From an uncultured virus (IMG/VR IMGVR_UViG_3300035191_000065) (Duplodnaviria; Heunggongvirae; Uroviricota; Caudoviricetes): a DNA stretch of 41,556 nt. Position 1 is the first letter of the stretch, and the number at the start of each line of letters is the position of its first letter. The stretch lies in IMG/VR virus record IMGVR_UViG_3300035191_000065. One strand, written 5' to 3'. Positions 1 to 41,556 of this stretch are shown here, piece after piece. The position numbers and the translations under genes are program-made. The notes below the pieces were generated by a model. That model saw only the letters and a list, made by a program, of their open reading frames with translations, did not search any database and was not told where the DNA came from.

Positions 1-333
1 CTTCCAGAGGTTTTTCGAAGCGGCTGCAACTTTGATCCGCAGCACTTTGTCGCGAGTGAGCACATCGACCTGGCTTTGCAGATGCTGAAGCAGGGCTATC
101 TTGCGATTCATATCACTGATCCGCTGGCGCCTCATCAGAAAAAACGTTGTAGCCCTCCTGAGTATGAAGCTGTGAGACTCGGCGACCAGCAAAAAAGGGA
201 AGCATGGCAGAAGCTGGTTGATAAATGGGGCCTGAACGATGTCGGTCTTTACAAGAACGTTTTCGGCAAGTTCCCCGATGGCACAGAAGAGGTCTTTCGG
301 GCCGGTGGCCCCGAGGTGAGTGAGGAGTTTTGA
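1..333 (+). CDS. GT2-like glycosyltransferase, C-terminal part (5' truncated)
   Basis: Frame open from base 1 (LPEVFRSGCNFDPQHFVASEHIDLALQMLKQG...LVDKWGL). Aligns by eye with the GT domain of the next gene (IPVETFKRGICPDPRYFVSGENIDFAYQMWMAG...FYNKWHL). Confidence 0.7.
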   Translation, partial: LPEVFRSGCNFDPQHFVASEHIDLALQMLKQGYLAIHITDPLAPHQKKRCSPPEYEAVRLGDQQKREAWQKLVDKWGLNDVGLYKNVFGKFPDGTEEVFRAGGPEVSEEF

Positions 334-336
334 GCA

Positions 337-1995
337 ATGGCACAGCCTTTCTTGACGACAATCGTTCTCTACCATCCGAGACGGCCGCTAAACTGCCTGC
401 TCAATACCCTCGGCGCCCTGGAGTTTGCAACCAAGAAGCCTCACCGTGTCGAGCTGGTTGTCCAGGGTCCCCTTCAAAAAGGTATTTCTCTTCCAAGGGC
501 GAGCGAGTTCAAGTTCGAGCTGGTCGTTGATCATAAAGAGAAGAACGTTGGTCTGTCTTTGCCGCTTCACGAGAGCATCGAGCGTCTTGAGAGTCCGTGG
601 TGGGCCAAGGTCGATGACGACATCACGATCCCCAAGTGGGGATGGGACTTGCTCATCAGGGCAATCGAGGCTGAGCGGAAGAGAGGAGAGTTCGATGTAG
701 GTGCTGGGTTTATCTCTCCTGGTGATATTCCGTCCAGATTGTTTCGTAAAGAAAATGGCCAATTGGTTTTTTATAACGGAACTCACGCAACACGGAAGCT
801 TAGCGGTTTTGCCAACTACGAAATCTGCGATTATTCTGGCATGGGTGTGACTGTTATTCCTGTAGAAACATTCAAAAGGGGCATCTGCCCAGACCCACGA
901 TATTTTGTTTCTGGAGAGAATATTGACTTCGCATATCAGATGTGGATGGCGGGTGTTCAGTACGCTCATATGATGAACCCCACATGTGTACATCACAAGC
1001 ATATTTGTACAAATGCTGAGTACAACCAAGACCGGTGGTCATCGGAGATGATTTGGCGCTCATGTCAGATCTTTTACAACAAGTGGCACCTGAAAAACGC
1101 GCCCCTGTGGAACGCCTGTGGACACAACCTCGAAGAAGAGGTGCCTGAGATCGATTGCGTAGAGGGGGACGAGACCCAGAGCTTCAAGGATAACCTCAAA
1201 CCCGTAGACAGCTTTGGTGAATGCGTCGAGGGGCCGCGGATCATCGGAATCATCGGTAGAAGCTTTTGCGGGAGCACTTTACTCAGCCGTCTGATGGCGG
1301 CTATCGACGGTGTCGGCGCAGCGGGAGAGCTGCACTGGGTCCATGATGCACCGCTCATTGGTGACGTGAAGACGAAAGCTGGATGGCCCGTCACTCGTAG
1401 GTGCGTAAAATGCGGAGAGAAGTGCCGTGTTTTCAGCGAGAGCTTCATCGCCAGCCCCCCGAAAAAGAAGGATCTCTACCGTGAGGTTGCGGAGAGGATG
1501 GGGGTGGACACTCTTGTTGTCTCTGACAAGCTGACGGGTCATTACAGCCAGTGCTGCGCCAGAAACAATGTTGATGGCATTGTTTTGTTCAAGCGGCCGG
1601 AGGCGGCAGCTCTCAGCGACATGAGAAACGAAGGTCAGACGGTCGAGCAGGCCGTCGCCGGCTATGCTGGAATGTACGACGGTATGCTTCGTTGGGCGCC
1701 TCAGTACTGTCGTCGGCTTCTCTTTGTTAACTACGAAGAGTTGGCTGAAGATCCCTGGGGAATGACAGAAAAAGTTCGCAAGGCTCTTGGAATCCCTGGT
1801 GAGCTGCCGGAGGAGAAGGACTACGCAGCGGTCGAGTATCATGCGGTCGGTGGAAATCCCAAGGCGCACAAGAGAGAAGATATCTCCGTAGACGATCGCT
1901 GGAAAACTGAGCTAAGTGCGAGGGAAAGGGGGTTCATTGCTAACAGCCGCGCTAATGCGATCTTCAAAAAGCTCATGCAAAAGAGAACCCGTTAA
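337..1995 (+). CDS. GT2-like glycosyltransferase fused to a PAPS-dependent sulfotransferase domain
   Basis: N-half has DxD-type KVDDD and FVSGENIDF. C-half has 5'-PSB-like GRSFCGSTLL, GELHW, 3'-PB-like FKRPEAAALS and VNYEELAEDP. Confidence 0.8.
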   Translation: MAQPFLTTIVLYHPRRPLNCLLNTLGALEFATKKPHRVELVVQGPLQKGISLPRASEFKFELVVDHKEKNVGLSLPLHESIERLESPWWAKVDDDITIPKWGWDLLIRAIEAERKRGEFDVGAGFISPGDIPSRLFRKENGQLVFYNGTHATRKLSGFANYEICDYSGMGVTVIPVETFKRGICPDPRYFVSGENIDFAYQMWMAGVQYAHMMNPTCVHHKHICTNAEYNQDRWSSEMIWRSCQIFYNKWHLKNAPLWNACGHNLEEEVPEIDCVEGDETQSFKDNLKPVDSFGECVEGPRIIGIIGRSFCGSTLLSRLMAAIDGVGAAGELHWVHDAPLIGDVKTKAGWPVTRRCVKCGEKCRVFSESFIASPPKKKDLYREVAERMGVDTLVVSDKLTGHYSQCCARNNVDGIVLFKRPEAAALSDMRNEGQTVEQAVAGYAGMYDGMLRWAPQYCRRLLFVNYEELAEDPWGMTEKVRKALGIPGELPEEKDYAAVEYHAVGGNPKAHKREDISVDDRWKTELSARERGFIANSRANAIFKKLMQKRTR

Positions 1996-1996
1996 G

Positions 1997-2797
1997 ATGC
2001 GGCGAAAGAAAACGTCCTCTTCAGGGGTGAGCATTGTTATACCTGTTTCTTCGACCAAATACATTGACTACCTTGCTAATTGCTTTGCTGCGCTTGAGGC
2101 CCAGAAGGGCTGCAAAGATCGCATAGAAGTTATTGTATCTATCTCTTACTGCAAGGAGTCATCGGAGTATCCTGTCCAGGTCGATCCTTTTGTTAGCTTG
2201 GCGTATCAGTACGATCACGTGTTTGGGTTCTCTCTGGTTATGGTTGAGCATGACCTCCCGGAGTTTCCGGTAGCTCTGGCTCGCAACGCAGGCGCTAGGC
2301 GAGCGCAGCGACGGATCGTCGGTTTCGTGGATGCTGATATCGTCCTTCATCCTGGCACCCTCCGTGCGGTGCGAAAGATAATTGGGGACGAGGAGAAGGC
2401 GGCGTACTCACCAGTCCACAGGATGAGGCAGGGGCCTCAGAGCCCAATCTACGAGCAGTTCGAGGTGTCCGACTTCGTTGAGAACCGAAAAAATGGCTCC
2501 ATCGACGCTGCTGCGAAGGGTGGATGTTTTTTTATCGAGAGGGACCTGCTCTTCGAGATGCGTGGTTACGACGAGCGTCTGTGGGGGTGGGGCTTCGAGG
2601 ACGACGATATGGTCAGGCGCTTGCATATGAACAAGACGCCTCCGGTCAACCTCGGCGACAAGGGCCTTGCCCCGATGCACCAGTTCCACAGGCACAGGGG
2701 GAACTACAAGCGGCGCTGGTACAAGAACAAGGAGATCGCACTGAACTCCGACAGCATGGTTCGCAACAAAGGAAGCTGGGGTGGGCTACTGGATTGA
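1997..2797 (+). CDS. GT2 family glycosyltransferase with galactosyltransferase-like C-terminus
   Basis: VSIVIPV, ARNAGAR, FVDADIV, GYDERLWGWGFEDDD. Start set at ATG 1997, just after the upstream stop. Confidence 0.85.
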   Translation: MRRKKTSSSGVSIVIPVSSTKYIDYLANCFAALEAQKGCKDRIEVIVSISYCKESSEYPVQVDPFVSLAYQYDHVFGFSLVMVEHDLPEFPVALARNAGARRAQRRIVGFVDADIVLHPGTLRAVRKIIGDEEKAAYSPVHRMRQGPQSPIYEQFEVSDFVENRKNGSIDAAAKGGCFFIERDLLFEMRGYDERLWGWGFEDDDMVRRLHMNKTPPVNLGDKGLAPMHQFHRHRGNYKRRWYKNKEIALNSDSMVRNKGSWGGLLD

Positions 2798-2823
2798 CCT
2801 ACATCCTGAGGACGTGCTAGCTT
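2794..2823 (+). promoter_or_regulatory. Putative sigma70-like promoter with a palindromic operator in the spacer
   Basis: TTGACC (2794-2799), 18 bp, TAGCTT (2818-2823) with extended TG at 2815-2816. CATCCTGAGGACG at 2802-2814. ATG at 2830 has no SD, so the mRNA may be leaderless. Confidence 0.5.
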
Positions 2824-2829
2824 GAACCC

Positions 2830-3180
2830 ATGTATTCTCTCGCTCCTCTCGGCAGTGAAGCACTGCAACAGCCGACCGAGAGTGGCGGTTTACTTTCGTT
2901 GTCTCAGCAGGACTGGGACATCATCAAGCTCCTGGTGAAAATCGGTGTCGTAGGAACGATTGTTAGCCTGCCAATCGGGCTGTGGGCTATCAAGAAGTGG
3001 CCAGAAAGGCCAATAATTCCGGCGATTATTCTGACGGCCGTCGGGCTCGCCATCAAAGAGATGATGCTTTCGCATGGCGAGGAGGAGGAGCCGACCGGGA
3101 CAGAGCTTTACGAGGCTCCGCAGCTTGCTGGCTACTCTCGGGTGCCTGTCTACGTGCCCTATCGAGCCGCTGCGAACTGA
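2830..3180 (+). CDS. Small two-TM membrane protein
   Basis: Two hydrophobic segments flanking KKWPE (KKWPE also occurs in 13212..13757). Begins MYSLAPLG. Confidence 0.7.
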   Translation: MYSLAPLGSEALQQPTESGGLLSLSQQDWDIIKLLVKIGVVGTIVSLPIGLWAIKKWPERPIIPAIILTAVGLAIKEMMLSHGEEEEPTGTELYEAPQLAGYSRVPVYVPYRAAAN

Positions 3181-3196
3181 GCTGCCAAGGTTCGTT

Positions 3197-3250
3197 CATC
3201 CTCAAGACGCTTGCTTTAACATTTAAAGGCGTGATATGTTCTATCACGCC
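3197..3250 (+). promoter_or_regulatory. Putative promoter with two operator-like sites
   Basis: CATCCTCAAGACG (3197-3209). TTGCTT (3211-3216), 18 bp, TATGTT (3235-3240) with extended TG. Perfect inverted repeat GGCGTGATA-5nt-TATCACGCC (3228-3250). This is the longest intergenic gap. Confidence 0.55.
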
Positions 3251-3300
3251 GGCCCCCTTCTGAGAAATTCAGAGAGAACTCCACCCTCAGGAGGATGGGA

Positions 3301-5142
3301 ATGCCTTACGAGCACTACCCCATGGCCGGCATGGGCGCTGCATCAACAGTCCAAACGTCGATTTCAAGAACACCTGCTTCAAAATCGGCCTACTACCCAA
3401 CGTCAATCCCAACCATCGGGAAATCTGCGCCATCACAGGTTTCGACTGTCTCAGTGGCGCCAACTTCGACGGCGCGCACAGTGGCGCCAACGATGGTTGT
3501 GAAATCGACCGCTGGAAAAGCGGCGCCCACAGTTCCGATGTCCGCTGTGAAGGCTGTCGACGTTGCAACTCTTCGAATGTACCTGCGAAAGCGGTATCCG
3601 ATATCTGTCTTTAACTCTATCAACTGGCATGCGACACCGATTCGGGTTCCTGCTGCAAACTATCGCAACTACCTCAACGCAAAGGCCAGAGTCCTCAGGA
3701 CGCTGAAGGATTCGATCACGATCACCGATATCGCGAAGAAGATTCAGCAGCAAGAAGCTGTGTCTCTTGCGGTCGCCCAACAACGTGCGCTCGGCAAGGT
3801 CGAGCTGTTCAAAAGCTGGTGTGAGGGGTGTGATAAGGACTTCTGGGCTGCGCTTCACACCTTTGCATCTTCGGCGAGCACTGTGTATCCGAATCATATC
3901 CCGGCTCTAACCTTCCAATACTGGGATATCCGCCAGGATGCTCGGAACGGAAATGGGGGGAGAAGCGCCCCCGCGCCTGTAGGTTCGATTGGTCTCGGCG
4001 CTATCGAAGTCGGCGCAGTGCAGCGGCACGCTGAGCAGCGAAGAGACGCGGAGAAGCGACGGAGCCAGGAGGTGCGCGATCTGAGGGCTAGGCATGACGC
4101 CGAAAGAAAGGCCCTGGAGACGGCGACCCCTGAAGTACGTGCAGAGGCTCGTGCTCGTCGCGAGCGAGAACGCACGGATATGTTCGCTCGACACGAGGCC
4201 GAGCGAAAGGCAGAGGACGCGATCCGGAAAACAGACGTCGAAACGGCTGGTGGGTCCAAGCGCTCAACGGCGGTCGGGGTGGTCGCCCCCATCTACGACG
4301 TCGCCGCCGAGAAAAACGTTGTTTCGTGCCCTGTCGGTACGGCTCGCATGGAGATCTTCGGTTACATCGAGCCGACGACCCCTTCAACGGCAGAAGAGGT
4401 CGCTCAAGATGCGACCACAGGTACAAGGCTACTGGTGCGGGGGGAGGAAGTGCACCGCAGAATCATGGAGGGCGAAAGGGAGCCAGAGGATCCTATCTAC
4501 GACGTTGCGAAAGACCCAGAAAAAGCCGAGGAGGCCGTCCTTCAAGCGTCCCAAAAAGAAGAGGAAGTCGAGGATATCAAAGAAAAACTCGACTCGAAGA
4601 AGGACGAGCTTGACGCCAAGAAAGACGAGGTTGCGGCCGGAACCGCAAGCCCTGAGGACTTGGAACGTTTGAAAAAAGAAGTCGATGAGCTGACGGCCGC
4701 GCTCGCCGCCGCTCAGAAGGAACACCTCGAAGCAGCTCGCGTCGCTGCGGAAAAGAACCAGGAGCAGATTTACCGTATGGAGGAGGAAATCAATCGCCTT
4801 CGCCGTCTGCTCGCCGCTGGTGCTGTTCCACAGGGTCAGGTGTCACAGGTTCAAGAGACCATTCAGGACATGGAGCAGGATGTCGCCATAGCTGCTGAGG
4901 ATGTTCTGGATGCTGAAACGGAAGCGAACGAAATACTGCAAGATATCAACCTCACCACCCAGGAGGCTGCGGCTACTGCCCAGGAGGTCGGCCCAGAGAG
5001 AACCTGGTGTCAGCAAAACTGGTGGTGGCTACTCCTTCTCGCGCTCGGGGTAGCAGGCGGTGGCTACTGGTACTACCGCCGTCGTCAACAGGAACTTCCG
5101 TCTTCGCCGTCTGGTCTTGAAGCCAACATGGAAGACTACTGA
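3301..5142 (+). CDS. Large C-terminally anchored coiled-coil membrane protein
   Basis: AGGAGG 6 nt before ATG 3301 (alternative start 3295). Leader MPYEHYPMAGMG, Ser/Thr/Pro-rich region, charged helical and coiled-coil regions, TM WWWLLLLALGVAGGGYWYY followed by RRR. Confidence 0.8.
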   Translation: MPYEHYPMAGMGAASTVQTSISRTPASKSAYYPTSIPTIGKSAPSQVSTVSVAPTSTARTVAPTMVVKSTAGKAAPTVPMSAVKAVDVATLRMYLRKRYPISVFNSINWHATPIRVPAANYRNYLNAKARVLRTLKDSITITDIAKKIQQQEAVSLAVAQQRALGKVELFKSWCEGCDKDFWAALHTFASSASTVYPNHIPALTFQYWDIRQDARNGNGGRSAPAPVGSIGLGAIEVGAVQRHAEQRRDAEKRRSQEVRDLRARHDAERKALETATPEVRAEARARRERERTDMFARHEAERKAEDAIRKTDVETAGGSKRSTAVGVVAPIYDVAAEKNVVSCPVGTARMEIFGYIEPTTPSTAEEVAQDATTGTRLLVRGEEVHRRIMEGEREPEDPIYDVAKDPEKAEEAVLQASQKEEEVEDIKEKLDSKKDELDAKKDEVAAGTASPEDLERLKKEVDELTAALAAAQKEHLEAARVAAEKNQEQIYRMEEEINRLRRLLAAGAVPQGQVSQVQETIQDMEQDVAIAAEDVLDAETEANEILQDINLTTQEAAATAQEVGPERTWCQQNWWWLLLLALGVAGGGYWYYRRRQQELPSSPSGLEANMEDY

Positions 5143-5166
5143 AACCTTGGATGAAAGGCACAAACG

Positions 5167-6534
5167 ATGACTTATGAGTATATGACAGGGCTCGGGCAGA
5201 TGACGGTAAAGCCACTCGCCGAGGGCACGATGACAATGCCTTCGAGCAATGGTGGTTCTACATCTGGTTCCAGCTCAAGTGGATCTTTCGCCAAAGGATC
5301 CAACCAGTTCACTCTTGCAAGTGCATCTGGAATGAGGACGTTGGTCGGCGGCGCTTCGAGCACTGGAAAGACGGAGACAGAGCAGACCGCTGGAATCCAG
5401 TTGGTTATTTTCGGGACCATCCTGACGCCGACCAATCCTCCCGGAACTGTCCTGACGATGCCCGAGGAGCGCTACAGCCTCAAGATGTGGAACTGCCAGA
5501 TGTTTGGCAGCTCTTCGGCGGCATGCCGAAAGGATGAGGACCCCGAGTACACCTACATGGAGGCGGAGCTTCTGGCCGATTTCCGCAACGCCATGCTTTC
5601 TCAGGCTCAGCTCGGGCGCGATTTCTTCAACCCTGTCGCGGCTGCAACGACAACGCTGAAAAAGAGACGTGCGGAGGAGGATCGTAAAAGGTTCTTTTCA
5701 TGGTGGCGTCGTTGCCACAAGCCCACGTGGGCTATGTGGCTGACCACACACACTTTCAACGACAGCATCGTTCCGAGAGATGCCTTCAACTGGTTCGTCA
5801 GTCACCACGGCAGCAAGCTGCTTGGTGGTGGGACATTCGGGAAGAGCACGAGAACGCCGCCCTGTCCCAGCTCATCAACGCTCAATAGCCTGTTCAAAAT
5901 CAAGGACCAGTGGAAGGCGTCCGAAATGGCGGTCGCCCCGCCTGCTCAGGCAGGGCGAGACCCAGATACCCCTGTCGAATACCAGCCGCCAACAGATCCC
6001 GCAGAGATCGCCCAGATGACTTGCAAGCCAGGGGCTACTCTCTCGGTTATCGCTGAAAAGCGCTACGAGGAGCAGATGAGGGCAGAGGGCTGTGGTGTCG
6101 TGAAAACGATCGTCAGCGGAGCCCCAGACAAGAACATCTACTGCTGTCCACCAGACTTCCTGAGGCCATGGGAAACTCCTCCGGGGGTCGATCAGCGCGG
6201 GCAGCCTCAGCCGGAAACGGCTCCAGTCGATGATGCTGAGGGGCATGTTACGGTGACGACTCCGACACCGGAGCTAGATGTCGATCTCTCACCACTCGTG
6301 ACGAACGGGAATGGGAACGGCGCTCCTCTCTATACCAATGGCGACCTGTTGGATGAAGAGCCCGGTTTCTTCTCTCGCTACAAGTGGTTCATCGCGATCG
6401 GCGCACTCGCGGCAATGGGCGGAGCCGCCTGGTGGTGGGTGAGACGATCCAGGGCCGAAGAAGAGGTGGCCGAGCTGGCTGAAAACATGATGCTTCCCCC
6501 ACCAAAATCTCGACGTCACCCGTCGGGCCTGTAG
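5167..6534 (+). CDS. C-terminally anchored membrane protein with YEYMTGLG leader and CCP module
   Basis: MTYEYMTGLG; C..GC..YCCPP; NGNGNG; TM WFIAIGALAAMGGAAWWWV followed by RRSR. Confidence 0.8.
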   Translation: MTYEYMTGLGQMTVKPLAEGTMTMPSSNGGSTSGSSSSGSFAKGSNQFTLASASGMRTLVGGASSTGKTETEQTAGIQLVIFGTILTPTNPPGTVLTMPEERYSLKMWNCQMFGSSSAACRKDEDPEYTYMEAELLADFRNAMLSQAQLGRDFFNPVAAATTTLKKRRAEEDRKRFFSWWRRCHKPTWAMWLTTHTFNDSIVPRDAFNWFVSHHGSKLLGGGTFGKSTRTPPCPSSSTLNSLFKIKDQWKASEMAVAPPAQAGRDPDTPVEYQPPTDPAEIAQMTCKPGATLSVIAEKRYEEQMRAEGCGVVKTIVSGAPDKNIYCCPPDFLRPWETPPGVDQRGQPQPETAPVDDAEGHVTVTTPTPELDVDLSPLVTNGNGNGAPLYTNGDLLDEEPGFFSRYKWFIAIGALAAMGGAAWWWVRRSRAEEEVAELAENMMLPPPKSRRHPSGL

Positions 6535-6543
6535 GGGGACGGC

Positions 6544-7329
6544 ATGTCTTACGTGTTCATCTCGCCCTACTATAACGTGACTCGTTGTCCGACGGATGGC
6601 GAGGATCAGGGCATGGGCGCTGAATTCTTCGGCCCAGATCAGCCGTGGAGTCGTGAGAACGCGGGAAAGTGGATCACGTCGGAAACGCGTTCCTGTCCGA
6701 GTTCAAACGAGCGCAGCCATCTTCCGCCAAATTTGGGGCCTCCAAAGTATGCGCACCGGGGCGAAATGGTTCCGGATACAGCCTGCTACAAGACGGGACG
6801 TATCCAAGAAGCAAGAGCGCCTGGTGGCTCTCGTCGAGAAGAATGGTGCTGCCCAAAGCACACCTATGCTCCCAAGCGAACGCTGACGGCTGAAGAGGCT
6901 GATCGTTATCTATCGCTGGGGGTTTGCAACCCCATCACGATGCCGACAACGGGCGAGGAGTACCCGAGTGACCCAGAGTGGCGCGACAAGGATGCCTATA
7001 TTCCGAACACCTGCCACACGACATCGGTCTATGACGGCGATTACAGGCTCATCTGCTGTAAGCGGAAAGAGCCTGGAAAAGTCCGTTTCGTAATGCCGGA
7101 AAACGGCATTCAGTTCGCGGCGCCCAGCGCCGAGATGATTGAGCAGCAGGCTCAGGAGCGAGAGGCGCGAATCGCTGAGACAGAGAGGATGCTCGCAGAA
7201 ACGGCAGAGCCTCAGTACGGGTTCTTTCAACGATACGGCGTTTTCCTGCTCCTCGGCGTTGGAGCATTGGGAATCGGAATCACAGCCGGGCTCGTCAAGA
7301 GGGCCAAGGCGAAGAAGGACGAAGAATAA
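6544..7329 (+). CDS. Cys-rich C-terminally anchored membrane protein (paralog of 9581..10324)
   Basis: QGMGA; WCCPK and LICCK; AEPQYGFFQRYG, TM, basic tail. Confidence 0.8.
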   Translation: MSYVFISPYYNVTRCPTDGEDQGMGAEFFGPDQPWSRENAGKWITSETRSCPSSNERSHLPPNLGPPKYAHRGEMVPDTACYKTGRIQEARAPGGSRREEWCCPKHTYAPKRTLTAEEADRYLSLGVCNPITMPTTGEEYPSDPEWRDKDAYIPNTCHTTSVYDGDYRLICCKRKEPGKVRFVMPENGIQFAAPSAEMIEQQAQEREARIAETERMLAETAEPQYGFFQRYGVFLLLGVGALGIGITAGLVKRAKAKKDEE

Positions 7330-7350
7330 ACCGGGGATCAGGAGAGAGAT

Positions 7351-8232
7351 ATGTACGAGTACATGACAGGAATGGGGACTCAGGCATTCACGGACAGCGG
7401 GATACAACTTGGCCCTGGAGTTCCAGTGCCGCCTGATTCGGGGATCATTTTGGGCGCACCCACTTCGGTTGGTCCTGACCCGGGGATTATCCTTGGCCCC
7501 CCTGAATCCCTTCCTTCAGGTGGGATGGTTTCTCCGGAGCTGACGGTGTTCGTCGACGAGCTGAAGGCCGAGAAGGGACCCTTCGTCTACCTGGACAAGG
7601 ATTCGCCCAGCGGCATGGAGTTCGTTCAGTGGCTCATGGCCTATGACCAGGGCTACATGGACTGGTTCATGAAAATCATGGCCCTGAAGCTGTCCAAAGA
7701 CTTGTTCATGGCCGAGGGCGTTGTGCTCCCCGAATGGCTCGAAGGAAACACTCTTCGGTTCAAGCAGGAGCTGTACAACCTCTACGTCGCCTCGATGAAT
7801 CGTGTCCGGGCGCTTGTCGCCGCTGGAACGACGATGCCGGCCCTCGCTGATATGGAACCATTCCTTCGTTGGTGGGCTGAGGTCGATCGAGCGGGCTTTG
7901 CTGCCTTCATCGTCCAGAACGCTGAGGCTGGTGCCACTCCGACTGCGCTCCCTGTTCCCGCTGAGCTTTTCGCCTTCGCGAAGTCGACTCAGTGGAAGGG
8001 TGTTCCGTCGAACGCGATGCTCGGGCTCGACCACCCGCTTTGGGCAGGGATCAAGAATAACTGGTTTTGGATCCTCGGCGGCGTCGTTGGCGGTGCTGTC
8101 GCGGCCAAGGCGTGGAGAAACCGTCAGGAAAAGAAGGCGGTGGAGAGGCTGGGCAAGGCCAAGACTGTTCCGGCTGAGACAATGGTCGAGGTCCCGCGCC
8201 GAAACAAGACTCCCTGCAAGAACTGCTGGTGA
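7351..8232 (+). CDS. Membrane protein with YEYMTGMG leader
   Basis: MYEYMTGMG; three D-[SP]-G-I-x-L-G repeats; TM WFWILGGVVGGAVAAKAW; tail RRNKTPCKNCW. Confidence 0.8.
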   Translation: MYEYMTGMGTQAFTDSGIQLGPGVPVPPDSGIILGAPTSVGPDPGIILGPPESLPSGGMVSPELTVFVDELKAEKGPFVYLDKDSPSGMEFVQWLMAYDQGYMDWFMKIMALKLSKDLFMAEGVVLPEWLEGNTLRFKQELYNLYVASMNRVRALVAAGTTMPALADMEPFLRWWAEVDRAGFAAFIVQNAEAGATPTALPVPAELFAFAKSTQWKGVPSNAMLGLDHPLWAGIKNNWFWILGGVVGGAVAAKAWRNRQEKKAVERLGKAKTVPAETMVEVPRRNKTPCKNCW

Positions 8233-8236
8233 GGTG

Positions 8237-8548
8237 ATGGCCTACGTCAGGACATCAGCGGCGCCTCTGGGTGTCGTGAGGACGGACACTCCGGAAGAGC
8301 GTGACGCTCTTGTCGCTGAGATGTTGGCGACTCCCGGAACGACGCAGCACTACGTCGGCTCGCGAGAGATCGAGGTTGGCGATACGTCCGTGCGCGTCCT
8401 CCCTGGTGTTCTGACGGTCAATTGGTACGGTGTCGCGATGCTGGGTGCTGTCATTGTTGGCGGTATCGCGGTCTACAAGCTTGTTTTCACAGAGAGCGGG
8501 AAGCGTCGCATCAACGAGATGATGCGTCGGTGGGCGTTGGAGTCCTGA
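8237..8548 (+). CDS. Small C-terminally anchored membrane protein
   Basis: ATG 8237, 4 nt after the upstream stop. MAYVRTSAAPLG; TM WYGVAMLGAVIVGGIAVYKL. Confidence 0.7.
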   Translation: MAYVRTSAAPLGVVRTDTPEERDALVAEMLATPGTTQHYVGSREIEVGDTSVRVLPGVLTVNWYGVAMLGAVIVGGIAVYKLVFTESGKRRINEMMRRWALES

Positions 8549-9063
8549 TGGCATACGAGTACACAACGGCCTTGGCCGACTTGGACCCCGAGTCCTATGC
8601 CTATCGCGAGCTGTACAGCAGGATTGGCGCAGGACGAGGCGCTTTCAGACGAGCGACCGGCCGACCATGTCCCGAGACCGAGGGTGGACAGCGTTTCGCT
8701 CAGATGGACTGGATGGACGCCGAGCTGTACGGCCGCGCCGGTTGTGTAGACCTCGGTACGCAGGCTGTTCGAGCTGGCGTCGAGTGGAGCGATCCAGACG
8801 AAGAAAGACCGTTTGGCGCTAGAGCAATCCGCGACTACACGGACGTCTGGTGTTGCAACCCAGAGCGTGTCGAGCAGGTTTTTCAACAGTGGACTGAGAG
8901 CGATCAGTATCAGTCGAGGCGAAGGACCATCGGCGTCATCCTTGTTGTTGGTGTTCTCGCGGCGCTCGCCTTGGTCGTGTGGAGTTGGAAGAAACGGGTC
9001 CAGGCTGGAGAGGACATTCCGTTCCTCGGCAAGACCGTAACGAGGGTAAGCCATGGCGTATGA
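8548..9063 (+). CDS. Membrane protein with YEY leader and CC module
   Basis: TGATG coupling; MAYEYTTALA; C..GC..VWCCNP; TM followed by KKR. Confidence 0.75.
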   Translation: MAYEYTTALADLDPESYAYRELYSRIGAGRGAFRRATGRPCPETEGGQRFAQMDWMDAELYGRAGCVDLGTQAVRAGVEWSDPDEERPFGARAIRDYTDVWCCNPERVEQVFQQWTESDQYQSRRRTIGVILVVGVLAALALVVWSWKKRVQAGEDIPFLGKTVTRVSHGV

Positions 9064-9577
9064 GTACATGACGGGGATGGGTGCGGGTGAGACGATTTCT
9101 GCTTTCTTTGGACCGGCTTTTCTCAAGCAAGCAACTGAGACGACATCGTCGAATGGCGTGGCAGCTTTTCGTCGTCTTCGTGAAGGTCGCCAGGAGAGGA
9201 TAGCGGCTATTCGCGAACAAGCATGCAGCGGGGTAGGTTGCCCCGATGGCACAGTTCGAGAAGGCGTTCGACCCGACTACAGCGATGCGGTGGCCGCGCT
9301 CGCTCTTGAAAACGAAATGCGCGAAAGAGGATGCTCCCTTCAGTGCATGGAAGATGGGATGTCCTGGTACTGCTGCCCGCAGGCCATTCAACAGATGACC
9401 TTGATGATGCCGACTGAGCTTGAGGTCACTCCGCAGGAAACTGCTGAAACTGCTGCGCCAGCAGAAGAGGCACTGCCCGCTGAGCAGCCGGGCGGCTTCC
9501 CATGGGGAGCCGTCGCGGTGCTGGGAGTTTTGGGTCTCGGTATCGGTGGGGCGGTCTGGTACTGGAAAACGAGGTAG
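9053..9577 (+). CDS. Membrane protein with YEYMTGMG leader and CCP module
   Basis: MAYEYMTGMG; CPDG..RGC..WYCCPQ; TM FPWGAVAVLGVLGLGIGGAVWYW followed by KTR. Confidence 0.8.
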   Translation: MAYEYMTGMGAGETISAFFGPAFLKQATETTSSNGVAAFRRLREGRQERIAAIREQACSGVGCPDGTVREGVRPDYSDAVAALALENEMRERGCSLQCMEDGMSWYCCPQAIQQMTLMMPTELEVTPQETAETAAPAEEALPAEQPGGFPWGAVAVLGVLGLGIGGAVWYWKTR

Positions 9578-9580
9578 GTG

Positions 9581-10324
9581 ATGTCCTACGAGTACATGAC
9601 AGGTCTCGGCATTCTTGGCCCCGATATCATGTGGCAGGAAAAAAATGCTGGGAAACCTCTCGTCGAGAGGACAAAGACCTGTCCAAAGTGGAAGCACCGC
9701 GAGTACTTCTCTTACTCGACGACAGAACCACCCCCTCGTCCGCAGGACCCAACAGGCCGTGGCAAGGTCGATAAAGACTCTTGCTTTTTCACAGGTGAAA
9801 TTCTTGAGGCGGGAAAGCCTGGCTATAATCGCGTTGCGACGTGGTGCTGCGCGCTCGAAGACCTACCAGAACATCGTCCAATGACCGAGGAGGAGGCGAC
9901 CCGGTTCAATGAAATGGGTCTTTGCAGACCTATTGTTATGACACGAACCGGCGAGGAGCATCCTAGCGATCCAAAGTGGGCACCGAAGATTGCCTATGTT
10001 CCAACAACTTGCCATGAAACCGGTGTTATCGAAGGTCCGCATCAGCTCATCTGCTGCAAGCGAAGAGAGCCCGGTCCTGTAGAATTTCGCCTTGCTGAGG
10101 GTCCTCGTTTCGTCCATGCGGAACTCACCCCTGAGCAGCAGGCGGCTAATTTGGCTGAAAGAGAAGCGCGGATAGCCGAGCGTGAACAGATCCTCATCGA
10201 GTCTGCTGAACCCGAATACGGCTTCTTTCAAAGGTATGGGGCTCTGTTGTTGTTTGCGGGTGGCGCGGTGGCGGTTGGCCTAGTTGCTGGCGTCATAAAG
10301 AAGAGGAGCCAGTCCGAGGAGTGA
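9581..10324 (+). CDS. Cys-rich membrane protein (paralog of 6544..7329)
   Basis: MSYEYMTGLG; TWCC and LICCKRREPG; AEPEYGFFQRYG followed by TM. Confidence 0.8.
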   Translation: MSYEYMTGLGILGPDIMWQEKNAGKPLVERTKTCPKWKHREYFSYSTTEPPPRPQDPTGRGKVDKDSCFFTGEILEAGKPGYNRVATWCCALEDLPEHRPMTEEEATRFNEMGLCRPIVMTRTGEEHPSDPKWAPKIAYVPTTCHETGVIEGPHQLICCKRREPGPVEFRLAEGPRFVHAELTPEQQAANLAEREARIAEREQILIESAEPEYGFFQRYGALLLFAGGAVAVGLVAGVIKKRSQSEE

Positions 10325-11607
10325 TGCGAGGCCTCGTGTACATAGCTGCCGGTGTAGCCGGTGGTTGGCTTTTTGGGAAGCTACTTTTTGATTCGTCCCC
10401 AAGACGAAATCCGGAATGGCGTCTCGATTGGCTCGATGACGATGGAGAGCCGTCAAAGGCTGAATCCAATGTCTGGGTGGGTGACGAGAAGATCGGATCC
10501 ATTCTTGACACCTATGTCAGCGGCTGGATGCCCTACAACTTCAAGGACCAGCCCATGCAGTCCGTTGAGGCGATGAGGGCGGAACAAGCTGCTCAGTCTG
10601 TATTTGAATTTTGGCAGCAGGAGAAAGCCCCAAAAGAGCCTTTTAAAATTGAATGGGAAGTACCTCACCAAGAAGGAAACGTCTCGGCTGACAGGCGATT
10701 TATCGGAACAGTTACGCGCACCGAGTCGGGGGATTGGGCAGCCTATGAGGGGAGCCAGATCGATCCCTTTATGGAGGATTTTTCCAGCGCGAAGAAGGCA
10801 GCCGCCGCTGTTTATCGCCGGTGGGCAGGTCTGCCCGAGCCCCTCCCCGAACCAACGACTGTCGAGGTCGCAGTTCCGAGCTGGGTCAAGAATATAGAAG
10901 TCGAACCCACTGTAGGCGCAGGGGAAAATCGGTTCATCGTTTGGGTTGGCGATGACCGGGCTGGTGTCATCGAGCGCCGCGGTCGTGCTTATGACGCTTA
11001 CTTCTGGGTCGGCAAGAAAAAGCTGCAGCTTGAAATCGGAACGACTCGCAAGCGTGCGGTCACTTCCGTCTATGTCGCGCACCAGCTCATGGGCTATCTG
11101 GCTCGCTCCTTCGTCAAGGGGAAGAAACGACGTTTTGTGCCGCCGAAGTACAAGACGCTGCCTAAGAAAAAGGGACAGCGCGCTCGCCGTGTCGAGCAGT
11201 TCTGGCGGATGAAGCACTACAAAGAGCGGTCTCCGGCCGAAGTTAAGGCAGACACTGGTATCCCAGAAAAAGAGATCGTTCGGTACGGCCTTCAGCTCGC
11301 AGGGCGAAATCTGATCTACGCAGTCGCGACGAGTGAAAAAAGAACATCTTTTCAGCGAATCGAGAAGGGCGCCGAGCGTGTTATTGCAGGACGGGGGCAC
11401 AGGCCTGAGGTGCGAAGAAAGCGTCGCATTGTGGAGCGACCCGACATCAAAAAACTCAGGAAGAGCACTCAACTCACCACGGAGCAAAAAAAGTTGCTCC
11501 CAATGATGAGCACCAAGAGGACATATCGCTTCGCCATGGTGGGTCCGCAGGGCCAGGTCGGGATGGTAAAAAGCGAGCACCATGCTGAGGTGTGGGGCAA
11601 AGAGTAG
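10324..11607 (+). CDS. N-terminally anchored protein with RNP motif, three internal repeats and a basic tail
   Basis: N-terminal TM, PRRNPEW, three modules of about 60 aa ([IA]G.I..[WY].[AP]Y...A...V), Lys/Arg-rich C-terminus. Confidence 0.8.
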   Translation: MRGLVYIAAGVAGGWLFGKLLFDSSPRRNPEWRLDWLDDDGEPSKAESNVWVGDEKIGSILDTYVSGWMPYNFKDQPMQSVEAMRAEQAAQSVFEFWQQEKAPKEPFKIEWEVPHQEGNVSADRRFIGTVTRTESGDWAAYEGSQIDPFMEDFSSAKKAAAAVYRRWAGLPEPLPEPTTVEVAVPSWVKNIEVEPTVGAGENRFIVWVGDDRAGVIERRGRAYDAYFWVGKKKLQLEIGTTRKRAVTSVYVAHQLMGYLARSFVKGKKRRFVPPKYKTLPKKKGQRARRVEQFWRMKHYKERSPAEVKADTGIPEKEIVRYGLQLAGRNLIYAVATSEKRTSFQRIEKGAERVIAGRGHRPEVRRKRRIVERPDIKKLRKSTQLTTEQKKLLPMMSTKRTYRFAMVGPQGQVGMVKSEHHAEVWGKE

Positions 11608-11615
11608 GAGATGTT

Positions 11616-12104
11616 ATGAACATCGAGAATTGCGCCAATGGGAATTGCAGCAACGGCTGGATGTATGCAGCCGGTGGCCTGGTGTTGGGCTTTGTCGGCA
11701 TGACGCTGCTCCAGAAGCGGCGCATGACCTCGAACCCTGGCGGTCAGATCTTCGAGATCGATGGGAACCTCCTCATGGTTCGCAAAGACGGCCTTCCAGA
11801 GGGCATGTACGCTGTCTACGCGATGCGGCCCACCGGAAAGTCAGAGGATCTCATCGGGACCATCGTCAGAGGTACTGGGCGGTCGTTCCGTGCCTTTCCA
11901 CCCGAAAGGTACGACCGTATTCGAGTCACAAGCGACCTGCCCGAGTTCATCCTTTCGAGAGGGACGCTGACGGGAAGCATCTACAAGGCCGTCGCCTACC
12001 TGAACAAGGTGTATCAGCGCGCCTACAAGAGGAGCGCTTCGTATAAGGCTGCCTACAAGCGCCGTCTCGGACGCGAGTTCAGCGAGGCGCTCGGAGCTGC
12101 TTGA
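11616..12104 (+). CDS. N-terminally anchored protein with SNP motif
   Basis: AGGAG before ATG 11616; NG linker, TM, KRRMTSNPGG, then one module resembling the repeats of the previous gene. Confidence 0.75.
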   Translation: MNIENCANGNCSNGWMYAAGGLVLGFVGMTLLQKRRMTSNPGGQIFEIDGNLLMVRKDGLPEGMYAVYAMRPTGKSEDLIGTIVRGTGRSFRAFPPERYDRIRVTSDLPEFILSRGTLTGSIYKAVAYLNKVYQRAYKRSASYKAAYKRRLGREFSEALGAA

Positions 12105-12487
12105 TGAATAACGGTAACGGCAGTGATGAGACGGGCAGGTTCGTTGCAGCCCTGATAATCATGGGCGGCGGTGTTTTGCTGCTATGGAATATCATTAAGG
12201 ACACCAGTCCCGAGGCAAATCGCCGTCGCGCAACCCGCAAGGTCGCTCGGCGAGTAGGCGAGGCGATTGGTATAGATTGGCGAACCGCTCCGTTTTCTGT
12301 CGATCAATTCGCCCGTGGAATCATTGTCGAGATGGAGCATGGGGGCGCCGATCCGAGAACGGACGTGACCGGAGACGACCTTCTCATTACGGGGAAGATT
12401 GCCTGGGCGCACCTCAATGAATTTCCAGACTACTACGAGCGGTTGGACCTGATGGAAGAGCAGGCCCACGAATACTGGGGTATGTGA
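12104..12487 (+). CDS. Membrane-anchored DUF5661-like protein
   Basis: TM and EANRRR, then FARGIIVEMEH..DVTGDD..TGKIAWAHLNEFPDYYERL, which I recognise as the DUF5661 signature. Confidence 0.75.
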   Translation: MNNGNGSDETGRFVAALIIMGGGVLLLWNIIKDTSPEANRRRATRKVARRVGEAIGIDWRTAPFSVDQFARGIIVEMEHGGADPRTDVTGDDLLITGKIAWAHLNEFPDYYERLDLMEEQAHEYWGM

Positions 12488-13215
12488 TGGCGCACGATAA
12501 CTACAACAGGTTCTACACCTGGGATAAGGGCACTCTGATTCTCGATCCTGGCATCTTTGCCTGGGACGAGCCGCATCTAGAAATTTGTGATCAGCCTGTA
12601 GCGCATGCCAACAGGTTCGATCATCTGGCTCGTCCAGATTTGACGCAGTTGTGTCGATATCCAGACCGGCTGCTTGCCATGAAGCACATCCCCGCGCCTA
12701 TCAGCGTGCGTCAAAAGTGCGACACGTTGGAGCCTGGTGAAGCGTATTGCTGTCCGCCCTACGCGATGCCGGATGACTGGCGTGTTGACTTCATGCCAAT
12801 GGGACAGGAGGAAGACCCGATGGCAAACGGAAACGGAAACGGAAACGGTCTTTTGGCTCAAGAAGCTCAGATGTTTTACGTCGAGGCCAGACAGATAGGA
12901 AGCGATGTTCAATCCGGAGTTCAGCCGGTTGCGATGGAGCTTTCTGATGAGGCTCAGGCGCTCTATGTAGCGCTTCGTAAGGAGCTGGGGGTCGTCGGGA
13001 GCGATATCGCGATCACGATGACGCCTGTCATCCGAGATGTCGAGGCCGAGGTCGGACCCGTCCTTCGAGAAATCGAGGCAGGAGCAGCTCCGGTTGTCGA
13101 GCCGGCTGTTCAGGAGACGCGCGAGACCGTTCGCAAGTGGCCGCTTCTCTCTCTGGGGCTCGGGGTCGCTGGTGGTTTCGTGATCGGAAAGATGCTGGCC
13201 AAGCGCGGACGATGA
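12487..13215 (+). CDS. C-terminally anchored protein with CCP module and NG repeat
   Basis: AYCCPP; MPMGQ; NGNGNGNG; TM WPLLSLGLGVAGGFVIG followed by KRGR. Confidence 0.8.
   Translation: MAHDNYNRFYTWDKGTLILDPGIFAWDEPHLEICDQPVAHANRFDHLARPDLTQLCRYPDRLLAMKHIPAPISVRQKCDTLEPGEAYCCPPYAMPDDWRVDFMPMGQEEDPMANGNGNGNGLLAQEAQMFYVEARQIGSDVQSGVQPVAMELSDEAQALYVALRKELGVVGSDIAITMTPVIRDVEAEVGPVLREIEAGAAPVVEPAVQETRETVRKWPLLSLGLGVAGGFVIGKMLAKRGR
12825..12848 (+). repeat. (AAACGG)4 coding microsatellite (Asn-Gly)
   Basis: Four perfect hexamers. Three copies of the same hexamer at 20870-20887. Confidence 0.85.
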
Positions 13216-13757
13216 GCTACTACGGACCATATGGGATGGGGCAGCCAGAAGAGCCGCCCGAAGAGATTCCGACCAGAATTTTTTCGCTTCACCCGAAGAT
13301 TCGTGCGCCGATGCAGCGATCGCCCGTTGCCAGAAGGGCCTCGGGGATGCGAAGGCAGCGCTTGTGGCGGTCACCAGCTCTCGGAACGGAGGAGTCGGCG
13401 ATGGCTCCTGGGTGGGAGCCAGTGCAAGAGCCTCATGACAGAAGGCCATGCGATAACTGGTGGATCGCTGGCCCATACTGCACTGCTGTTTATCAGACGT
13501 TCGATCGTCCAGAACCTGTCACGCATGGTCAAAGACCTATGACATTCGACTGGGTCATTGCTGTGCTTCCTTTTGTCCTCGGAGGAGTGGGAGGCTACTG
13601 GGCTTACAAGAAGTGGCCGGAAAACAAGGTGCGCGTTGCTGCTGCGGTGGGTGGCGGGGTTGCCATTGGCGTACTTTCTCCATTTGTTCCAATGCTTCTT
13701 CTGGGAGGAGCTATGGCTGCTCGCGAGGGTGTCACCGGGAGGAGGCCTTCTTTTTGA
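13212..13757 (+). CDS. Two-TM membrane protein
   Basis: ATGA overlap; MSYYGPYGMG; TM-KKWPE-TM. Confidence 0.75.
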   Translation: MSYYGPYGMGQPEEPPEEIPTRIFSLHPKIRAPMQRSPVARRASGMRRQRLWRSPALGTEESAMAPGWEPVQEPHDRRPCDNWWIAGPYCTAVYQTFDRPEPVTHGQRPMTFDWVIAVLPFVLGGVGGYWAYKKWPENKVRVAAAVGGGVAIGVLSPFVPMLLLGGAMAAREGVTGRRPSF

Positions 13758-14317
13758 TGAGCTACTACGGGCCAGGATCGCTGTTTTCTCTCGGGACTGA
13801 TGAGGCGCCTGATGCACCGCCATCCACAGAGGCAGAGTGCGAAGAGGGAGAGCTGCTTCAGTGGGCCAGGGACGAAAGAAGCATTTCTCGCTATGGGGAA
13901 GAAGGCTGTAGAAACCTAGGACCCTTTACTGCAACCATGACAATGAGAGGAGCGGCTGGAACAACAACGAGCTATTTCGAGCAAACAGCTTTTTGCTGTC
14001 CTCCAGATACGGCTCCTGCACTACGCGCAGATGTCCTGGACCGAACAAGGCAGATTAGGGGATGGTTTTACGGAATTGTTCCTAACAGAAGAGTTGCGAC
14101 AGCGGCAACCTGTATGGTCGGACAGGCGATCCCAGGGGTAATAAGAGGGGGGCATTGGTTTTTTCGCGCGATGCCTCTCTTTTGCGCTCTCATTGGAGTT
14201 GCCATTGACTATCACAGAGAAGGGTTCGGGAAGAGGCTTTTGGGTTATGGAGCCGTCGGTTATGCAGTAGGCGTCGTCGTCCCCTGCATGCTTGCATCCA
14301 TGCTTCCGGAGACTTGA
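13757..14317 (+). CDS. Membrane protein with CCP module
   Basis: MSYYGPGSLFSLG; CEEG..GC..FCCPP; two C-terminal hydrophobic segments. Confidence 0.75.
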   Translation: MSYYGPGSLFSLGTDEAPDAPPSTEAECEEGELLQWARDERSISRYGEEGCRNLGPFTATMTMRGAAGTTTSYFEQTAFCCPPDTAPALRADVLDRTRQIRGWFYGIVPNRRVATAATCMVGQAIPGVIRGGHWFFRAMPLFCALIGVAIDYHREGFGKRLLGYGAVGYAVGVVVPCMLASMLPET

Positions 14318-15246
14318 TGAGCTACGGAATTCAAAAGGCGCCTTATGTGCGTGTTCGTAAGAGCAAGAACGGCTCAAAGGTTTATGCCGCAAGTGGAATC
14401 GTTCCACGCTTTGCCGGCGTATGGTCAGCTCGCCCAATACAACCTGAGGGGGAACATCGGGTCTGCCTCAACGGCGAAATCCGCGTTAACCGTAACTACT
14501 CGATTCCTATCGGTGGTGGGCGAGTGAAGCCCTTCCCACGGTCATACACCTGGACCATGCGGACGATGGAAGAGAGCCCGGCTGCTTACTCTCATCGTAT
14601 TAATTCCTTTAACAGTGGTCCTCAGGATGTTCTTGGGGCAGACCTGGATGACGAAGACACGCCTCTCCCGGTCGAAAGCATTGTTCCGATCCCGGAGAAA
14701 CCATCCGTGGTCAAGCAGATGTCTGACGAGGAGCTAACAGATTCGCTCAACAAGGCGATTGCTGAATCATGGCGCCTCAAGACCTGCAGTGCTCCCTATT
14801 GCCTCGTTCAGGCTCGATTTGTTTTTGGTCAGCGCGACTCTCTGCTTGCCGAGTACAAGGTGAGGAAGACTCTGCGGGACATGCCGCCGATAGAAGAGCC
14901 GGTGCATGTTCTGACCTACGGTCGTTACAAGCTGGCAAAGGCCATGATCACCTGGTCACAGAATAGATTGACCGGGAGGGCTCTCTGGCCTCTTCGTGTT
15001 TATGTAAAAGCCGCTGCCTTCGCGATGGAGGCGGCGTTTGGTGGAAAATACCTGACAATGTTTATTGTTTCGAGCCCAGTTTTAGGTTTTTGGGCAGGCC
15101 AAAAAATAGGAGGGAGTCTTCCATGGGGGTTAGTGGGAGCATATGCAGCGATGACAGTGGCGGCTCTCACGCCGCTGGGTCTCTATTCGCTTGCTCAGCT
15201 TCTGGGGGCCAAAGAAGAAAAGGATTTCGTTCTGGTGGAAGGCTGA
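14317..15246 (+). CDS. Membrane protein, unknown function
   Basis: TGATG coupling; basic N-terminus; 2-3 C-terminal hydrophobic segments. Confidence 0.7.
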   Translation: MSYGIQKAPYVRVRKSKNGSKVYAASGIVPRFAGVWSARPIQPEGEHRVCLNGEIRVNRNYSIPIGGGRVKPFPRSYTWTMRTMEESPAAYSHRINSFNSGPQDVLGADLDDEDTPLPVESIVPIPEKPSVVKQMSDEELTDSLNKAIAESWRLKTCSAPYCLVQARFVFGQRDSLLAEYKVRKTLRDMPPIEEPVHVLTYGRYKLAKAMITWSQNRLTGRALWPLRVYVKAAAFAMEAAFGGKYLTMFIVSSPVLGFWAGQKIGGSLPWGLVGAYAAMTVAALTPLGLYSLAQLLGAKEEKDFVLVEG

Positions 15247-15275
15247 GAGTGACGGGGGACTGCGGAGATAAAGCG

Positions 15276-15599
15276 ATGTCAGACACCGATGAGAAGCAGA
15301 ATGCCACCGATGAGAAGCTGGATGCGATTCTGGAGTACTTGAAGAAGCAAGGAGCAGCTCTCACAACGATCGGCAGGCGCCTGGACACGATCGACGCCGA
15401 GATGAAAATGATCAGCGAAGCCCAGAGGAGGATTGGAAAGAGACAGTCGTCTCTTGAAGATCACTACGCAGAGCAGGCGGGCTCATGCCAGGGGGTGATG
15501 GCAAAGCTCCACGACCGAATCACAGGCCTTGAGCAACAGATATCGCCAATACCAAGGGCGTTTGACCCAGATAAAACGGACGGGGGAGAGCCGGGCTAA
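15276..15599 (+). CDS. Small coiled-coil protein
   Basis: GGAGA before ATG 15276; heptad pattern LDAILEYL..IGRRLDTID..LHDRITGLE. Confidence 0.75.
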   Translation: MSDTDEKQNATDEKLDAILEYLKKQGAALTTIGRRLDTIDAEMKMISEAQRRIGKRQSSLEDHYAEQAGSCQGVMAKLHDRITGLEQQISPIPRAFDPDKTDGGEPG

Positions 15600-15904
15600 T
15601 GGATCGAAAGGTTCAAAAGATTTTCGATACTTTGCAGGCGCAAGCAGAGAAGATCGACCGAATACTGGACACAGGCGATCTTGTCGTCAATGAGATCGAT
15701 GGCCTTGGTGAAAGGCTGGACCTTGTTACACAGGCGCTTCAGCAAGTGACGGTGACGCAGGAAGAAATGCTCAATCGCCTGTTGAAGATAGATCAGAATT
15801 TTTCCGAAAGGACTGACGCTGTCGTTGAGCTGTGTGTGAAGACCAGTAAGCGCGTTGACCGGCTTGAAAGTGCAATGACGCCGCCCCCCTCGGGGATGGA
15901 ATAG
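15599..15904 (+). CDS. Small coiled-coil protein
   Basis: TAATG coupling; heptads IDRILD..LGERLDLV..RVDRLES; similar architecture to the previous gene. Confidence 0.75.
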   Translation: MDRKVQKIFDTLQAQAEKIDRILDTGDLVVNEIDGLGERLDLVTQALQQVTVTQEEMLNRLLKIDQNFSERTDAVVELCVKTSKRVDRLESAMTPPPSGME

Positions 15905-15916
15905 AGAGAGGCAAAT

Positions 15917-16456
15917 ATGACCTACGAAGCATACGAATACAGTCCTGTGGGAGACGTTCCTGTGTGGGAGCGTGGCCAGTTTGCCTATGGTGCCGGCCTC
16001 TATGCACCGGGTGGCCCCGGCGGCGGCGCTACGTTTGGCCCAATGTATACGAAGCCTGGACAGCGTCCTCCGGGACCAGGTTCTTGCAGCGAGGTCAGTG
16101 GTGGTCGAAGCGTGTGTGTTGGTGCTCCTTATGGCGAGAAGGGGTTGGAGACCGGGCGTGGCTGGCCACCTGAAATCGGTCCTCAAGAGGAAGGTCTCAT
16201 GCAGCAAGGGTGCGTCGCAACCGGGCGCCGCTGTGGAGGGTCCGCTCGGGCTCCGAGCCAGGAATGGTGCTGTCCTGGTGATGCTCTTTTTGTCGGGTCA
16301 CCCTTTCCACCAGTAATGGCTGGGCTCGGCTCGAATGGTGAGCAGCCTGCTGGAGCATCTTTGTGGATGCTTCCAGTCTTCTTGCTCGCTGCTGGTGTTT
16401 TTGTCGGCTTCGAGGTGCTTCACTGGTACGGCGCATATTATCGAGGCGAGCTGTAG
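15917..16456 (+). CDS. Gly/Cys-rich membrane protein with CCP module
   Basis: MTYEAYEY; GC..RC..EWCCPG; MAGLGSNG followed by TM. Confidence 0.75.
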   Translation: MTYEAYEYSPVGDVPVWERGQFAYGAGLYAPGGPGGGATFGPMYTKPGQRPPGPGSCSEVSGGRSVCVGAPYGEKGLETGRGWPPEIGPQEEGLMQQGCVATGRRCGGSARAPSQEWCCPGDALFVGSPFPPVMAGLGSNGEQPAGASLWMLPVFLLAAGVFVGFEVLHWYGAYYRGEL

Positions 16457-16469
16457 ACGGAGAGTTCTG

Positions 16470-17843
16470 ATGGCTTTTACCAAGGATCGCACAAAGAAAA
16501 CGCTGACCTGGCTCGATTTCTATGGCCTTTGCAGGGAAGCGGGGATGAGCCCTTTCGCCACTCAGCAGTATATGGACGAAGGGAGCGATACCGTCAACGG
16601 TGCGATGGCCGAGATGGCTGCGAACGCAGGGGCCGAGGATGCTGAAAGCGAGGCGGTCACCGATGCCGTAGGCGATGCGATGATGGCCATTGGAGCCGGA
16701 ATTGTTGCAGTCGCAGGTGAGTCCGTCATCGGCGCGGTCGTGGGTATTGTGATTGCAGCAATTGGCGCCATCGTCAAGTGGTTCGCCAAGCTCTTCTATG
16801 TCGAGTGCGACAAGTATCACTGCGGTGGGTATGACAGAAACACGAAGACGCGAAGGCGTCGATATGCGCAGCACCAGCAAGCACTTGTTGGAGTGAATCT
16901 GACTCGGGCGTCTAAAAGCGCGACAGATGCAGAAAGTAACTGCCGGTGCAAGCTCCGAAGCCACGAGTGCTCGTTCATTCGATACATGCATGACGGGCTC
17001 ATGGTCAATGGCATAGACCTCGATCAAACAGATGCTCAGCCCACGACGGCAGGCCGAGTGCGTGGTGTCAACGGTTACGGCCGGGGGTACAACGAAGGCT
17101 GTGAGAGATACTGGCGAGACCACGCCGACTACAAGCCGCTGAAAGAAGATGGAAACGCTATTTCAACGGGAAGCAGAAGCGACCCATGGGAAAATTCCAT
17201 TGATAGCTATTACGGCCGATCTTTCAGGGTCCATGCGGTCCTCTGGTGGATGCAGGAGCACATCCTTTGCAGGACGATGGAGTGTATGGAAGATGTGCTT
17301 CTGAACACAACAAGTGTCGAGGGTGATAGCTCCGGCAATCAGAAGCGTCGAAGGGGATCCCGCTGGTATGCGTCGATTGTCTGGATGATGAACGACGTTT
17401 GGGAGACGGGAAAGAAGCTCGGATGGAGTGAGTTCGAGAGGTTGTCGCGCGAGGTCGGGGCGAATGATACCGTCATCGCTGATCTTCATAAGATGCGCGA
17501 TGGACACGTTTATCCCCCCGAGCAAATGCCATTTCAATGGTGGCCCTTCCTCTACCATTTCTCCTGGTGGCAGCTCCGTGACCTGCTCATCAAGATGAAG
17601 CCGCTCTTCCCCTACGAGCCGCCCGTTGGTCAGGCCGCTCCAGAAGGTGAGGAGGCGCGCGTTCGAACAGTAACGCTCGCTCCGATGCTGATTCCGATCC
17701 GCACGGCAGTGAAGTTCAACCGCAACATGCAGCCTGTCCCAGCCCACGTCGGTCCCCGTGGTCCTGGGTTGGGAACAATCGCGTTTGGAGCTGGTGCGGC
17801 GGCAATCGGCGCCTTCGCGGTATATAAGCTGGTGACGTCATGA
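16470..17843 (+). CDS. Cys-rich membrane protein with Gly/Ala hydrophobic hairpin (paralog A)
   Basis: GGAGA before ATG 16470; WLDFYGLCREAGMSPFATQ; hydrophobic stretch of about 35 aa; ECDKYHCGGY; LCRTMECMEDVL; C-terminal anchor. Confidence 0.85.
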   Translation: MAFTKDRTKKTLTWLDFYGLCREAGMSPFATQQYMDEGSDTVNGAMAEMAANAGAEDAESEAVTDAVGDAMMAIGAGIVAVAGESVIGAVVGIVIAAIGAIVKWFAKLFYVECDKYHCGGYDRNTKTRRRRYAQHQQALVGVNLTRASKSATDAESNCRCKLRSHECSFIRYMHDGLMVNGIDLDQTDAQPTTAGRVRGVNGYGRGYNEGCERYWRDHADYKPLKEDGNAISTGSRSDPWENSIDSYYGRSFRVHAVLWWMQEHILCRTMECMEDVLLNTTSVEGDSSGNQKRRRGSRWYASIVWMMNDVWETGKKLGWSEFERLSREVGANDTVIADLHKMRDGHVYPPEQMPFQWWPFLYHFSWWQLRDLLIKMKPLFPYEPPVGQAAPEGEEARVRTVTLAPMLIPIRTAVKFNRNMQPVPAHVGPRGPGLGTIAFGAGAAAIGAFAVYKLVTS

Positions 17844-19300
17844 CGATGCGTGCTCGAACAACAACCACGTTGATGTGGTTGGATTTTTATGGCCTGTGCC
17901 GAGAGGCTGGGATGAGCCCTTTCGCTACCCAGGAGTACATGGACAGCGGCAGCGAGACGGTCTCGACGGCGATGGCCGAGATGGCTGCCAATGCCACAGC
18001 TTCGGACGACGAGAACGAGGCCACTACAGATGCTGTTGGTAACGCGCTGATGGGGATCGGCGCGGCCATCGCTATCATCCCAGGTGTAGGAACCATCATC
18101 GGCGTCGTGCTAGCGGCGATCGGCGCCATCGTCAGGTGGTTCGCCAAGCTATTCTACATCGAGTGCGACAAGTATCACTGTGGCGGATATGACAGGGATA
18201 CAAGCTACGACAGAAGGAATTACACACGGCACTTGCAAGCGCTCGTTGGGCTTCATCCTGGGAATGAGTCCAAATGGACTAACAAGAGCGATTGCGGGTG
18301 CGACTACAAGAGCCACCGCTGCTCCTTTATCAAGTACTTCCATGACGGCCTGATTGTTGAGGGCCTCGACGTTGATGTGATGGAGGCAGAGCCTGTTTCG
18401 GCTGGACAGGTTCGAGGGGCGAATGCCCTCAGAATGCCCCAGCTATTCCTCGGTGACGGGAGAGTTATAGGGAAAACTGCAGCGAATGCCTGGTGCATAG
18501 AGCGCTGGCGGACAAACAGTAAATACGCGCCACTTACTGCTAACGGAAGAAGACTATACCTGGGGTGGGGTGGTTCTAACCCATCTACAGACGAAATTGT
18601 TAAGAGCATGTCGGAACCGTGGACATGCCCGGCGGGGACATATTTCGCCCGTTCTTGGAAAGTTCACAACATCCTCGCTTGGATGGAACTGGATCAGATC
18701 CTTTGCCGCACCATGGAGTGCATGGAGGACGTGCTCGAAGGCATGCCGGCTGTAGGCGAGGACGACGTTCACGATCAAAGACGTCGTCGAGGTTCTCGTT
18801 GGTACGCGTCCATCGTGTGGATGATGCACGATGTCTGGGTCTACGGCCGAAAGCTGGGTGGAGAGAGATTTCGAGAGATTCTCAGAGAAGCCGGGGTGAC
18901 AGAGACGGCGATCGATGTCCTGGGACAGATGAGGAAGGGTAAAGAATACGAGCCCATGGATGTGCCATTCGAGTGGTGGCCCTTCATGCGCTTTGTCTCC
19001 TTCTGGCAGATGAGGGCCATGCTCGTCGAGATGCACGATGAGTTTCCCTACGTTCCAGTCATGACAAAGATGGATGGCGAGCCGCGCGGTGCGGAGGCGA
19101 GGGCTCAGTCGACAGTGCTTGGTCCGATGATGCTTCCGATTCTTCAGCCGATCACATTTGGCGATCGCCTGAAGCCACGGCCGGCGCCTCGAAGACTGGG
19201 TCGGCGAGGCCCAAGCATCGGAGTTCTCGCGTTTGGCGTAGGCGCAGCAGCGGTCGGGGCGTTTGCGATCTATAAGCTGATCGCACCGACGGAGAGTTGA
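17840..19300 (+). CDS. Cys-rich membrane protein with Gly/Ala hydrophobic hairpin (paralog B)
   Basis: Collinear with 16470..17843, including RRRRGSRWYASIVWMM. Confidence 0.85.
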   Translation: MTMRARTTTTLMWLDFYGLCREAGMSPFATQEYMDSGSETVSTAMAEMAANATASDDENEATTDAVGNALMGIGAAIAIIPGVGTIIGVVLAAIGAIVRWFAKLFYIECDKYHCGGYDRDTSYDRRNYTRHLQALVGLHPGNESKWTNKSDCGCDYKSHRCSFIKYFHDGLIVEGLDVDVMEAEPVSAGQVRGANALRMPQLFLGDGRVIGKTAANAWCIERWRTNSKYAPLTANGRRLYLGWGGSNPSTDEIVKSMSEPWTCPAGTYFARSWKVHNILAWMELDQILCRTMECMEDVLEGMPAVGEDDVHDQRRRRGSRWYASIVWMMHDVWVYGRKLGGERFREILREAGVTETAIDVLGQMRKGKEYEPMDVPFEWWPFMRFVSFWQMRAMLVEMHDEFPYVPVMTKMDGEPRGAEARAQSTVLGPMMLPILQPITFGDRLKPRPAPRRLGRRGPSIGVLAFGVGAAAVGAFAIYKLIAPTES

Positions 19301-19302
19301 TC

Positions 19303-19905
19303 ATGTACGAATACAACACCGGAAAAAGTGTTTCGACCAAGCCATACCCTACGGCGCTCGGTGCGCTTGGCGATCGCTACATTCCTTTTAGCGAGACCAG
19401 GCGCGTAGCTCCTTGGGCGATCGCTGAGGTCTCTCTGGAAAACGTCAACTGTCGCTGTTACCACAATGCTCCGCGTGAAGAAGTGCTTCGGTCGTCTGTT
19501 CCGTACACCATGGAGATTTCCGTACCGGGGCACAACTTCATCTGCTCCTGCAATGCTTCAACGGAGTGTCCTCCCGAAGTACATCAGGGGGCACATCAGC
19601 GGGATCCGTGGCGTGAGCGCCGCTGCGCTGAATGGAGAGAGCAGTGGCTACAAGAGGGCGCTGATCTCATCGCGTCTCCGGGGTTCCGTGAGGCCATGAG
19701 CGAGAAGGTTCTTGACGTCGCTGGCATAACCGGTTGGCGAAGGAGGCTTGTCAAGCCGGCCGAGTTTCTTCAGGTCATCGAAGAACGAGAGCGGCGAGAG
19801 CGACCGATCAAGGCGTTTGCGATCATCACCCTTGCTGTTGGTGGAGGCGCCCTGTTCTGGACGTGGCTCCGCAAGCGTAAGAAAGCTCGTGAGGGCGAAG
19901 AATAG
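19303..19905 (+). CDS. C-terminally anchored membrane protein with YEY leader
   Basis: MYEYNTG..ALGALG; CxC motifs; TM followed by RKRKK. Confidence 0.8.
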   Translation: MYEYNTGKSVSTKPYPTALGALGDRYIPFSETRRVAPWAIAEVSLENVNCRCYHNAPREEVLRSSVPYTMEISVPGHNFICSCNASTECPPEVHQGAHQRDPWRERRCAEWREQWLQEGADLIASPGFREAMSEKVLDVAGITGWRRRLVKPAEFLQVIEERERRERPIKAFAIITLAVGGGALFWTWLRKRKKAREGEE

Positions 19906-19916
19906 CGTGAGGTTTT

Positions 19917-19937
19917 CATCCTCAGGACGGTTAGAAT
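19917..19937 (+). promoter_or_regulatory. Palindromic operator next to a -10-like hexamer
   Basis: CATCCTCAGGACG (19917-19929) followed by TAGAAT (19932-19937) in an intergenic gap. No good -35. Confidence 0.45.
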
Positions 19938-19948
19938 AGGTGAGGACG

Positions 19949-20551
19949 ATGAGAAATCAGACACTAAAAGCCAGGGCCATCAGCCGGAGTGACCGAAGCG
20001 CGTTCATGCAGCCTGTCCCCGAGCCCGCAGACATGCCGGCGATCTATCAGCCAGCTCTCAAGGAATTGGGCCTCGGAACGAACGGCAATGGGGATAACGG
20101 AAACTACGGCTGGCTGCCGCTTGGTGTCCTTGTCGCCATTGGCGTTGGGGCCTACTTCATCCACCGGTCCAGCAAGCGCGACGAGGAGTATGCCGAGTAC
20201 GCTCGCCGAGGGTGGACAGAGAACCGGGGGCGTAGGGCAAGCGGGACTGGAGAAGACGGCCTTCCGGATTTCGCCCCTGCCACTGTGAAGACCGTGTTCC
20301 GGAAGATGATGCAAAGTGCGATTCGACAGCAAGATGAACACGGAACCGGCCCATGGTCCATCTATTGGAGCAAGGGAAAGGACGGCGAATGGGCCGTCGG
20401 CGACAACTTCGACATAAAAGGATTTCTCGTTCTGAAGCCAGACGGCAGGTGGTACTACCGTTGGCACTGGGGTGATCGAAGGTTCAAAAGCAGCGGCGCT
20501 GCGTATAGGCGAGCGGCTCGATTCTTCGATGACATCGGGGAATACATGTAA
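19949..20551 (+). CDS. Single-TM protein with C-terminal aromatic/basic domain
   Basis: ELGLGTNGNGDNG, TM, TENRGRR, then a Trp-rich domain. Confidence 0.75.
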   Translation: MRNQTLKARAISRSDRSAFMQPVPEPADMPAIYQPALKELGLGTNGNGDNGNYGWLPLGVLVAIGVGAYFIHRSSKRDEEYAEYARRGWTENRGRRASGTGEDGLPDFAPATVKTVFRKMMQSAIRQQDEHGTGPWSIYWSKGKDGEWAVGDNFDIKGFLVLKPDGRWYYRWHWGDRRFKSSGAAYRRAARFFDDIGEYM

Positions 20552-20576
20552 TCCCGATTAAGGGAAGGGTGTAGAA

Positions 20577-20984
20577 ATGTCTCAGTACGTGCGAAGGACA
20601 TACGGACCCGGCGACATCGCCGCGCTTCCACCAACGATCGGACTGACGAGCCGGGAACCGACAATCGGTGCTGAGGACGTCGGCCGACCTATCAAGCCAG
20701 CTTTCCCGTTCAAGCCGATGCATCCGAAGGCTGGAGCACCGGTTCGACAGGCTGGGCTGTTTGGGATGGGCCTGGATTACCAGGTCTTTCCAACGGTTTA
20801 CTGTGGAGGTGCACCTGCCGGATCAGGCAATCGTGGAGCCGGTGCTGGCATGGGAACCAATGGCAGCGGAAACGGAAACGGAAACGGTGGTTGGATGCTC
20901 CCCGTGGGCGTCGGTCTGGCCATCGGAATCGGTCTCGCCTACATGCTGCGAAAGCGCGAGGAAGAGGCCGAGCTGGCTTTCTAG
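20577..20984 (+). CDS. Small Gly-rich membrane protein (paralog of 21012..21359)
   Basis: MSQYVRRTYGPG..PTIG; two GMG motifs; NG repeat; C-terminal TM; GGTGTAGAA before ATG. Confidence 0.8.
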   Translation: MSQYVRRTYGPGDIAALPPTIGLTSREPTIGAEDVGRPIKPAFPFKPMHPKAGAPVRQAGLFGMGLDYQVFPTVYCGGAPAGSGNRGAGAGMGTNGSGNGNGNGGWMLPVGVGLAIGIGLAYMLRKREEEAELAF

Positions 20985-21011
20985 GCCAGCAGGAATCAGG
21001 AGAGGTAGAAA

Positions 21012-21359
21012 ATGTCTCAGTACATCATGAAGTCTTACGGCCCCGGAAGCATCGGTGCGCTCATCCCGGGCGCAGCGCTCTCACATCCGCCGACGATCGG
21101 CTCGAACGATCCCATCAGGGATATCGGCTCAGCCGTTCACGGTGCGTCCAGGATTCCAGCGGCTCCGACGGGTCGCGTTCCCTCGATGGGGGGCTGCGGC
21201 TGTGGAATGGGTGTGGACAACGGCGTCTTCTCGAACGGCGACGGCGTGTTCAGCGGCATGGGAACGGCCAACGGCAACGGCAGCATGATGCCGTTCCTCG
21301 GTCTCATTCTCGCACCGGTCGCGGCGGTCGGCATCGTGTGGGGACTCTCCAAGCTCTAG
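21012..21359 (+). CDS. Small Gly-rich membrane protein
   Basis: MSQYIMKSYGPG..PTIG; GCGCGMG; FSGMG; C-terminal TM; GAGGTAGAAA before ATG. Confidence 0.8.
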   Translation: MSQYIMKSYGPGSIGALIPGAALSHPPTIGSNDPIRDIGSAVHGASRIPAAPTGRVPSMGGCGCGMGVDNGVFSNGDGVFSGMGTANGNGSMMPFLGLILAPVAAVGIVWGLSKL

Positions 21360-21368
21360 GAGGGTTCC

Positions 21369-21797
21369 ATGTACGAGTCGAACAGGTCGGGCGCTGGCTG
21401 CCTGGGCTGTGAGGAGAGCGGTCTCGGCGTAATCGGAATGATAGGCCGGCGTCTCGAAGGTGGTGCCGCGCTGGCGGCTCATGCATCGCAGCTCATGCAG
21501 GAGAACCCGCAAGGGTTCCAGGTGATGGCCGAGGCCCTTACTGCAGCTTCAGAGCAGCAGAAAGAGCAGCGACGACAAGAACACCTGGCGCGGCAAGAAG
21601 CTCAGCAGGCCGCGGATCAGGCTGAATGGGAGTCTGGTCGCCAGGCGACGCAAGAGCGACTAATGCGTCAACAGGCCGAGGCAGAGCAGCGAACTGGGAT
21701 GATCGTCATGGGGATTGGCGGTGTCGTCCTCCTCTCTCTGGTTGGCGGCGGTATTTGGTGGCTCGTCAAGAGAAGGCGAGCCGCGGAGGAGGAGTGA
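21369..21797 (+). CDS. Small membrane protein with GCLGC leader
   Basis: MYESNRSGAGCLGCEESGLG; Gln-rich helix; TM ending GGGIWWLVKRRR. Confidence 0.8.
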   Translation: MYESNRSGAGCLGCEESGLGVIGMIGRRLEGGAALAAHASQLMQENPQGFQVMAEALTAASEQQKEQRRQEHLARQEAQQAADQAEWESGRQATQERLMRQQAEAEQRTGMIVMGIGGVVLLSLVGGGIWWLVKRRRAAEEE

Positions 21798-22078
21798 TGT
21801 ACGAGTACAACCCTCACGGAATGGGAAGCGAGCCCGTTCTTCTCAACATCGGGCCACAGATTTCATCGATCGATCCGGAATTCGCTGCTCAGCAACAGGC
21901 GGCTCGTGCTGCTGCCGAGGCTGGAGAGGAAGACATCCCTCACCCGGAGCCTGGTGGTTTCGAGCATGAGGAGGGGCTCCCGTGGTGGGTTTGGGGCGTC
22001 GGAGGCGTGGCAATACTCGGGGCCATCGGTGGTGGTGTCTGGTGGTGGATGAAACGCGGCGAATCCGAGGAGGAGTAG
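21797..22078 (+). CDS. Small membrane protein with YEY leader
   Basis: MYEYNPHGMG; SIDP; PWWVWGVGG..GGGVWWWMKRGESEEE. Confidence 0.8.
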   Translation: MYEYNPHGMGSEPVLLNIGPQISSIDPEFAAQQQAARAAAEAGEEDIPHPEPGGFEHEEGLPWWVWGVGGVAILGAIGGGVWWWMKRGESEEE

Positions 22079-22081
22079 GCC

Positions 22082-22369
22082 ATGTATCAGGCAAGCACAT
22101 CAGGAACAGGTTGTCTTGGGTGCGGCCTGGGTACAGAGGATGATTCCTCGGGCCAAATGATGAGGATCGTGAGTATCGATCCTTCGGCCATTCGGTTCGC
22201 GTTGGCCGCTCGTCAGGGTGAAGTTACAGGCCTGCCAACAAATGGCCAGGTGAGTGCTCCTCCTGGGATGCCTTGGTGGGTTTGGGGCGTTGCTGGTGTT
22301 GGGCTGCTTGGTTTCATTGGCGCAGGCGTCTGGTGGTATCTGCGGCCGAGCGAAGAGGCAGCGGAGTAA
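22082..22369 (+). CDS. Small membrane protein with GCLGC leader
   Basis: MYQASTSGTGCLGCGLG; SIDP; PGMPWWVWGVAGV TM. Confidence 0.8.
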   Translation: MYQASTSGTGCLGCGLGTEDDSSGQMMRIVSIDPSAIRFALAARQGEVTGLPTNGQVSAPPGMPWWVWGVAGVGLLGFIGAGVWWYLRPSEEAAE

Positions 22370-22390
22370 CCGCGGTAGAAAAGGGTTTTC

Positions 22391-22747
22391 ATGTATCAGC
22401 AGAGCACAGCAGGGGCCGGGTGTCTTGGGTGCGGCCTTGGGTCAGTTATCGCATCGGTCCAAGATCGGGGGGGTATCAGCACTGTAGGTCCAGGGACTCT
22501 TCAGGCGACGAGCTTGATTTCGAGCCCCGGCGTTCGCGGCGTAATACAAGCCATCGAAAGAGGCGACATCGTGCTCCCCGATCCCGAGCAGCAGAGCACA
22601 ACAGATACTTACGCCCTTGATGAGCCAGGAGCCCCAGGGATGCCAATGTGGGTCTACGGTGTAGCTGGCGTTGGTATTCTCACACTCGTTGGCGGAGGCA
22701 TTTGGTGGCTCATCAAGCGTGGCGAGGGCGAAGAGTCCGAGGAGTAG
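22391..22747 (+). CDS. Small membrane protein with GCLGC leader
   Basis: MYQQSTAGAGCLGCGLG; PGMPMWVYGVAGV..GGGIWWLIKRGE. Confidence 0.8.
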   Translation: MYQQSTAGAGCLGCGLGSVIASVQDRGGISTVGPGTLQATSLISSPGVRGVIQAIERGDIVLPDPEQQSTTDTYALDEPGAPGMPMWVYGVAGVGILTLVGGGIWWLIKRGEGEESEE

Positions 22748-22760
22748 GTGGGGAGGATCG

Positions 22761-23147
22761 ATGTACGAATACATGACAGGACTTGGTACTGATGACGTCA
22801 GGCCGATGGGGGTCATGCCAGACGGAAGAACGATTCCTCCTGTCCATGAGTGGGACTGGGCGATCCCCGCGGATGCGAGGTTCCGCGGGATTCAGGTCCC
22901 TGAGACAGAGGAAGAGCGCGAAGCTTTTATGGCGCAGATCGAGGCTGGTCTGGTGCCTGAGGGAGTCTGGGTCAACCCACACTTCCGACAGTGGGGCCGA
23001 CGGCCCGAAGAGGGAGAGCCAGGTCACACGGTCGAGCCCGGCCCAGATCCTGAGAGCGGTGCTTACTGGGTCAAGATCGGGATCGTGTCTGTTGGGATCG
23101 TCGCTCTTATCGGCGGCATCGCTCTGTTCACAACAGCAGGGAAGTGA
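22761..23147 (+). CDS. Small membrane protein with YEYMTGLG leader
   Basis: GGAGG before ATG 22761; MYEYMTGLG; C-terminal TM. Confidence 0.8.
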   Translation: MYEYMTGLGTDDVRPMGVMPDGRTIPPVHEWDWAIPADARFRGIQVPETEEEREAFMAQIEAGLVPEGVWVNPHFRQWGRRPEEGEPGHTVEPGPDPESGAYWVKIGIVSVGIVALIGGIALFTTAGK

Positions 23148-23150
23148 TTC

Positions 23151-23414
23151 ATGCAGAGCCCTGACGCCAATATGCCGAACCAGATGCCGCTCTCAGACCC
23201 GGCGACGCTCGAACCGTTCGTGGAGCAATACGCTGTCGTCATAGGTCAGCAAGAGGCGGCGCTGCATCAGCATCCGGCGCAGGCAGTCGCAAATCAAGAG
23301 CTGGCCCGGGTGCGAGAAAGCCAGCGCCCGTGGTACGTGCGGAGACGATGCGATCTCGTGGCGTGGGGAGCCATCACGGGGATGGTCATCGGCTACATCC
23401 TGAGGTCGAGATGA
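23151..23414 (+). CDS. Small C-terminally anchored protein
   Basis: Fills the gap exactly; RPWY..LVAWGAITGMVIGYIL followed by RSR. Confidence 0.7.
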   Translation: MQSPDANMPNQMPLSDPATLEPFVEQYAVVIGQQEAALHQHPAQAVANQELARVRESQRPWYVRRRCDLVAWGAITGMVIGYILRSR

Positions 23415-23938
23415 CCCCGGTCATTGAAGTCGAATGTGAGGGACGCCCCATTCGTATCCGGCTGACGCCTGAGGGTCCTGAGTTTCTCAACTACGATATT
23501 GAGCACGACATCACGCTCGTCGAGATGGGTTACGACCCGACGGAGTGCTACACGCTGTGGCATCAGCTCGTTAACGAGCCTTATTCTTTCTACAGAGACA
23601 ACGGGTTTCTTCCAGAAAGTATGGAGGCCTCTTACGCTGTTCTAACGGTTTCAATCGAAAGCATAAAACCGTCGAATCGGTTTACGCTCGAAAGAGAAGA
23701 GAACGACCGTAAAGCGCTGAACTATGACACCTGGTTTGAGGTGCAAACAATTCAAAGAGGGTATCTCGTAAGTATCCCAGATGAAGATGGATTCTTTGAA
23801 GAGCTTCGAGGGGTAAGGAAGAAAGTTGGTTACAGCAAGAAGCTGATAGATATTTGTGCATACGCCGTGTCGATAGGTGTTTTTGTGGTGGAGTTCGCTG
23901 ATGACGCACCTGCGTTGACGGTGTCCGGTAGCTGGTAA
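23411..23938 (+). CDS. LxEMGY-module protein 1
   Basis: ATGA overlap; IEVECEG..YDIEHDITLVEMGYDPTEC. Confidence 0.8.
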   Translation: MTPVIEVECEGRPIRIRLTPEGPEFLNYDIEHDITLVEMGYDPTECYTLWHQLVNEPYSFYRDNGFLPESMEASYAVLTVSIESIKPSNRFTLEREENDRKALNYDTWFEVQTIQRGYLVSIPDEDGFFEELRGVRKKVGYSKKLIDICAYAVSIGVFVVEFADDAPALTVSGSW

Positions 23939-23940
23939 CC

Positions 23941-24480
23941 ATGTGGAAGATGCGCGCCATAGAGTTCGAGTGTGACGGAAAGACTGTTCTGGTACGTCCT
24001 GGAGAAGACGGCGAGCCAGAGTTCCTCGATTACGACCTTGATCACGATGTGACGCTCGCAGAGATGGGGTATCCAGCAAGCGAGTGCCTTCAGCTTTATC
24101 GCAAGTGGTCGATAAACCCCTACTCCTTCTGCGTCGAAATGGGGCTGTTGCCACCTGCCTTCGACTTTACGCGTCCGATGCTCGTTGTACCGCGGCGTAA
24201 TCTCCCGAAGATGATAAACAGAACCGTCACTCGCATCGGTAACGCGAGCGGTCCCGACGCCAACTGGTACGATCACTACTTCGAGGGTTGGGTAAATGGA
24301 GTCGTCTTTGAGATTCCGCTCGAACCGGGGGCGCGCGAGCAGCTCTACGAAGATGCTGAGCTGGACGAGTATTTCCCTGACATCGTTGATTTTGCCATCT
24401 CGAACGAGATCGAACTCATCAACTTCATGGACCCGGTAGCCGAGCTGCTCCCAGGCTTCCCGGAGTTTGAGCAGTATTAA
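23941..24480 (+). CDS. LxEMGY-module protein 2
   Basis: IEFECDG..YDLDHDVTLAEMGYPASEC; shares PYSF and a [IV]D.[CF]A-type tail with protein 1. Confidence 0.8.
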   Translation: MWKMRAIEFECDGKTVLVRPGEDGEPEFLDYDLDHDVTLAEMGYPASECLQLYRKWSINPYSFCVEMGLLPPAFDFTRPMLVVPRRNLPKMINRTVTRIGNASGPDANWYDHYFEGWVNGVVFEIPLEPGAREQLYEDAELDEYFPDIVDFAISNEIELINFMDPVAELLPGFPEFEQY

Positions 24481-24491
24481 CCGGAGGACTC

Positions 24492-26072
24492 ATGTACGAG
24501 TACAACACAAAAGGTCGACAGCCGCTGGGTCTCATAAACCTGTCGCGTGCTCAGATCTTCAGCCAGGGCCTTGGCGCGATTCAGCCCTCAGAGGCTCAGC
24601 TCTTCAGCGGCATGGGAGCCATCCAGCCCTCCGAAGCTCAGCTCTTTGACGGGATGGGGGCTATCCAGCCCTCCGGTGCGAAGGTGTATCGATTTGGACC
24701 TGGAATCGTCCAGAGGACGAGGTCTCAGCTCGTTGGGAGCTGCGATCCATCGATCGAAGAATGCTGCGTCGGATGTCAGAACTCGGCTCTCTCTAACGTC
24801 GGAGTCGAGGAAAGGACAGGACACTCCTGGCTGTTCTGGGTTGGAATCGGCCTTGGTGTGGGCGGTGCGCTCTACTTGCTTACAAAAAGCGGCATCTTCG
24901 AAAACCCCAGGGACGTCACCGATTCCGAGGCGGCTCAGCAGGCCGCTGCACTCGCAGTGCAGGCAGGGCTTCCCACCATCCTTTGGGGGCCTCCTGGAAT
25001 AGGGAAGTCGAGCTGGCTGGAAGCCCTCGGCGAAGCGATGAACGCCGAGGTCTTTACGGTCATCGGCTCAACCAAGGATCCAGCCGACATTGGCGGCATC
25101 ATGAATCTCGAAGGCAGAACGATCCCGCCCATGTGGGCTCAGAAGATTCGCAAGCGTTCGGACCAGCGAAAGCGCTCGGTTCTGTTCCTGGACGAGTTCA
25201 CGAGCATGAGCCCGCTCGTGCACGCCGCGCTGCTTCGAGTCGTTCGGGAAAAGATCGCCGGAGAGCTGAACTTCGACCCCACTGACAGGTATGTCTCAGT
25301 TGTCGCCGCCGCGAACGCCCCCGAGGAAGGTGCAGGCTCGATGGAGCTTCCTCCTCCGGCCGCTAACCGGCTCATTCATATCAAGTGGGTGCCGCCTTCT
25401 GTTGTGGAGTGGGGAGTGGGGCTTCTTTCTTCGGAGTGGCCAAAGCCTCAGCTCCCGGCACTCCCGAGAGACTGGAAGAGGACTCGTGAGGCTGTCAGCG
25501 CAGAGGAAGACGTCGCGGCTTTCGTCGCCTATCAGCAGAGGTACATGCTGGAACTGCCTGCGACATCGGCAGCAAGAGGCGAGGCATGGCCGAGCCCCAG
25601 GAGCTGGGAGATGGCTGCGGACGCTCTGGGCGCCGCCCGAGTCGTCAACGCTCCTCCCCAGGTCATCTTCAAGCTTGTCTCTGGTGCGGTCGGGATGCTG
25701 CCAGCCAAGAAGTTCTTCGATTGGCTCAACGACCGAGACGCTGTTGATGGACGAGACATTCTCGCAGCTCCCAAGAAATATGAGGTGCAGCTAGGTCGTC
25801 CTGACGTCCTCTATGCCGCCGCAAACGCTGTCGTAAACGAGGTCAAGAAGTCGCCGTCGCGGGATGCCTGGGAGCGGGCTTGGGAGTTCATGGAGCACGC
25901 CAGGGCGAAGTCTGACAGGCCAGAGGTGCTGGCGCTCGCGGCCGACAGGCTGATGGCCTTGACCAAAGACAAGCGCTTCGTGGCAGCCATCAAGGACGCG
26001 GAGATTCCCGAAGACGAAATGCTCGATGAGTATCGCGTCGAGGGTGTTCGAGTCTTCGGAGGTCTACGATGA
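24492..26072 (+). CDS. Membrane-anchored MoxR/AAA_5-type AAA+ ATPase A
   Basis: Walker A GPPGIGKS, Walker B VLFLDEF, sensor I AAAN, Arg finger PPPAANR, PSPRSWE. N-terminal MYEY leader, repeats, TM and ENP. Confidence 0.9.
   Translation: MYEYNTKGRQPLGLINLSRAQIFSQGLGAIQPSEAQLFSGMGAIQPSEAQLFDGMGAIQPSGAKVYRFGPGIVQRTRSQLVGSCDPSIEECCVGCQNSALSNVGVEERTGHSWLFWVGIGLGVGGALYLLTKSGIFENPRDVTDSEAAQQAAALAVQAGLPTILWGPPGIGKSSWLEALGEAMNAEVFTVIGSTKDPADIGGIMNLEGRTIPPMWAQKIRKRSDQRKRSVLFLDEFTSMSPLVHAALLRVVREKIAGELNFDPTDRYVSVVAAANAPEEGAGSMELPPPAANRLIHIKWVPPSVVEWGVGLLSSEWPKPQLPALPRDWKRTREAVSAEEDVAAFVAYQQRYMLELPATSAARGEAWPSPRSWEMAADALGAARVVNAPPQVIFKLVSGAVGMLPAKKFFDWLNDRDAVDGRDILAAPKKYEVQLGRPDVLYAAANAVVNEVKKSPSRDAWERAWEFMEHARAKSDRPEVLALAADRLMALTKDKRFVAAIKDAEIPEDEMLDEYRVEGVRVFGGLR
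24549..24675 (+). repeat. About three imperfect 42-bp tandem repeats encoding AQLFxGMGAIQPS
   Basis: AQIFSQGLGAIQPS-EAQLFSGMGAIQPS-EAQLFDGMGAIQPS. Confidence 0.85.
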
Positions 26073-27532
26073 ACTATCGAGACGACAACGATGATGGGCG
26101 CTACGTAGCAGTTCGCCCTCCGCTCACTGCCCAGCAGGTCATACCCCCGCAGATGGGGGCTATCGTACCCATATACGACGACGACTCTCCGATTGCGAGC
26201 TGCGCAGGGTGTAGTAACCTCGGAACAGAAAATCCTGAGGACGGACAATTTGCTGGACGCCCCTGGTGGTTTTGGGTTGGGATCGGCGTTGGTGTTGGAG
26301 CCGGCATCTACTTCGTCAAGCGCTCCCGTATTCTTCGCAATCCCGATGAGCTGAGTGAGGCTCAGATCGCACAGCAGGCTGCTGCAATCGCCGTCCAGTC
26401 CGGTGTCCCAACCATCTTGTGGGGCGCTCCTGGTATCGGTAAAACGACCTGGCTGGAAGCTCTCGGCGAAGCGATGGATGCCGAGGTCTTCACCGTTATT
26501 GGCTCGACGAAAGACCCGGCAGACATCGGCGGCATCATGAAGCTCGATGGCTCGCTGGTCCCACCAGTTTGGGCTCAGGAGATCAGGGCCAGGGCCGATC
26601 AGGGTAAGCGCTCGGTTCTGTTCCTGGACGAGTTCACGAGCATGAGCCCACTCGTTCATGCCGCTATGCTGCGGGTGGTGCGCGAGAAGATCGCTGGGGA
26701 GCTGAACTTCGATCCGAAGAGCGGGCCGCTCCGTGGAGAGGCATGCAGTGTCGTCGCCGCCGCGAATCCGTCTGGAGAGGGTGCTGGAGCCATCGACTTG
26801 CCGCCGCCAGCGGCAAACCGGATGCTCCACATCAAGTGGCCAGAGCCCTCTGGGATCATCTGGGGTCTCGGTCTGATGCTCGGGTGGGCCAGGCCTCGCT
26901 TGTTCTCACTTCCGAAGGACTGGCGAAAGACTTCAGAGGCCATGAGCGCCAAGGAGGATATTGCGGCCTTCCTTCGTCGTCGTGAAGAGCTTTTCATGAT
27001 GATGCCGAAGACGCAGACAGAGCGCGGCCTTGCGTGGCCGAGCCCGCGAACCTGGGACATGGCGGCAGAAGCCCTCGGGGCAGGACGTGCTGTCTGGGCT
27101 CCGATGGACGTTCAGGCGCTGCTTGTCAAGGGGTGCGTGGGTGAAGGTCCAGGCGGCGAGTTCATGAACTGGATCAAGGAGAGAGACCTGCCAGACGCAG
27201 AAGAGGTCATGCTCGATCCAACCATCTGGGACGTGAAGAACGCCCGCAGCGATCAGATCTACGCTGTCGGTCAGTCGCTCGTCGCGGCGGTACAGCGAAA
27301 GCCCTCAGAAGAGCGTTTCCTTCAGGCGTGGGATGTCGTCGGTTACGTCGTCGACGAGACAAACAAGGTCGACGCAATGTTTACGACGGTCCTCGATCTG
27401 ACCAAGATCGCTACGAGTGATCGCTATCCACAGATCAAGGGCACGAAGCCGCCGAGCCGCCTGGTGAAGAAGTTCTTCCCCATGATGAAAAAGGTCGGCG
27501 TCTTGAAGGGTCTGGCGAAGAAAAAGAAGTAG
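26069..27532 (+). CDS. Membrane-anchored MoxR/AAA_5-type AAA+ ATPase B
   Basis: GAPGIGKT, VLFLDEF, AAANP, PPPAANR, PSPRTWD. N-terminal CAGCSNLG, TM WWFWVGIGVGVGAGIYFV, RNP. Confidence 0.9.
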   Translation: MNYRDDNDDGRYVAVRPPLTAQQVIPPQMGAIVPIYDDDSPIASCAGCSNLGTENPEDGQFAGRPWWFWVGIGVGVGAGIYFVKRSRILRNPDELSEAQIAQQAAAIAVQSGVPTILWGAPGIGKTTWLEALGEAMDAEVFTVIGSTKDPADIGGIMKLDGSLVPPVWAQEIRARADQGKRSVLFLDEFTSMSPLVHAAMLRVVREKIAGELNFDPKSGPLRGEACSVVAAANPSGEGAGAIDLPPPAANRMLHIKWPEPSGIIWGLGLMLGWARPRLFSLPKDWRKTSEAMSAKEDIAAFLRRREELFMMMPKTQTERGLAWPSPRTWDMAAEALGAGRAVWAPMDVQALLVKGCVGEGPGGEFMNWIKERDLPDAEEVMLDPTIWDVKNARSDQIYAVGQSLVAAVQRKPSEERFLQAWDVVGYVVDETNKVDAMFTTVLDLTKIATSDRYPQIKGTKPPSRLVKKFFPMMKKVGVLKGLAKKKK

Positions 27533-27534
27533 GG

Positions 27535-28275
27535 ATGGCCATTGTCACGGAGATACGCTGCGGAGGTGGAGTACACGAGGTCGAAGTAGACCGCGGTGGA
27601 TTAACCATCTTCGATTTTGACTACGACGAGGAGGCCGTTCTCGTCGAGATGGGTTACTCCGGTAGCCCCTGCTACCAGGCTATCAACTTCTACCCCACCA
27701 AGCCTCTCTACGTCCTCATGATGCTTCAGAGGGGGCTTTGGGCAACGGAAGATTACGGAGTCGGCATTCTCCCATACGAGGCCTGGGTGCAGCTAGGGAT
27801 TGACTATGTCCATCACATCGATTGGGTATTCTCTGAACGCGGGCAGCAGCAGCACTTTGAAATGTTCGCGGAGGCTGAGCACCCCTGGTTTTACAGTGCC
27901 GTGAGAGCGGTAGAGGGTTCGCTGGAGGGTCGTTTTACAACGATGATGCTCGACAAGGTTCGGAAAAACCTTCGAGATCAAGGGCTGTATGTCGGTCATC
28001 CACCTGCTGCGTACCACGCCAATAAAAGTGCCGTTCAGCTCATCAACGCTGCAGAGTGGCTCGTTGCCATCTCGCTACCAAAGGTTCGGGCAAAGGCCGA
28101 AAAGAACTTTTTCAAGTACATCTTCGAGGTCAGCTCGCAAGCACAAGAGGCCGTGAGGAACAAGGCCATTCAGGAGAACGAAGATCCTGACAAGGCGGAG
28201 ATGGAAGAGAAGAAGTGGCAGCTCGATCACACGCTCGACTTCATCGAGCGATACCATGAGGAGACGTCACCATGA
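27535..28275 (+). CDS. LxEMGY-module protein 3 (helical C-domain)
   Basis: EIRCGG..EEAVLVEMGYSGSPC; tail EKKWQLDHTL. Confidence 0.85.
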   Translation: MAIVTEIRCGGGVHEVEVDRGGLTIFDFDYDEEAVLVEMGYSGSPCYQAINFYPTKPLYVLMMLQRGLWATEDYGVGILPYEAWVQLGIDYVHHIDWVFSERGQQQHFEMFAEAEHPWFYSAVRAVEGSLEGRFTTMMLDKVRKNLRDQGLYVGHPPAAYHANKSAVQLINAAEWLVAISLPKVRAKAEKNFFKYIFEVSSQAQEAVRNKAIQENEDPDKAEMEEKKWQLDHTLDFIERYHEETSP

Positions 28276-30005
28276 CGATTCGAATGATCAACCCAGGAAG
28301 GCCTCGAAGGGGGCGAAACCCTGGTGACCCATATGAGCTGGTGCGGGCAGCGCGCCTTTTTCTGCTCAGGGCATCGCAGCGGCCCTATCTCGCGACAGCA
28401 GCGATGACGCTTCGCATGGTGCACGACAAAAGCATCCCGACAGCGGCTGTCGATTCGAGCTGGCGGATGTACTTCAACGATGAGTTTTTGGACAGGGCAG
28501 GTGTCGAAGCTGGCGCGGCTGTCATGGAGCATGAGCTGTGGCACCTGCTCCGTCGTCACGGAGAGCGCGCCCGAAAACTGAACGTGCCCCGCGATCTGGC
28601 GAAGGTCTGGAACTTCGCGGCAGACGCGGAGATCCATTCTGACGATACGCTCGTGAAACGGCTCAAAGAGATTCCTGGATTCGAGCCGATCACTCCAGAG
28701 AGCTTCAACTTCGAAAAGGGGCTGCTGGCGGAGGAGTATTACGAAATGCTCCTCGAAGCTCCAAAGGGCGATGTCTTCGGTGAGACGCCTGACGGCGACG
28801 TCAAGGTGTACAAGCGAACCATCATCAAGGTGAAGAAGCCTGGGAAAGAACCGCCTCCCGAGCCGCCGCAAGAAGGAGAAGAAGACGAGCCGCCGCCAGT
28901 TGGTCCTCCGCCGGATCCGGTTATTGTCTATGAGTACGAAGAACCCTGGACAGGAGAGCGGCCTCCAGGGACGAAACCTCCTTATGTCATTTACGATCCT
29001 CGCCTGCCTCAAGAAGGAGAAGAAGGCGTAGGAGAGAGAGGTCAGCCGGTAGAGGGCGAAGGTGATTTCGAAGAAGGCGAAGGTGAAGGCGAAGGCGAAG
29101 GTAAGAGCGCTGAAGACAAGTACGACGAGGGAGAGCAGGTCGAGCAGGGGCAGACCACAGGTGGTGAGCCTAGCTCCACGCCGCATGTCGGAGAGGGCGA
29201 TTGTGGTTCATCCGCAACTGGTATCCCGGCTCCCTGGGAGGATGAGCCCGACGACTTCGTTGATCGATCGCAAGAGGACTTCATCCGAAAAAAAACGGCC
29301 GACAAGGTCATCGAGGAGTCAGCTACGGGTCGTGGAACGGGCGTGGGCTCGACAATAGTTCAGTGGGCCGAAGAAGAGCTTTCGCCATCTGCGGTGAATT
29401 GGCAGCAGCAGCTCCGAAGCGCTGTCTCGAACGCTATCAACTTTGTGGCAGGTTCTTTCGAGTTCTCTCGCCGTCGCGTGAGCCGGCGCCAATGGCACCA
29501 GAAAGACATTCTACTCCCAGGCCTCGTTCACCCTGTGCCTGAGGTGGCAATCATCATCGATGTCTCCGCCTCGATGTTCGCCGCGTTCAACGATGGCAGC
29601 GCCAAGGCGAAGGGGAATTACACGCTCCTCGAACAGGCGATGGGAGAAGTTGCAGAAATTGTCAGGCAGTTCGGTTCGACGATAGGTGTCAGTGTCTTCG
29701 CGACGGACACGACGGTCTCGTGGACTGGTCGGATTTTTAACCCGTCTGACATTCAGAAGTATCTGAGTGAGGCAAAGATCGGCGGCGGAACAGACCTGAC
29801 AGTTGGGATGAACGCTGCCTATCATTCGCAGCCCCGCCCGAACATCATGGTAGTCCTGACGGACGGTGGCACTCTCTGGCCCGACTCTCCGCCGCCCAAC
29901 ATGCGGGTTGTTATCGGTATCGTCGGAAGCGATGAGGCGCAGATGGAGAGGTGGGGCGGAATACCACCGTTCGGTGATGTCATCTACATCACCTCTGGCA
30001 AGTGA
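28272..30005 (+). CDS. DUF2201-type putative metallopeptidase with vWA domain (MoxR partner)
   Basis: PTAAVD..HELWHLLRRH (HExxH)..WNFAADAEI; Pro/Glu/Gly-rich linker; DCGSSATG; MIDAS DVSAS, GGGTD, VLTDG. Confidence 0.9.
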   Translation: MTIRMINPGRPRRGRNPGDPYELVRAARLFLLRASQRPYLATAAMTLRMVHDKSIPTAAVDSSWRMYFNDEFLDRAGVEAGAAVMEHELWHLLRRHGERARKLNVPRDLAKVWNFAADAEIHSDDTLVKRLKEIPGFEPITPESFNFEKGLLAEEYYEMLLEAPKGDVFGETPDGDVKVYKRTIIKVKKPGKEPPPEPPQEGEEDEPPPVGPPPDPVIVYEYEEPWTGERPPGTKPPYVIYDPRLPQEGEEGVGERGQPVEGEGDFEEGEGEGEGEGKSAEDKYDEGEQVEQGQTTGGEPSSTPHVGEGDCGSSATGIPAPWEDEPDDFVDRSQEDFIRKKTADKVIEESATGRGTGVGSTIVQWAEEELSPSAVNWQQQLRSAVSNAINFVAGSFEFSRRRVSRRQWHQKDILLPGLVHPVPEVAIIIDVSASMFAAFNDGSAKAKGNYTLLEQAMGEVAEIVRQFGSTIGVSVFATDTTVSWTGRIFNPSDIQKYLSEAKIGGGTDLTVGMNAAYHSQPRPNIMVVLTDGGTLWPDSPPPNMRVVIGIVGSDEAQMERWGGIPPFGDVIYITSGK

Positions 30006-30742
30006 GCGATGGGGGTGAACTCGTGTCCTTCGTACTTGCTGCCCGATGCGACGACCAAATCGTCGATGCCCAAGTCGACGATGACGGCGATTTGACCCTC
30101 GACTACGACCTCGAAGAAGACATCGCGCTCGAAGAGATGGGGTATCCAGCGTCGGACTGCCTTAGTCTCGTCCGAGAGTTCGAGGATGAGCCCGTCAAGG
30201 CTCTTCTCAGTAATGAGGCGTTGCTCATTCCTGAGGCGGATAGGGTGCTGTTGGCGATTGGCATAGCGGACCATGCGATCGAGAGATTCGGGAGGTATCA
30301 CGGAAAAGACTATTTTTCGGACTCTCCTGAAAAAAGACTCGCTTTGAGAGACATCATTATGATGTCCGGAAATATAACGAGGGCTTCACAGGCTTATCGC
30401 TTGCTTGAAAGAGCAAGGGGGGAGGTAAAACTCGCCGAGCATCGCAAGGATGTTTCTGAAGCAGACAAGGCTTTCAGAATCGCCTACAGCGATGAGCTGA
30501 TCGCCACTGCCGTCCGAGAGGCGATGAAGGCTCTTCATGCTCACCTCTACGGACATACACAGCTCGCCGGGCCAGCTCCCGTGCTTGTGCGGAAGTTTTC
30601 GCAGGACACAGCGTCTTATACAAGGCAGTCAGCGACGCAGCAGGGTATGGCTGAGCGAGACCAGAAAGCTTACGGCAACGAGTACCAATGGCAGCTCGAC
30701 TACATTCTCGACTATTTTTCTGACCAGGAGGATGAGGAATGA
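30002..30742 (+). CDS. LxEMGY-module protein 4 (helical C-domain)
   Basis: GTGA overlap; DYDLEEDIALEEMGYPASDC; tail EYQWQLDYIL. Confidence 0.85.
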   Translation: MSDGGELVSFVLAARCDDQIVDAQVDDDGDLTLDYDLEEDIALEEMGYPASDCLSLVREFEDEPVKALLSNEALLIPEADRVLLAIGIADHAIERFGRYHGKDYFSDSPEKRLALRDIIMMSGNITRASQAYRLLERARGEVKLAEHRKDVSEADKAFRIAYSDELIATAVREAMKALHAHLYGHTQLAGPAPVLVRKFSQDTASYTRQSATQQGMAERDQKAYGNEYQWQLDYILDYFSDQEDEE

Positions 30743-31503
30743 GTATCTTCCTGCAGCTCCCCTGCGAAGAGGATGGTCTCGCCACCATCGAAATTACGAG
30801 CGATGGTGAGATGGTTTTTGTCGACTACGACATCGAGCAAGATGTTGTCCTTGAAGAGATGGGCTACGAGACGCCTCTGTGCCTTGAAATACTGAGGGAG
30901 TGGGAGAGGGCGCCGATCGATTTTCTCTGTCGCTCTGACATCATTCCGACAAACCTCCTCGGCTTCGTCACCTGTCAATGGGCTGCCGAGGCATTAGCGC
31001 GAAACGAGGCGTTGCTCAACCAGAGCATCGGATGCGTCAAGCAAATGAAATCTCTCCTCGGAGCGTGTCGACGTTTTTGGTCCGCGAAGAGGGGAATGCC
31101 GCTCAAGCGAGTCTACTCGGCGAAACAGCAGGTATTTGATTGCTGGAACGCCTATGTCAACAAGAGGCGAGAGAGCTTTGCGGGGTCGAACTGGCGCCCA
31201 CCTTTTGCAGGTGAGAGGACGCTCGATGCAGTTCTCGGTTGTGCATCGGTGATTGCCGAGTATGTCAACGAGATCGAAATGGTGGGCGGTCTTCAAACTC
31301 CGCTACAGCTCCCCTGCGAGGTGGCAAAAGCAGCAATGCAATCCATAGTCATCCACTATCCAACGGTCGCATCGCATCGCCACCCATTTGAATCAGATCA
31401 CAAAATATTCACCGAGTCAGTCTGGATGATCCAGGAGGAGATCGATGAGGTGAATCAGAAGCTGGCGCTCGCAGCGCTCAGGGTTCTCGAAAGGCACGGC
31501 TGA
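30739..31503 (+). CDS. LxEMGY-module protein 5
   Basis: LPCEEDG..DYDIEQDVVLEEMGYETPLC. Confidence 0.85.
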   Translation: MSIFLQLPCEEDGLATIEITSDGEMVFVDYDIEQDVVLEEMGYETPLCLEILREWERAPIDFLCRSDIIPTNLLGFVTCQWAAEALARNEALLNQSIGCVKQMKSLLGACRRFWSAKRGMPLKRVYSAKQQVFDCWNAYVNKRRESFAGSNWRPPFAGERTLDAVLGCASVIAEYVNEIEMVGGLQTPLQLPCEVAKAAMQSIVIHYPTVASHRHPFESDHKIFTESVWMIQEEIDEVNQKLALAALRVLERHG

Positions 31504-32348
31504 TGGGCATTCTGCTGAAGATAGAGTGCGACGGCGAGATTCAGAACGTGGAGGTGACAGGATCTGGAGACCTCGTCTTTGAGGAGTTCGACATCGAAGA
31601 CGCGCTTGTTCTCGTCGAGATGGGTTACGAGCCTGACCTCTGTGCAAAAACCTATCTCAAGTGGCAGACCAATCCGTTTAAAACACTGTTCGCGCTATTC
31701 AGGTGGGAGGACAACGAATACTGGACGTCGGGGCCTTGGTACGACATCAAGGCAGAAACCGGCTTCATTTGGGTGAAGCGAGCGCTCACCATTCTCAAGA
31801 AGATCGGAAGCCCACCGTTTGTCGTCGCGCACCCAATAGCCTCTTACTTCCGCGGTGGCGAAGATGAGCCGGATTACTACCAGGTCGACCCAGTGGAGTG
31901 GGTTGAGGGGCTCAAGGAGATCTACGGAGAGCTGTACGATTTCGATCCAGACCTCGGAACCGACGACAGAAAGGCGAAGAGAGACCTCGAAAAGCACAAC
32001 AGGTTTATGGGGCGCGCGGTCAGCGACGCAAACTTTGAGCAATCAGAGAAGAACGATATTCCTTGGAAGACGGACTACTCACGCTACCCACAATTTGTCC
32101 TCAAGGCCAGGTTCTATGCCGCCAGTGCGCTCTTCGCCCTTGGTCAGATGATCAGAAATGACAACGATGCCCGACTCGAAAGAGCACACTCAAATTTCGA
32201 GGAGATCCAGAAGTATATCGGCCTCGCCGCCATCTACGAGGCCGCACTGGACGGAGCCACGAAGTCAGAAGCGGCTGACTTTTCCTATGAGACGCGCCGG
32301 CAGCTCATCGGTCAGTTCGTCCAGGTTCTTGAACGGAGGCATTCATAG
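31503..32348 (+). CDS. LxEMGY-module protein 6
   Basis: IECDG..FDIEDALVLVEMGYEPDLC. Confidence 0.85.
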   Translation: MGILLKIECDGEIQNVEVTGSGDLVFEEFDIEDALVLVEMGYEPDLCAKTYLKWQTNPFKTLFALFRWEDNEYWTSGPWYDIKAETGFIWVKRALTILKKIGSPPFVVAHPIASYFRGGEDEPDYYQVDPVEWVEGLKEIYGELYDFDPDLGTDDRKAKRDLEKHNRFMGRAVSDANFEQSEKNDIPWKTDYSRYPQFVLKARFYAASALFALGQMIRNDNDARLERAHSNFEEIQKYIGLAAIYEAALDGATKSEAADFSYETRRQLIGQFVQVLERRHS

Positions 32349-32350
32349 CC

Positions 32351-33118
32351 ATGGACACCTTCTATCTCCAGGATGGTGATGAGGTCCACAGGGTCGATGT
32401 TGAGGGTGCAAGGGACATCTACGTTTTCGCCGATCATGGAGATGAGGAAATCGCGGAAGACCGAGTCCTGGTCGAGATGGGCTACGAACCAGGGAGCCAG
32501 TGTTCGAGGTTCGTGGGGATGCTTGGCGATCGGCACTTCATTGAGGCGTTTACGACCTCGGAAATCTGGTCTCCGGAGGTCGTCGCGCGTTTCCTGATTG
32601 AGCTGGCGCGTTCCTGGTCAATCCCAGCACTGCCGCCAGAGAACTACACCTTTACTGTCTCCACCTATCGTTCCAAGGGGAGCGGAAGCTTCGATGATTT
32701 CGAGATAACGCCTGAAGTATTTGTTGACAGGTCCGAGTCGTTCCTGGACATGGTGACCAAAGAGCACAGGTATATGGACCCGGATGACGACGAGGACTTC
32801 GATGACCTGCATCACACGATTGCGGCGTACTACGACATCGCTCGTATCCGTGACAATGAGGTGGTGGAGAATAACGCTGTATCGTCCCTGGATTACATGC
32901 TGCGCTGTGTTGGGGATCTTTGGGCTGGGGCCTATAACGTCGAGGCCTTCTACAAAAACGCGAGGCGGTCTATAACCGAAGCTCTTCATGTCGCGCTGTA
33001 TTCCGGTCGTCAGGAAGCGCTGGGGGGTGATGAGTTATCGGTGGCCGTGTTCTTTGTAGTCTCTGATCTCCTTCGCATTACTTCCCGTGTAACCCAAGCG
33101 CATAAGGATGAGCTGTGA
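32351..33118 (+). CDS. LxEMGY-module protein 7
   Basis: AEDRVLVEMGYEPGSQC. Confidence 0.85.
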   Translation: MDTFYLQDGDEVHRVDVEGARDIYVFADHGDEEIAEDRVLVEMGYEPGSQCSRFVGMLGDRHFIEAFTTSEIWSPEVVARFLIELARSWSIPALPPENYTFTVSTYRSKGSGSFDDFEITPEVFVDRSESFLDMVTKEHRYMDPDDDEDFDDLHHTIAAYYDIARIRDNEVVENNAVSSLDYMLRCVGDLWAGAYNVEAFYKNARRSITEALHVALYSGRQEALGGDELSVAVFFVVSDLLRITSRVTQAHKDEL

Positions 33119-34197
33119 TGGCCTACGAAATAAAAATCGGCGACTTCGACGCGATAATTCATGACGACGGAAGTCTCGAAGTCCCTGGCTATGACCCGGA
33201 GGAGCAAGCTGTCCTTGCCGAGATGGGCTATGAGCTGGGACTCGACTATTGGATTGTTAAGTCGTGGGACCTCGTTCTCCAGGCCCTCAAGGAAGAAGGG
33301 CAGCTCGATGATTTCATCGAAGCGCTTCAGGGAAAACGCACCCAGTACGATTATTACGTCGGACGAAGCCTGTGGCCGTTCGACATCGATGATGTCAAGA
33401 GTGCCCTTGTCCTCGCTCTTCAGCACTACATGAACAAGGAATACACGGACGACGCCGTTGCGGTCGCCAGCGTCATCAAGGAGATGCCGTGGTCCCTGAA
33501 TGATATGCCAGAGATAACGGTAGAGTCGCATCTCAGCGAAGACCAATTCGGGTATCCGCGAGTGGTTCGATACGAGACACATCGGCTGATGATCGACGGA
33601 GAGGAAATTGCTCAGTGGGAGCACGCTGTTGAGAGGTCGTCGTACAGCTACAAGTATTTTGATTCGGATCTGACAGACCTCAGAGAAGCTGGGCTTGAGA
33701 TTGGCCCTGAAATGGTCGAAGGGCTCACAGAAGTTCTTGAAGCGCTTGGTCTTGAAGATGAAGAGCCAGAGGGGCCAGACGAAGACGATCTTTACGTTCC
33801 CAGGCCAGAAGACGAAGACAGCGACGAGCTATTCGGGGTGATGTACGAAGAGATGACCTATTGGCATCCGACCAAGGGGAAGCTCGAAGAACCCGAGGTT
33901 GAGGTCGAGGTCGTCATTTACGCCAGAGAAAGCGACGCAAGCGAAGCGGCTGCACTGGCGCAAAAGATGATAGGAGAAACAGGAGACAGTGTAGAGGTGT
34001 CTCTTGTGCGGCGTCGTACTCCTTCTGAAGAGGCCGAGGACATCGAAGAGGCCAAAGACCGTGCCGCGCTGAGACGTCAGTACAGGCTTTTCAACGGTGG
34101 CGCTACCCAGGAGGTCGAAGAGCCCGATCCCATCTATCTGGAGTGGCGCCCCCTGGAAGAGAACTGGCAAGATCGTCCTGAGGATTTTGAGGGCTGA
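33118..34197 (+). CDS. LxEMGY-module protein 8 (acidic subfamily)
   Basis: DDGSLEVPGYDPEEQAVLAEMGYEL; very Asp/Glu-rich. Confidence 0.85.
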   Translation: MAYEIKIGDFDAIIHDDGSLEVPGYDPEEQAVLAEMGYELGLDYWIVKSWDLVLQALKEEGQLDDFIEALQGKRTQYDYYVGRSLWPFDIDDVKSALVLALQHYMNKEYTDDAVAVASVIKEMPWSLNDMPEITVESHLSEDQFGYPRVVRYETHRLMIDGEEIAQWEHAVERSSYSYKYFDSDLTDLREAGLEIGPEMVEGLTEVLEALGLEDEEPEGPDEDDLYVPRPEDEDSDELFGVMYEEMTYWHPTKGKLEEPEVEVEVVIYARESDASEAAALAQKMIGETGDSVEVSLVRRRTPSEEAEDIEEAKDRAALRRQYRLFNGGATQEVEEPDPIYLEWRPLEENWQDRPEDFEG

Positions 34198-34199
34198 GC

Positions 34200-34925
34200 A
34201 TGAGCGTGGTCCTTGAAATATTCTGCGACTACGAGGGAAGGTCCAAAGAGTTCGAGATCACTCGCGGCCTCGATATCACCATCCTTGATTTTGATGAGGA
34301 AGAGGCCATTGTCCTCGAAGAGATGGGCTACAATGTCCATCCTTGCCTCAACCTCAAGCGTGTCATGCAAGACCAGCCAGCGGTCCTCGTCATTAACCTC
34401 ATTGATTCTGGGCTCGATGCTGATTTGTTGCTTCGGATTGGAGTGGAGCAATTGGAGCGAGTCATCCCTTGCTGGGCAGCGGTTCATCCAAAGCGCGATG
34501 AGCCCCAGCAAATTATTGGGATGGTTAAGGCTGTTCTAAGCGGCGAACATGTTGACGAGGAAGAGATTGACGAGCTTGAGTCCGATCTCGTCATAGCATG
34601 CGATGATGCGGCGGCAGATGCTTGGAGACGAGGATCCAAAGACGACGATAGGGCAGCGAAAGCGGCCTGTAACGCGGCACTCGACCTCATCAGAATGGCC
34701 CGTCTTTTTCATATTCGCCCCTGGTATTTTCCTCGCGGCGCACAGTCAAAATATGAGAGGCGCATAAAGGATGTACTGGGAAAGTGTGTCGGGGCAGTTC
34801 AGGAAAAGGCTGATTTTCAGGGTAAAGATCGAACGAAAGCAGGGACTAGAGAAAACGCCTGGCAGGCGAGCCGGCTCATCGAGCTGCTCGAAGAGCAGCA
34901 ACTGGAAGAAGATTTTTCTGACTGA
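34200..34925 (+). CDS. LxEMGY-module protein 9 (Imm5-like helical C-domain)
   Basis: DFDEEEAIVLEEMGYNVHPC; ERVIPCWAAVHPKRDEPQQII..AVLSG; Ala-rich helices; ENAWQASRLIELL. Confidence 0.8.
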   Translation: MSVVLEIFCDYEGRSKEFEITRGLDITILDFDEEEAIVLEEMGYNVHPCLNLKRVMQDQPAVLVINLIDSGLDADLLLRIGVEQLERVIPCWAAVHPKRDEPQQIIGMVKAVLSGEHVDEEEIDELESDLVIACDDAAADAWRRGSKDDDRAAKAACNAALDLIRMARLFHIRPWYFPRGAQSKYERRIKDVLGKCVGAVQEKADFQGKDRTKAGTRENAWQASRLIELLEEQQLEEDFSD

Positions 34926-34937
34926 GGGAGAAGAACC

Positions 34938-35984
34938 ATGGCGCTGAGAGTCAAGATTCCCTGTGAGCTGGTCGAAGAAGGCGAGGTCGAAGCGATTGTC
35001 TCTCTCGATGACCCCTACAGCAACTCATTTCTCGTCGAACTGCCAGAAGAGATCGACGTGGATGAGCACCTCACCCTCGCCGAGATGGGCTACGATCTCC
35101 CCGACTGCGTCCAGTTCAAGGTGGACGTCGAGAAGGGTCATGGTCTCAGAAACATCTTTTCCAAAGAGGAGTACTTCCAGGCATTCTTCGAGGCCATCGA
35201 GGCGCAGGGACCGCAGGCAATCGGAGACAAGGAGACCTGGGAGGTCGACGAAGAAGCTGTCGCTGGTGCATTAGCTATTCTTCTCGTAGATGCGATGGCC
35301 CATGGCTCGGACGTCAAGACGGACATGGACTTCGAGCTGGTTGTTGAGATCATCAAAGAACACTGGGAGGGGTTCTTCAAGACAAACGCCTACCATGACA
35401 AGGAGATGGAGCTGGTTCGGCTCGCCTACGAGAATGAGGAGCATGACTTCATCAAAAAGCTCGATGAGGTCACCCAGTCGACGCTATACGAGGTGAACGT
35501 ACAAGAGACGTCGTCTTCGGACGGCCCAGGACATGCGAAGGTCATGGGGTTCGTCACACTGACAGTCGGTGAGGAGACCGTAGATGAGTGGGACGTTTGT
35601 TATCTCGGATACGTAGACCTCGAAATGCTCGATTGGGAAGTCGAGCAGTGCGACGAGCACGGGGAGCCCACGGCGACGGCCGAAGATTTTCTCGACACTA
35701 TGGGAGAAGGAACGGACTTCGAGTCCGAGTTTCGTCTTTACGAACCTGATGTCCCCTACGATGAGGGTGAGGGCCGATATTCGGTTTTCGTTAACGATGT
35801 AAGGGTCGCGACGTTTGACGACTACAGCGATGCTGACAACCTCTTTGACGCCCTCGAAGATTCAAGGGACGTGCAGAACAAGCATGACTCCATTGCTTTG
35901 ATGGAACTCGACGACGAGCTAGATCCTGAAGAGGACGACATCGACCTCGACGATCCAGGTAACTACTTCACGATGAGGTCGTAG
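34938..35984 (+). CDS. LxEMGY-module protein 10 (acidic; close paralog of 11)
   Basis: IPCEL..IDVDEHLTLAEMGYDLPDC. Confidence 0.85.
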   Translation: MALRVKIPCELVEEGEVEAIVSLDDPYSNSFLVELPEEIDVDEHLTLAEMGYDLPDCVQFKVDVEKGHGLRNIFSKEEYFQAFFEAIEAQGPQAIGDKETWEVDEEAVAGALAILLVDAMAHGSDVKTDMDFELVVEIIKEHWEGFFKTNAYHDKEMELVRLAYENEEHDFIKKLDEVTQSTLYEVNVQETSSSDGPGHAKVMGFVTLTVGEETVDEWDVCYLGYVDLEMLDWEVEQCDEHGEPTATAEDFLDTMGEGTDFESEFRLYEPDVPYDEGEGRYSVFVNDVRVATFDDYSDADNLFDALEDSRDVQNKHDSIALMELDDELDPEEDDIDLDDPGNYFTMRS

Positions 35985-35986
35985 TC

Positions 35987-37030
35987 ATGGCGCTGAAGGT
36001 CACAATACCCTGCGAGCTGTATGACGAGGGCAACGTCATCGTGCACATCACAGCCGACACCAGAACAGGTGAGATGCTCGTCGAGCTTCCTCCGGAGATC
36101 GATGTCGAAGAGCATATCGTGCTCGACGAGATGGGCTACGACCTTCCCGACTGTATCGGTTTCAAAATCAGCGTTGAGAAGGGCGGCATCGTCAGCATCT
36201 TCAAAAAGCAAGGTCGATTCGAGCCATTTATGGAAGCAATCTACGATCAGGGTGTTGAAACACTCGGTGATGAGTATCCGGTCGACGATGAAGACTTTGC
36301 CGAGGTGTTGATGGATTTTTTGGTTCAAGAAGTTGCGATGACCAATATTCGTAGCGAGATGGATAACGATGTCATCCTCGAAATCATCAAGGACAAGTGG
36401 CCAGAGTTTTTTCAAACCAGAGGATACCTCGATCGAGAGATGGAGCTGGTATCGTCCGCTTACGAGCAGGAGGATATTGATTTCATAAAGAGGCTAGACC
36501 CCGCGACGAACTCGACCCTTTACCGGTTGGAGTTTGGAACTCCGAAGTACGAAAAAGGCGCCGGACACATCAAGGCTGAGCTGCTGGTTGAGCTTCATGT
36601 CGCTGATGAGATAGTAGAGGACATCAACGTCTGCTTTGAAGGATGGTTCAACGATCTTGTCGGTCTTGGCTGGGACGTGGATGAGTGCGAAAACTCAATG
36701 AGCCTCAGCGACAACGCCGCTCACCTGCTCGAAGTCATGGGGGAGAATACAGACTTCGAAGACTACCTTGACCTGGAAGAGCCGTGGCTTCCCTACTGCA
36801 ACGAGGACAAGGGCTACTTCTCTGTTTTTGTCGATGGAGAACGCGTGATGACATGTTGGGGCCAGGAGGACGCGGAGTTTCTTTTCGACGCCCTGCGCGA
36901 TGCCAAGGACTACAAGTCTCAGGGGGCCGAGATCGAGCTGATGGCGATCGACCCGGATGAGTGGAACCCCGAGGAAGACGACATCAACTACGACGACATG
37001 TACTACTATTACGAAATCAGGAGCGGATAG
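35987..37030 (+). CDS. LxEMGY-module protein 11 (acidic)
   Basis: IPCEL..IDVEEHIVLDEMGYDLPDC; collinear with protein 10. Confidence 0.85.
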   Translation: MALKVTIPCELYDEGNVIVHITADTRTGEMLVELPPEIDVEEHIVLDEMGYDLPDCIGFKISVEKGGIVSIFKKQGRFEPFMEAIYDQGVETLGDEYPVDDEDFAEVLMDFLVQEVAMTNIRSEMDNDVILEIIKDKWPEFFQTRGYLDREMELVSSAYEQEDIDFIKRLDPATNSTLYRLEFGTPKYEKGAGHIKAELLVELHVADEIVEDINVCFEGWFNDLVGLGWDVDECENSMSLSDNAAHLLEVMGENTDFEDYLDLEEPWLPYCNEDKGYFSVFVDGERVMTCWGQEDAEFLFDALRDAKDYKSQGAEIELMAIDPDEWNPEEDDINYDDMYYYYEIRSG

Positions 37031-37032
37031 CC

Positions 37033-38163
37033 ATGTCTCCCATCCACGCAACTCTGACCCTGAACCTTTGGGACGAAGACAACGAGGAAGTGGTTCCCGT
37101 CGAGGTGCACTACCTCATGGATCGCACCCTGGACGTGGGCGATTTCGATCTGGAAGAAGCTATCGTCCTCGAAGAGATGGGCTACGAAACCTCGCCGGTT
37201 CTTGGAATCGTCAGGGCGCTAGAGAAGTACGAGAAAGATTTTTTCGACGCGCTCAAGAAGGTGAGGCCGAGGACCAAGCTCACGGCTGAACAAACAGCAC
37301 AGCTCGTCTCCAAGATTCTCTTCAAGCGGTTCTTCGAGGGGACCGATTCCGACGAGTCCGACTGGGATGCACAAGAAGCTCACTACGCGATCCTTGGCGA
37401 AGACGAATACGTGAGGCAAGGCATCCTCCTGCTCAAGGATCGCATCGCTGAGGAGCAGGCAGGGAAGAGATTTTACGGAAAAGGTGAATCGGGCGAGGTC
37501 GCGCAGATGCTTGAGCCCTACCTCGTCGAACCAGACCACATGGAGGTCGAGGTTCGTCATCAGGGCTATCGCGACGTCTACGATCCGAATGTCATGTCAT
37601 GGAACAACATCCTCGATGCTCGCTACTGTCTTGTCATCTCGGACATCGAGGTTGCGTGCTGGTCTCGCACCCTTGAATTCAGGATATATGACCCCGTCGG
37701 ATTCAACGGGGAGGTCGTTGACTGGGGCGAGGAGTGGGGCATCGAAGAAGCGAAGCTGCCCGATAACGTCAGCGGTGTGCTGAATGAGCTTGGCCTTGAC
37801 GAGCCTGAGCTGGAAGACCCAGAGCCGCCCGATTATCCCATGAAGGCGACAGCCAAAGATCCCCATCCTTGGCACGGGGTGCTCTACGAGATTGACCCAG
37901 CGGGATGGAAGCCTGACGCACCCGTTGAATACACGGTCGTTCCGTATGACACGCTATTCCATGCCACCGAGGCGAAGGAACTTTCGGAGACGATTGTCGA
38001 ACATGAAGGCGACTCCCCAATCCGTGCGATGTGGCTGGTAAGAGAAAAGTCCGCAGATGAGCGTCGCGAGGATGAATTGCTGGAAAGACAGGGTGTTCTT
38101 TTCGAGTTCGAGGAGCCTCCGGAATGGACCAAAGACTGGGTCATACTGGAGGACGAGGATTAG
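37033..38163 (+). CDS. LxEMGY-module protein 12 (acidic)
   Basis: ATG 37033, 2 nt after the upstream stop; DFDLEEAIVLEEMGYETSP. Confidence 0.85.
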   Translation: MSPIHATLTLNLWDEDNEEVVPVEVHYLMDRTLDVGDFDLEEAIVLEEMGYETSPVLGIVRALEKYEKDFFDALKKVRPRTKLTAEQTAQLVSKILFKRFFEGTDSDESDWDAQEAHYAILGEDEYVRQGILLLKDRIAEEQAGKRFYGKGESGEVAQMLEPYLVEPDHMEVEVRHQGYRDVYDPNVMSWNNILDARYCLVISDIEVACWSRTLEFRIYDPVGFNGEVVDWGEEWGIEEAKLPDNVSGVLNELGLDEPELEDPEPPDYPMKATAKDPHPWHGVLYEIDPAGWKPDAPVEYTVVPYDTLFHATEAKELSETIVEHEGDSPIRAMWLVREKSADERREDELLERQGVLFEFEEPPEWTKDWVILEDED

Positions 38164-38166
38164 CAG

Positions 38167-39318
38167 ATGCCACTGACAATCATATTGCCCTTCGAGGAAG
38201 AAGACGGAGAAGATATCGACGTCGAGATCGATATTTCAGCGGACGGTACCATCGAAGTCCGCGGCTACGATATCGAAAATGCGCTCACCCTCAATGAGAT
38301 GGGCTACGAAGTCGAGGACGAGCCGTTCGAGTTCTACCAGGCGTTCACGGAAGGTGCGGAGGGTGGTCCCGTCACTGCGCTCAAGAACCTTCTCCTGCAC
38401 GGCGTCTATGACGACGATTGGGCAGATGCCCTAGCCGATGCTATCGAAGAGCAGGGCATTGAAGAGTACGGCCCAGAGTTCAAAGCAGAAAAACTGTTCA
38501 GCGTGCTCATCGAGCAGCAGCTCAAGGGCAAACGAGATGTCGAAGACTTGATCGTCTCTGTGATTGGTGAGGACCGATTCAAGGAACTGCTGATCGAGCG
38601 GCTGAAGCAAGAGGCTGGAAAACACGGCTTCGATGGCGTCTATGCTGAAGAGCTTGCCAGCCTGCTTTCGACGAGGCTTGAAGAGGGCGCTCGCATAGAG
38701 TCCTCGTGCTTCCACGCCTACGGACTTGAGGACTGGGAAAGCCGGCTCGATTGCGAGTACACCCTTGTTGTTGACAATGAAGATATCGCTAGTTGGAAGC
38801 GGGCGATCGAGAAGCGAATCTTCGATCCTATTCACTTTTATAGCGAAGCCACTGACTGGGAAGAGTATGACGCCGCTGGACACACCATTGGTCAGGGGTT
38901 GTCAGATGCTCTCAATGGCCTTGGACTGGAAGAGCCCGGTCCTGAAGAGGAGGAGGTCGAAGAACCAGACCACCCCACGCCGGCCGATGACGAATTTCTG
39001 GCGGACTACGGTGTCCTCTACACCATCTACGACACGAAGTGGGTTTCAGGTGAGGGCGACGTTCGCCTTGGCGTCGATGAGGAGGTCGTCGTTGCCTATA
39101 ACGAGCTTCACGAAGCGAGAGACGCAGTGTGGCTTTCCGAGGCGATCATCAGGCGCGACGGTGAACAGAAGAAGTATGACATCGCGCTGCTGCGCAAGAA
39201 GACTGACGAGGAGATAGAGGAGGAAGAATTTCGGGCGCGACAGGAGTCACTGTTCGAGGAGGAAATTCTTGACCGTCCAGACTGGATGGATGAGTGGGCT
39301 CTATTGGAGGATGAATGA
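38167..39318 (+). CDS. LxEMGY-module protein 13 (acidic; paralog of 12)
   Basis: GYDIENALTLNEMGYEV; shares RI[YF]DP, LGL.EP, GVLY, RQ..LFE and P.W...W..LEDE with protein 12. Confidence 0.85.
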   Translation: MPLTIILPFEEEDGEDIDVEIDISADGTIEVRGYDIENALTLNEMGYEVEDEPFEFYQAFTEGAEGGPVTALKNLLLHGVYDDDWADALADAIEEQGIEEYGPEFKAEKLFSVLIEQQLKGKRDVEDLIVSVIGEDRFKELLIERLKQEAGKHGFDGVYAEELASLLSTRLEEGARIESSCFHAYGLEDWESRLDCEYTLVVDNEDIASWKRAIEKRIFDPIHFYSEATDWEEYDAAGHTIGQGLSDALNGLGLEEPGPEEEEVEEPDHPTPADDEFLADYGVLYTIYDTKWVSGEGDVRLGVDEEVVVAYNELHEARDAVWLSEAIIRRDGEQKKYDIALLRKKTDEEIEEEEFRARQESLFEEEILDRPDWMDEWALLEDE

Positions 39319-40055
39319 TCTTCGAGGTCGAATGCGGTGGGGAGGAGTACGATGTCGAGCTGAAGCCCGACGGTGAGATCCTCACTGATTATCCTTTTGA
39401 GGAAGAAGCAACGCTCGTCGAGATGGGATATGAGCCATCCGAGTGCTTTTCCAAGTTCGTTTTAATCGACAATTGGCCAGTGCAGTTCCTGATCGAGTTC
39501 ATAGTGCAGTCACGCACCCTGACCGTGCTCCTCGGTTTGGATTTCGCTGAGTATGTCATCCCTGTTTTTGGCCGTCTTTATCCCGATGAGCTTACAGCGC
39601 TGCTGCGGAAAGCCGTGAGTATCGGTCGCGAGAAAGCTGTTTCAGGGGCTTCGTTCCAGGCCCTCATAGATGCAAAGGCGCAGGTTCAGAAAATAGAAAG
39701 AAAATTTGCCAGAGAATACGAATATCCAGGGAAACCATCTCGATACACATCGATGATGACATTGGTCGGCAAGCAGGTCGGTAATGGGGCCACGATGTCA
39801 GTCCGTCAAGCTCTCAATGCTGTCCAGAGGTTGGTTGGCTCGGGGGGTGTGCTTCCAATCAGAGGAGGCGTCTTCGGGGCATCGAATTACGCCCACATCA
39901 ACGCGTCAATGTTCCCATCTTGGTCAAAAAAGACAACGCTATGGCAGATCAAACGCATCTACAAGGTGATGGACGCTGAGTTGAAAGGCAAACCGTACCC
40001 CCAAATGACGTTTCCGTCCGTGATGCCCTGGGAAACGGGAGACTTTGGACGATGA
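39315..40055 (+). CDS. LxEMGY-module protein 14 (Imm5-like helical C-domain)
   Basis: VECGGE..EEEATLVEMGYEPSEC; LDFAEYVIPVF..YPD; LWQIKRI. Confidence 0.8.
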   Translation: MIFEVECGGEEYDVELKPDGEILTDYPFEEEATLVEMGYEPSECFSKFVLIDNWPVQFLIEFIVQSRTLTVLLGLDFAEYVIPVFGRLYPDELTALLRKAVSIGREKAVSGASFQALIDAKAQVQKIERKFAREYEYPGKPSRYTSMMTLVGKQVGNGATMSVRQALNAVQRLVGSGGVLPIRGGVFGASNYAHINASMFPSWSKKTTLWQIKRIYKVMDAELKGKPYPQMTFPSVMPWETGDFGR

Positions 40056-41140
40056 ATTACTCGGGCGTCGAATTCGTGATCGACGAGAGCGACCTCATCT
40101 CGGAGATGGTCTTCTGCTACGTCTCACAGGAAGGACTCGACGTCGCCGGCTACACACAGGAGGAGCTTGAGGAAGAGATCGTACTCGGCGAGATGGGTTA
40201 CGAGCTGTCGCCGATTGCAGAGCTTGTCCAGAGCTACAACGAACACGGGCTCGCTGCATTGTTCGTCGACCCAGGGAGGCTCAACTCGTTCTTGGAGAAC
40301 GCGGACCCGAAAACGATCGAGGCGCGGTACGGTCCAGAGTGGGAAGAGGACATCACCGAGGCGGTGTTTCACATTGTCAATTATTTCGAGGTGGACTGGG
40401 AAAACCAACGAGACATCTTGAAGAAGCTCGGCGGGCTCGTCAGTCAGACGACAGTGTTTGAAATACGTCCTGAGGATGGTGGAAATATGACCATCGAGGA
40501 GGGGGCCGAAATGCCTGGTTCCTTGGTGGAGGGAAAGTGCCGGGCATCTCTGCAGATTGGCGGCAAAGAGGCGGTCTCCTGGAATGAGTGGTATTACGGC
40601 AAGTACGAGGGAGACTTCGTCAACGATAGCGTCGAGTGGTCATCTGGCCTGGATGACGAGACTACCTTCAAAGAGCTGGATGAGCAGCGCAACCTGAAGG
40701 CATTGCTCAACGGGATCACGGGCGGATACAAGGGGTCGTGCGAGCTGGAGGAGCCCTGGGTCTATCAAGGCTGGGAGTACTCTCCGCTTGAAGGACAGCA
40801 TGACGGGCGATGGGCCGTGTCCATCGCTGAACCCTTTGAAATCTTCTTCGCTTACTACAACAGCGAAGAGGCTGCTCGTGCAGCGCTTGACTACATTGAT
40901 CGGTTTATTGTCAATCCCCGTAGTGGGAGCTGGGTACGATTCGTGTTGCGTGCGAAAAAAACAAACCCTTCCCCTCCGGTGTTTGAAATTGATGACGACT
41001 TCGACTACATGGACCCCGGCAAGATCTTTATGGTGAGTCCAGACTGGGAGATTGTCTCTAAAACACGAAAGATTACCCGCCATAAGAGCGCTGGAGGAGC
41101 AAAGTTATCAAGTAAGTCGTTCTGGGTAGAGGTGGACTGA
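40052..41140 (+). CDS. LxEMGY-module protein 15 (acidic)
   Basis: LEEEIVLGEMGYELSP; LQIGGKEAVSW..LEEPW..GRWAV resembles proteins 10 and 11. Confidence 0.85.
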   Translation: MNYSGVEFVIDESDLISEMVFCYVSQEGLDVAGYTQEELEEEIVLGEMGYELSPIAELVQSYNEHGLAALFVDPGRLNSFLENADPKTIEARYGPEWEEDITEAVFHIVNYFEVDWENQRDILKKLGGLVSQTTVFEIRPEDGGNMTIEEGAEMPGSLVEGKCRASLQIGGKEAVSWNEWYYGKYEGDFVNDSVEWSSGLDDETTFKELDEQRNLKALLNGITGGYKGSCELEEPWVYQGWEYSPLEGQHDGRWAVSIAEPFEIFFAYYNSEEAARAALDYIDRFIVNPRSGSWVRFVLRAKKTNPSPPVFEIDDDFDYMDPGKIFMVSPDWEIVSKTRKITRHKSAGGAKLSSKSFWVEVD

Positions 41141-41556
41141 TGGGACTCGTCCTGAGGATGCCAGAAGATGGCAAGCGCATCGAGCTGCTTCCAGGCCGCT
41201 GGATCGGCAAGACCGACTTCAGTGACGAGGACGCCGAAGAAGCGCTGGTCCTCGAAGAGATGGGCTATCCGCTGCCGCTGTGGGCTCGCATCACAAGGGC
41301 CTACACCGAGCATGGAATAGATGATGGTATCGCCACCGACATCGAGATGATCCGCGTCGTCGACGATGCGGTTCAACAACAGGGAATCGGCAAAAAATGG
41401 ACGGGAGACGAGCCCGCGGAGCTGATCGAGCTTGGTTGGAGGCGAAACTTCATCGAGCGGGCCATCGAGCGAGGGCACGACGACGGCGTCTACATCGGGC
41501 AGAGGAAGATGCCACTCGAAGAGGCTGCAGAGCTGTGGGTAACGGAGGCAAGGAGC
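41140..41556 (+). CDS. LxEMGY-module protein 16 (3' truncated; not in the ORF track)
   Basis: TGATG coupling. My translation: MGLVLRMPEDGKRIELLPGRWIGKTDFSDEDAEEALVLEEMGYPLPLW..., open to the window end. Confidence 0.85.
   Translation, partial: MGLVLRMPEDGKRIELLPGRWIGKTDFSDEDAEEALVLEEMGYPLPLWARITRAYTEHGIDDGIATDIEMIRVVDDAVQQQGIGKKWTGDEPAELIELGWRRNFIERAIERGHDDGVYIGQRKMPLEEAAELWVTEARS

Follow-up and report, generated by a model that had tools for sequence, protein, structure and literature searches.

A short linear tag is locked to the N-terminus of about 20 single-pass membrane proteins, which carry it at their flexible tip and whose genes belong to one conserved, co-directional module in a lineage of large, uncultivated bacteriophages. 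The window, i.e., the whole stretch of 41,556 nucleotides analyzed here (IMG/VR record IMGVR_UViG_3300035191_000065), contains these genes between positions 2830 and 27532. The refined motif reads M-(S/T/A)0-1-Y-E-Y, followed by a spacer of two or five residues (rarely up to 21) and G-[LMF]-G, and was found in 76 distinct N-termini. No known signal model recognizes it, none of ten N-termini having an NCBIfam or Pfam match at E <= 10.

Occurrence and position of the tag

The exact form of the motif, YEYMTG[ML]G, which the initial annotation had reported for five genes, occurs five times in a six-frame search of the window, always on the + strand (positions 5173, 7354, 9059, 9587, and 22764), and never in 30 shuffles. 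In all five genes (starts 5167, 7351, 9053, 9581, and 22761) it lies one or two residues past the ATG. The variants named in that annotation are also present, further ones were recognized at 6544, 13757, 14317, 20577, 21012, 21369, 22082, 22391, and 26069, and the tag reaches beyond the window, with 13 tagged genes on the adjoining contig G001. The shorter string YEY has 13 six-frame occurrences versus 1.6 per shuffle, ten of them with a start within five residues. Matches to Y[EH][YFH]x2-6G[LMF]G are N-terminal in 7/7 cases in the window, 10/10 on G001, and 28/30 at other loci, where the remaining two are preceded by a GTG start; among these 47 cases the full tip-plus-G-x-G motif is never internal. 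Tyr occupies residue 2-4 in 22 of the 34 genes in 2830-27532 versus 2 of the window's 16 remaining genes (Fisher p = 0.0007); the Tyr content alone would give about 10%. Several tags (8548, 15917, and 19303) lack the G-x-G.

The gene starts of this region are solid. A Shine-Dalgarno core is located at -20 to -4 for 24 of 34 starts, against a background of 22%, and an in-frame stop lies no more than nine codons upstream for 17 of the 34 listed starts (including 5167, 7351, 9053, and 9581), so that a hidden signal peptide has no room there; for the start at 22761 the stop lies 32 codons upstream. The early observation that the carriers have no Sec-type signal peptide is borne out by 54 of 55 tagged proteins, in which no hydrophobic segment begins within the first 40 residues.

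Conservation

Synonymous differences among the five exact copies affect seven of the eight codons, which points to selection on the peptide, not on the DNA. The tag is kept by orthologues on other contigs at 32-80% overall identity (families W_5167, W_7351, W_9053, and W_9581), and M1, S2, and Y3 are invariant in 9/9 sequences of alignment A1. It is conserved far better than the rest of each carrier and survives between proteins with no other detectable similarity. The description of the carriers as otherwise dissimilar has to be qualified, since 6544 and 9581 are paralogues and carriers share a Cys-rich core. A recent duplication of 5' DNA as the origin of the motif is excluded by the varying synonymous sites and by its retention in orthologues. 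Among 38 distinct motif matches in the metagenome, 20 start proteins, which are encoded on 13 other contigs and end in a transmembrane (TM) segment plus a basic tail; the remaining 18 fall inside unrelated proteins.

The membrane-protein module

All genes described here are on the + strand. The first gene of the module (2830..3180) encodes a conserved protein with two TM segments (MYSLAPLG...), with homologues in the loci L041, L029, L044, and L055. The tagged protein encoded at 3301..5142 (MPYEHYPMAGMG) consists of an S/T/P/A-rich stretch, a charged coiled coil, a C-terminal W/G-rich TM, and an RRR tail. Exact tags follow at 5167..6534 (MTYEYMTGLG; YCCP motif, C-terminal TM, basic tail), 7351..8232 (MYEYMTGMG), and 9053..9577 (MAYEYMTGMG; YCCP motif, C-terminal TM). 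Their orthologues begin with MTYEYMQGMG and MSYEYMTGMG (5167), MSNYEYMTGMG and MSTYEYMMGMG (7351), or MSYEYMTGM., MTYEYRTGMG, and MSYEYMTGFG (9053). A partial tag without G-x-G, MAYEYTT, is located at 8548..9063 (WCCN motif, C-terminal TM), and a degenerate one, MSYVF-x17-GMG, at 6544..7329. The latter protein is a paralogue of the exactly tagged 9581..10324 protein (MSYEYMTGLG; alignment A1), and eight Cys are invariant across the family. In the AlphaFold2 model of the 9581 protein built on A1 (mean pLDDT 71), a beta-rich Cys ectodomain (strands 26-160) precedes a stalk helix and a TM helix (helices 184-207 and 216-246), while residues 1-9 stay below pLDDT 50.

Three untagged proteins with an N-terminal TM anchor are encoded at 10324..12487 (starts 10324, 11616, and 12104); two are basic, and 12104 carries DUF5661. 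Variant tags resume in three genes at 13212..15246, namely MSYYGPYGMG (13212), MSYYGPGSLFSLG (13757, start revised), and MSYG (14317, MSYGIQ), with an FCCP motif at 13991, and continue at 15917..16456 (MTYEAYEY; WCCP motif, C-terminal TM) and 19303..19905 (MYEYNTGKS; Cys-rich, C-terminal TM with an RKRKK tail). Six small tagged proteins (93-142 aa) are encoded at 20577..22747, with tags of the types MSQY..YGPG (20577 and 21012), MY[EQ]..GCLGC..GLG (21369, 22082, and 22391), and MYEYNPHGMG (21797). All six have a C-terminal PWW-type TM followed by a basic-acidic tail, and some are mutually related; judged by eye, they resemble the N-module of the ATPases described below. The last exact tag, MYEYMTGLG, belongs to 22761..23147 (C-terminal TM).

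The carriers share a layout in which a Cys-rich (aromatic-CC-P) or mucin-like N-domain is followed by one TM near the C-terminus and then by basic residues. The motif [WYFI]CC[PNAK] occurs in frame at ten places in the window and marks a Cys-rich core common to carriers. A 19-residue segment with a mean hydropathy of at least 1.5 is present in 39 of 55 tagged proteins, and 51 of 52 complete ones contain a hydrophobic 17-mer past residue 40. In the window, 20 of the 26 proteins that have their first TM past residue 40 bear the tag, versus 2 of 8 others (p = 0.013); the other six with a distant TM are untagged. No soluble cargo with a tag was found, every tagged protein being membrane-anchored. 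As to the membrane-containing virion that the initial annotation held plausible, the search for a jelly-roll or HK97 capsid, a terminase, or an FtsK-type ATPase gave no hit in the sequence searched, about 124 kb of the window's contig lying outside it.

MoxR ATPases and the metallopeptidase

The module includes two MoxR-type AAA+ ATPases. In ATPase A (24492..26072; Pfam AAA_5, 7e-9; phrog_1297, 1.7e-42), whose tag at 24492 reads MYEYNTKGRQPLGL, an N-module (MYEY tag, three to four G[LM]GAIQPSxAQLF repeats, and CCVGC) precedes a TM and the AAA domain. In its AlphaFold2 model (47 sequences), the TM forms a helix (residues 113-132) and the AAA blocks mostly exceed pLDDT 80, while residues 1-6, 8-45, and 51-106 remain below 50. 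As in the W_9581 family, the tag is thus predicted to be disordered. ATPase B (26069..27532) starts with MNY and has a different N-motif, MNYRDDNDDGRYV, followed by CAGC, a TM, and the AAA domain. Among 60 listed N-modules of MoxR homologues, 29 open with MYE[YFL], after which come a Cys motif, RPWW-TM, and the AAA domain. An N-module comprising tag, Cys motif, PWW-type TM, and basic juxtamembrane stretch is common to the small tagged proteins and the MoxR ATPases. The only peptidase in the window, a candidate processing enzyme, is a fusion of a DUF2201_N metallopeptidase (HELWH) with a VWA-like domain containing DxSxS (28272..30005; PF13203, 4.4e-25; PF09967, 1.9e-11); 39 sequences all share H87, H91, D430, S432, and S434. 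G001 contains no MoxR or peptidase-VWA homologue, and no HExxH protein is located near its tagged genes. If G001 is part of the same genome, the missing MoxR and peptidase raise no objection to the address-label reading given below; otherwise, the tag works without them.

Possible functions of the tag

Around the TM, Lys and Arg are asymmetrically distributed: within 15 residues, 110 follow and 38 precede it in 39 tagged proteins (more after in 32, more before in 2, and equal in 5). As the ATPase domain of MoxR needs cytoplasmic ATP, the tagged end most likely lies across the membrane from it, in the periplasm or outside; the positive-inside rule and this argument are the two grounds for the orientation. 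E. coli tail anchors of the ElaB/YqjD type likewise end in PW...G-rich TM...RR, and an N-in, tail-anchored topology is also conceivable.

Tentatively, the tag is interpreted as an N-terminal address label for N-out membrane proteins without a signal peptide. Its recognition while the N-terminus is free or nascent would commit long N-domains that have no such peptide to translocation or insertion, N-out, and the carriers to the assembly of their own gene module; afterwards the tag might be removed at G-x-G. What we infer is that the tagged end is N-out, that the tag acts in export, and that some reader recognizes it; no reader or translocon for the tag was identified, the sole multi-TM candidates being of unknown family. 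To our knowledge, this short, acidic-aromatic, non-hydrophobic tag is unlike any known bacterial export signal. A role in assembly or modification suits membrane-only carriers equally well.

It seems unlikely that the tag is instead a docking or assembly motif retained in the mature protein, in which a disordered tip peptide plus G-x-G repeats would allow one conserved outer-face partner (a host envelope component or a module subunit) to gather the ectodomains into a complex. Such a role is consistent with the predicted disorder, with the membership of every carrier in one membrane module, and with an identical tag on proteins sharing nothing else detectable, suggesting a very conserved partner. 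Moreover, G[LM]G stands at the head of a 14-residue unit that is repeated three to four times in ATPase A (counted by eye) and recurs in homologues, and EYVxxPGGLG is repeated internally in one G001 protein. However, a binding motif could sit anywhere, yet the full motif is N-terminal in 47/47 cases; moreover, no partner was identified.

The initial annotation had proposed a sorting or cleavage signal fitting the adenovirus protease consensus (M/L/I)xGx-G. A dedicated N-terminal signal is supported, the tag being conserved, N-terminal, predicted to be disordered, and tied to a distant TM; the adenovirus-protease reading is not. The canonical MTG[ML]G fits the consensus, as do 37 of the 76 distinct leaders, but 39 break it because the residues preceding G-x-G vary, and Pfam and PHROG searches of the window and the adjoining 182.8-kb contig revealed no clan-CE or adenain-like peptidase. 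The metallopeptidase-VWA, together with the membrane-anchored MoxR ATPases, could still remove a short propeptide at G-[LMF]-G or close to it, which is considered quite improbable. The peptidase has intact HExxH and DxSxS motifs and lies in a co-directional cluster with both ATPases, and close relatives of the three lie on contigs of identical length, which are probably the same ones. In the passages of Iyer et al. 2021 (PMC7824862) concerning jumbo phages, a pair of MoxR and peptidase-vWA is described, and virion assembly with peptidolytic processing is proposed for it. However, the peptidase has neither a signal peptide nor a convincing TM and could contact an external tag only before export, the G001 tagged genes have no HExxH protein nearby, and a propeptide of 7-10 residues would have no evident purpose if it did not also act as a signal.

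Equally doubtful is the tag as an acceptor of covalent modification (Tyr/Thr glycosylation, glycan sulfation, or Tyr sulfation) by cytoplasmic enzymes encoded just upstream. A fusion protein with a GT2-like N-domain and a Sulfotransfer_3-like C-domain (337..1995, +; no TM or signal peptide) and a GT2 glycosyltransferase (1997..2797, +; Pfam Glyco_tranf_2_2, 1.2e-9; Glycos_transf_2, 7.5e-9; Glyco_transf_7C, 1.3e-8) immediately precede the tagged array. The sulfotransferase assignment is based on PF13469 at residues 434-487 (E = 1.3e-5; 26 bits, below the cut-off of 27), an Atlas feature score of 0.97 to Sulfotransfer_3 clusters at residues 290-552, and a P-loop-like GRSFCGSTLL read from the sequence; phmmer against PDB sequences gave nothing significant (one match, E 0.22), which weakens the case. 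A homologue of the 1997..2797 protein lies immediately upstream of tagged genes in L029, L044, and L055, although this association comes from two independent lineages only. The 3' part of another GT2-like gene (1..333, +) continues from G001, positions 1-56 of the window being the exact reverse complement of G001 1-56 and a 293-aa ORF running uninterrupted across the join; the adjoining end of G001 is an island of glycan enzymes of about 25 kb. Tyr sulfation classically occurs where Glu precedes Tyr, as it does in the tag, and Sulfotransfer_3 includes the human TPSTs. Disordered tips would be good acceptors, and the S/T/P-rich stretches of 3301 and 5167 resemble glycoprotein linkers. However, a glycosyltransferase-fused sulfotransferase suggests a sugar as the sulfation target rather than Tyr, sequons need no N-terminal position, and large phages commonly hold glycosyltransferases for other reasons.

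It is very improbable that the tag has no separate function and descends from the end of a single ancestral gene (tip, Cys core, and TM) that was duplicated many times, with only general constraints on paralogues or early translation keeping it: many carriers do share the aromatic-CC-P core and TM type and some are demonstrable paralogues, but the tag outlasts all other similarity, is also fused to MoxR ATPases, and has discrete spacer classes, and its varying synonymous sites defeat DNA-level explanations. In this phage lineage, the tag has the appearance of an address or processing label that has not been described before.

Conservation and spread of the N-terminal tag

The peptide YEYMTG[ML]G, reported in the initial annotation at the start of five proteins, occurs five times in the six frames of the window, always on the + strand and one or two residues past an ATG, and is absent from 30 shuffled sequences. 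The copies differ synonymously in seven of the eight codons (TAT/TAC, GAG/GAA, ACA/ACG, GGG/GGA/GGT, CTC/CTT, etc.), which argues for selection on the peptide and excludes a recent duplication of 5' DNA. A DNA-level palindrome (ATGTACGAGTACAT, resembling an inverted repeat) is ruled out by the same differences. Tyrosine at residue 2-4 is found in 22 of the 34 genes within 2830-27532 vs 2 of the 16 genes in the rest of the window (p = 0.0007), where roughly 10% would be expected.

A set of 76 distinct N-termini, drawn from the window, related loci and MoxR homologues, defines the refined form of the tag. The prefix is M (34), MS (23), MT (14) or another (5), and it is followed by the core YEY (63), YEF (4), YVF (3), YEH (2), YLF (2), YHY (1) or FVF (1). 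The spacer usually has two (33), five (17) or three (5) residues, with a maximum of 21, and the tag ends in GLG (36), GMG (34), GFG (4) or GIG (2). Beyond G-x-G the residues are variable and polar; the first of them is T in 17 cases, A in 15, Q in 8, W in 6, and others. The pattern Y[EH][YFH]x2-6G[LMF]G is N-terminal in 7/7 cases in the window, 10/10 in an adjoining viral contig of 182,770 bases (G001) and 28/30 in other loci, the remaining two following a GTG start. A Cu-binding Met motif and YxxM-type eukaryotic motifs were dropped, since Met is not conserved in the class with five-residue spacers and the genes carry bacterial signals. No literature containing YEYMTG was found, nor, among the papers listed, anything relevant on an N-terminal YEY motif in phage.

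G001 was found by a degenerate DNA pattern for the tag and encodes 13 tagged ORFs (44.4-57.9 kb), all in the same orientation. Window positions 1-56 recur exactly, in reverse complement, as the first 56 bases of G001, and an ORF of 293 aa is continuous across the join. By sequence, G001 is probably an adjacent piece of the same genome; its tagged genes were therefore not counted as independent. Independent support is provided by metagenome contigs, in which 20 of 38 distinct matches begin proteins (on 13 contigs), with a transmembrane (TM) helix and a basic tail last wherever the ends are visible; the other 18 are internal to unrelated proteins, e.g., ABC ATPases. On these contigs, orthologues of window genes follow one another in a conserved order (glycosyltransferase, 2-TM protein, then W_5167, W_6544, W_7351, W_8548, W_9053, W_9581, and W_10321, named by gene start), and the tag is kept in the orthologues. 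Within the W_9581/W_6544 family (nine sequences, 32-80% identity), M1, S2, Y3, and eight cysteines are invariant.

Across about 185,000 species, represented by one genome each, a single one of 24 tag matches, on a 2.8-kb contig from a metagenome bin, is genuine, and one further match at a protein start belongs to a homogentisate dioxygenase. Judging from these sequences, the tag seems confined to this viral lineage, so no host 'reader' can be inferred. A homologue search with the 9581 protein gave only four matches, and the best score in an Atlas search with the 7351 protein (0.86) is a lead only. The region 5100-10400 is nearly identical, with one difference, on contigs of four sequencing runs, which therefore give no population signal on the tag. 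Among the sequencing runs listed, none was of RNA.

Architecture of the tagged proteins

The initial annotation was right that the tagged proteins have no Sec-type signal peptide: 54 of 55 distinct ones are without a hydrophobic segment (19 residues, mean hydropathy >= 1.5) starting in the first 40 residues. Half of the region's 34 starts (17) have an in-frame stop at most nine codons upstream, so that no signal peptide can be hidden there by a wrong start. Correspondingly, the h-region of a type I signal peptide (about 10-15 residues within the first ~30) was not found. The 76 N-termini show neither a Tat twin-arginine motif nor the lipobox L-[AS]-[GA]-C of lipoproteins. They do not resemble a type IV prepilin (class III) signal either: no hydrophobic stretch comes after G-x-G, and no prepilin domain was matched. 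Ten N-termini gave no match at E <= 10 in NCBIfam and Pfam.

The hydrophobic segment lies further along the chain: of 52 complete tagged proteins, 51 have a hydrophobic 17-mer past residue 40. Among window proteins the tag is present on 20 of 26 whose first TM helix lies past residue 40 vs 2 of 8 others (p = 0.013), one of these two being an artefact of the lenient TM threshold. Module proteins without the tag mostly have their TM anchor at the N-terminus instead (10324, 11616, 12104). The claim that basic residues follow the TM helix also holds: in the 39 tagged proteins with a TM helix called at mean hydropathy >= 1.5, K+R residues number 110 after it vs 38 before, with the excess after it in 32 proteins vs 2.

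The description of these proteins as otherwise dissimilar stands only in part. An aromatic-CC-P motif is common to their N-domains, with ten in-frame occurrences in the window and 10 of 11 occurrences in G001 on the tagged strand (31-57 kb), and they are therefore partly distant paralogues. The aromatic-Cys-Cys-Pro follows two earlier cysteines (window 6139-16265 and G001 31-57 kb), which suggests a common small disulfide-rich core; no fold match accompanied it.

An AlphaFold2 model of the W_9581 family (mean pLDDT 71) comprises a β-rich ectodomain, a stalk helix and a TM helix, with residues 1-9 below 50. In the model of ATPase A (24492-26072; 47 sequences, mean pLDDT 77), the AAA domain is confident, and residues 1-6, 8-45, and 51-106 are below 50. 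Because of the low pLDDT in both models, the tag is predicted to be a flexible tip outside any fold. The whole W_9581 model matched nothing at E <= 0.001 (Foldseek against PDB and BFVD), and the best VIA match (Z 4.9) covers the helical stalk and TM helix only.

Two further groups of membrane proteins accompany the tagged ones. Untagged proteins with an N-terminal TM helix (10324-12487, including a DUF5661 protein at 12104-12487 on the + strand, and 19949-20551) have basic, repeat-containing cytoplasmic domains (pI 9.6-9.9). A juxtamembrane (K/R)..NP(E/D/K)-like stretch occurs both in them and in the MoxR ATPases, and they may tether nucleic acid or these ATPases to the membrane. Two paralogues of about 460-490 aa (16470-19300) combine a TM hairpin close to the N-terminus and a C-terminal TM helix with a conserved FAKLFY[IV]ECDKYHCGGYDR stretch and 9-10 cysteines; no family matched them, and the module has no other larger multi-TM protein.

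The strict N-terminal position of the tag, its disorder, the missing signal peptides and the link to a distant TM helix favour, tentatively, its reading as an address label for N-out membrane proteins. A docking motif that is retained on the protein would also be compatible with a flexible tip, and appears somewhat unlikely.

MoxR ATPases and the metallopeptidase-VWA protein

The tagged region ends with two MoxR-type AAA+ ATPases on the + strand, A (24492-26072) and B (26069-27532), recognized by Pfam (AAA_5, 7e-9 and 3e-7) and PHROGs (phrog_1297, ~1e-42). GPPGIGKS/T and LFLDEF are conserved, and a VWA partner is encoded at 28272-30005. About 60 metagenomic homologues (430-577 aa) have an N-module ahead of the AAA domain. 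Besides its N-terminal motif, this module contains G-x-G-x-I-x-P-S-x-A-x-x-F repeats, a Cys motif of the IExCAxGxC type, an RPWW-type TM helix, and a basic juxtamembrane stretch (...NP[ED]). Among the 60 homologues listed, 29 start with MYE[YFL]. In a second class, ...Y.DDDGRYV... replaces MYEY ahead of the same Cys motif and TM helix (start ...DDGRYV); it comprises ATPase B and homologues P0011, P0014, P0017-P0019, P0022, P0025, P0026, and P0031-P0033. Since the AAA domain requires ATP, the tagged end of the N-module would lie on the far side of the membrane. By their likeness to this module, as judged by eye, the small tagged proteins should expose the tag on the far side likewise.

The MoxR alignment matched 80 loci on viral contigs at <=33% identity; 79 of the matches start no earlier than query residue 125 and the other at 95, and none covers the tag or the repeats. 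Residues 1-141 of ATPase A gave seven matches in a representative library, of which P0003, P0053, and P0029 are true relatives and four are unrelated repeat proteins.

The protein encoded at 28272-30005 (+ strand) contains, according to Pfam, DUF2201_N (PF13203, 4.4e-25) and a VWA-like domain (PF09967, 1.9e-11), with HExxH and MIDAS DxSxS motifs. H87, H91, D430, S432, and S434 are invariant in 39 sequences, and the protein is classified from its sequence as a DUF2201 metallopeptidase-VWA with predicted catalysis. That this peptidase and the MoxR ATPases cleave at the tag is unlikely; in favour of cleavage, the two match the pair treated by Iyer et al. 2021 (PMC7824862). When the 7351 protein's first 40 residues were modelled in complex with the peptidase (39-row alignment, Zn and Mg included; no controls), the score of 0.00 lent no support and is evidence neither way. 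Adenain-type cleavage, whose consensus fit was pointed out in the initial annotation, is not supported. Such sites read (M/L/I)xGx-G or (M/L/I)xGG-x; (M/L/I)xGx-G fits 37 of the 76 tags, canonical MTG[ML]G among them, and fails 39, and a Pfam search of 51 proteins of the window and about 197 of G001 detected no adenain-like or clan-CE protease.

Interleaved with the MoxR and peptidase genes (23411-24480, 27535-28275, and 30002-41556) are genes for at least 15 very acidic paralogues (pI 4.0-5.5). These share an N-terminal domain of about 55 residues, the last of which read ...(D/E)x(D/E)..L.EMGY..(x)C, whereas the helical C-domains behind it vary. Apart from one weak Imm5 match no Pfam or PADLOC family matched, and positions 28179-28937 of G001 encode one homologue. 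Possible roles are as MoxR adaptors or in anti-defence.

Genomic context

All credible genes of the window lie on the + strand (G+C about 56%), and few of the products are named by Pfam, PHROGs or NCBIfam. A Shine-Dalgarno core (GGAG/GAGG/AGGA) precedes 24 of the 34 starts in 2830-27532 (background 22%), and G001 encodes 31 tRNA genes and a tmRNA, from which the element is taken to be a virus of bacteria. The tmRNA tag is VNTDNYHEAPLARAA, and the tRNA genes are interspersed with HNH endonuclease genes (L011-L012, G001 166-183 kb). The ATPase of the window is recorded on a contig of 165,556 bases, which suggests a whole genome well above 200 kb; if the contigs abut in one genome, the 95% completeness estimate given for G001 is too high.

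Pfam and PHROGs detected no terminase, HK97 capsid or FtsK-type ATPase across the 182.8 kb of G001. The jelly-roll capsid and FtsK-type packaging ATPase that the initial annotation proposed to look for were not seen either, as window and G001 together yielded no capsid, terminase or FtsK-type ATPase in these searches. PADLOC reported no defence family, one 15.8-bit match aside. A halophile host, suggested by the very acidic downstream paralogues, is ruled out by the median pI of G001 (7.3). The host could not be inferred from the G001 AAA protein, whose tblastn matches in isolated phages have at most 33% identity and come from many host genera.

A large glycan-enzyme island extends over G001 ~0.5-27 kb (L003-L004) and window 1-2797; should the two contigs abut, it immediately precedes the tagged genes. 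It includes several GT2/GT4 glycosyltransferases, a pyruvyl transferase, methyltransferases, radical SAM enzymes, a GDSL lipase and, on the + strand of the window, a GT2-like/Sulfotransfer_3-like fusion (337-1995) and a GT2 enzyme (1997-2797). The C-domain of the fusion scores 26 bits against Sulfotransfer_3 in Pfam (cut-off 27 bits), over its 3' part only, and has an Atlas feature score of 0.97 to this family; a P-loop-like GRSFCGSTLL was recognized by eye. Sulfotransferases of this family bind PAPS through a 5'-PSB P-loop and a 3'-PB region. The fusion protein has no match among PDB sequences and no related loci among viral contigs. The tag might serve as an acceptor for these adjacent glycosyltransferase and sulfotransferase enzymes, which is likewise doubtful. 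Simple inheritance of the tag, with no separate function, is improbable.

Comparison with known systems

Shared N-terminal tags are a means of sorting in cells and viruses, and with every class described, new machinery came to light (Sec, Tat, prepilin peptidase, the capsid targeting sequence (CTS) of phage T4). The CTS is an N-terminal address peptide of T4 internal proteins, which are soluble head cargo encoded near head genes; the prohead protease removes it after L/I-x-E. Both it and the tag are short N-terminal peptides common to otherwise unrelated phage proteins; however, the carriers here all sit in membranes, the tag is not followed by an L/I-x-E site, and neither head genes nor a prohead protease were detected in the window and G001, which represent an incomplete genome. 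Prepilins have a basic leader, a Gly before the cut, a hydrophobic helix of 20 residues right after it, and Glu5. Their short conserved leader on dissimilar proteins and the Gly ahead of a Leu/Met/Phe position resemble the tag, whereas nothing hydrophobic follows the tag, the TM helix is at the opposite end, and no NCBIfam or Pfam model matched.

Special N-terminal motifs also distinguish the accessory-Sec (KxYKxGKxW) and double-glycine leaders, by which glycosylated or modified proteins enter an export path of their own. KxYKxGKxW lies in long hydrophobic signal peptides, and double-glycine leaders have 15-30 residues ending in GG; no NCBIfam or Pfam model matched the tagged N-termini. The poxvirus entry-fusion proteins A16/G9/J5 and L1/F9 are small and Cys-rich, with a C-terminal TM helix and an N-myristoyl Gly; their domains face the cytoplasm and are oxidized by a viral redox system in a eukaryotic virus. 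The tagged proteins are similarly small Cys-rich membrane proteins with a C-terminal TM helix and a conserved N-terminus, but the N-terminal motif differs and no homology was found (Foldseek of the W_9581 model against PDB and BFVD). Unlike adenovirus, the element is a virus of bacteria in which no clan-CE peptidase was detected.

Jumbo phages encode a MoxR and metallopeptidase-vWA pair, for which Iyer et al. 2021 (PMC7824862) proposed a role in virion assembly that involves peptidolytic processing. The window likewise encodes AAA_5/MoxR and DUF2201_N+VWA proteins; unlike the pair as described in the pertinent part of that paper, MoxR is duplicated here, each copy with a disordered N-module and a TM helix. 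The MoxR-vWA of Acidianus two-tailed virus was also compared.

Implications of a possible role in membrane protein sorting during infection

One speculative and improbable scheme extends the address label to a phage-encoded export route. Membrane-bound MoxR-type AAA+ rings, bearing the tag on their own outward N-modules, would together with the metallopeptidase-VWA recognize YEY...G-x-G tips. Long ectodomains devoid of signal peptides, perhaps glycosylated beforehand, would then be driven across the host cytoplasmic membrane, the C-terminal helix staying behind as an anchor. The mitochondrial Bcs1 translocase is the analogue proposed for such a route in a bacterial virus.

The tag is usable as a pull-down peptide, as a search key for the lineage and as a label in reporter fusions. 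It is strictly N-terminal and non-hydrophobic, and it is found on dozens of membrane proteins without signal peptides as well as on membrane-anchored MoxR ATPases. If it is a site of cleavage or modification, its carriers would be the first candidate substrates for the widespread, unexplained MoxR/peptidase-VWA pair of phages, or for a phage sulfotransferase. If it directs insertion or export, it would reveal an undescribed route by which large ectodomains are placed in the bacterial membrane during infection.

Follow-up and report, generated by a model that had tools for sequence, protein, structure and literature searches.

Described MoxR-vWA systems and the present locus

Pairs of a MoxR-type AAA+ ATPase and a vWA protein are among the commonest uncharacterised ATPase modules of phages. 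In the cellular pairs RavA-ViaA and CbbQ-CbbO, a MoxR ATPase works with a vWA adaptor that bears a MIDAS and brings in specific client complexes, according to the available sections of PMC3893208 and PMC4660213; each pair serves a single dedicated client and lacks both a peptidase domain and an exchangeable partner family. Ternary conflict systems consist of MoxR, vWA and a third component in which a constant element is joined to a highly variable non-enzymatic part (Kaur, Burroughs, Iyer, Aravind 2020, PMC7159879, sections available). In group 2.2 jumbo phages, a MoxR and metallopeptidase-vWA pair is proposed to serve virion assembly in the accessible text of Iyer et al. 2021 (PMC7824862), and polyimmunity loci are described in that of Zhang et al. 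2012 (PMC3482391) as tandem arrays of small Imm-type proteins, either ankyrin or all-helical.

The locus considered here belongs to an uncultured phage-like element and lies in a stretch of 41,556 nt, called the window. Like the VMAP/iSTAND ternary systems, it joins MoxR and vWA genes to a third component with constant and variable parts; unlike in those systems, the third component is built on a different, unnamed N-terminal domain (the module) and is present in 12-16 copies on phage-like elements, and the vWA protein has an N-terminal zincin domain where theirs have C-terminal effectors. Pfam contains VMAP models, and no Pfam match to a VMAP-C or inactive-STAND third component was found in the 19 window proteins at E ≤ 0.01. 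The jumbo phage pair (phrog_1297 + phrog_1314) has the same core genes, and the domains of its vWA protein follow one another in the same order, whereas a third component or array is not mentioned in the accessible text of Iyer et al. 2021 (PMC7824862), both ATPases of the window carry a TM-like anchor at the N-terminus, and early and DNA-metabolism genes are the neighbours in relatives. Polyimmunity loci and Imm5 or Imm-ank proteins are comparable in their tandem arrays and in the Imm5_like matches found in module relatives, but they have neither this N-terminal module nor a linkage to MoxR-vWA. The reading preferred here, with a probability of about one in two, is that the module proteins are the target-selecting third component of a phage MoxR-vWA-zincin machine, expanded in this element into a library.

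Organization of the array

The ORF listing from 23411 to 41556 on the plus strand comprises 19 genes, namely 16 with the N-terminal module, two ATPases and one vWA protein:

23411..23938, plus strand, module protein 1, 175 aa, class A, L.EMGY at aa 36
23941..24480, plus strand, module protein 2, 179 aa, class A
24492..26072, plus strand, MoxR-type AAA+ ATPase 1, 526 aa, AAA_5, phrog_1297
26069..27532, plus strand, MoxR-type AAA+ ATPase 2, 487 aa, AAA_5, phrog_1297
27535..28275, plus strand, module protein 3, 246 aa, class B, helical C-terminal domain
28272..30005, plus strand, zincin-like metallopeptidase and vWA protein, 577 aa, DUF2201_N, DUF2201, VWA_2, phrog_1314
30002..30742, plus strand, module protein 4, 246 aa, class B
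30739..31503, plus strand, module protein 5, 254 aa, class B, protein used for the structure model
31503..32348, plus strand, module protein 6, 281 aa, class B tentatively
32351..33118, plus strand, module protein 7, 255 aa, singleton C-terminus
33115..34197, plus strand, module protein 8, 360 aa, class C, pI 4.1
34200..34925, plus strand, module protein 9, 241 aa, class B
34938..35984, plus strand, module protein 10, 348 aa, class D
35987..37030, plus strand, module protein 11, 347 aa, class D
37033..38163, plus strand, module protein 12, 376 aa from ATG 37033, class C
38167..39318, plus strand, module protein 13, 383 aa, class C
39315..40055, plus strand, module protein 14, 246 aa, class B
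40052..41140, plus strand, module protein 15, 362 aa, singleton C-terminus
41140..41556, plus strand, module protein 16, 139 aa seen, cut by the window end

The frame of module protein 12 is open from GTG 36961, and ATG 37033 is preferred because it leaves a 2-nt gap to the preceding stop. A copy of module protein 15 (P0006), different by about one residue, is present on a 71-kb contig from another source.

In the window the module comprises about 60 aa at the N-terminus and carries L-x-EMGY at its end. A preliminary description of this DNA had reported that all genes of the array except the ATPases and the vWA gene begin with this module, and this is confirmed: L.EMGY is found at residues 34-47 in all 16 named plus-strand ORFs, and EMGY occurs 16 times in the three plus frames and never in the minus frames of the whole window, with none ahead of nt 23,522. 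The genes upstream of the array share a different N-terminal motif.

In the alignment of the 16 modules the only invariant columns are L, E, M, G and Y, and mean column identity is 34%; flanking cysteines, also part of the preliminary description, are indeed frequent (each 11/16 by eye; Cys1 10/16 and Cys2 11/16 in the HMM alignment). The 45-nt motif region is 60-78% identical in DNA between copies, and the motif is encoded by four codons for Gly, two for Tyr and three for Leu; as judged from these sequences, motif conservation acts at the protein level. Recent duplication or gene conversion was dropped as an explanation because of the same 60-78% identity.

The module genes are co-directional and interleaved with both ATPases and the vWA gene, with junctions of -4 to +12 nt (n = 19), consistent with the single coupled run that had been proposed; contigs from four further sequencing runs have no joints within the array. 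The array proteins are very acidic (pI 4.0-5.5), and a halophile proteome was discarded as the cause because strong acidity is confined to them.

The ATPases and the zincin-vWA protein

Both ATPases match AAA_5 (36.3 and 31.0 bits for ATPase 1 and 2, cut-off 22) and phrog_1297 (1.7e-42 and 9.2e-43), and both contain a Walker A motif (GPPGIGKS in ATPase 1, and GAPGIGKT) and the Walker B motif VLFLDEF; the bpMoxR score (18.4 bits) is below the cut-off of 27. They share 52% identity over 417 aa (BLASTP). Ahead of its ATPase domain, ATPase 1 has a MYEYN leader, a threefold repeat of about 14 aa, a stretch rich in Cys and a single hydrophobic, TM-like segment; ATPase 2 has the same N-terminal TM-like anchor (segment PWWFWVGIGVGVGAGIYF), and both proteins are predicted to be membrane-anchored. 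As a single query, ATPase 2 retrieved no viral relatives.

The third core protein matches DUF2201_N (89.2 bits, cut-off 23.2, aa 35-418) followed by DUF2201 (44.6 bits, cut-off 26.4, aa 451-573), and also VWA_2 (27.9 bits) and phrog_1314 (5e-36); it contains an acidic low-complexity insert. H87 and H91 of the HExxH motif and D430, S432, S434, T507 and D531 of the MIDAS are invariant in 25/25 aligned relatives and, with the Glu of HELWH read from the sequence, an HExxH motif and a full MIDAS (DxSxS, T, D) are present. A scan of 35 ORFs around the ATPase-vWA pair, located for the most part between those two genes, revealed no DUF3150.

The module family and its linkage to the ATPase-vWA pair

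No named family had been recognised for the module, and this holds: the 16 window modules have no match in Pfam at E ≤ 10, and no PHROG or NCBIfam model matches. The suggestion that a profile of the 16 N-termini be searched in protein collections proved productive, since the window-module profile retrieves 100 protein clusters from 1.84 billion representatives at E ≤ 1e-3. Almost all of the matches begin at residues 1-15; two (P0011 and P0081) are false positives. In relatives the module is fused to ankyrin repeats, Imm5-like helical domains, DUF5983_C or unknown domains, as in a close relative of module protein 1 (P0002) that scores 53.5 bits with DUF5983_C (PF19419). Tandem arrays are frequent, with 15 module genes in L028, five each in L002 and L045, three in L033 and two in L044. 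L028 has no ATPase or vWA gene in the 15.2 kb covered of its 26-kb contig, so that embedding in an array with these genes is not obligatory, and stand-alone modules of 83-100 aa adjoin the vWA gene in four loci (L095, L114, L120, L085), which indicates that the module can exist as an independent unit.

When the model is built from viral vWA-adjacent modules alone, it matches 6/16 window modules at E ≤ 1e-3 (best module protein 3, 2.7e-08), a seventh at 0.0017 and nothing else among 292 window ORFs, and hhalign of the two alignments gives a probability of 97.6% (E 2.6e-12); from these profile comparisons, the two groups are regarded as reciprocally homologous. Fusion of the module to vWA was found in none of 120 vWA homologues. 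Searches at the DNA level were less productive: three degenerate patterns retrieved nothing in viral contigs, with the same pattern true loci made up 6/48 in metagenomes and 0/29 in species genomes, and five module proteins used as tblastn queries matched nothing in GenBank phages.

Linkage was scored in 80 viral contigs gathered with the vWA alignment, the roughly 100 metagenomic module relatives standing outside this count. The ATPase and vWA pair is present in 65/80 loci and module genes in 19/80 contigs (21 with weakly scoring loci), the module being undetected in 59/80. All 35 module ORFs of the 19 loci share the strand of the vWA gene, with gaps of 0-5,762 nt (median about 100); as controls, 4,024 ORFs of unrelated loci and 8,940 reversed ORFs gave no match. 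Across five whole phage records, 21/23 module copies are at the ATPase-vWA locus, and a 170-kb, 94%-complete phage has 12 copies around the pair. The proposed co-occurrence with AAA_5 and DUF2201 genes is therefore borne out. Module-linked vWAs are spread over at least eight clades of the vWA tree, yet clustered: the label changes 12 times, the mean after shuffling being 18.9, and 0/500 shuffles have as few changes. In the MoxR loci of the cultured phages VBP47, phiFa and S-TIM54 the module is found in 0/3. An unnamed domain family with an N-terminal position, variable fusions, tandem arrays and tight ATPase-vWA linkage in many phage contigs is thereby established.

The neighbouring genes encode ParB, methyltransferase, Gam, anti-restriction protein, ligase, Ku, helicase, DnaC-like protein, primase and RNA polymerase beta; in seven annotated module-positive loci, genes of replication, recombination and anti-restriction predominate and structural genes are few. 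Module-positive clusters sit among early and DNA-metabolism genes.

C-terminal domains and fold

The preliminary description assigned the C-terminal parts to unrelated classes, and at least five BLAST classes are in fact distinguished, although about one third of the array proteins have one common helical domain type. Class A comprises module proteins 1 and 2 (33% identity over 168 aa), class C module proteins 8, 12 and 13, and class D module proteins 10 and 11 (46% over 351 aa). Class B contains module proteins 3, 4, 14 and 5/9, with module protein 6 only tentatively because its paralogue BLAST matches end by residue 74 and cover the shared N-terminal part only; the C-termini of module proteins 7, 15 and 16 are singletons, the last cut by the window end.

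The C-terminal domains of the window may be Imm5-like/DUF416-like helical bundles. Module protein 9 reaches 21.1 bits with Imm5 (PF14423), whose cut-off of 25 is attained by none of the 19 window proteins in the Pfam scan. Foldseek against the PDB gave no match at E ≤ 1e-3; BFVD gave weak rows only, one of them an Imm-5-like protein at probability 0.75, the VIA rows cover mainly residues 58-205, and Atlas gave only weak Imm5_like leads for module protein 3 and none for class C, module protein 13 included. PADLOC returned no meaningful match.

The module fold consists of three short strands followed by two to three helices. All 16 window proteins match a working definition of b-b-b-a-a with Cys1 in strand 1, a Gly turn between the helices and Cys2, to which the ancestral form adds His/His. 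In the model of module protein 5 (pTM 0.86) the module and the C-terminal domain form one confident unit with the motif inside the folded domain, which suggests a module that is packed against the C-terminal domain of the same protein and does not hang free; a single-sequence AF2 model of module protein 2 has a pLDDT of 44.

This model bears on the reading of the module proteins as clients or pro-proteins, which the machine would fold, activate or cleave, freeing varied effectors, for instance by removal of the module; it corresponds to the cargo part of the idea in the preliminary description. Such a role predicts the same linkage as an adaptor role and agrees with the intact HExxH motif of the vWA protein and with the zincin-type peptidases that, in the sections available of PMC7159879, process small, fast-diverging precursors beside MoxR-vWA systems. 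It is nonetheless unlikely: the stand-alone modules beside the vWA gene have nothing to free, module and C-terminal domain are modelled as one unit, and the wider family has no conserved cleavage-type site after the module.

Conserved residues of the module

The 35 vWA-linked modules keep a set of residues in the order C-x4-H ... H ... C (Cys 35/35, His 35/35, His 26/35 with nine more shifted by a few residues, Cys 35/35) that is probably a zinc site. The two His are kept in only 2/16 and 1/16 of the window modules, and by this comparison the window lineage has lost the Cys-His-His-Cys set of the ancestral form. Conversely, the invariant Glu of the window occurs in only 5/35 linked homologues and the Gly in 18/35, which leaves unsupported the earlier idea that this Glu is a MIDAS ligand; of the preliminary description, the observation is confirmed and the interpretation partly supported. 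The linked homologues have a basic character and K/R-rich stretches behind the module, in contrast to the acidic window proteins, and the two groups need not act alike.

SWIM zinc fingers occur beside some cellular MoxR-vWA operons; this assignment was rejected, as the CxCxnCxH signature is absent and no SWIM Pfam match was obtained. The 16 window modules match no zinc-finger family at E ≤ 10, and 18 viral module proteins gave at E ≤ 0.1 only a chance-level zf-MYST match (E 0.025) outside the module. The module could still be a small zinc-finger-like regulatory or nucleic-acid-binding domain on independent anti-defence or immunity-like proteins that make no contact with the machine, as the Cys/His set and K/R-rich stretches of the linked versions, the likeness of the C-terminal domains to immunity-type proteins and the L028 array would allow. 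This is quite improbable, since same-strand adjacency in 19-21 loci over at least eight vWA clades and 21/23 copies at the locus are not predicted by mere shared neighbourhood, and the window modules, acidic and without both His, fit a DNA binder poorly.

The motif that the T4 prohead protease cleaves resembles L-x-E, which counts for a reading of the pair as a virion-assembly chaperone and processing protease, with the module as a targeting or propeptide segment on particle proteins. The role proposed for group 2.2 jumbo phage pairs (Iyer et al. 2021, PMC7824862, accessible text) and the occurrence of another common N-terminal motif in the window's upstream genes point the same way. The probability given to it is very low, considering the mostly replication, recombination and anti-restriction neighbours in the seven annotated loci, the position of the motif inside a confidently folded domain, and the Leu and Glu, neither of which the linked homologues conserve; T4-type L-x-E cleavage or capsid targeting in particular was set aside.

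Proposed function

With the module proteins as target-selecting third component, the 16 genes would represent a lineage-specific expansion of an unnamed N-terminal domain of about 60 residues, which appears, as a third partner, to recur in genomic linkage with the MoxR-type AAA_5 and zincin-vWA (DUF2201_N/DUF2201) gene pair, and the 16 proteins are probably interchangeable partners of the machine. The constant domain would most likely dock each protein to the ATPase/vWA/peptidase machine, and the variable C-terminal domains, replaced in relatives by ankyrin or DUF5983_C, would bind proteins and so choose its targets. A range of host (or phage) proteins may then be remodelled or cleaved in the early phase of infection, for host takeover or counter-defence. 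According to a 2025 preprint (10.1101/2025.11.20.689424), a predicted defence system is overcome only with the help of a phage MoxR ATPase gene.

A more far-reaching form, tentative and with the odds against it, is programmable targeting, in which one AAA+/vWA/zincin machine is served by up to 16 exchangeable receptors that capture host proteins for unfolding or cleavage. Each receptor would combine the constant docking domain with a binding domain that varies (ankyrin, Imm-like or other), and the targets would be host defence or housekeeping proteins; if this were true, the library would do for a virus of prokaryotes what families of substrate receptors do for the ubiquitin ligases of eukaryotes and poxviruses.

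A conserved unnamed partner domain arrayed with binding-type C-termini provides candidate adaptors or clients for these ATPases. If the adaptor reading is true, one phage machine could address many host targets, as a new class of counter-defence or takeover device. The Cys/His set of the ancestral form and the E-M-G-Y turn of the window are positions that can be mutated, and one homologous cluster, which is located in a provirus and has a module protein with matches among NCBI Thermoanaerobacterium proteins, offers a possible test bed.

Gene array in the window

Nearly all coding in the window lies on the + strand (ORF listing), and from 23411 to the window end 19 tightly packed genes follow one another with junctions of -4 to +12 nt. 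In 16 of these 19 genes L-x-E-M-G-Y stands at residues 34-47 and closes an N-terminal segment of about 45-60 residues, here called the module; across the whole window the + frames encode EMGY 16 times and the - frames not once, with no occurrence before nt 23,522. Among the 16 aligned N-termini the invariant residues are L, E, M, G and Y alone (mean column identity 34%), while BLAST divides the C-terminal parts into at least five classes. ORFs, motif counts, alignment and BLAST classes thus confirm the array of 16 genes with a shared L-x-EMGY module as the preliminary description had it. The copies are old: the 45-nt motif region has 60-78% DNA identity between them and the Gly, Tyr and Leu codons of the motif differ, so that the motif is maintained by selection at the protein level.

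The window stretch recurs near-unchanged in contigs from four further wetland metagenome runs. Contigs of the same runs also gave matches to the motif core only (about 35 nt), with both flanks divergent, at 37153-37188, 32367-32399, 40220-40253 and 41223-41255, which means that other module genes, of related elements, co-occur in these communities; by-eye translation of the flanks of one such contig apparently gives residues like those of P0016, a metagenomic protein representative. Pfam and PHROG scans recognised no phage hallmark gene in the window; the element is presumably a phage.

ATPases and vWA protein

Three genes of the array lack the module:
24492-26072, ATPase 1
26069-27532, ATPase 2
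28272-30005, vWA/zincin protein

The first two, 52% identical to each other, are assigned to the MoxR-type ATPases: both exceed the AAA_5 cut-off of 22 bits (36.3 and 31.0 bits, respectively), match phrog_1297 at about 1e-42 and contain Walker A and Walker B motifs. The N-terminal extension of each has a single hydrophobic segment, rich in Trp and Gly, that resembles a membrane anchor; in ATPase 1 this extension also includes a tandem 42-nt repeat (24567-24650) encoding G-[AL]-I-Q-P-S-E-A-Q-L-F units. The third protein is composed of DUF2201_N (89.2 bits) followed by DUF2201/VWA_2, and its HExxH histidines and full MIDAS set (D430, S432, S434, T507, D531) are invariant in all 25 aligned vWA relatives. 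An acidic, Glu/Gly/Pro-rich low-complexity insert (about 28780-29260) separates the two halves of its zincin domain, and at 29071-29084 contigs of other runs differ slightly in length, both in and out of frame. ATPase 2 matched 64 GenBank phage records by tblastn, all below 60% identity, and the MoxR ATPase and DUF2201 vWA gene pair is, by homology, widespread in phages.

The module as a domain family

No Pfam model matched the module even at E<=10, nor was there any match in PHROG or NCBIfam, which bears out the earlier statement that no named family was recognised for it. A profile of the 16 N-termini retrieved 100 matches at E<=1e-3 from 1.84 billion cluster representatives, nearly all beginning at residues 1-15 of proteins of 140-380 aa; two of them, P0011 and P0081, were rejected as false positives. 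The motif is looser in this wider family, roughly [LA]-x-E-[LMF]-G, and therefore L-x-EMGY is a signature of the window lineage only. In the 94 matches scanned, the C-terminal continuation consists of ankyrin repeats (22), Imm5_like (7, 3 of them above cut-off) or DUF5983_C (3), with nothing named in about 60. The module represents a genuine domain family that has no name.

Arrays of module genes also occur elsewhere. A degenerate DNA pattern of the module found 48 metagenome loci, six of them true by HMM, and the largest (L028) contains 15 consecutive module genes within 11.5 kb. Its neighbours are an IS605 OrfB-type gene on one side and, on the other, a DNA methylase together with several small proteins rich in CxxC, and the 15,190 nt examined contain neither an ATPase nor a vWA gene. 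Two loci (L002 and L045) have 5 module genes, with ankyrin C-termini in the three scanned, and two others have 3 (L033) and 2 (L044, one of whose proteins matches Imm5_like). The same pattern gave 29 matches in 185,579 species genomes, none of them a true module, and tblastn of five module proteins gave no match in GenBank phages.

Linkage to the ATPase-vWA pair

Through the vWA protein alignment 80 viral contigs were retrieved, of which 78 matched the vWA query and 65 the ATPase query. The module HMM, iterated on the fetched loci, identified 35 ORFs in 19 of the 80, all on the vWA strand and 0-5,762 nt (median about 100 nt) from the vWA gene, and many loci have the module gene in the middle, between ATPase and vWA genes; two further loci gave weak scores. 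The controls gave no match, either in 4,024 ORFs of 71 unrelated loci or in 8,940 reversed ORFs. The co-occurrence with AAA_5 and DUF2201/vWA genes proposed as a check is borne out in these loci. In five whole phage records 21 of 23 module matches are located at the ATPase-vWA locus, including both of those in a complete 94-kb genome. In a 170-kb, 94%-complete record 12 of the 13 matches lie around the pair, at 160.9-169.3 kb, which makes this record the second independent example of an array surrounding the machinery. On a FastTree phylogeny of 84 vWA proteins the module-linked members occur in at least eight clades but are clustered: their labels change 12 times, shuffled labels 18.9 times on average, and none of 500 shuffles was as low. 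If the module proteins were clients or pro-proteins on which the machine acts, their genes would also be expected beside the pair; this reading is considered unlikely.

The viral modules adjacent to vWA genes likewise have no Pfam or PHROG name, and their closest database relatives are annotated in NCBI as 'hypothetical protein' of Thermoanaerobacterium. A model built from these viral modules only matches 6 of the 16 window modules at E<=1e-3 and a seventh at 0.0017, with no other match among 292 window ORFs, and hhalign of the two alignments gives a probability of 97.6% (E 2.6e-12); the homology detected is reciprocal.

Two other families were observed at these loci. In two module-positive loci (L078:11178-12125, L079:8816-9673) the gene immediately downstream of vWA encodes a DUF6744 protein, and a second recurrent middle-gene family between ATPase and vWA (L090:8696-9241, L091:9397-9975, L125:8495-9190, L139:8116-8814, L151:6117-6701) shares an N-terminal Y-D-I-P ... 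N-P-S ... R-x-N-L-S-x-W and has no Pfam match.

Conserved residues of the module

Column occupancy was compared among 35 viral vWA-adjacent, 16 window and 101 metagenomic modules.

Occupancy of conserved module positions
Cys1: viral 35/35; window 10/16; metagenomic 75/101
His1: viral 35/35; window 2/16; metagenomic 21/101
His2: viral 26/35 (9 more shifted by a few residues); window 1/16; metagenomic 21/101
Cys2: viral 35/35; window 11/16; metagenomic 74/101
Glu of L-x-EMGY: viral 5/35; window 16/16; metagenomic 84/101
Gly of L-x-EMGY: viral 18/35; window 16/16; metagenomic 99/101

The simplest reading of the viral Cys-His-His-Cys set, spaced C-x4-H ... H ... C, is a zinc site. A zinc-finger-like regulator, whose linkage to the pair would be indirect, is a quite improbable identity for the module. 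Val and Tyr stand at both His positions in the window modules, and therefore the window lineage represents a degenerate and probably metal-free form. The comparison lends no support to the proposal that the invariant Glu is a MIDAS ligand, this residue being found in only 5 of 35 vWA-adjacent homologues.

Proposed system and its neighbours

The best-supported reading, with a probability of about 0.5, is a three-part system like the MoxR-vWA 'ternary' systems, in which an ATPase and a vWA/zincin protein would act with a third component built from a constant portion and a variable, binding portion. The new domain family, expanded into a library, would supply this third component; docking, target binding and catalysis are all putative. 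In Kaur et al. 2020 (PMC7159879) the 'ternary' systems likewise have a variable third partner, but they are cellular whereas the present one is phage-like.

For the MoxR and metallopeptidase-vWA pair of jumbo phages a role in virion assembly is proposed by Iyer et al. 2021 (PMC7824862). That the system serves virion assembly or packaging is very unlikely here: in seven module-positive loci most neighbours are early genes or genes of DNA metabolism (ParB-like, DNA methyltransferase, Gam, anti-restriction protein, DNA ligase, Ku-like, helicases, DnaC-like loader, primase, RNA polymerase beta), which fits host takeover better. The MoxR ATPase gene of phage Bas54 is reported in a 2025 preprint (10.1101/2025.11.20.689424) to be required against a predicted defence system.

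Both enzyme families are already known, and for cellular MoxR-vWA systems the literature already has the idea of a variable third partner. Titles, abstracts and some passages on phage MoxR, vWA and DUF2201 mention neither a module family nor paralogue arrays beside the pair, which, for searches directed at the pair, is weak evidence that the module is unpublished. New relative to these are the particular module family, its descent from a Cys-His-His-Cys form, the statistical linkage between it and phage MoxR-DUF2201 pairs, and its multiplication to at least 16 copies.

Other features of the window

In the first 23 kb the sole other Pfam matches (337-2797, 12101-12487) are sulfotransferase-like (below cut-off), a family-2 glycosyltransferase and a DUF5661 protein. 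A second N-terminal motif, M-x-Y-E-Y-[MN]-T-G-[LM]-G, in which no family was recognised, is shared by at least eight upstream genes and ATPase 1 (examples are MTYEYMTGLG, MYEYMTGMG and MYEYNTKG):
ORF starts 3301, 5167, 7351, 9053, 9578, 19297, 21794, 22761 and 24489, + strand, shared N-terminal motif

Could it be a sorting, processing or packaging signal? Four small proteins encoded at 21369-23147 have a GCLGCGLG-type Cys motif and a Trp/Gly-rich hydrophobic segment (PWWVWGVGGV...), and are similar to the N-terminal anchors of ATPases 1 and 2, as though this type of anchor were a mobile module.

Follow-up and report, generated by a model that had tools for sequence, protein, structure and literature searches.

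The window, the whole stretch of DNA that was analysed, comprises 41,556 nucleotides of an uncultured virus (IMG/VR record IMGVR_UViG_3300035191_000065). Its plus strand carries two consecutive ATPase genes, A and B, the start codon of B overlapping the stop codon of A (ATGA). These genes and the features that bear on them are the following:

24492..26072, plus strand: ATPase A, the "first" paralogue (526 aa), with a MYEY leader, CxxC, a TM-like helix, NP and a MoxR-like AAA+ domain
24582..24675, plus strand: 42-bp tandem repeat, 2.2 copies, in the ATPase A leader (Tandem Repeats Finder, score 132)
24828..24908, plus strand: hydrophobic helix of ATPase A (aa 113-131) and juxtamembrane KSGIFENP (NP at aa 138-139)
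26069..27532, plus strand: ATPase B, the "second" paralogue (487 aa), with CAGC, a TM-like helix, RNP, a MoxR-like AAA+ domain and a Lys-rich C-terminus
26264..26344, plus strand: hydrophobic helix of ATPase B (aa 66-83) and KRSRILRNP (NP at aa 91-92)
27535..28275, plus strand: Imm5-like protein with an N-terminal "L.EMGY" domain (AF2 pLDDT 88)
28272..30005, plus strand: DUF2201_N metallopeptidase-like and VWA protein (HELWH at aa 87, MIDAS DVSAS at aa 430)
19303..23414, plus strand: "block 2", an array of small single-pass membrane proteins (from translations, a MYEY scan and a table of TM segments and tails)
11616..12104, plus strand: 162-aa protein with an N-terminal CxxxxC-TM-NP module (hmmsearch E 4.4e-4 among 610 six-frame ORFs)

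As judged from profile matches and alignment, A and B are MoxR-type AAA+ ATPases with complete catalytic motifs. Pfam AAA_5 matches A with 36.3 and B with 31.0 bits (cut-off 22), AAA_3 stays below its cut-off of 27 (22.2 and 24.0 bits), and the PHROGs ATPase family phrog_1297 is matched with E-values of 1.7e-42 (A) and 9.2e-43 (B). In an alignment of 35 long and short forms, including B and three short ones, Walker A, Walker B, the sensor 1 Asn and the arginines of ANR and SPRSW are all invariant (G166, P168, G169, G171, K172, D234, E235, N275, R293 and R370 in A numbering), the roles of these residues being inferred from their position. The sequence-only reading had described Walker A, Walker B and the arginine finger as intact in both ATPases, and the alignment bears this out. 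The bpMoxR profile (PF20030) scores A at 18.4 bits (E 0.0012), below its cut-off of 27, and does not match B; a precomputed bpMoxR domain is present in many short relatives.

The AF2 model of ATPase A shows disorder over aa 1-107, a helix at aa 113-132 (pLDDT ~64) and a confidently modelled part at aa 144-516. The best Foldseek matches are RavA (6q7l_W, E 7.7e-6) and CHU_0153 (2r44, E 9.4e-6), with NorQ entries, including 9qh8/9qhg, at ranks 8, 12, 23, 29 and 37; the TM-scores are low (0.32-0.48), other AAA+ clades follow closely behind the MoxR matches, and RavA, CHU_0153 and NorQ share just 17-19% sequence identity with the window ATPase. A profile search of PDB sequences returned P-loop-level matches only (midasin, AFG2).

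Soluble MoxR proteins paired with DUF2201_N/DUF2201 VWA proteins, which occur in phages and bacteria, belong to the same family (36-41% identity over the ATPase part) and share the partner domains and the gene order of the window. Examples are phrog_1297 with phrog_1314, the "N4 gp24-like" ATPases and the ~360-aa forms of Thermoanaerobacter, Actinoplanes and Desulfosporosinus. These relatives are single-copy and lack the N-terminal extension, whereas the window appears to encode an anchored tandem pair. NorQ/NorD, CbbQ/CbbO and RavA/ViaA share with the window a MoxR-type AAA+ core and a VWA partner whose MIDAS is intact. Their ATPases, however, are soluble homo-hexamers, and their VWA partners have no HExxH domain.

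The extension measures about 140 aa in A and 95 aa in B and comprises G[LM]G motifs, CxxC, a Gly-rich WW.W helix and NP; all the features previously claimed for it are present in the two proteins. ATPase A starts with MYEYNT and carries GLG/GMG motifs and CCVGC (aa 91-95), followed by the uncharged helix WLFWVGIGLGVGGALYLLT (aa 113-131), ENP (aa 137-139) and Walker A (aa 166). Its 42-bp repeat, which encodes repeated GMGAIQPSEAQLF, is covered by contigs of the DNA runs X3 and X4 with zero differences and zero indels. ATPase B has no MYEY start; its landmarks are a MGAIVP motif, CAGC (aa 44-47), WWFWVGIGVGVGAGIYFV (aa 66-83), RNP (aa 90-92) and Walker A (aa 119). Nineteen DNA runs were listed, 11 of them (X1-X11) with at least 0.2 of the words, and no RNA dataset carrying the window was listed. 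In the contigs of runs X3-X6, neither extension shows any variant or indel, and elsewhere there are eight single-contig differences; being near-identical, these contigs provide no test of selection.

Soluble relatives begin about 20 aa before Walker A. The extensions might thus be over-long ORF calls, with the real starts just 5' of the ATPase domain, but this explanation is scarcely credible. GGAGG lies 4 and 6 nt upstream of the ATGs of A and B, respectively, the ATG of B overlaps the stop of A, and ATPase A has no in-frame Met between the helix and Walker A. Overlapping stop and start codons chain A, B, the 27535-28275 gene and the VWA gene in an operon-like arrangement. As a protein sequence, the extension is conserved across a clade down to 36-38% identity. 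A module of WW.W, 18-19 uncharged residues, [KR] and NP is found in 57 of the 62 long-form metagenomic homologues, and the TM-NP module occurs in every locus whose N-terminus falls on the contig. True starts downstream of the helix are contradicted by the GGAGG before both ATGs and by the extension kept in those 57 long forms; by these signs, the extension is coding.

Among 32 long forms, G120, N138 and P139 (A numbering) are invariant. Mean pairwise identity is 0.47 in the TM segment, 0.54 in the NP stretch, 0.35 in the lid domain and 0.27 in the leader. Because the TM segment and NP are conserved above the lid domain, the extension is not a mere spacer. The helix is Gly-rich, and its hydropathy is borderline for a TM segment: the 19-residue Kyte-Doolittle score is 1.62 in A, 1.35 in B and 0.8-1.5 in the homologues, the usual mark for a TM helix being ~1.6. 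The marginal hydropathy, a sequence conservation unusually high for a plain anchor, the invariant NP directly after the segment and the disordered, repeat-bearing N-tail leave a small chance that the segment does not span the bilayer. It would then serve in oligomerisation, in the manner of a glycine zipper, or in particle targeting; alternatively, the whole extension would be a propeptide, cleaved near the NP to free a soluble ATPase, with the DUF2201_N metallopeptidase as a possible agent. The operon does encode a metallopeptidase-like domain with an intact HExxH, but DUF2201_N has no known cleavage motif. The segment also resembles a textbook TM helix, with 18-19 uncharged residues, an aromatic belt on its N-side and Y/W and K/R on its C-side, and the module heads proteins with a cytosolic-looking, basic remainder, such as 11616-12104. 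Within 15 residues, K/R average 2.67 after the helix versus 1.19 before it, and the C-side is the richer one in 44 of 57 cases; ATPase B has four after the helix and one before. This positive-inside bias argues for a spanning segment and is consistent with a cytoplasmic ATPase. We infer that both ATPases are inserted into the membrane via the extension helix. An observation against tethering is that an N-tail of 65-136 aa would need to cross the membrane without a signal peptide.

MoxR/AAA_5 relatives had been held to be normally soluble, and the searches agree that anchored forms are not common. Among the matches listed, a hydrophobic extension is present in none of 80 viral and none of 43 genome loci, the highest Kyte-Doolittle score there being 1.07, and 55 of the 58 listed short forms have their Walker A between residues 17 and 43. 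A profile of the module, run against 1.84 billion representatives, recovered 15 proteins at E <= 0.001, nine of which are these ATPases. When viral contigs were scanned, the single query P0001 found no relative, and the ATPase alignment A2 found short forms only, at <=33% identity. The scan of genome contigs with A2 yielded no long form among the matches listed (600 stretches).

The phylogeny available is a quick search tree, not a finished careful one. In this tree, the long forms are monophyletic with respect to five short outgroups (SH-aLRT 100), a "first" clade (99) and a "second" clade containing B (93) are separated, and single-copy loci fall outside both (98). The tandem pair is old by this tree, its first and second genes forming separate clades. 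Tandem pairs are present in the window and at L127, L128/L129, L130, L132 and L136. L134 and L135 have a single ATPase, which shows that the family can do without a mixed ring. The retention of both copies with different N- and C-termini suggests co-assembly into a mixed ring, and a hetero-hexamer of A and B would be compatible with an ancient, retained tandem duplication.

The 28272-30005 protein is the partner to be expected of a MoxR ATPase. Pfam matches it to DUF2201_N, DUF2201 and VWA_2 (PF13203, E 4.4e-25; PF09967, E 1.9e-11), and an acidic low-complexity insert separates its DUF2201_N and VWA domains. HExxH and DxSxS are kept in the orthologues of L127, L128, L131/L133 (split, two ORFs), L134 and L135. 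The position of the 27535-28275 gene between the ATPases and the VWA gene is likewise kept in L127 and L128/L129. The top BFVD match of its product is an Imm-5-like protein (E 4e-3), and VIA gives a Z of 11.4 to 7jtu_B, a value near which chance arrangements occur, followed by DUF416 (10.8 and 10.5) and then 7.2. The predicted complex of the full VWA protein with the 27535-28275 protein scored 0.00 in both runs, which were made without controls. The invariant Glu of "L.EMGY" was considered as a MIDAS ligand and dropped, as related loci have ALGF, MLGG or EFGY.

The ATPases and the VWA gene sit inside an array of at least 14 Imm5-like-fold paralogues. Pfam Imm5 reaches 34200-34925 with an E of 3.7e-4 (21.1 bits, below the cut-off of 25), and the Imm5_like profile matches one of 18 aligned array members (E 3.5e-7). 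The ATPases had been proposed to link two arrays; the second array is this Imm5-like family, and no evidence of a physical link was found. Given such surroundings, there is a modest chance that the MoxR pair is not an assembly chaperone but part of a membrane-tethered module for biological conflict (defence or counter-defence), the other members being the metallopeptidase-VWA protein and the Imm5-like array. The anchor would still be real, the ATPase would gate the VWA-linked peptidase effector at the membrane, and the Imm5-like paralogues would neutralise incoming deaminase or nuclease-type toxins. Imm5 has been described as a component of polyimmunity proteins and as an immunity factor against DYW-deaminase and CdiAC toxins (PMC3482391). 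The vWA-MoxR ternary conflict systems, as described by Kaur et al., 2020 (PMC7159879), have a MoxR and vWA core, peptidase effector domains, rarely metallopeptidases, fused to vWA, and diversified neighbouring paralogues, as in the window; some of these systems are membrane-associated. According to the same description, however, TM segments are carried by the vWA component (in ~28% of iSTAND systems) and not by MoxR, whereas in the window the TM-like helices are on MoxR. The window also differs in that bpMoxR remains below its cut-off and that no protein of the STAND or beta-propeller type was seen as a third component. PADLOC-DB 2.0 gives no meaningful score (ATPases, best E 5.5e-4 over a 34-residue P-loop stretch; VWA protein and eight others, no match). 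The MoxR/DUF2201 pair is, moreover, widespread in phages (83 phage records; phrog_1297, phrog_1314), and the Imm5-like call itself rests on the helical-bundle Z of 11.4.

Upstream of the ATPases, many block 2 proteins have MYEY or MYQ starts, GLG or CLGCGLG, Gly-rich WW.W helices and C-termini in which [KR] is followed by acidic residues. The leader that the sequence-only reading assigned jointly to them and the ATPases stands as a set of motifs (MYEY start, GLG, PWW.W..G.G) but not as homology: the ATPase-extension profile matches the block 2 small membrane proteins with non-significant E-values of 0.16-8.8. The only non-ATPase window protein matched significantly by this profile is 11616-12104, which came up a second time, as P0134, when the 1.84 billion representatives were searched. 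A strict TM-start motif occurs in four of the 610 six-frame ORFs, all of them real plus-strand genes (both ATPases, 22082 and 22391), and ATGTAYGARTAY is found five times in the window, each time at a plus-strand gene start, with none expected (100 shuffles).

The window belongs to a conserved type of element, seen in metagenomes only; two NCBI MAG labels read Planctomycetota. Just six of the 47 window ORFs scanned have Pfam matches at E <= 0.01, and apart from ATPase, VWA and glycosyltransferase matches, neither NCBIfam (40 proteins) nor PHROGs (36 proteins) added anything. The viral contig scan with the 16467/17840 family found no relative, and an ESM Atlas search with 16467-17843 returned one match at 0.85, a lead only. 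A halophile origin, suggested by acidic proteins, was dropped, as the median pI of the window is 5.5 and strongly acidic proteins are confined to the Imm5-like array.

The preferred reading, considered probable with considerable reserve, is that A and B are a working membrane-tethered MoxR pair that acts with the DUF2201 metallopeptidase-VWA protein on membrane clients. The conserved N-terminal single-pass helix would cross the bilayer and tether the ATPase. Outside would be the disordered, repeat-bearing N-tail with its CxxC, and in the cytoplasm the ATPase domain, preceded by the basic juxtamembrane residues and the invariant NP. A single gain of the anchor would have taken place at the root of a small clade known from metagenomes alone, and the tandem duplication would have come later, both copies being kept, with differing N- and C-termini. 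At the membrane, A and B may co-assemble as a mixed ring, with the cytosolic metallopeptidase-VWA protein as the adaptor of the tethered ring. FtsH combines an N-terminal TM anchor with a cytoplasmic AAA+ ring and membrane-protein clients, but its protease domain is in the same chain, whereas the peptidase-like domain of the window is on the VWA partner. Bcs1, described as having an N-terminal TM anchor, a matrix AAA+ ring and an action on membrane proteins (PMC11143374), also resembles the proposed layout; both it and FtsH belong to AAA+ clades different from that of the window ATPases.

Ring and adaptor might remodel, assemble or process membrane proteins by analogy with NorQ/NorD on NO reductase; NorQD is reported to work from the cytoplasm on an integral membrane protein, whose acidic residues are bound by the VWA MIDAS (PMC9976466). 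A viral pair, p618 (MoxR) and p892 (VWA) of the Acidianus two-tailed virus, has been proposed as a structure-building chaperone (cited in PMC7911831); it is archaeal, that account does not report a TM anchor, and the likeness is one of description only. The most likely clients would be the leader-bearing single-pass proteins encoded upstream, although nothing ties the ATPases to a particular client. An unlikely extension of this idea is that the MYEY..G[LM]G start, the Gly-rich WW.W helix and TM-NP mark a private membrane-protein sorting and assembly system of a large, uncharacterised mobile element or virus, in which the anchored mixed MoxR ring and its metallopeptidase-VWA adaptor insert, mature or extract at least 15 leader-bearing single-pass proteins; the MIDAS site might then recognise their [KR]-then-acidic cytoplasmic tails.

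MoxR proteins count among the most poorly understood AAA+ families, most of them without a known client. For a membrane-tethered clade whose conserved operon includes a VWA/metallopeptidase partner and lies beside a co-evolving single-pass block, the client would probably be one of the membrane proteins encoded within a few kb. Such a clade would narrow the client search, and the mechanism can be tested with a few clones. The retained tandem paralogues are a natural test of mixed MoxR rings, and a functional foothold in the window would open the unknown gene set of the element.

The 41.5-kb window consists of close-packed genes, all on the + strand, and encodes two tandem MoxR-like AAA+ ATPases, each with an N-terminal extension comprising a leader, a Cys motif, a Gly-rich transmembrane (TM)-like helix and an NP motif. 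The genes concerned are as follows:

24492-26072, + strand: ATPase A, 526 aa; start MYEYNT, GLG/GMG repeats, CCVGC, helix WLFWVGIGLGVGGALYLLT (aa 113-131), ENP, Walker A at aa 166
26069-27532, + strand: ATPase B, 487 aa, its start overlapping the stop of A by ATGA; MGAIVP, CAGC, helix WWFWVGIGVGVGAGIYFV (aa 66-83), RNP, Walker A at aa 119
27535-28275, + strand: Imm5-like protein
28272-30005, + strand, overlapping the preceding gene: VWA protein with a DUF2201_N metallopeptidase-like domain

Every feature that the sequence-only reading had listed for the extensions is present in the translations; part of the GMG repeats of A is encoded by a 42-bp tandem repeat (24582-24675).

Both ATPases pass the Pfam AAA_5 cut-off of 22 bits (A, 36.3 bits; B, 31.0 bits) and match phrog_1297 'ATPase' (E about 1e-42). 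In 35 aligned sequences, Walker A, Walker B, the sensor 1 N and the arginines of ANR and SPRSW do not vary. The closest solved folds for A are RavA, the MoxR protein CHU_0153 and NorQ (17-19% identity), and a profile search of PDB sequences gave P-loop-level matches only. The VWA protein matches DUF2201_N (E 4.4e-25) and DUF2201/VWA in Pfam, and its HELWH and DVSAS motifs are kept in all orthologues examined. Its two domains are separated by a long acidic, Pro/Gly/Glu-rich low-complexity insert (about aa 175-340), which varies in length among relatives and is replaced by a Cys-rich repeat in one related metagenome locus, L134. In two other loci (L131, 1681-3518; L133, 1324-3161), DUF2201_N (HExxH) and VWA (DxSxS) are encoded by two ORFs with a 4-base overlap, so the partner protein can be split over two genes.

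A search of 5.8 billion proteins placed 63 long forms, the ATPases with the extension, among the best 120 matches, B itself being one of them. They measure about 450-577 aa or are fragments of such proteins. Ranking below them are 58 short forms of about 355-380 aa, soluble relatives lacking the extension; of those listed, 55 have Walker A at residues 17-43 and three are fragments with no detectable Walker A. The module, defined as WW.W, 18-19 uncharged residues, [KR], three to eight residues and NP, is present in 57 of 62 distinct long forms, and the five exceptions comprise three N-terminal truncations or fragments and two variant helices outside the expression. Mis-called ATPase starts are rejected by these data: the extension is conserved in homologues, and GGAGG stands 4 or 6 nt 5' of the upstream ATG in both genes.

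An alignment of 32 sequences shows no variation at G120, N138 and P139 and very little at P112, W113 and W114. Mean pairwise identity rises from the leader (0.27) through the Cys motif (0.41) and the helix (0.47) to the juxtamembrane NP region (0.54), and amounts to 0.65 in the AAA+ core and 0.35 in the lid and C-terminal domain. The helix and NP are thus more constrained than a third of the enzyme, which favours a specifically packed helix over a passive anchor. Lys plus Arg number 2.67 on average over the 15 residues that follow the helix and 1.19 ahead of it, and the C-side has more of them in 44 of the 57 long forms, a distribution that fits an N-out, C-in topology. When A was modelled by AF2 from a 32-row alignment, aa 1-107 were disordered (pLDDT below 50), a helix was formed by aa 113-132 (pLDDT about 64), and the ATPase part (aa 144-516) was confident. 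In a less likely rival reading, the extension does not span the membrane or is cleaved.

As far as it could be tested, such anchoring is uncommon in the MoxR family. Homologues at 25-33% identity occupy 80 viral-contig loci, where no more than 82 codons of open frame precede Walker A and upstream hydropathy reaches at most 0.78; the corresponding maximum for 43 genome loci among the matches listed is 1.07. The module is present in every long-form metagenome locus that has the N-terminus on its contig. A 63-position profile of the module (CxxC-TM-NP), searched against 1.84 billion cluster representatives at E <= 0.001, found 15 proteins, of which nine are these ATPases and one is a truncated ATPase fragment. 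The other matches are an AAA-less derivative, the window's own 11616-12104 product (162 aa), a Gly-rich protein of 320 aa in which the TM-NP module lies close to the C-terminus, and two repeat proteins, namely P0132, matched over 14 stretches, and the apparently unrelated P0136. Among the profile matches, P0133 (160 aa) joins a DGIF-type leader, TM helix and NP to the ATPase lid with no AAA+ core; it may have arisen by natural truncation or may be an anchored adaptor in its own right. In the parts of the full-text literature on membrane-anchored or N-terminal transmembrane MoxR that were consulted, no description of a TM-anchored MoxR was found. A and B are tandem-duplicated members of a known ATPase family with a novel architecture, a putative N-terminal anchor, that is confined to one clade.

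Gene order is conserved in 12 related metagenome loci (L127-L138): the 10321, 11592, DUF5661, 14314, 16335/17840 and 19297 types are followed by small membrane proteins, one or two ATPases, a 27535-like gene, DUF2201/VWA, the paralogue array and the 33115 type. Two ATPases stand in tandem in the window, L127, the mutually near-identical L128 and L129, L130, L132 and L136. A single ATPase with both flanks visible is found in L134 and L135, and L131, L133, L137 and L138 stop at a contig edge. A quick IQ-TREE run was made on 77 rows (68 distinct), omitting the duplicate P0012, rows without Walker A, database rows below 330 aa and trimmed locus rows below 300 aa, L130b and L132a being among the locus rows left out. 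In this tree, the long forms are monophyletic relative to five short outgroups (SH-aLRT 100). The first copies of the window, L127, L129 and L130 form one clade (99), the second copies of the window, L127, L129 and L132 another (93), single-copy forms fall outside both (98), and the L136 pair is a separate early branch. On this topology, the putative anchor is older than the duplication, and both copies have been retained. The ancestral F.P.L..AG motif persists in second copies, which have added a Lys-rich tail; first copies end in ..VEG[VI].V[FY]G. Two NCBI MAG records of single-copy-clade members carry the label Planctomycetota, and near-identical DNA is present in several DNA runs labelled wetland metagenome. 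The window is part of a contig of about 165 kb, and relatives measure 250-270 kb.

The sequence-only reading had also linked the ATPase leaders to those of the upstream array of small single-pass membrane proteins (19303-23414, +). Short motifs are indeed shared. A start of the form M[x]YE[YF] is found in seven + strand genes of the window, all of which contain a hydrophobic or Gly-rich WFW segment; ATGTAYGARTAY occurs five times in the window, each time at a gene start, with 0 expected by chance; and the strict pattern PWW.W..G.G is found in four of 610 six-frame ORFs, namely both ATPases, 22082 and 22391. The MYEY start is lost in B and retained by its orthologue in L127. However, a profile of the ATPase extension matches the small membrane proteins only at E 0.16-8.8, its sole significant match being 11616-12104 (E 4.4e-4), so the leader amounts to shared short motifs, with homology not demonstrable. 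Overall, the observation made earlier is confirmed, and its interpretation is supported in part only.

Between 2830 and 23414 lie at least 19 consecutive membrane proteins, seven of which start with M[x]YE[YF], usually with G[LM]G next. All of these membrane proteins lack a classical signal peptide, yet several have large Cys-rich N-terminal parts, which makes their topology puzzling. Three consecutive proteins at 10321-12487 have an N-terminal TM helix with NP or similar within a few residues (RRNP, TSNP, TSPEAN), then a soluble, mostly basic domain, in one case DUF5661 (E 2.6e-18). This layout equals that of the ATPases and suggests that one anchoring module may be used by several proteins of the element. 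At 16467-19300, two tandem paralogues sharing 54% identity (about 460-490 aa) carry Gly-rich TM helices close to the N- and C-termini, together with numerous invariant Cys (ECDKYHC, CRTMECM); both persist in all related loci reaching them, with no match in Pfam or PHROG and no relative among viral contigs. Two small paralogues at 20577-21359, MSQYVRRTYGPGD.. and MSQYIMKSYGPGS.., are Asn/Gly-rich before the TM helix, and gene calls there are uncertain because several long alternative-frame ORFs overlap. In the window as a whole, six of 47 ORFs scanned match any Pfam family at E <= 0.01, no tRNAs are present, and PHROG comparison of the proteins gave no structural genes. Within 337-2797, a family-2 glycosyltransferase is preceded by a weak match to Sulfotransfer_3 (E 1.3e-5, 26 bits, cut-off 27); tyrosine sulfation, an idea prompted by how many neighbouring proteins have acidic YEY starts, is pure speculation.

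Fourteen aligned paralogues at 23411-41140 have in common a novel domain of about 60 aa at the N-terminus, a beta-hairpin plus helix with invariant L.EMGY (ALGF, MLGG or EFGY in related loci), followed by a helical C-terminal part that looks Imm5-like. A motif scan adds two members (37033-38163 and 41140 to the window end). For 27535-28275 (AF2 model, pLDDT 88), BFVD ranks first an uncultured-phage 'Imm-5-like domain-containing protein' (E 4e-3, TM 0.50/0.58). The leading PDB match of the model is 7jtu chain B, from a T6S cytidine-deaminase toxin complex (probability 0.99; Z 11.4 over 162 residues), followed by two DUF416 proteins (10.8 and 10.5) and the next at 7.2; chain B of 7jtu is the immunity protein. 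Pfam Imm5 reaches E 3.7e-4 on 34200-34925, under the cut-off, and Imm5_like matches one of 18 aligned array members (E 3.5e-7). PMC3482391 lists Imm5 as immunity against DYW-deaminase and CdiAC toxins. The array around the ATPase and VWA genes thus looks like a homogeneous one of the polyimmunity type. These neighbours, together with the vWA-MoxR conflict systems of PMC7159879, suggest a less likely rival role for the ATPase/VWA module in conflict or defence.

In the reading with the best support, a MoxR ring, probably mixing A and B, would be tethered to the membrane by its N-terminal anchors. Together with the cytosolic metallopeptidase-VWA protein as adaptor, it would work from the cytoplasmic face on proteins of the membrane. 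The precedent for a MoxR ring and VWA adaptor acting on a membrane protein is NorQ/NorD, in which the NorQ hexamer is plugged by one VWA protein, and the MIDAS of that protein binds acidic residues of membrane-bound NorB (PMC9976466). Obvious candidates for the client role are the single-pass proteins encoded upstream. Of 19, eight have a [KR]-rich juxtamembrane stretch and then an acidic C-terminus (e.g., KRGESEEE, KRRRAAEEE, KRKKAREGEE; endings ..EEE, ..SEE or ..DEE), and a ninth (5167) shows this pattern directly after the helix. We infer that such tails could plausibly serve as MIDAS ligands. The genomic setting of the putatively anchored pair makes the question of its client unusually tractable.
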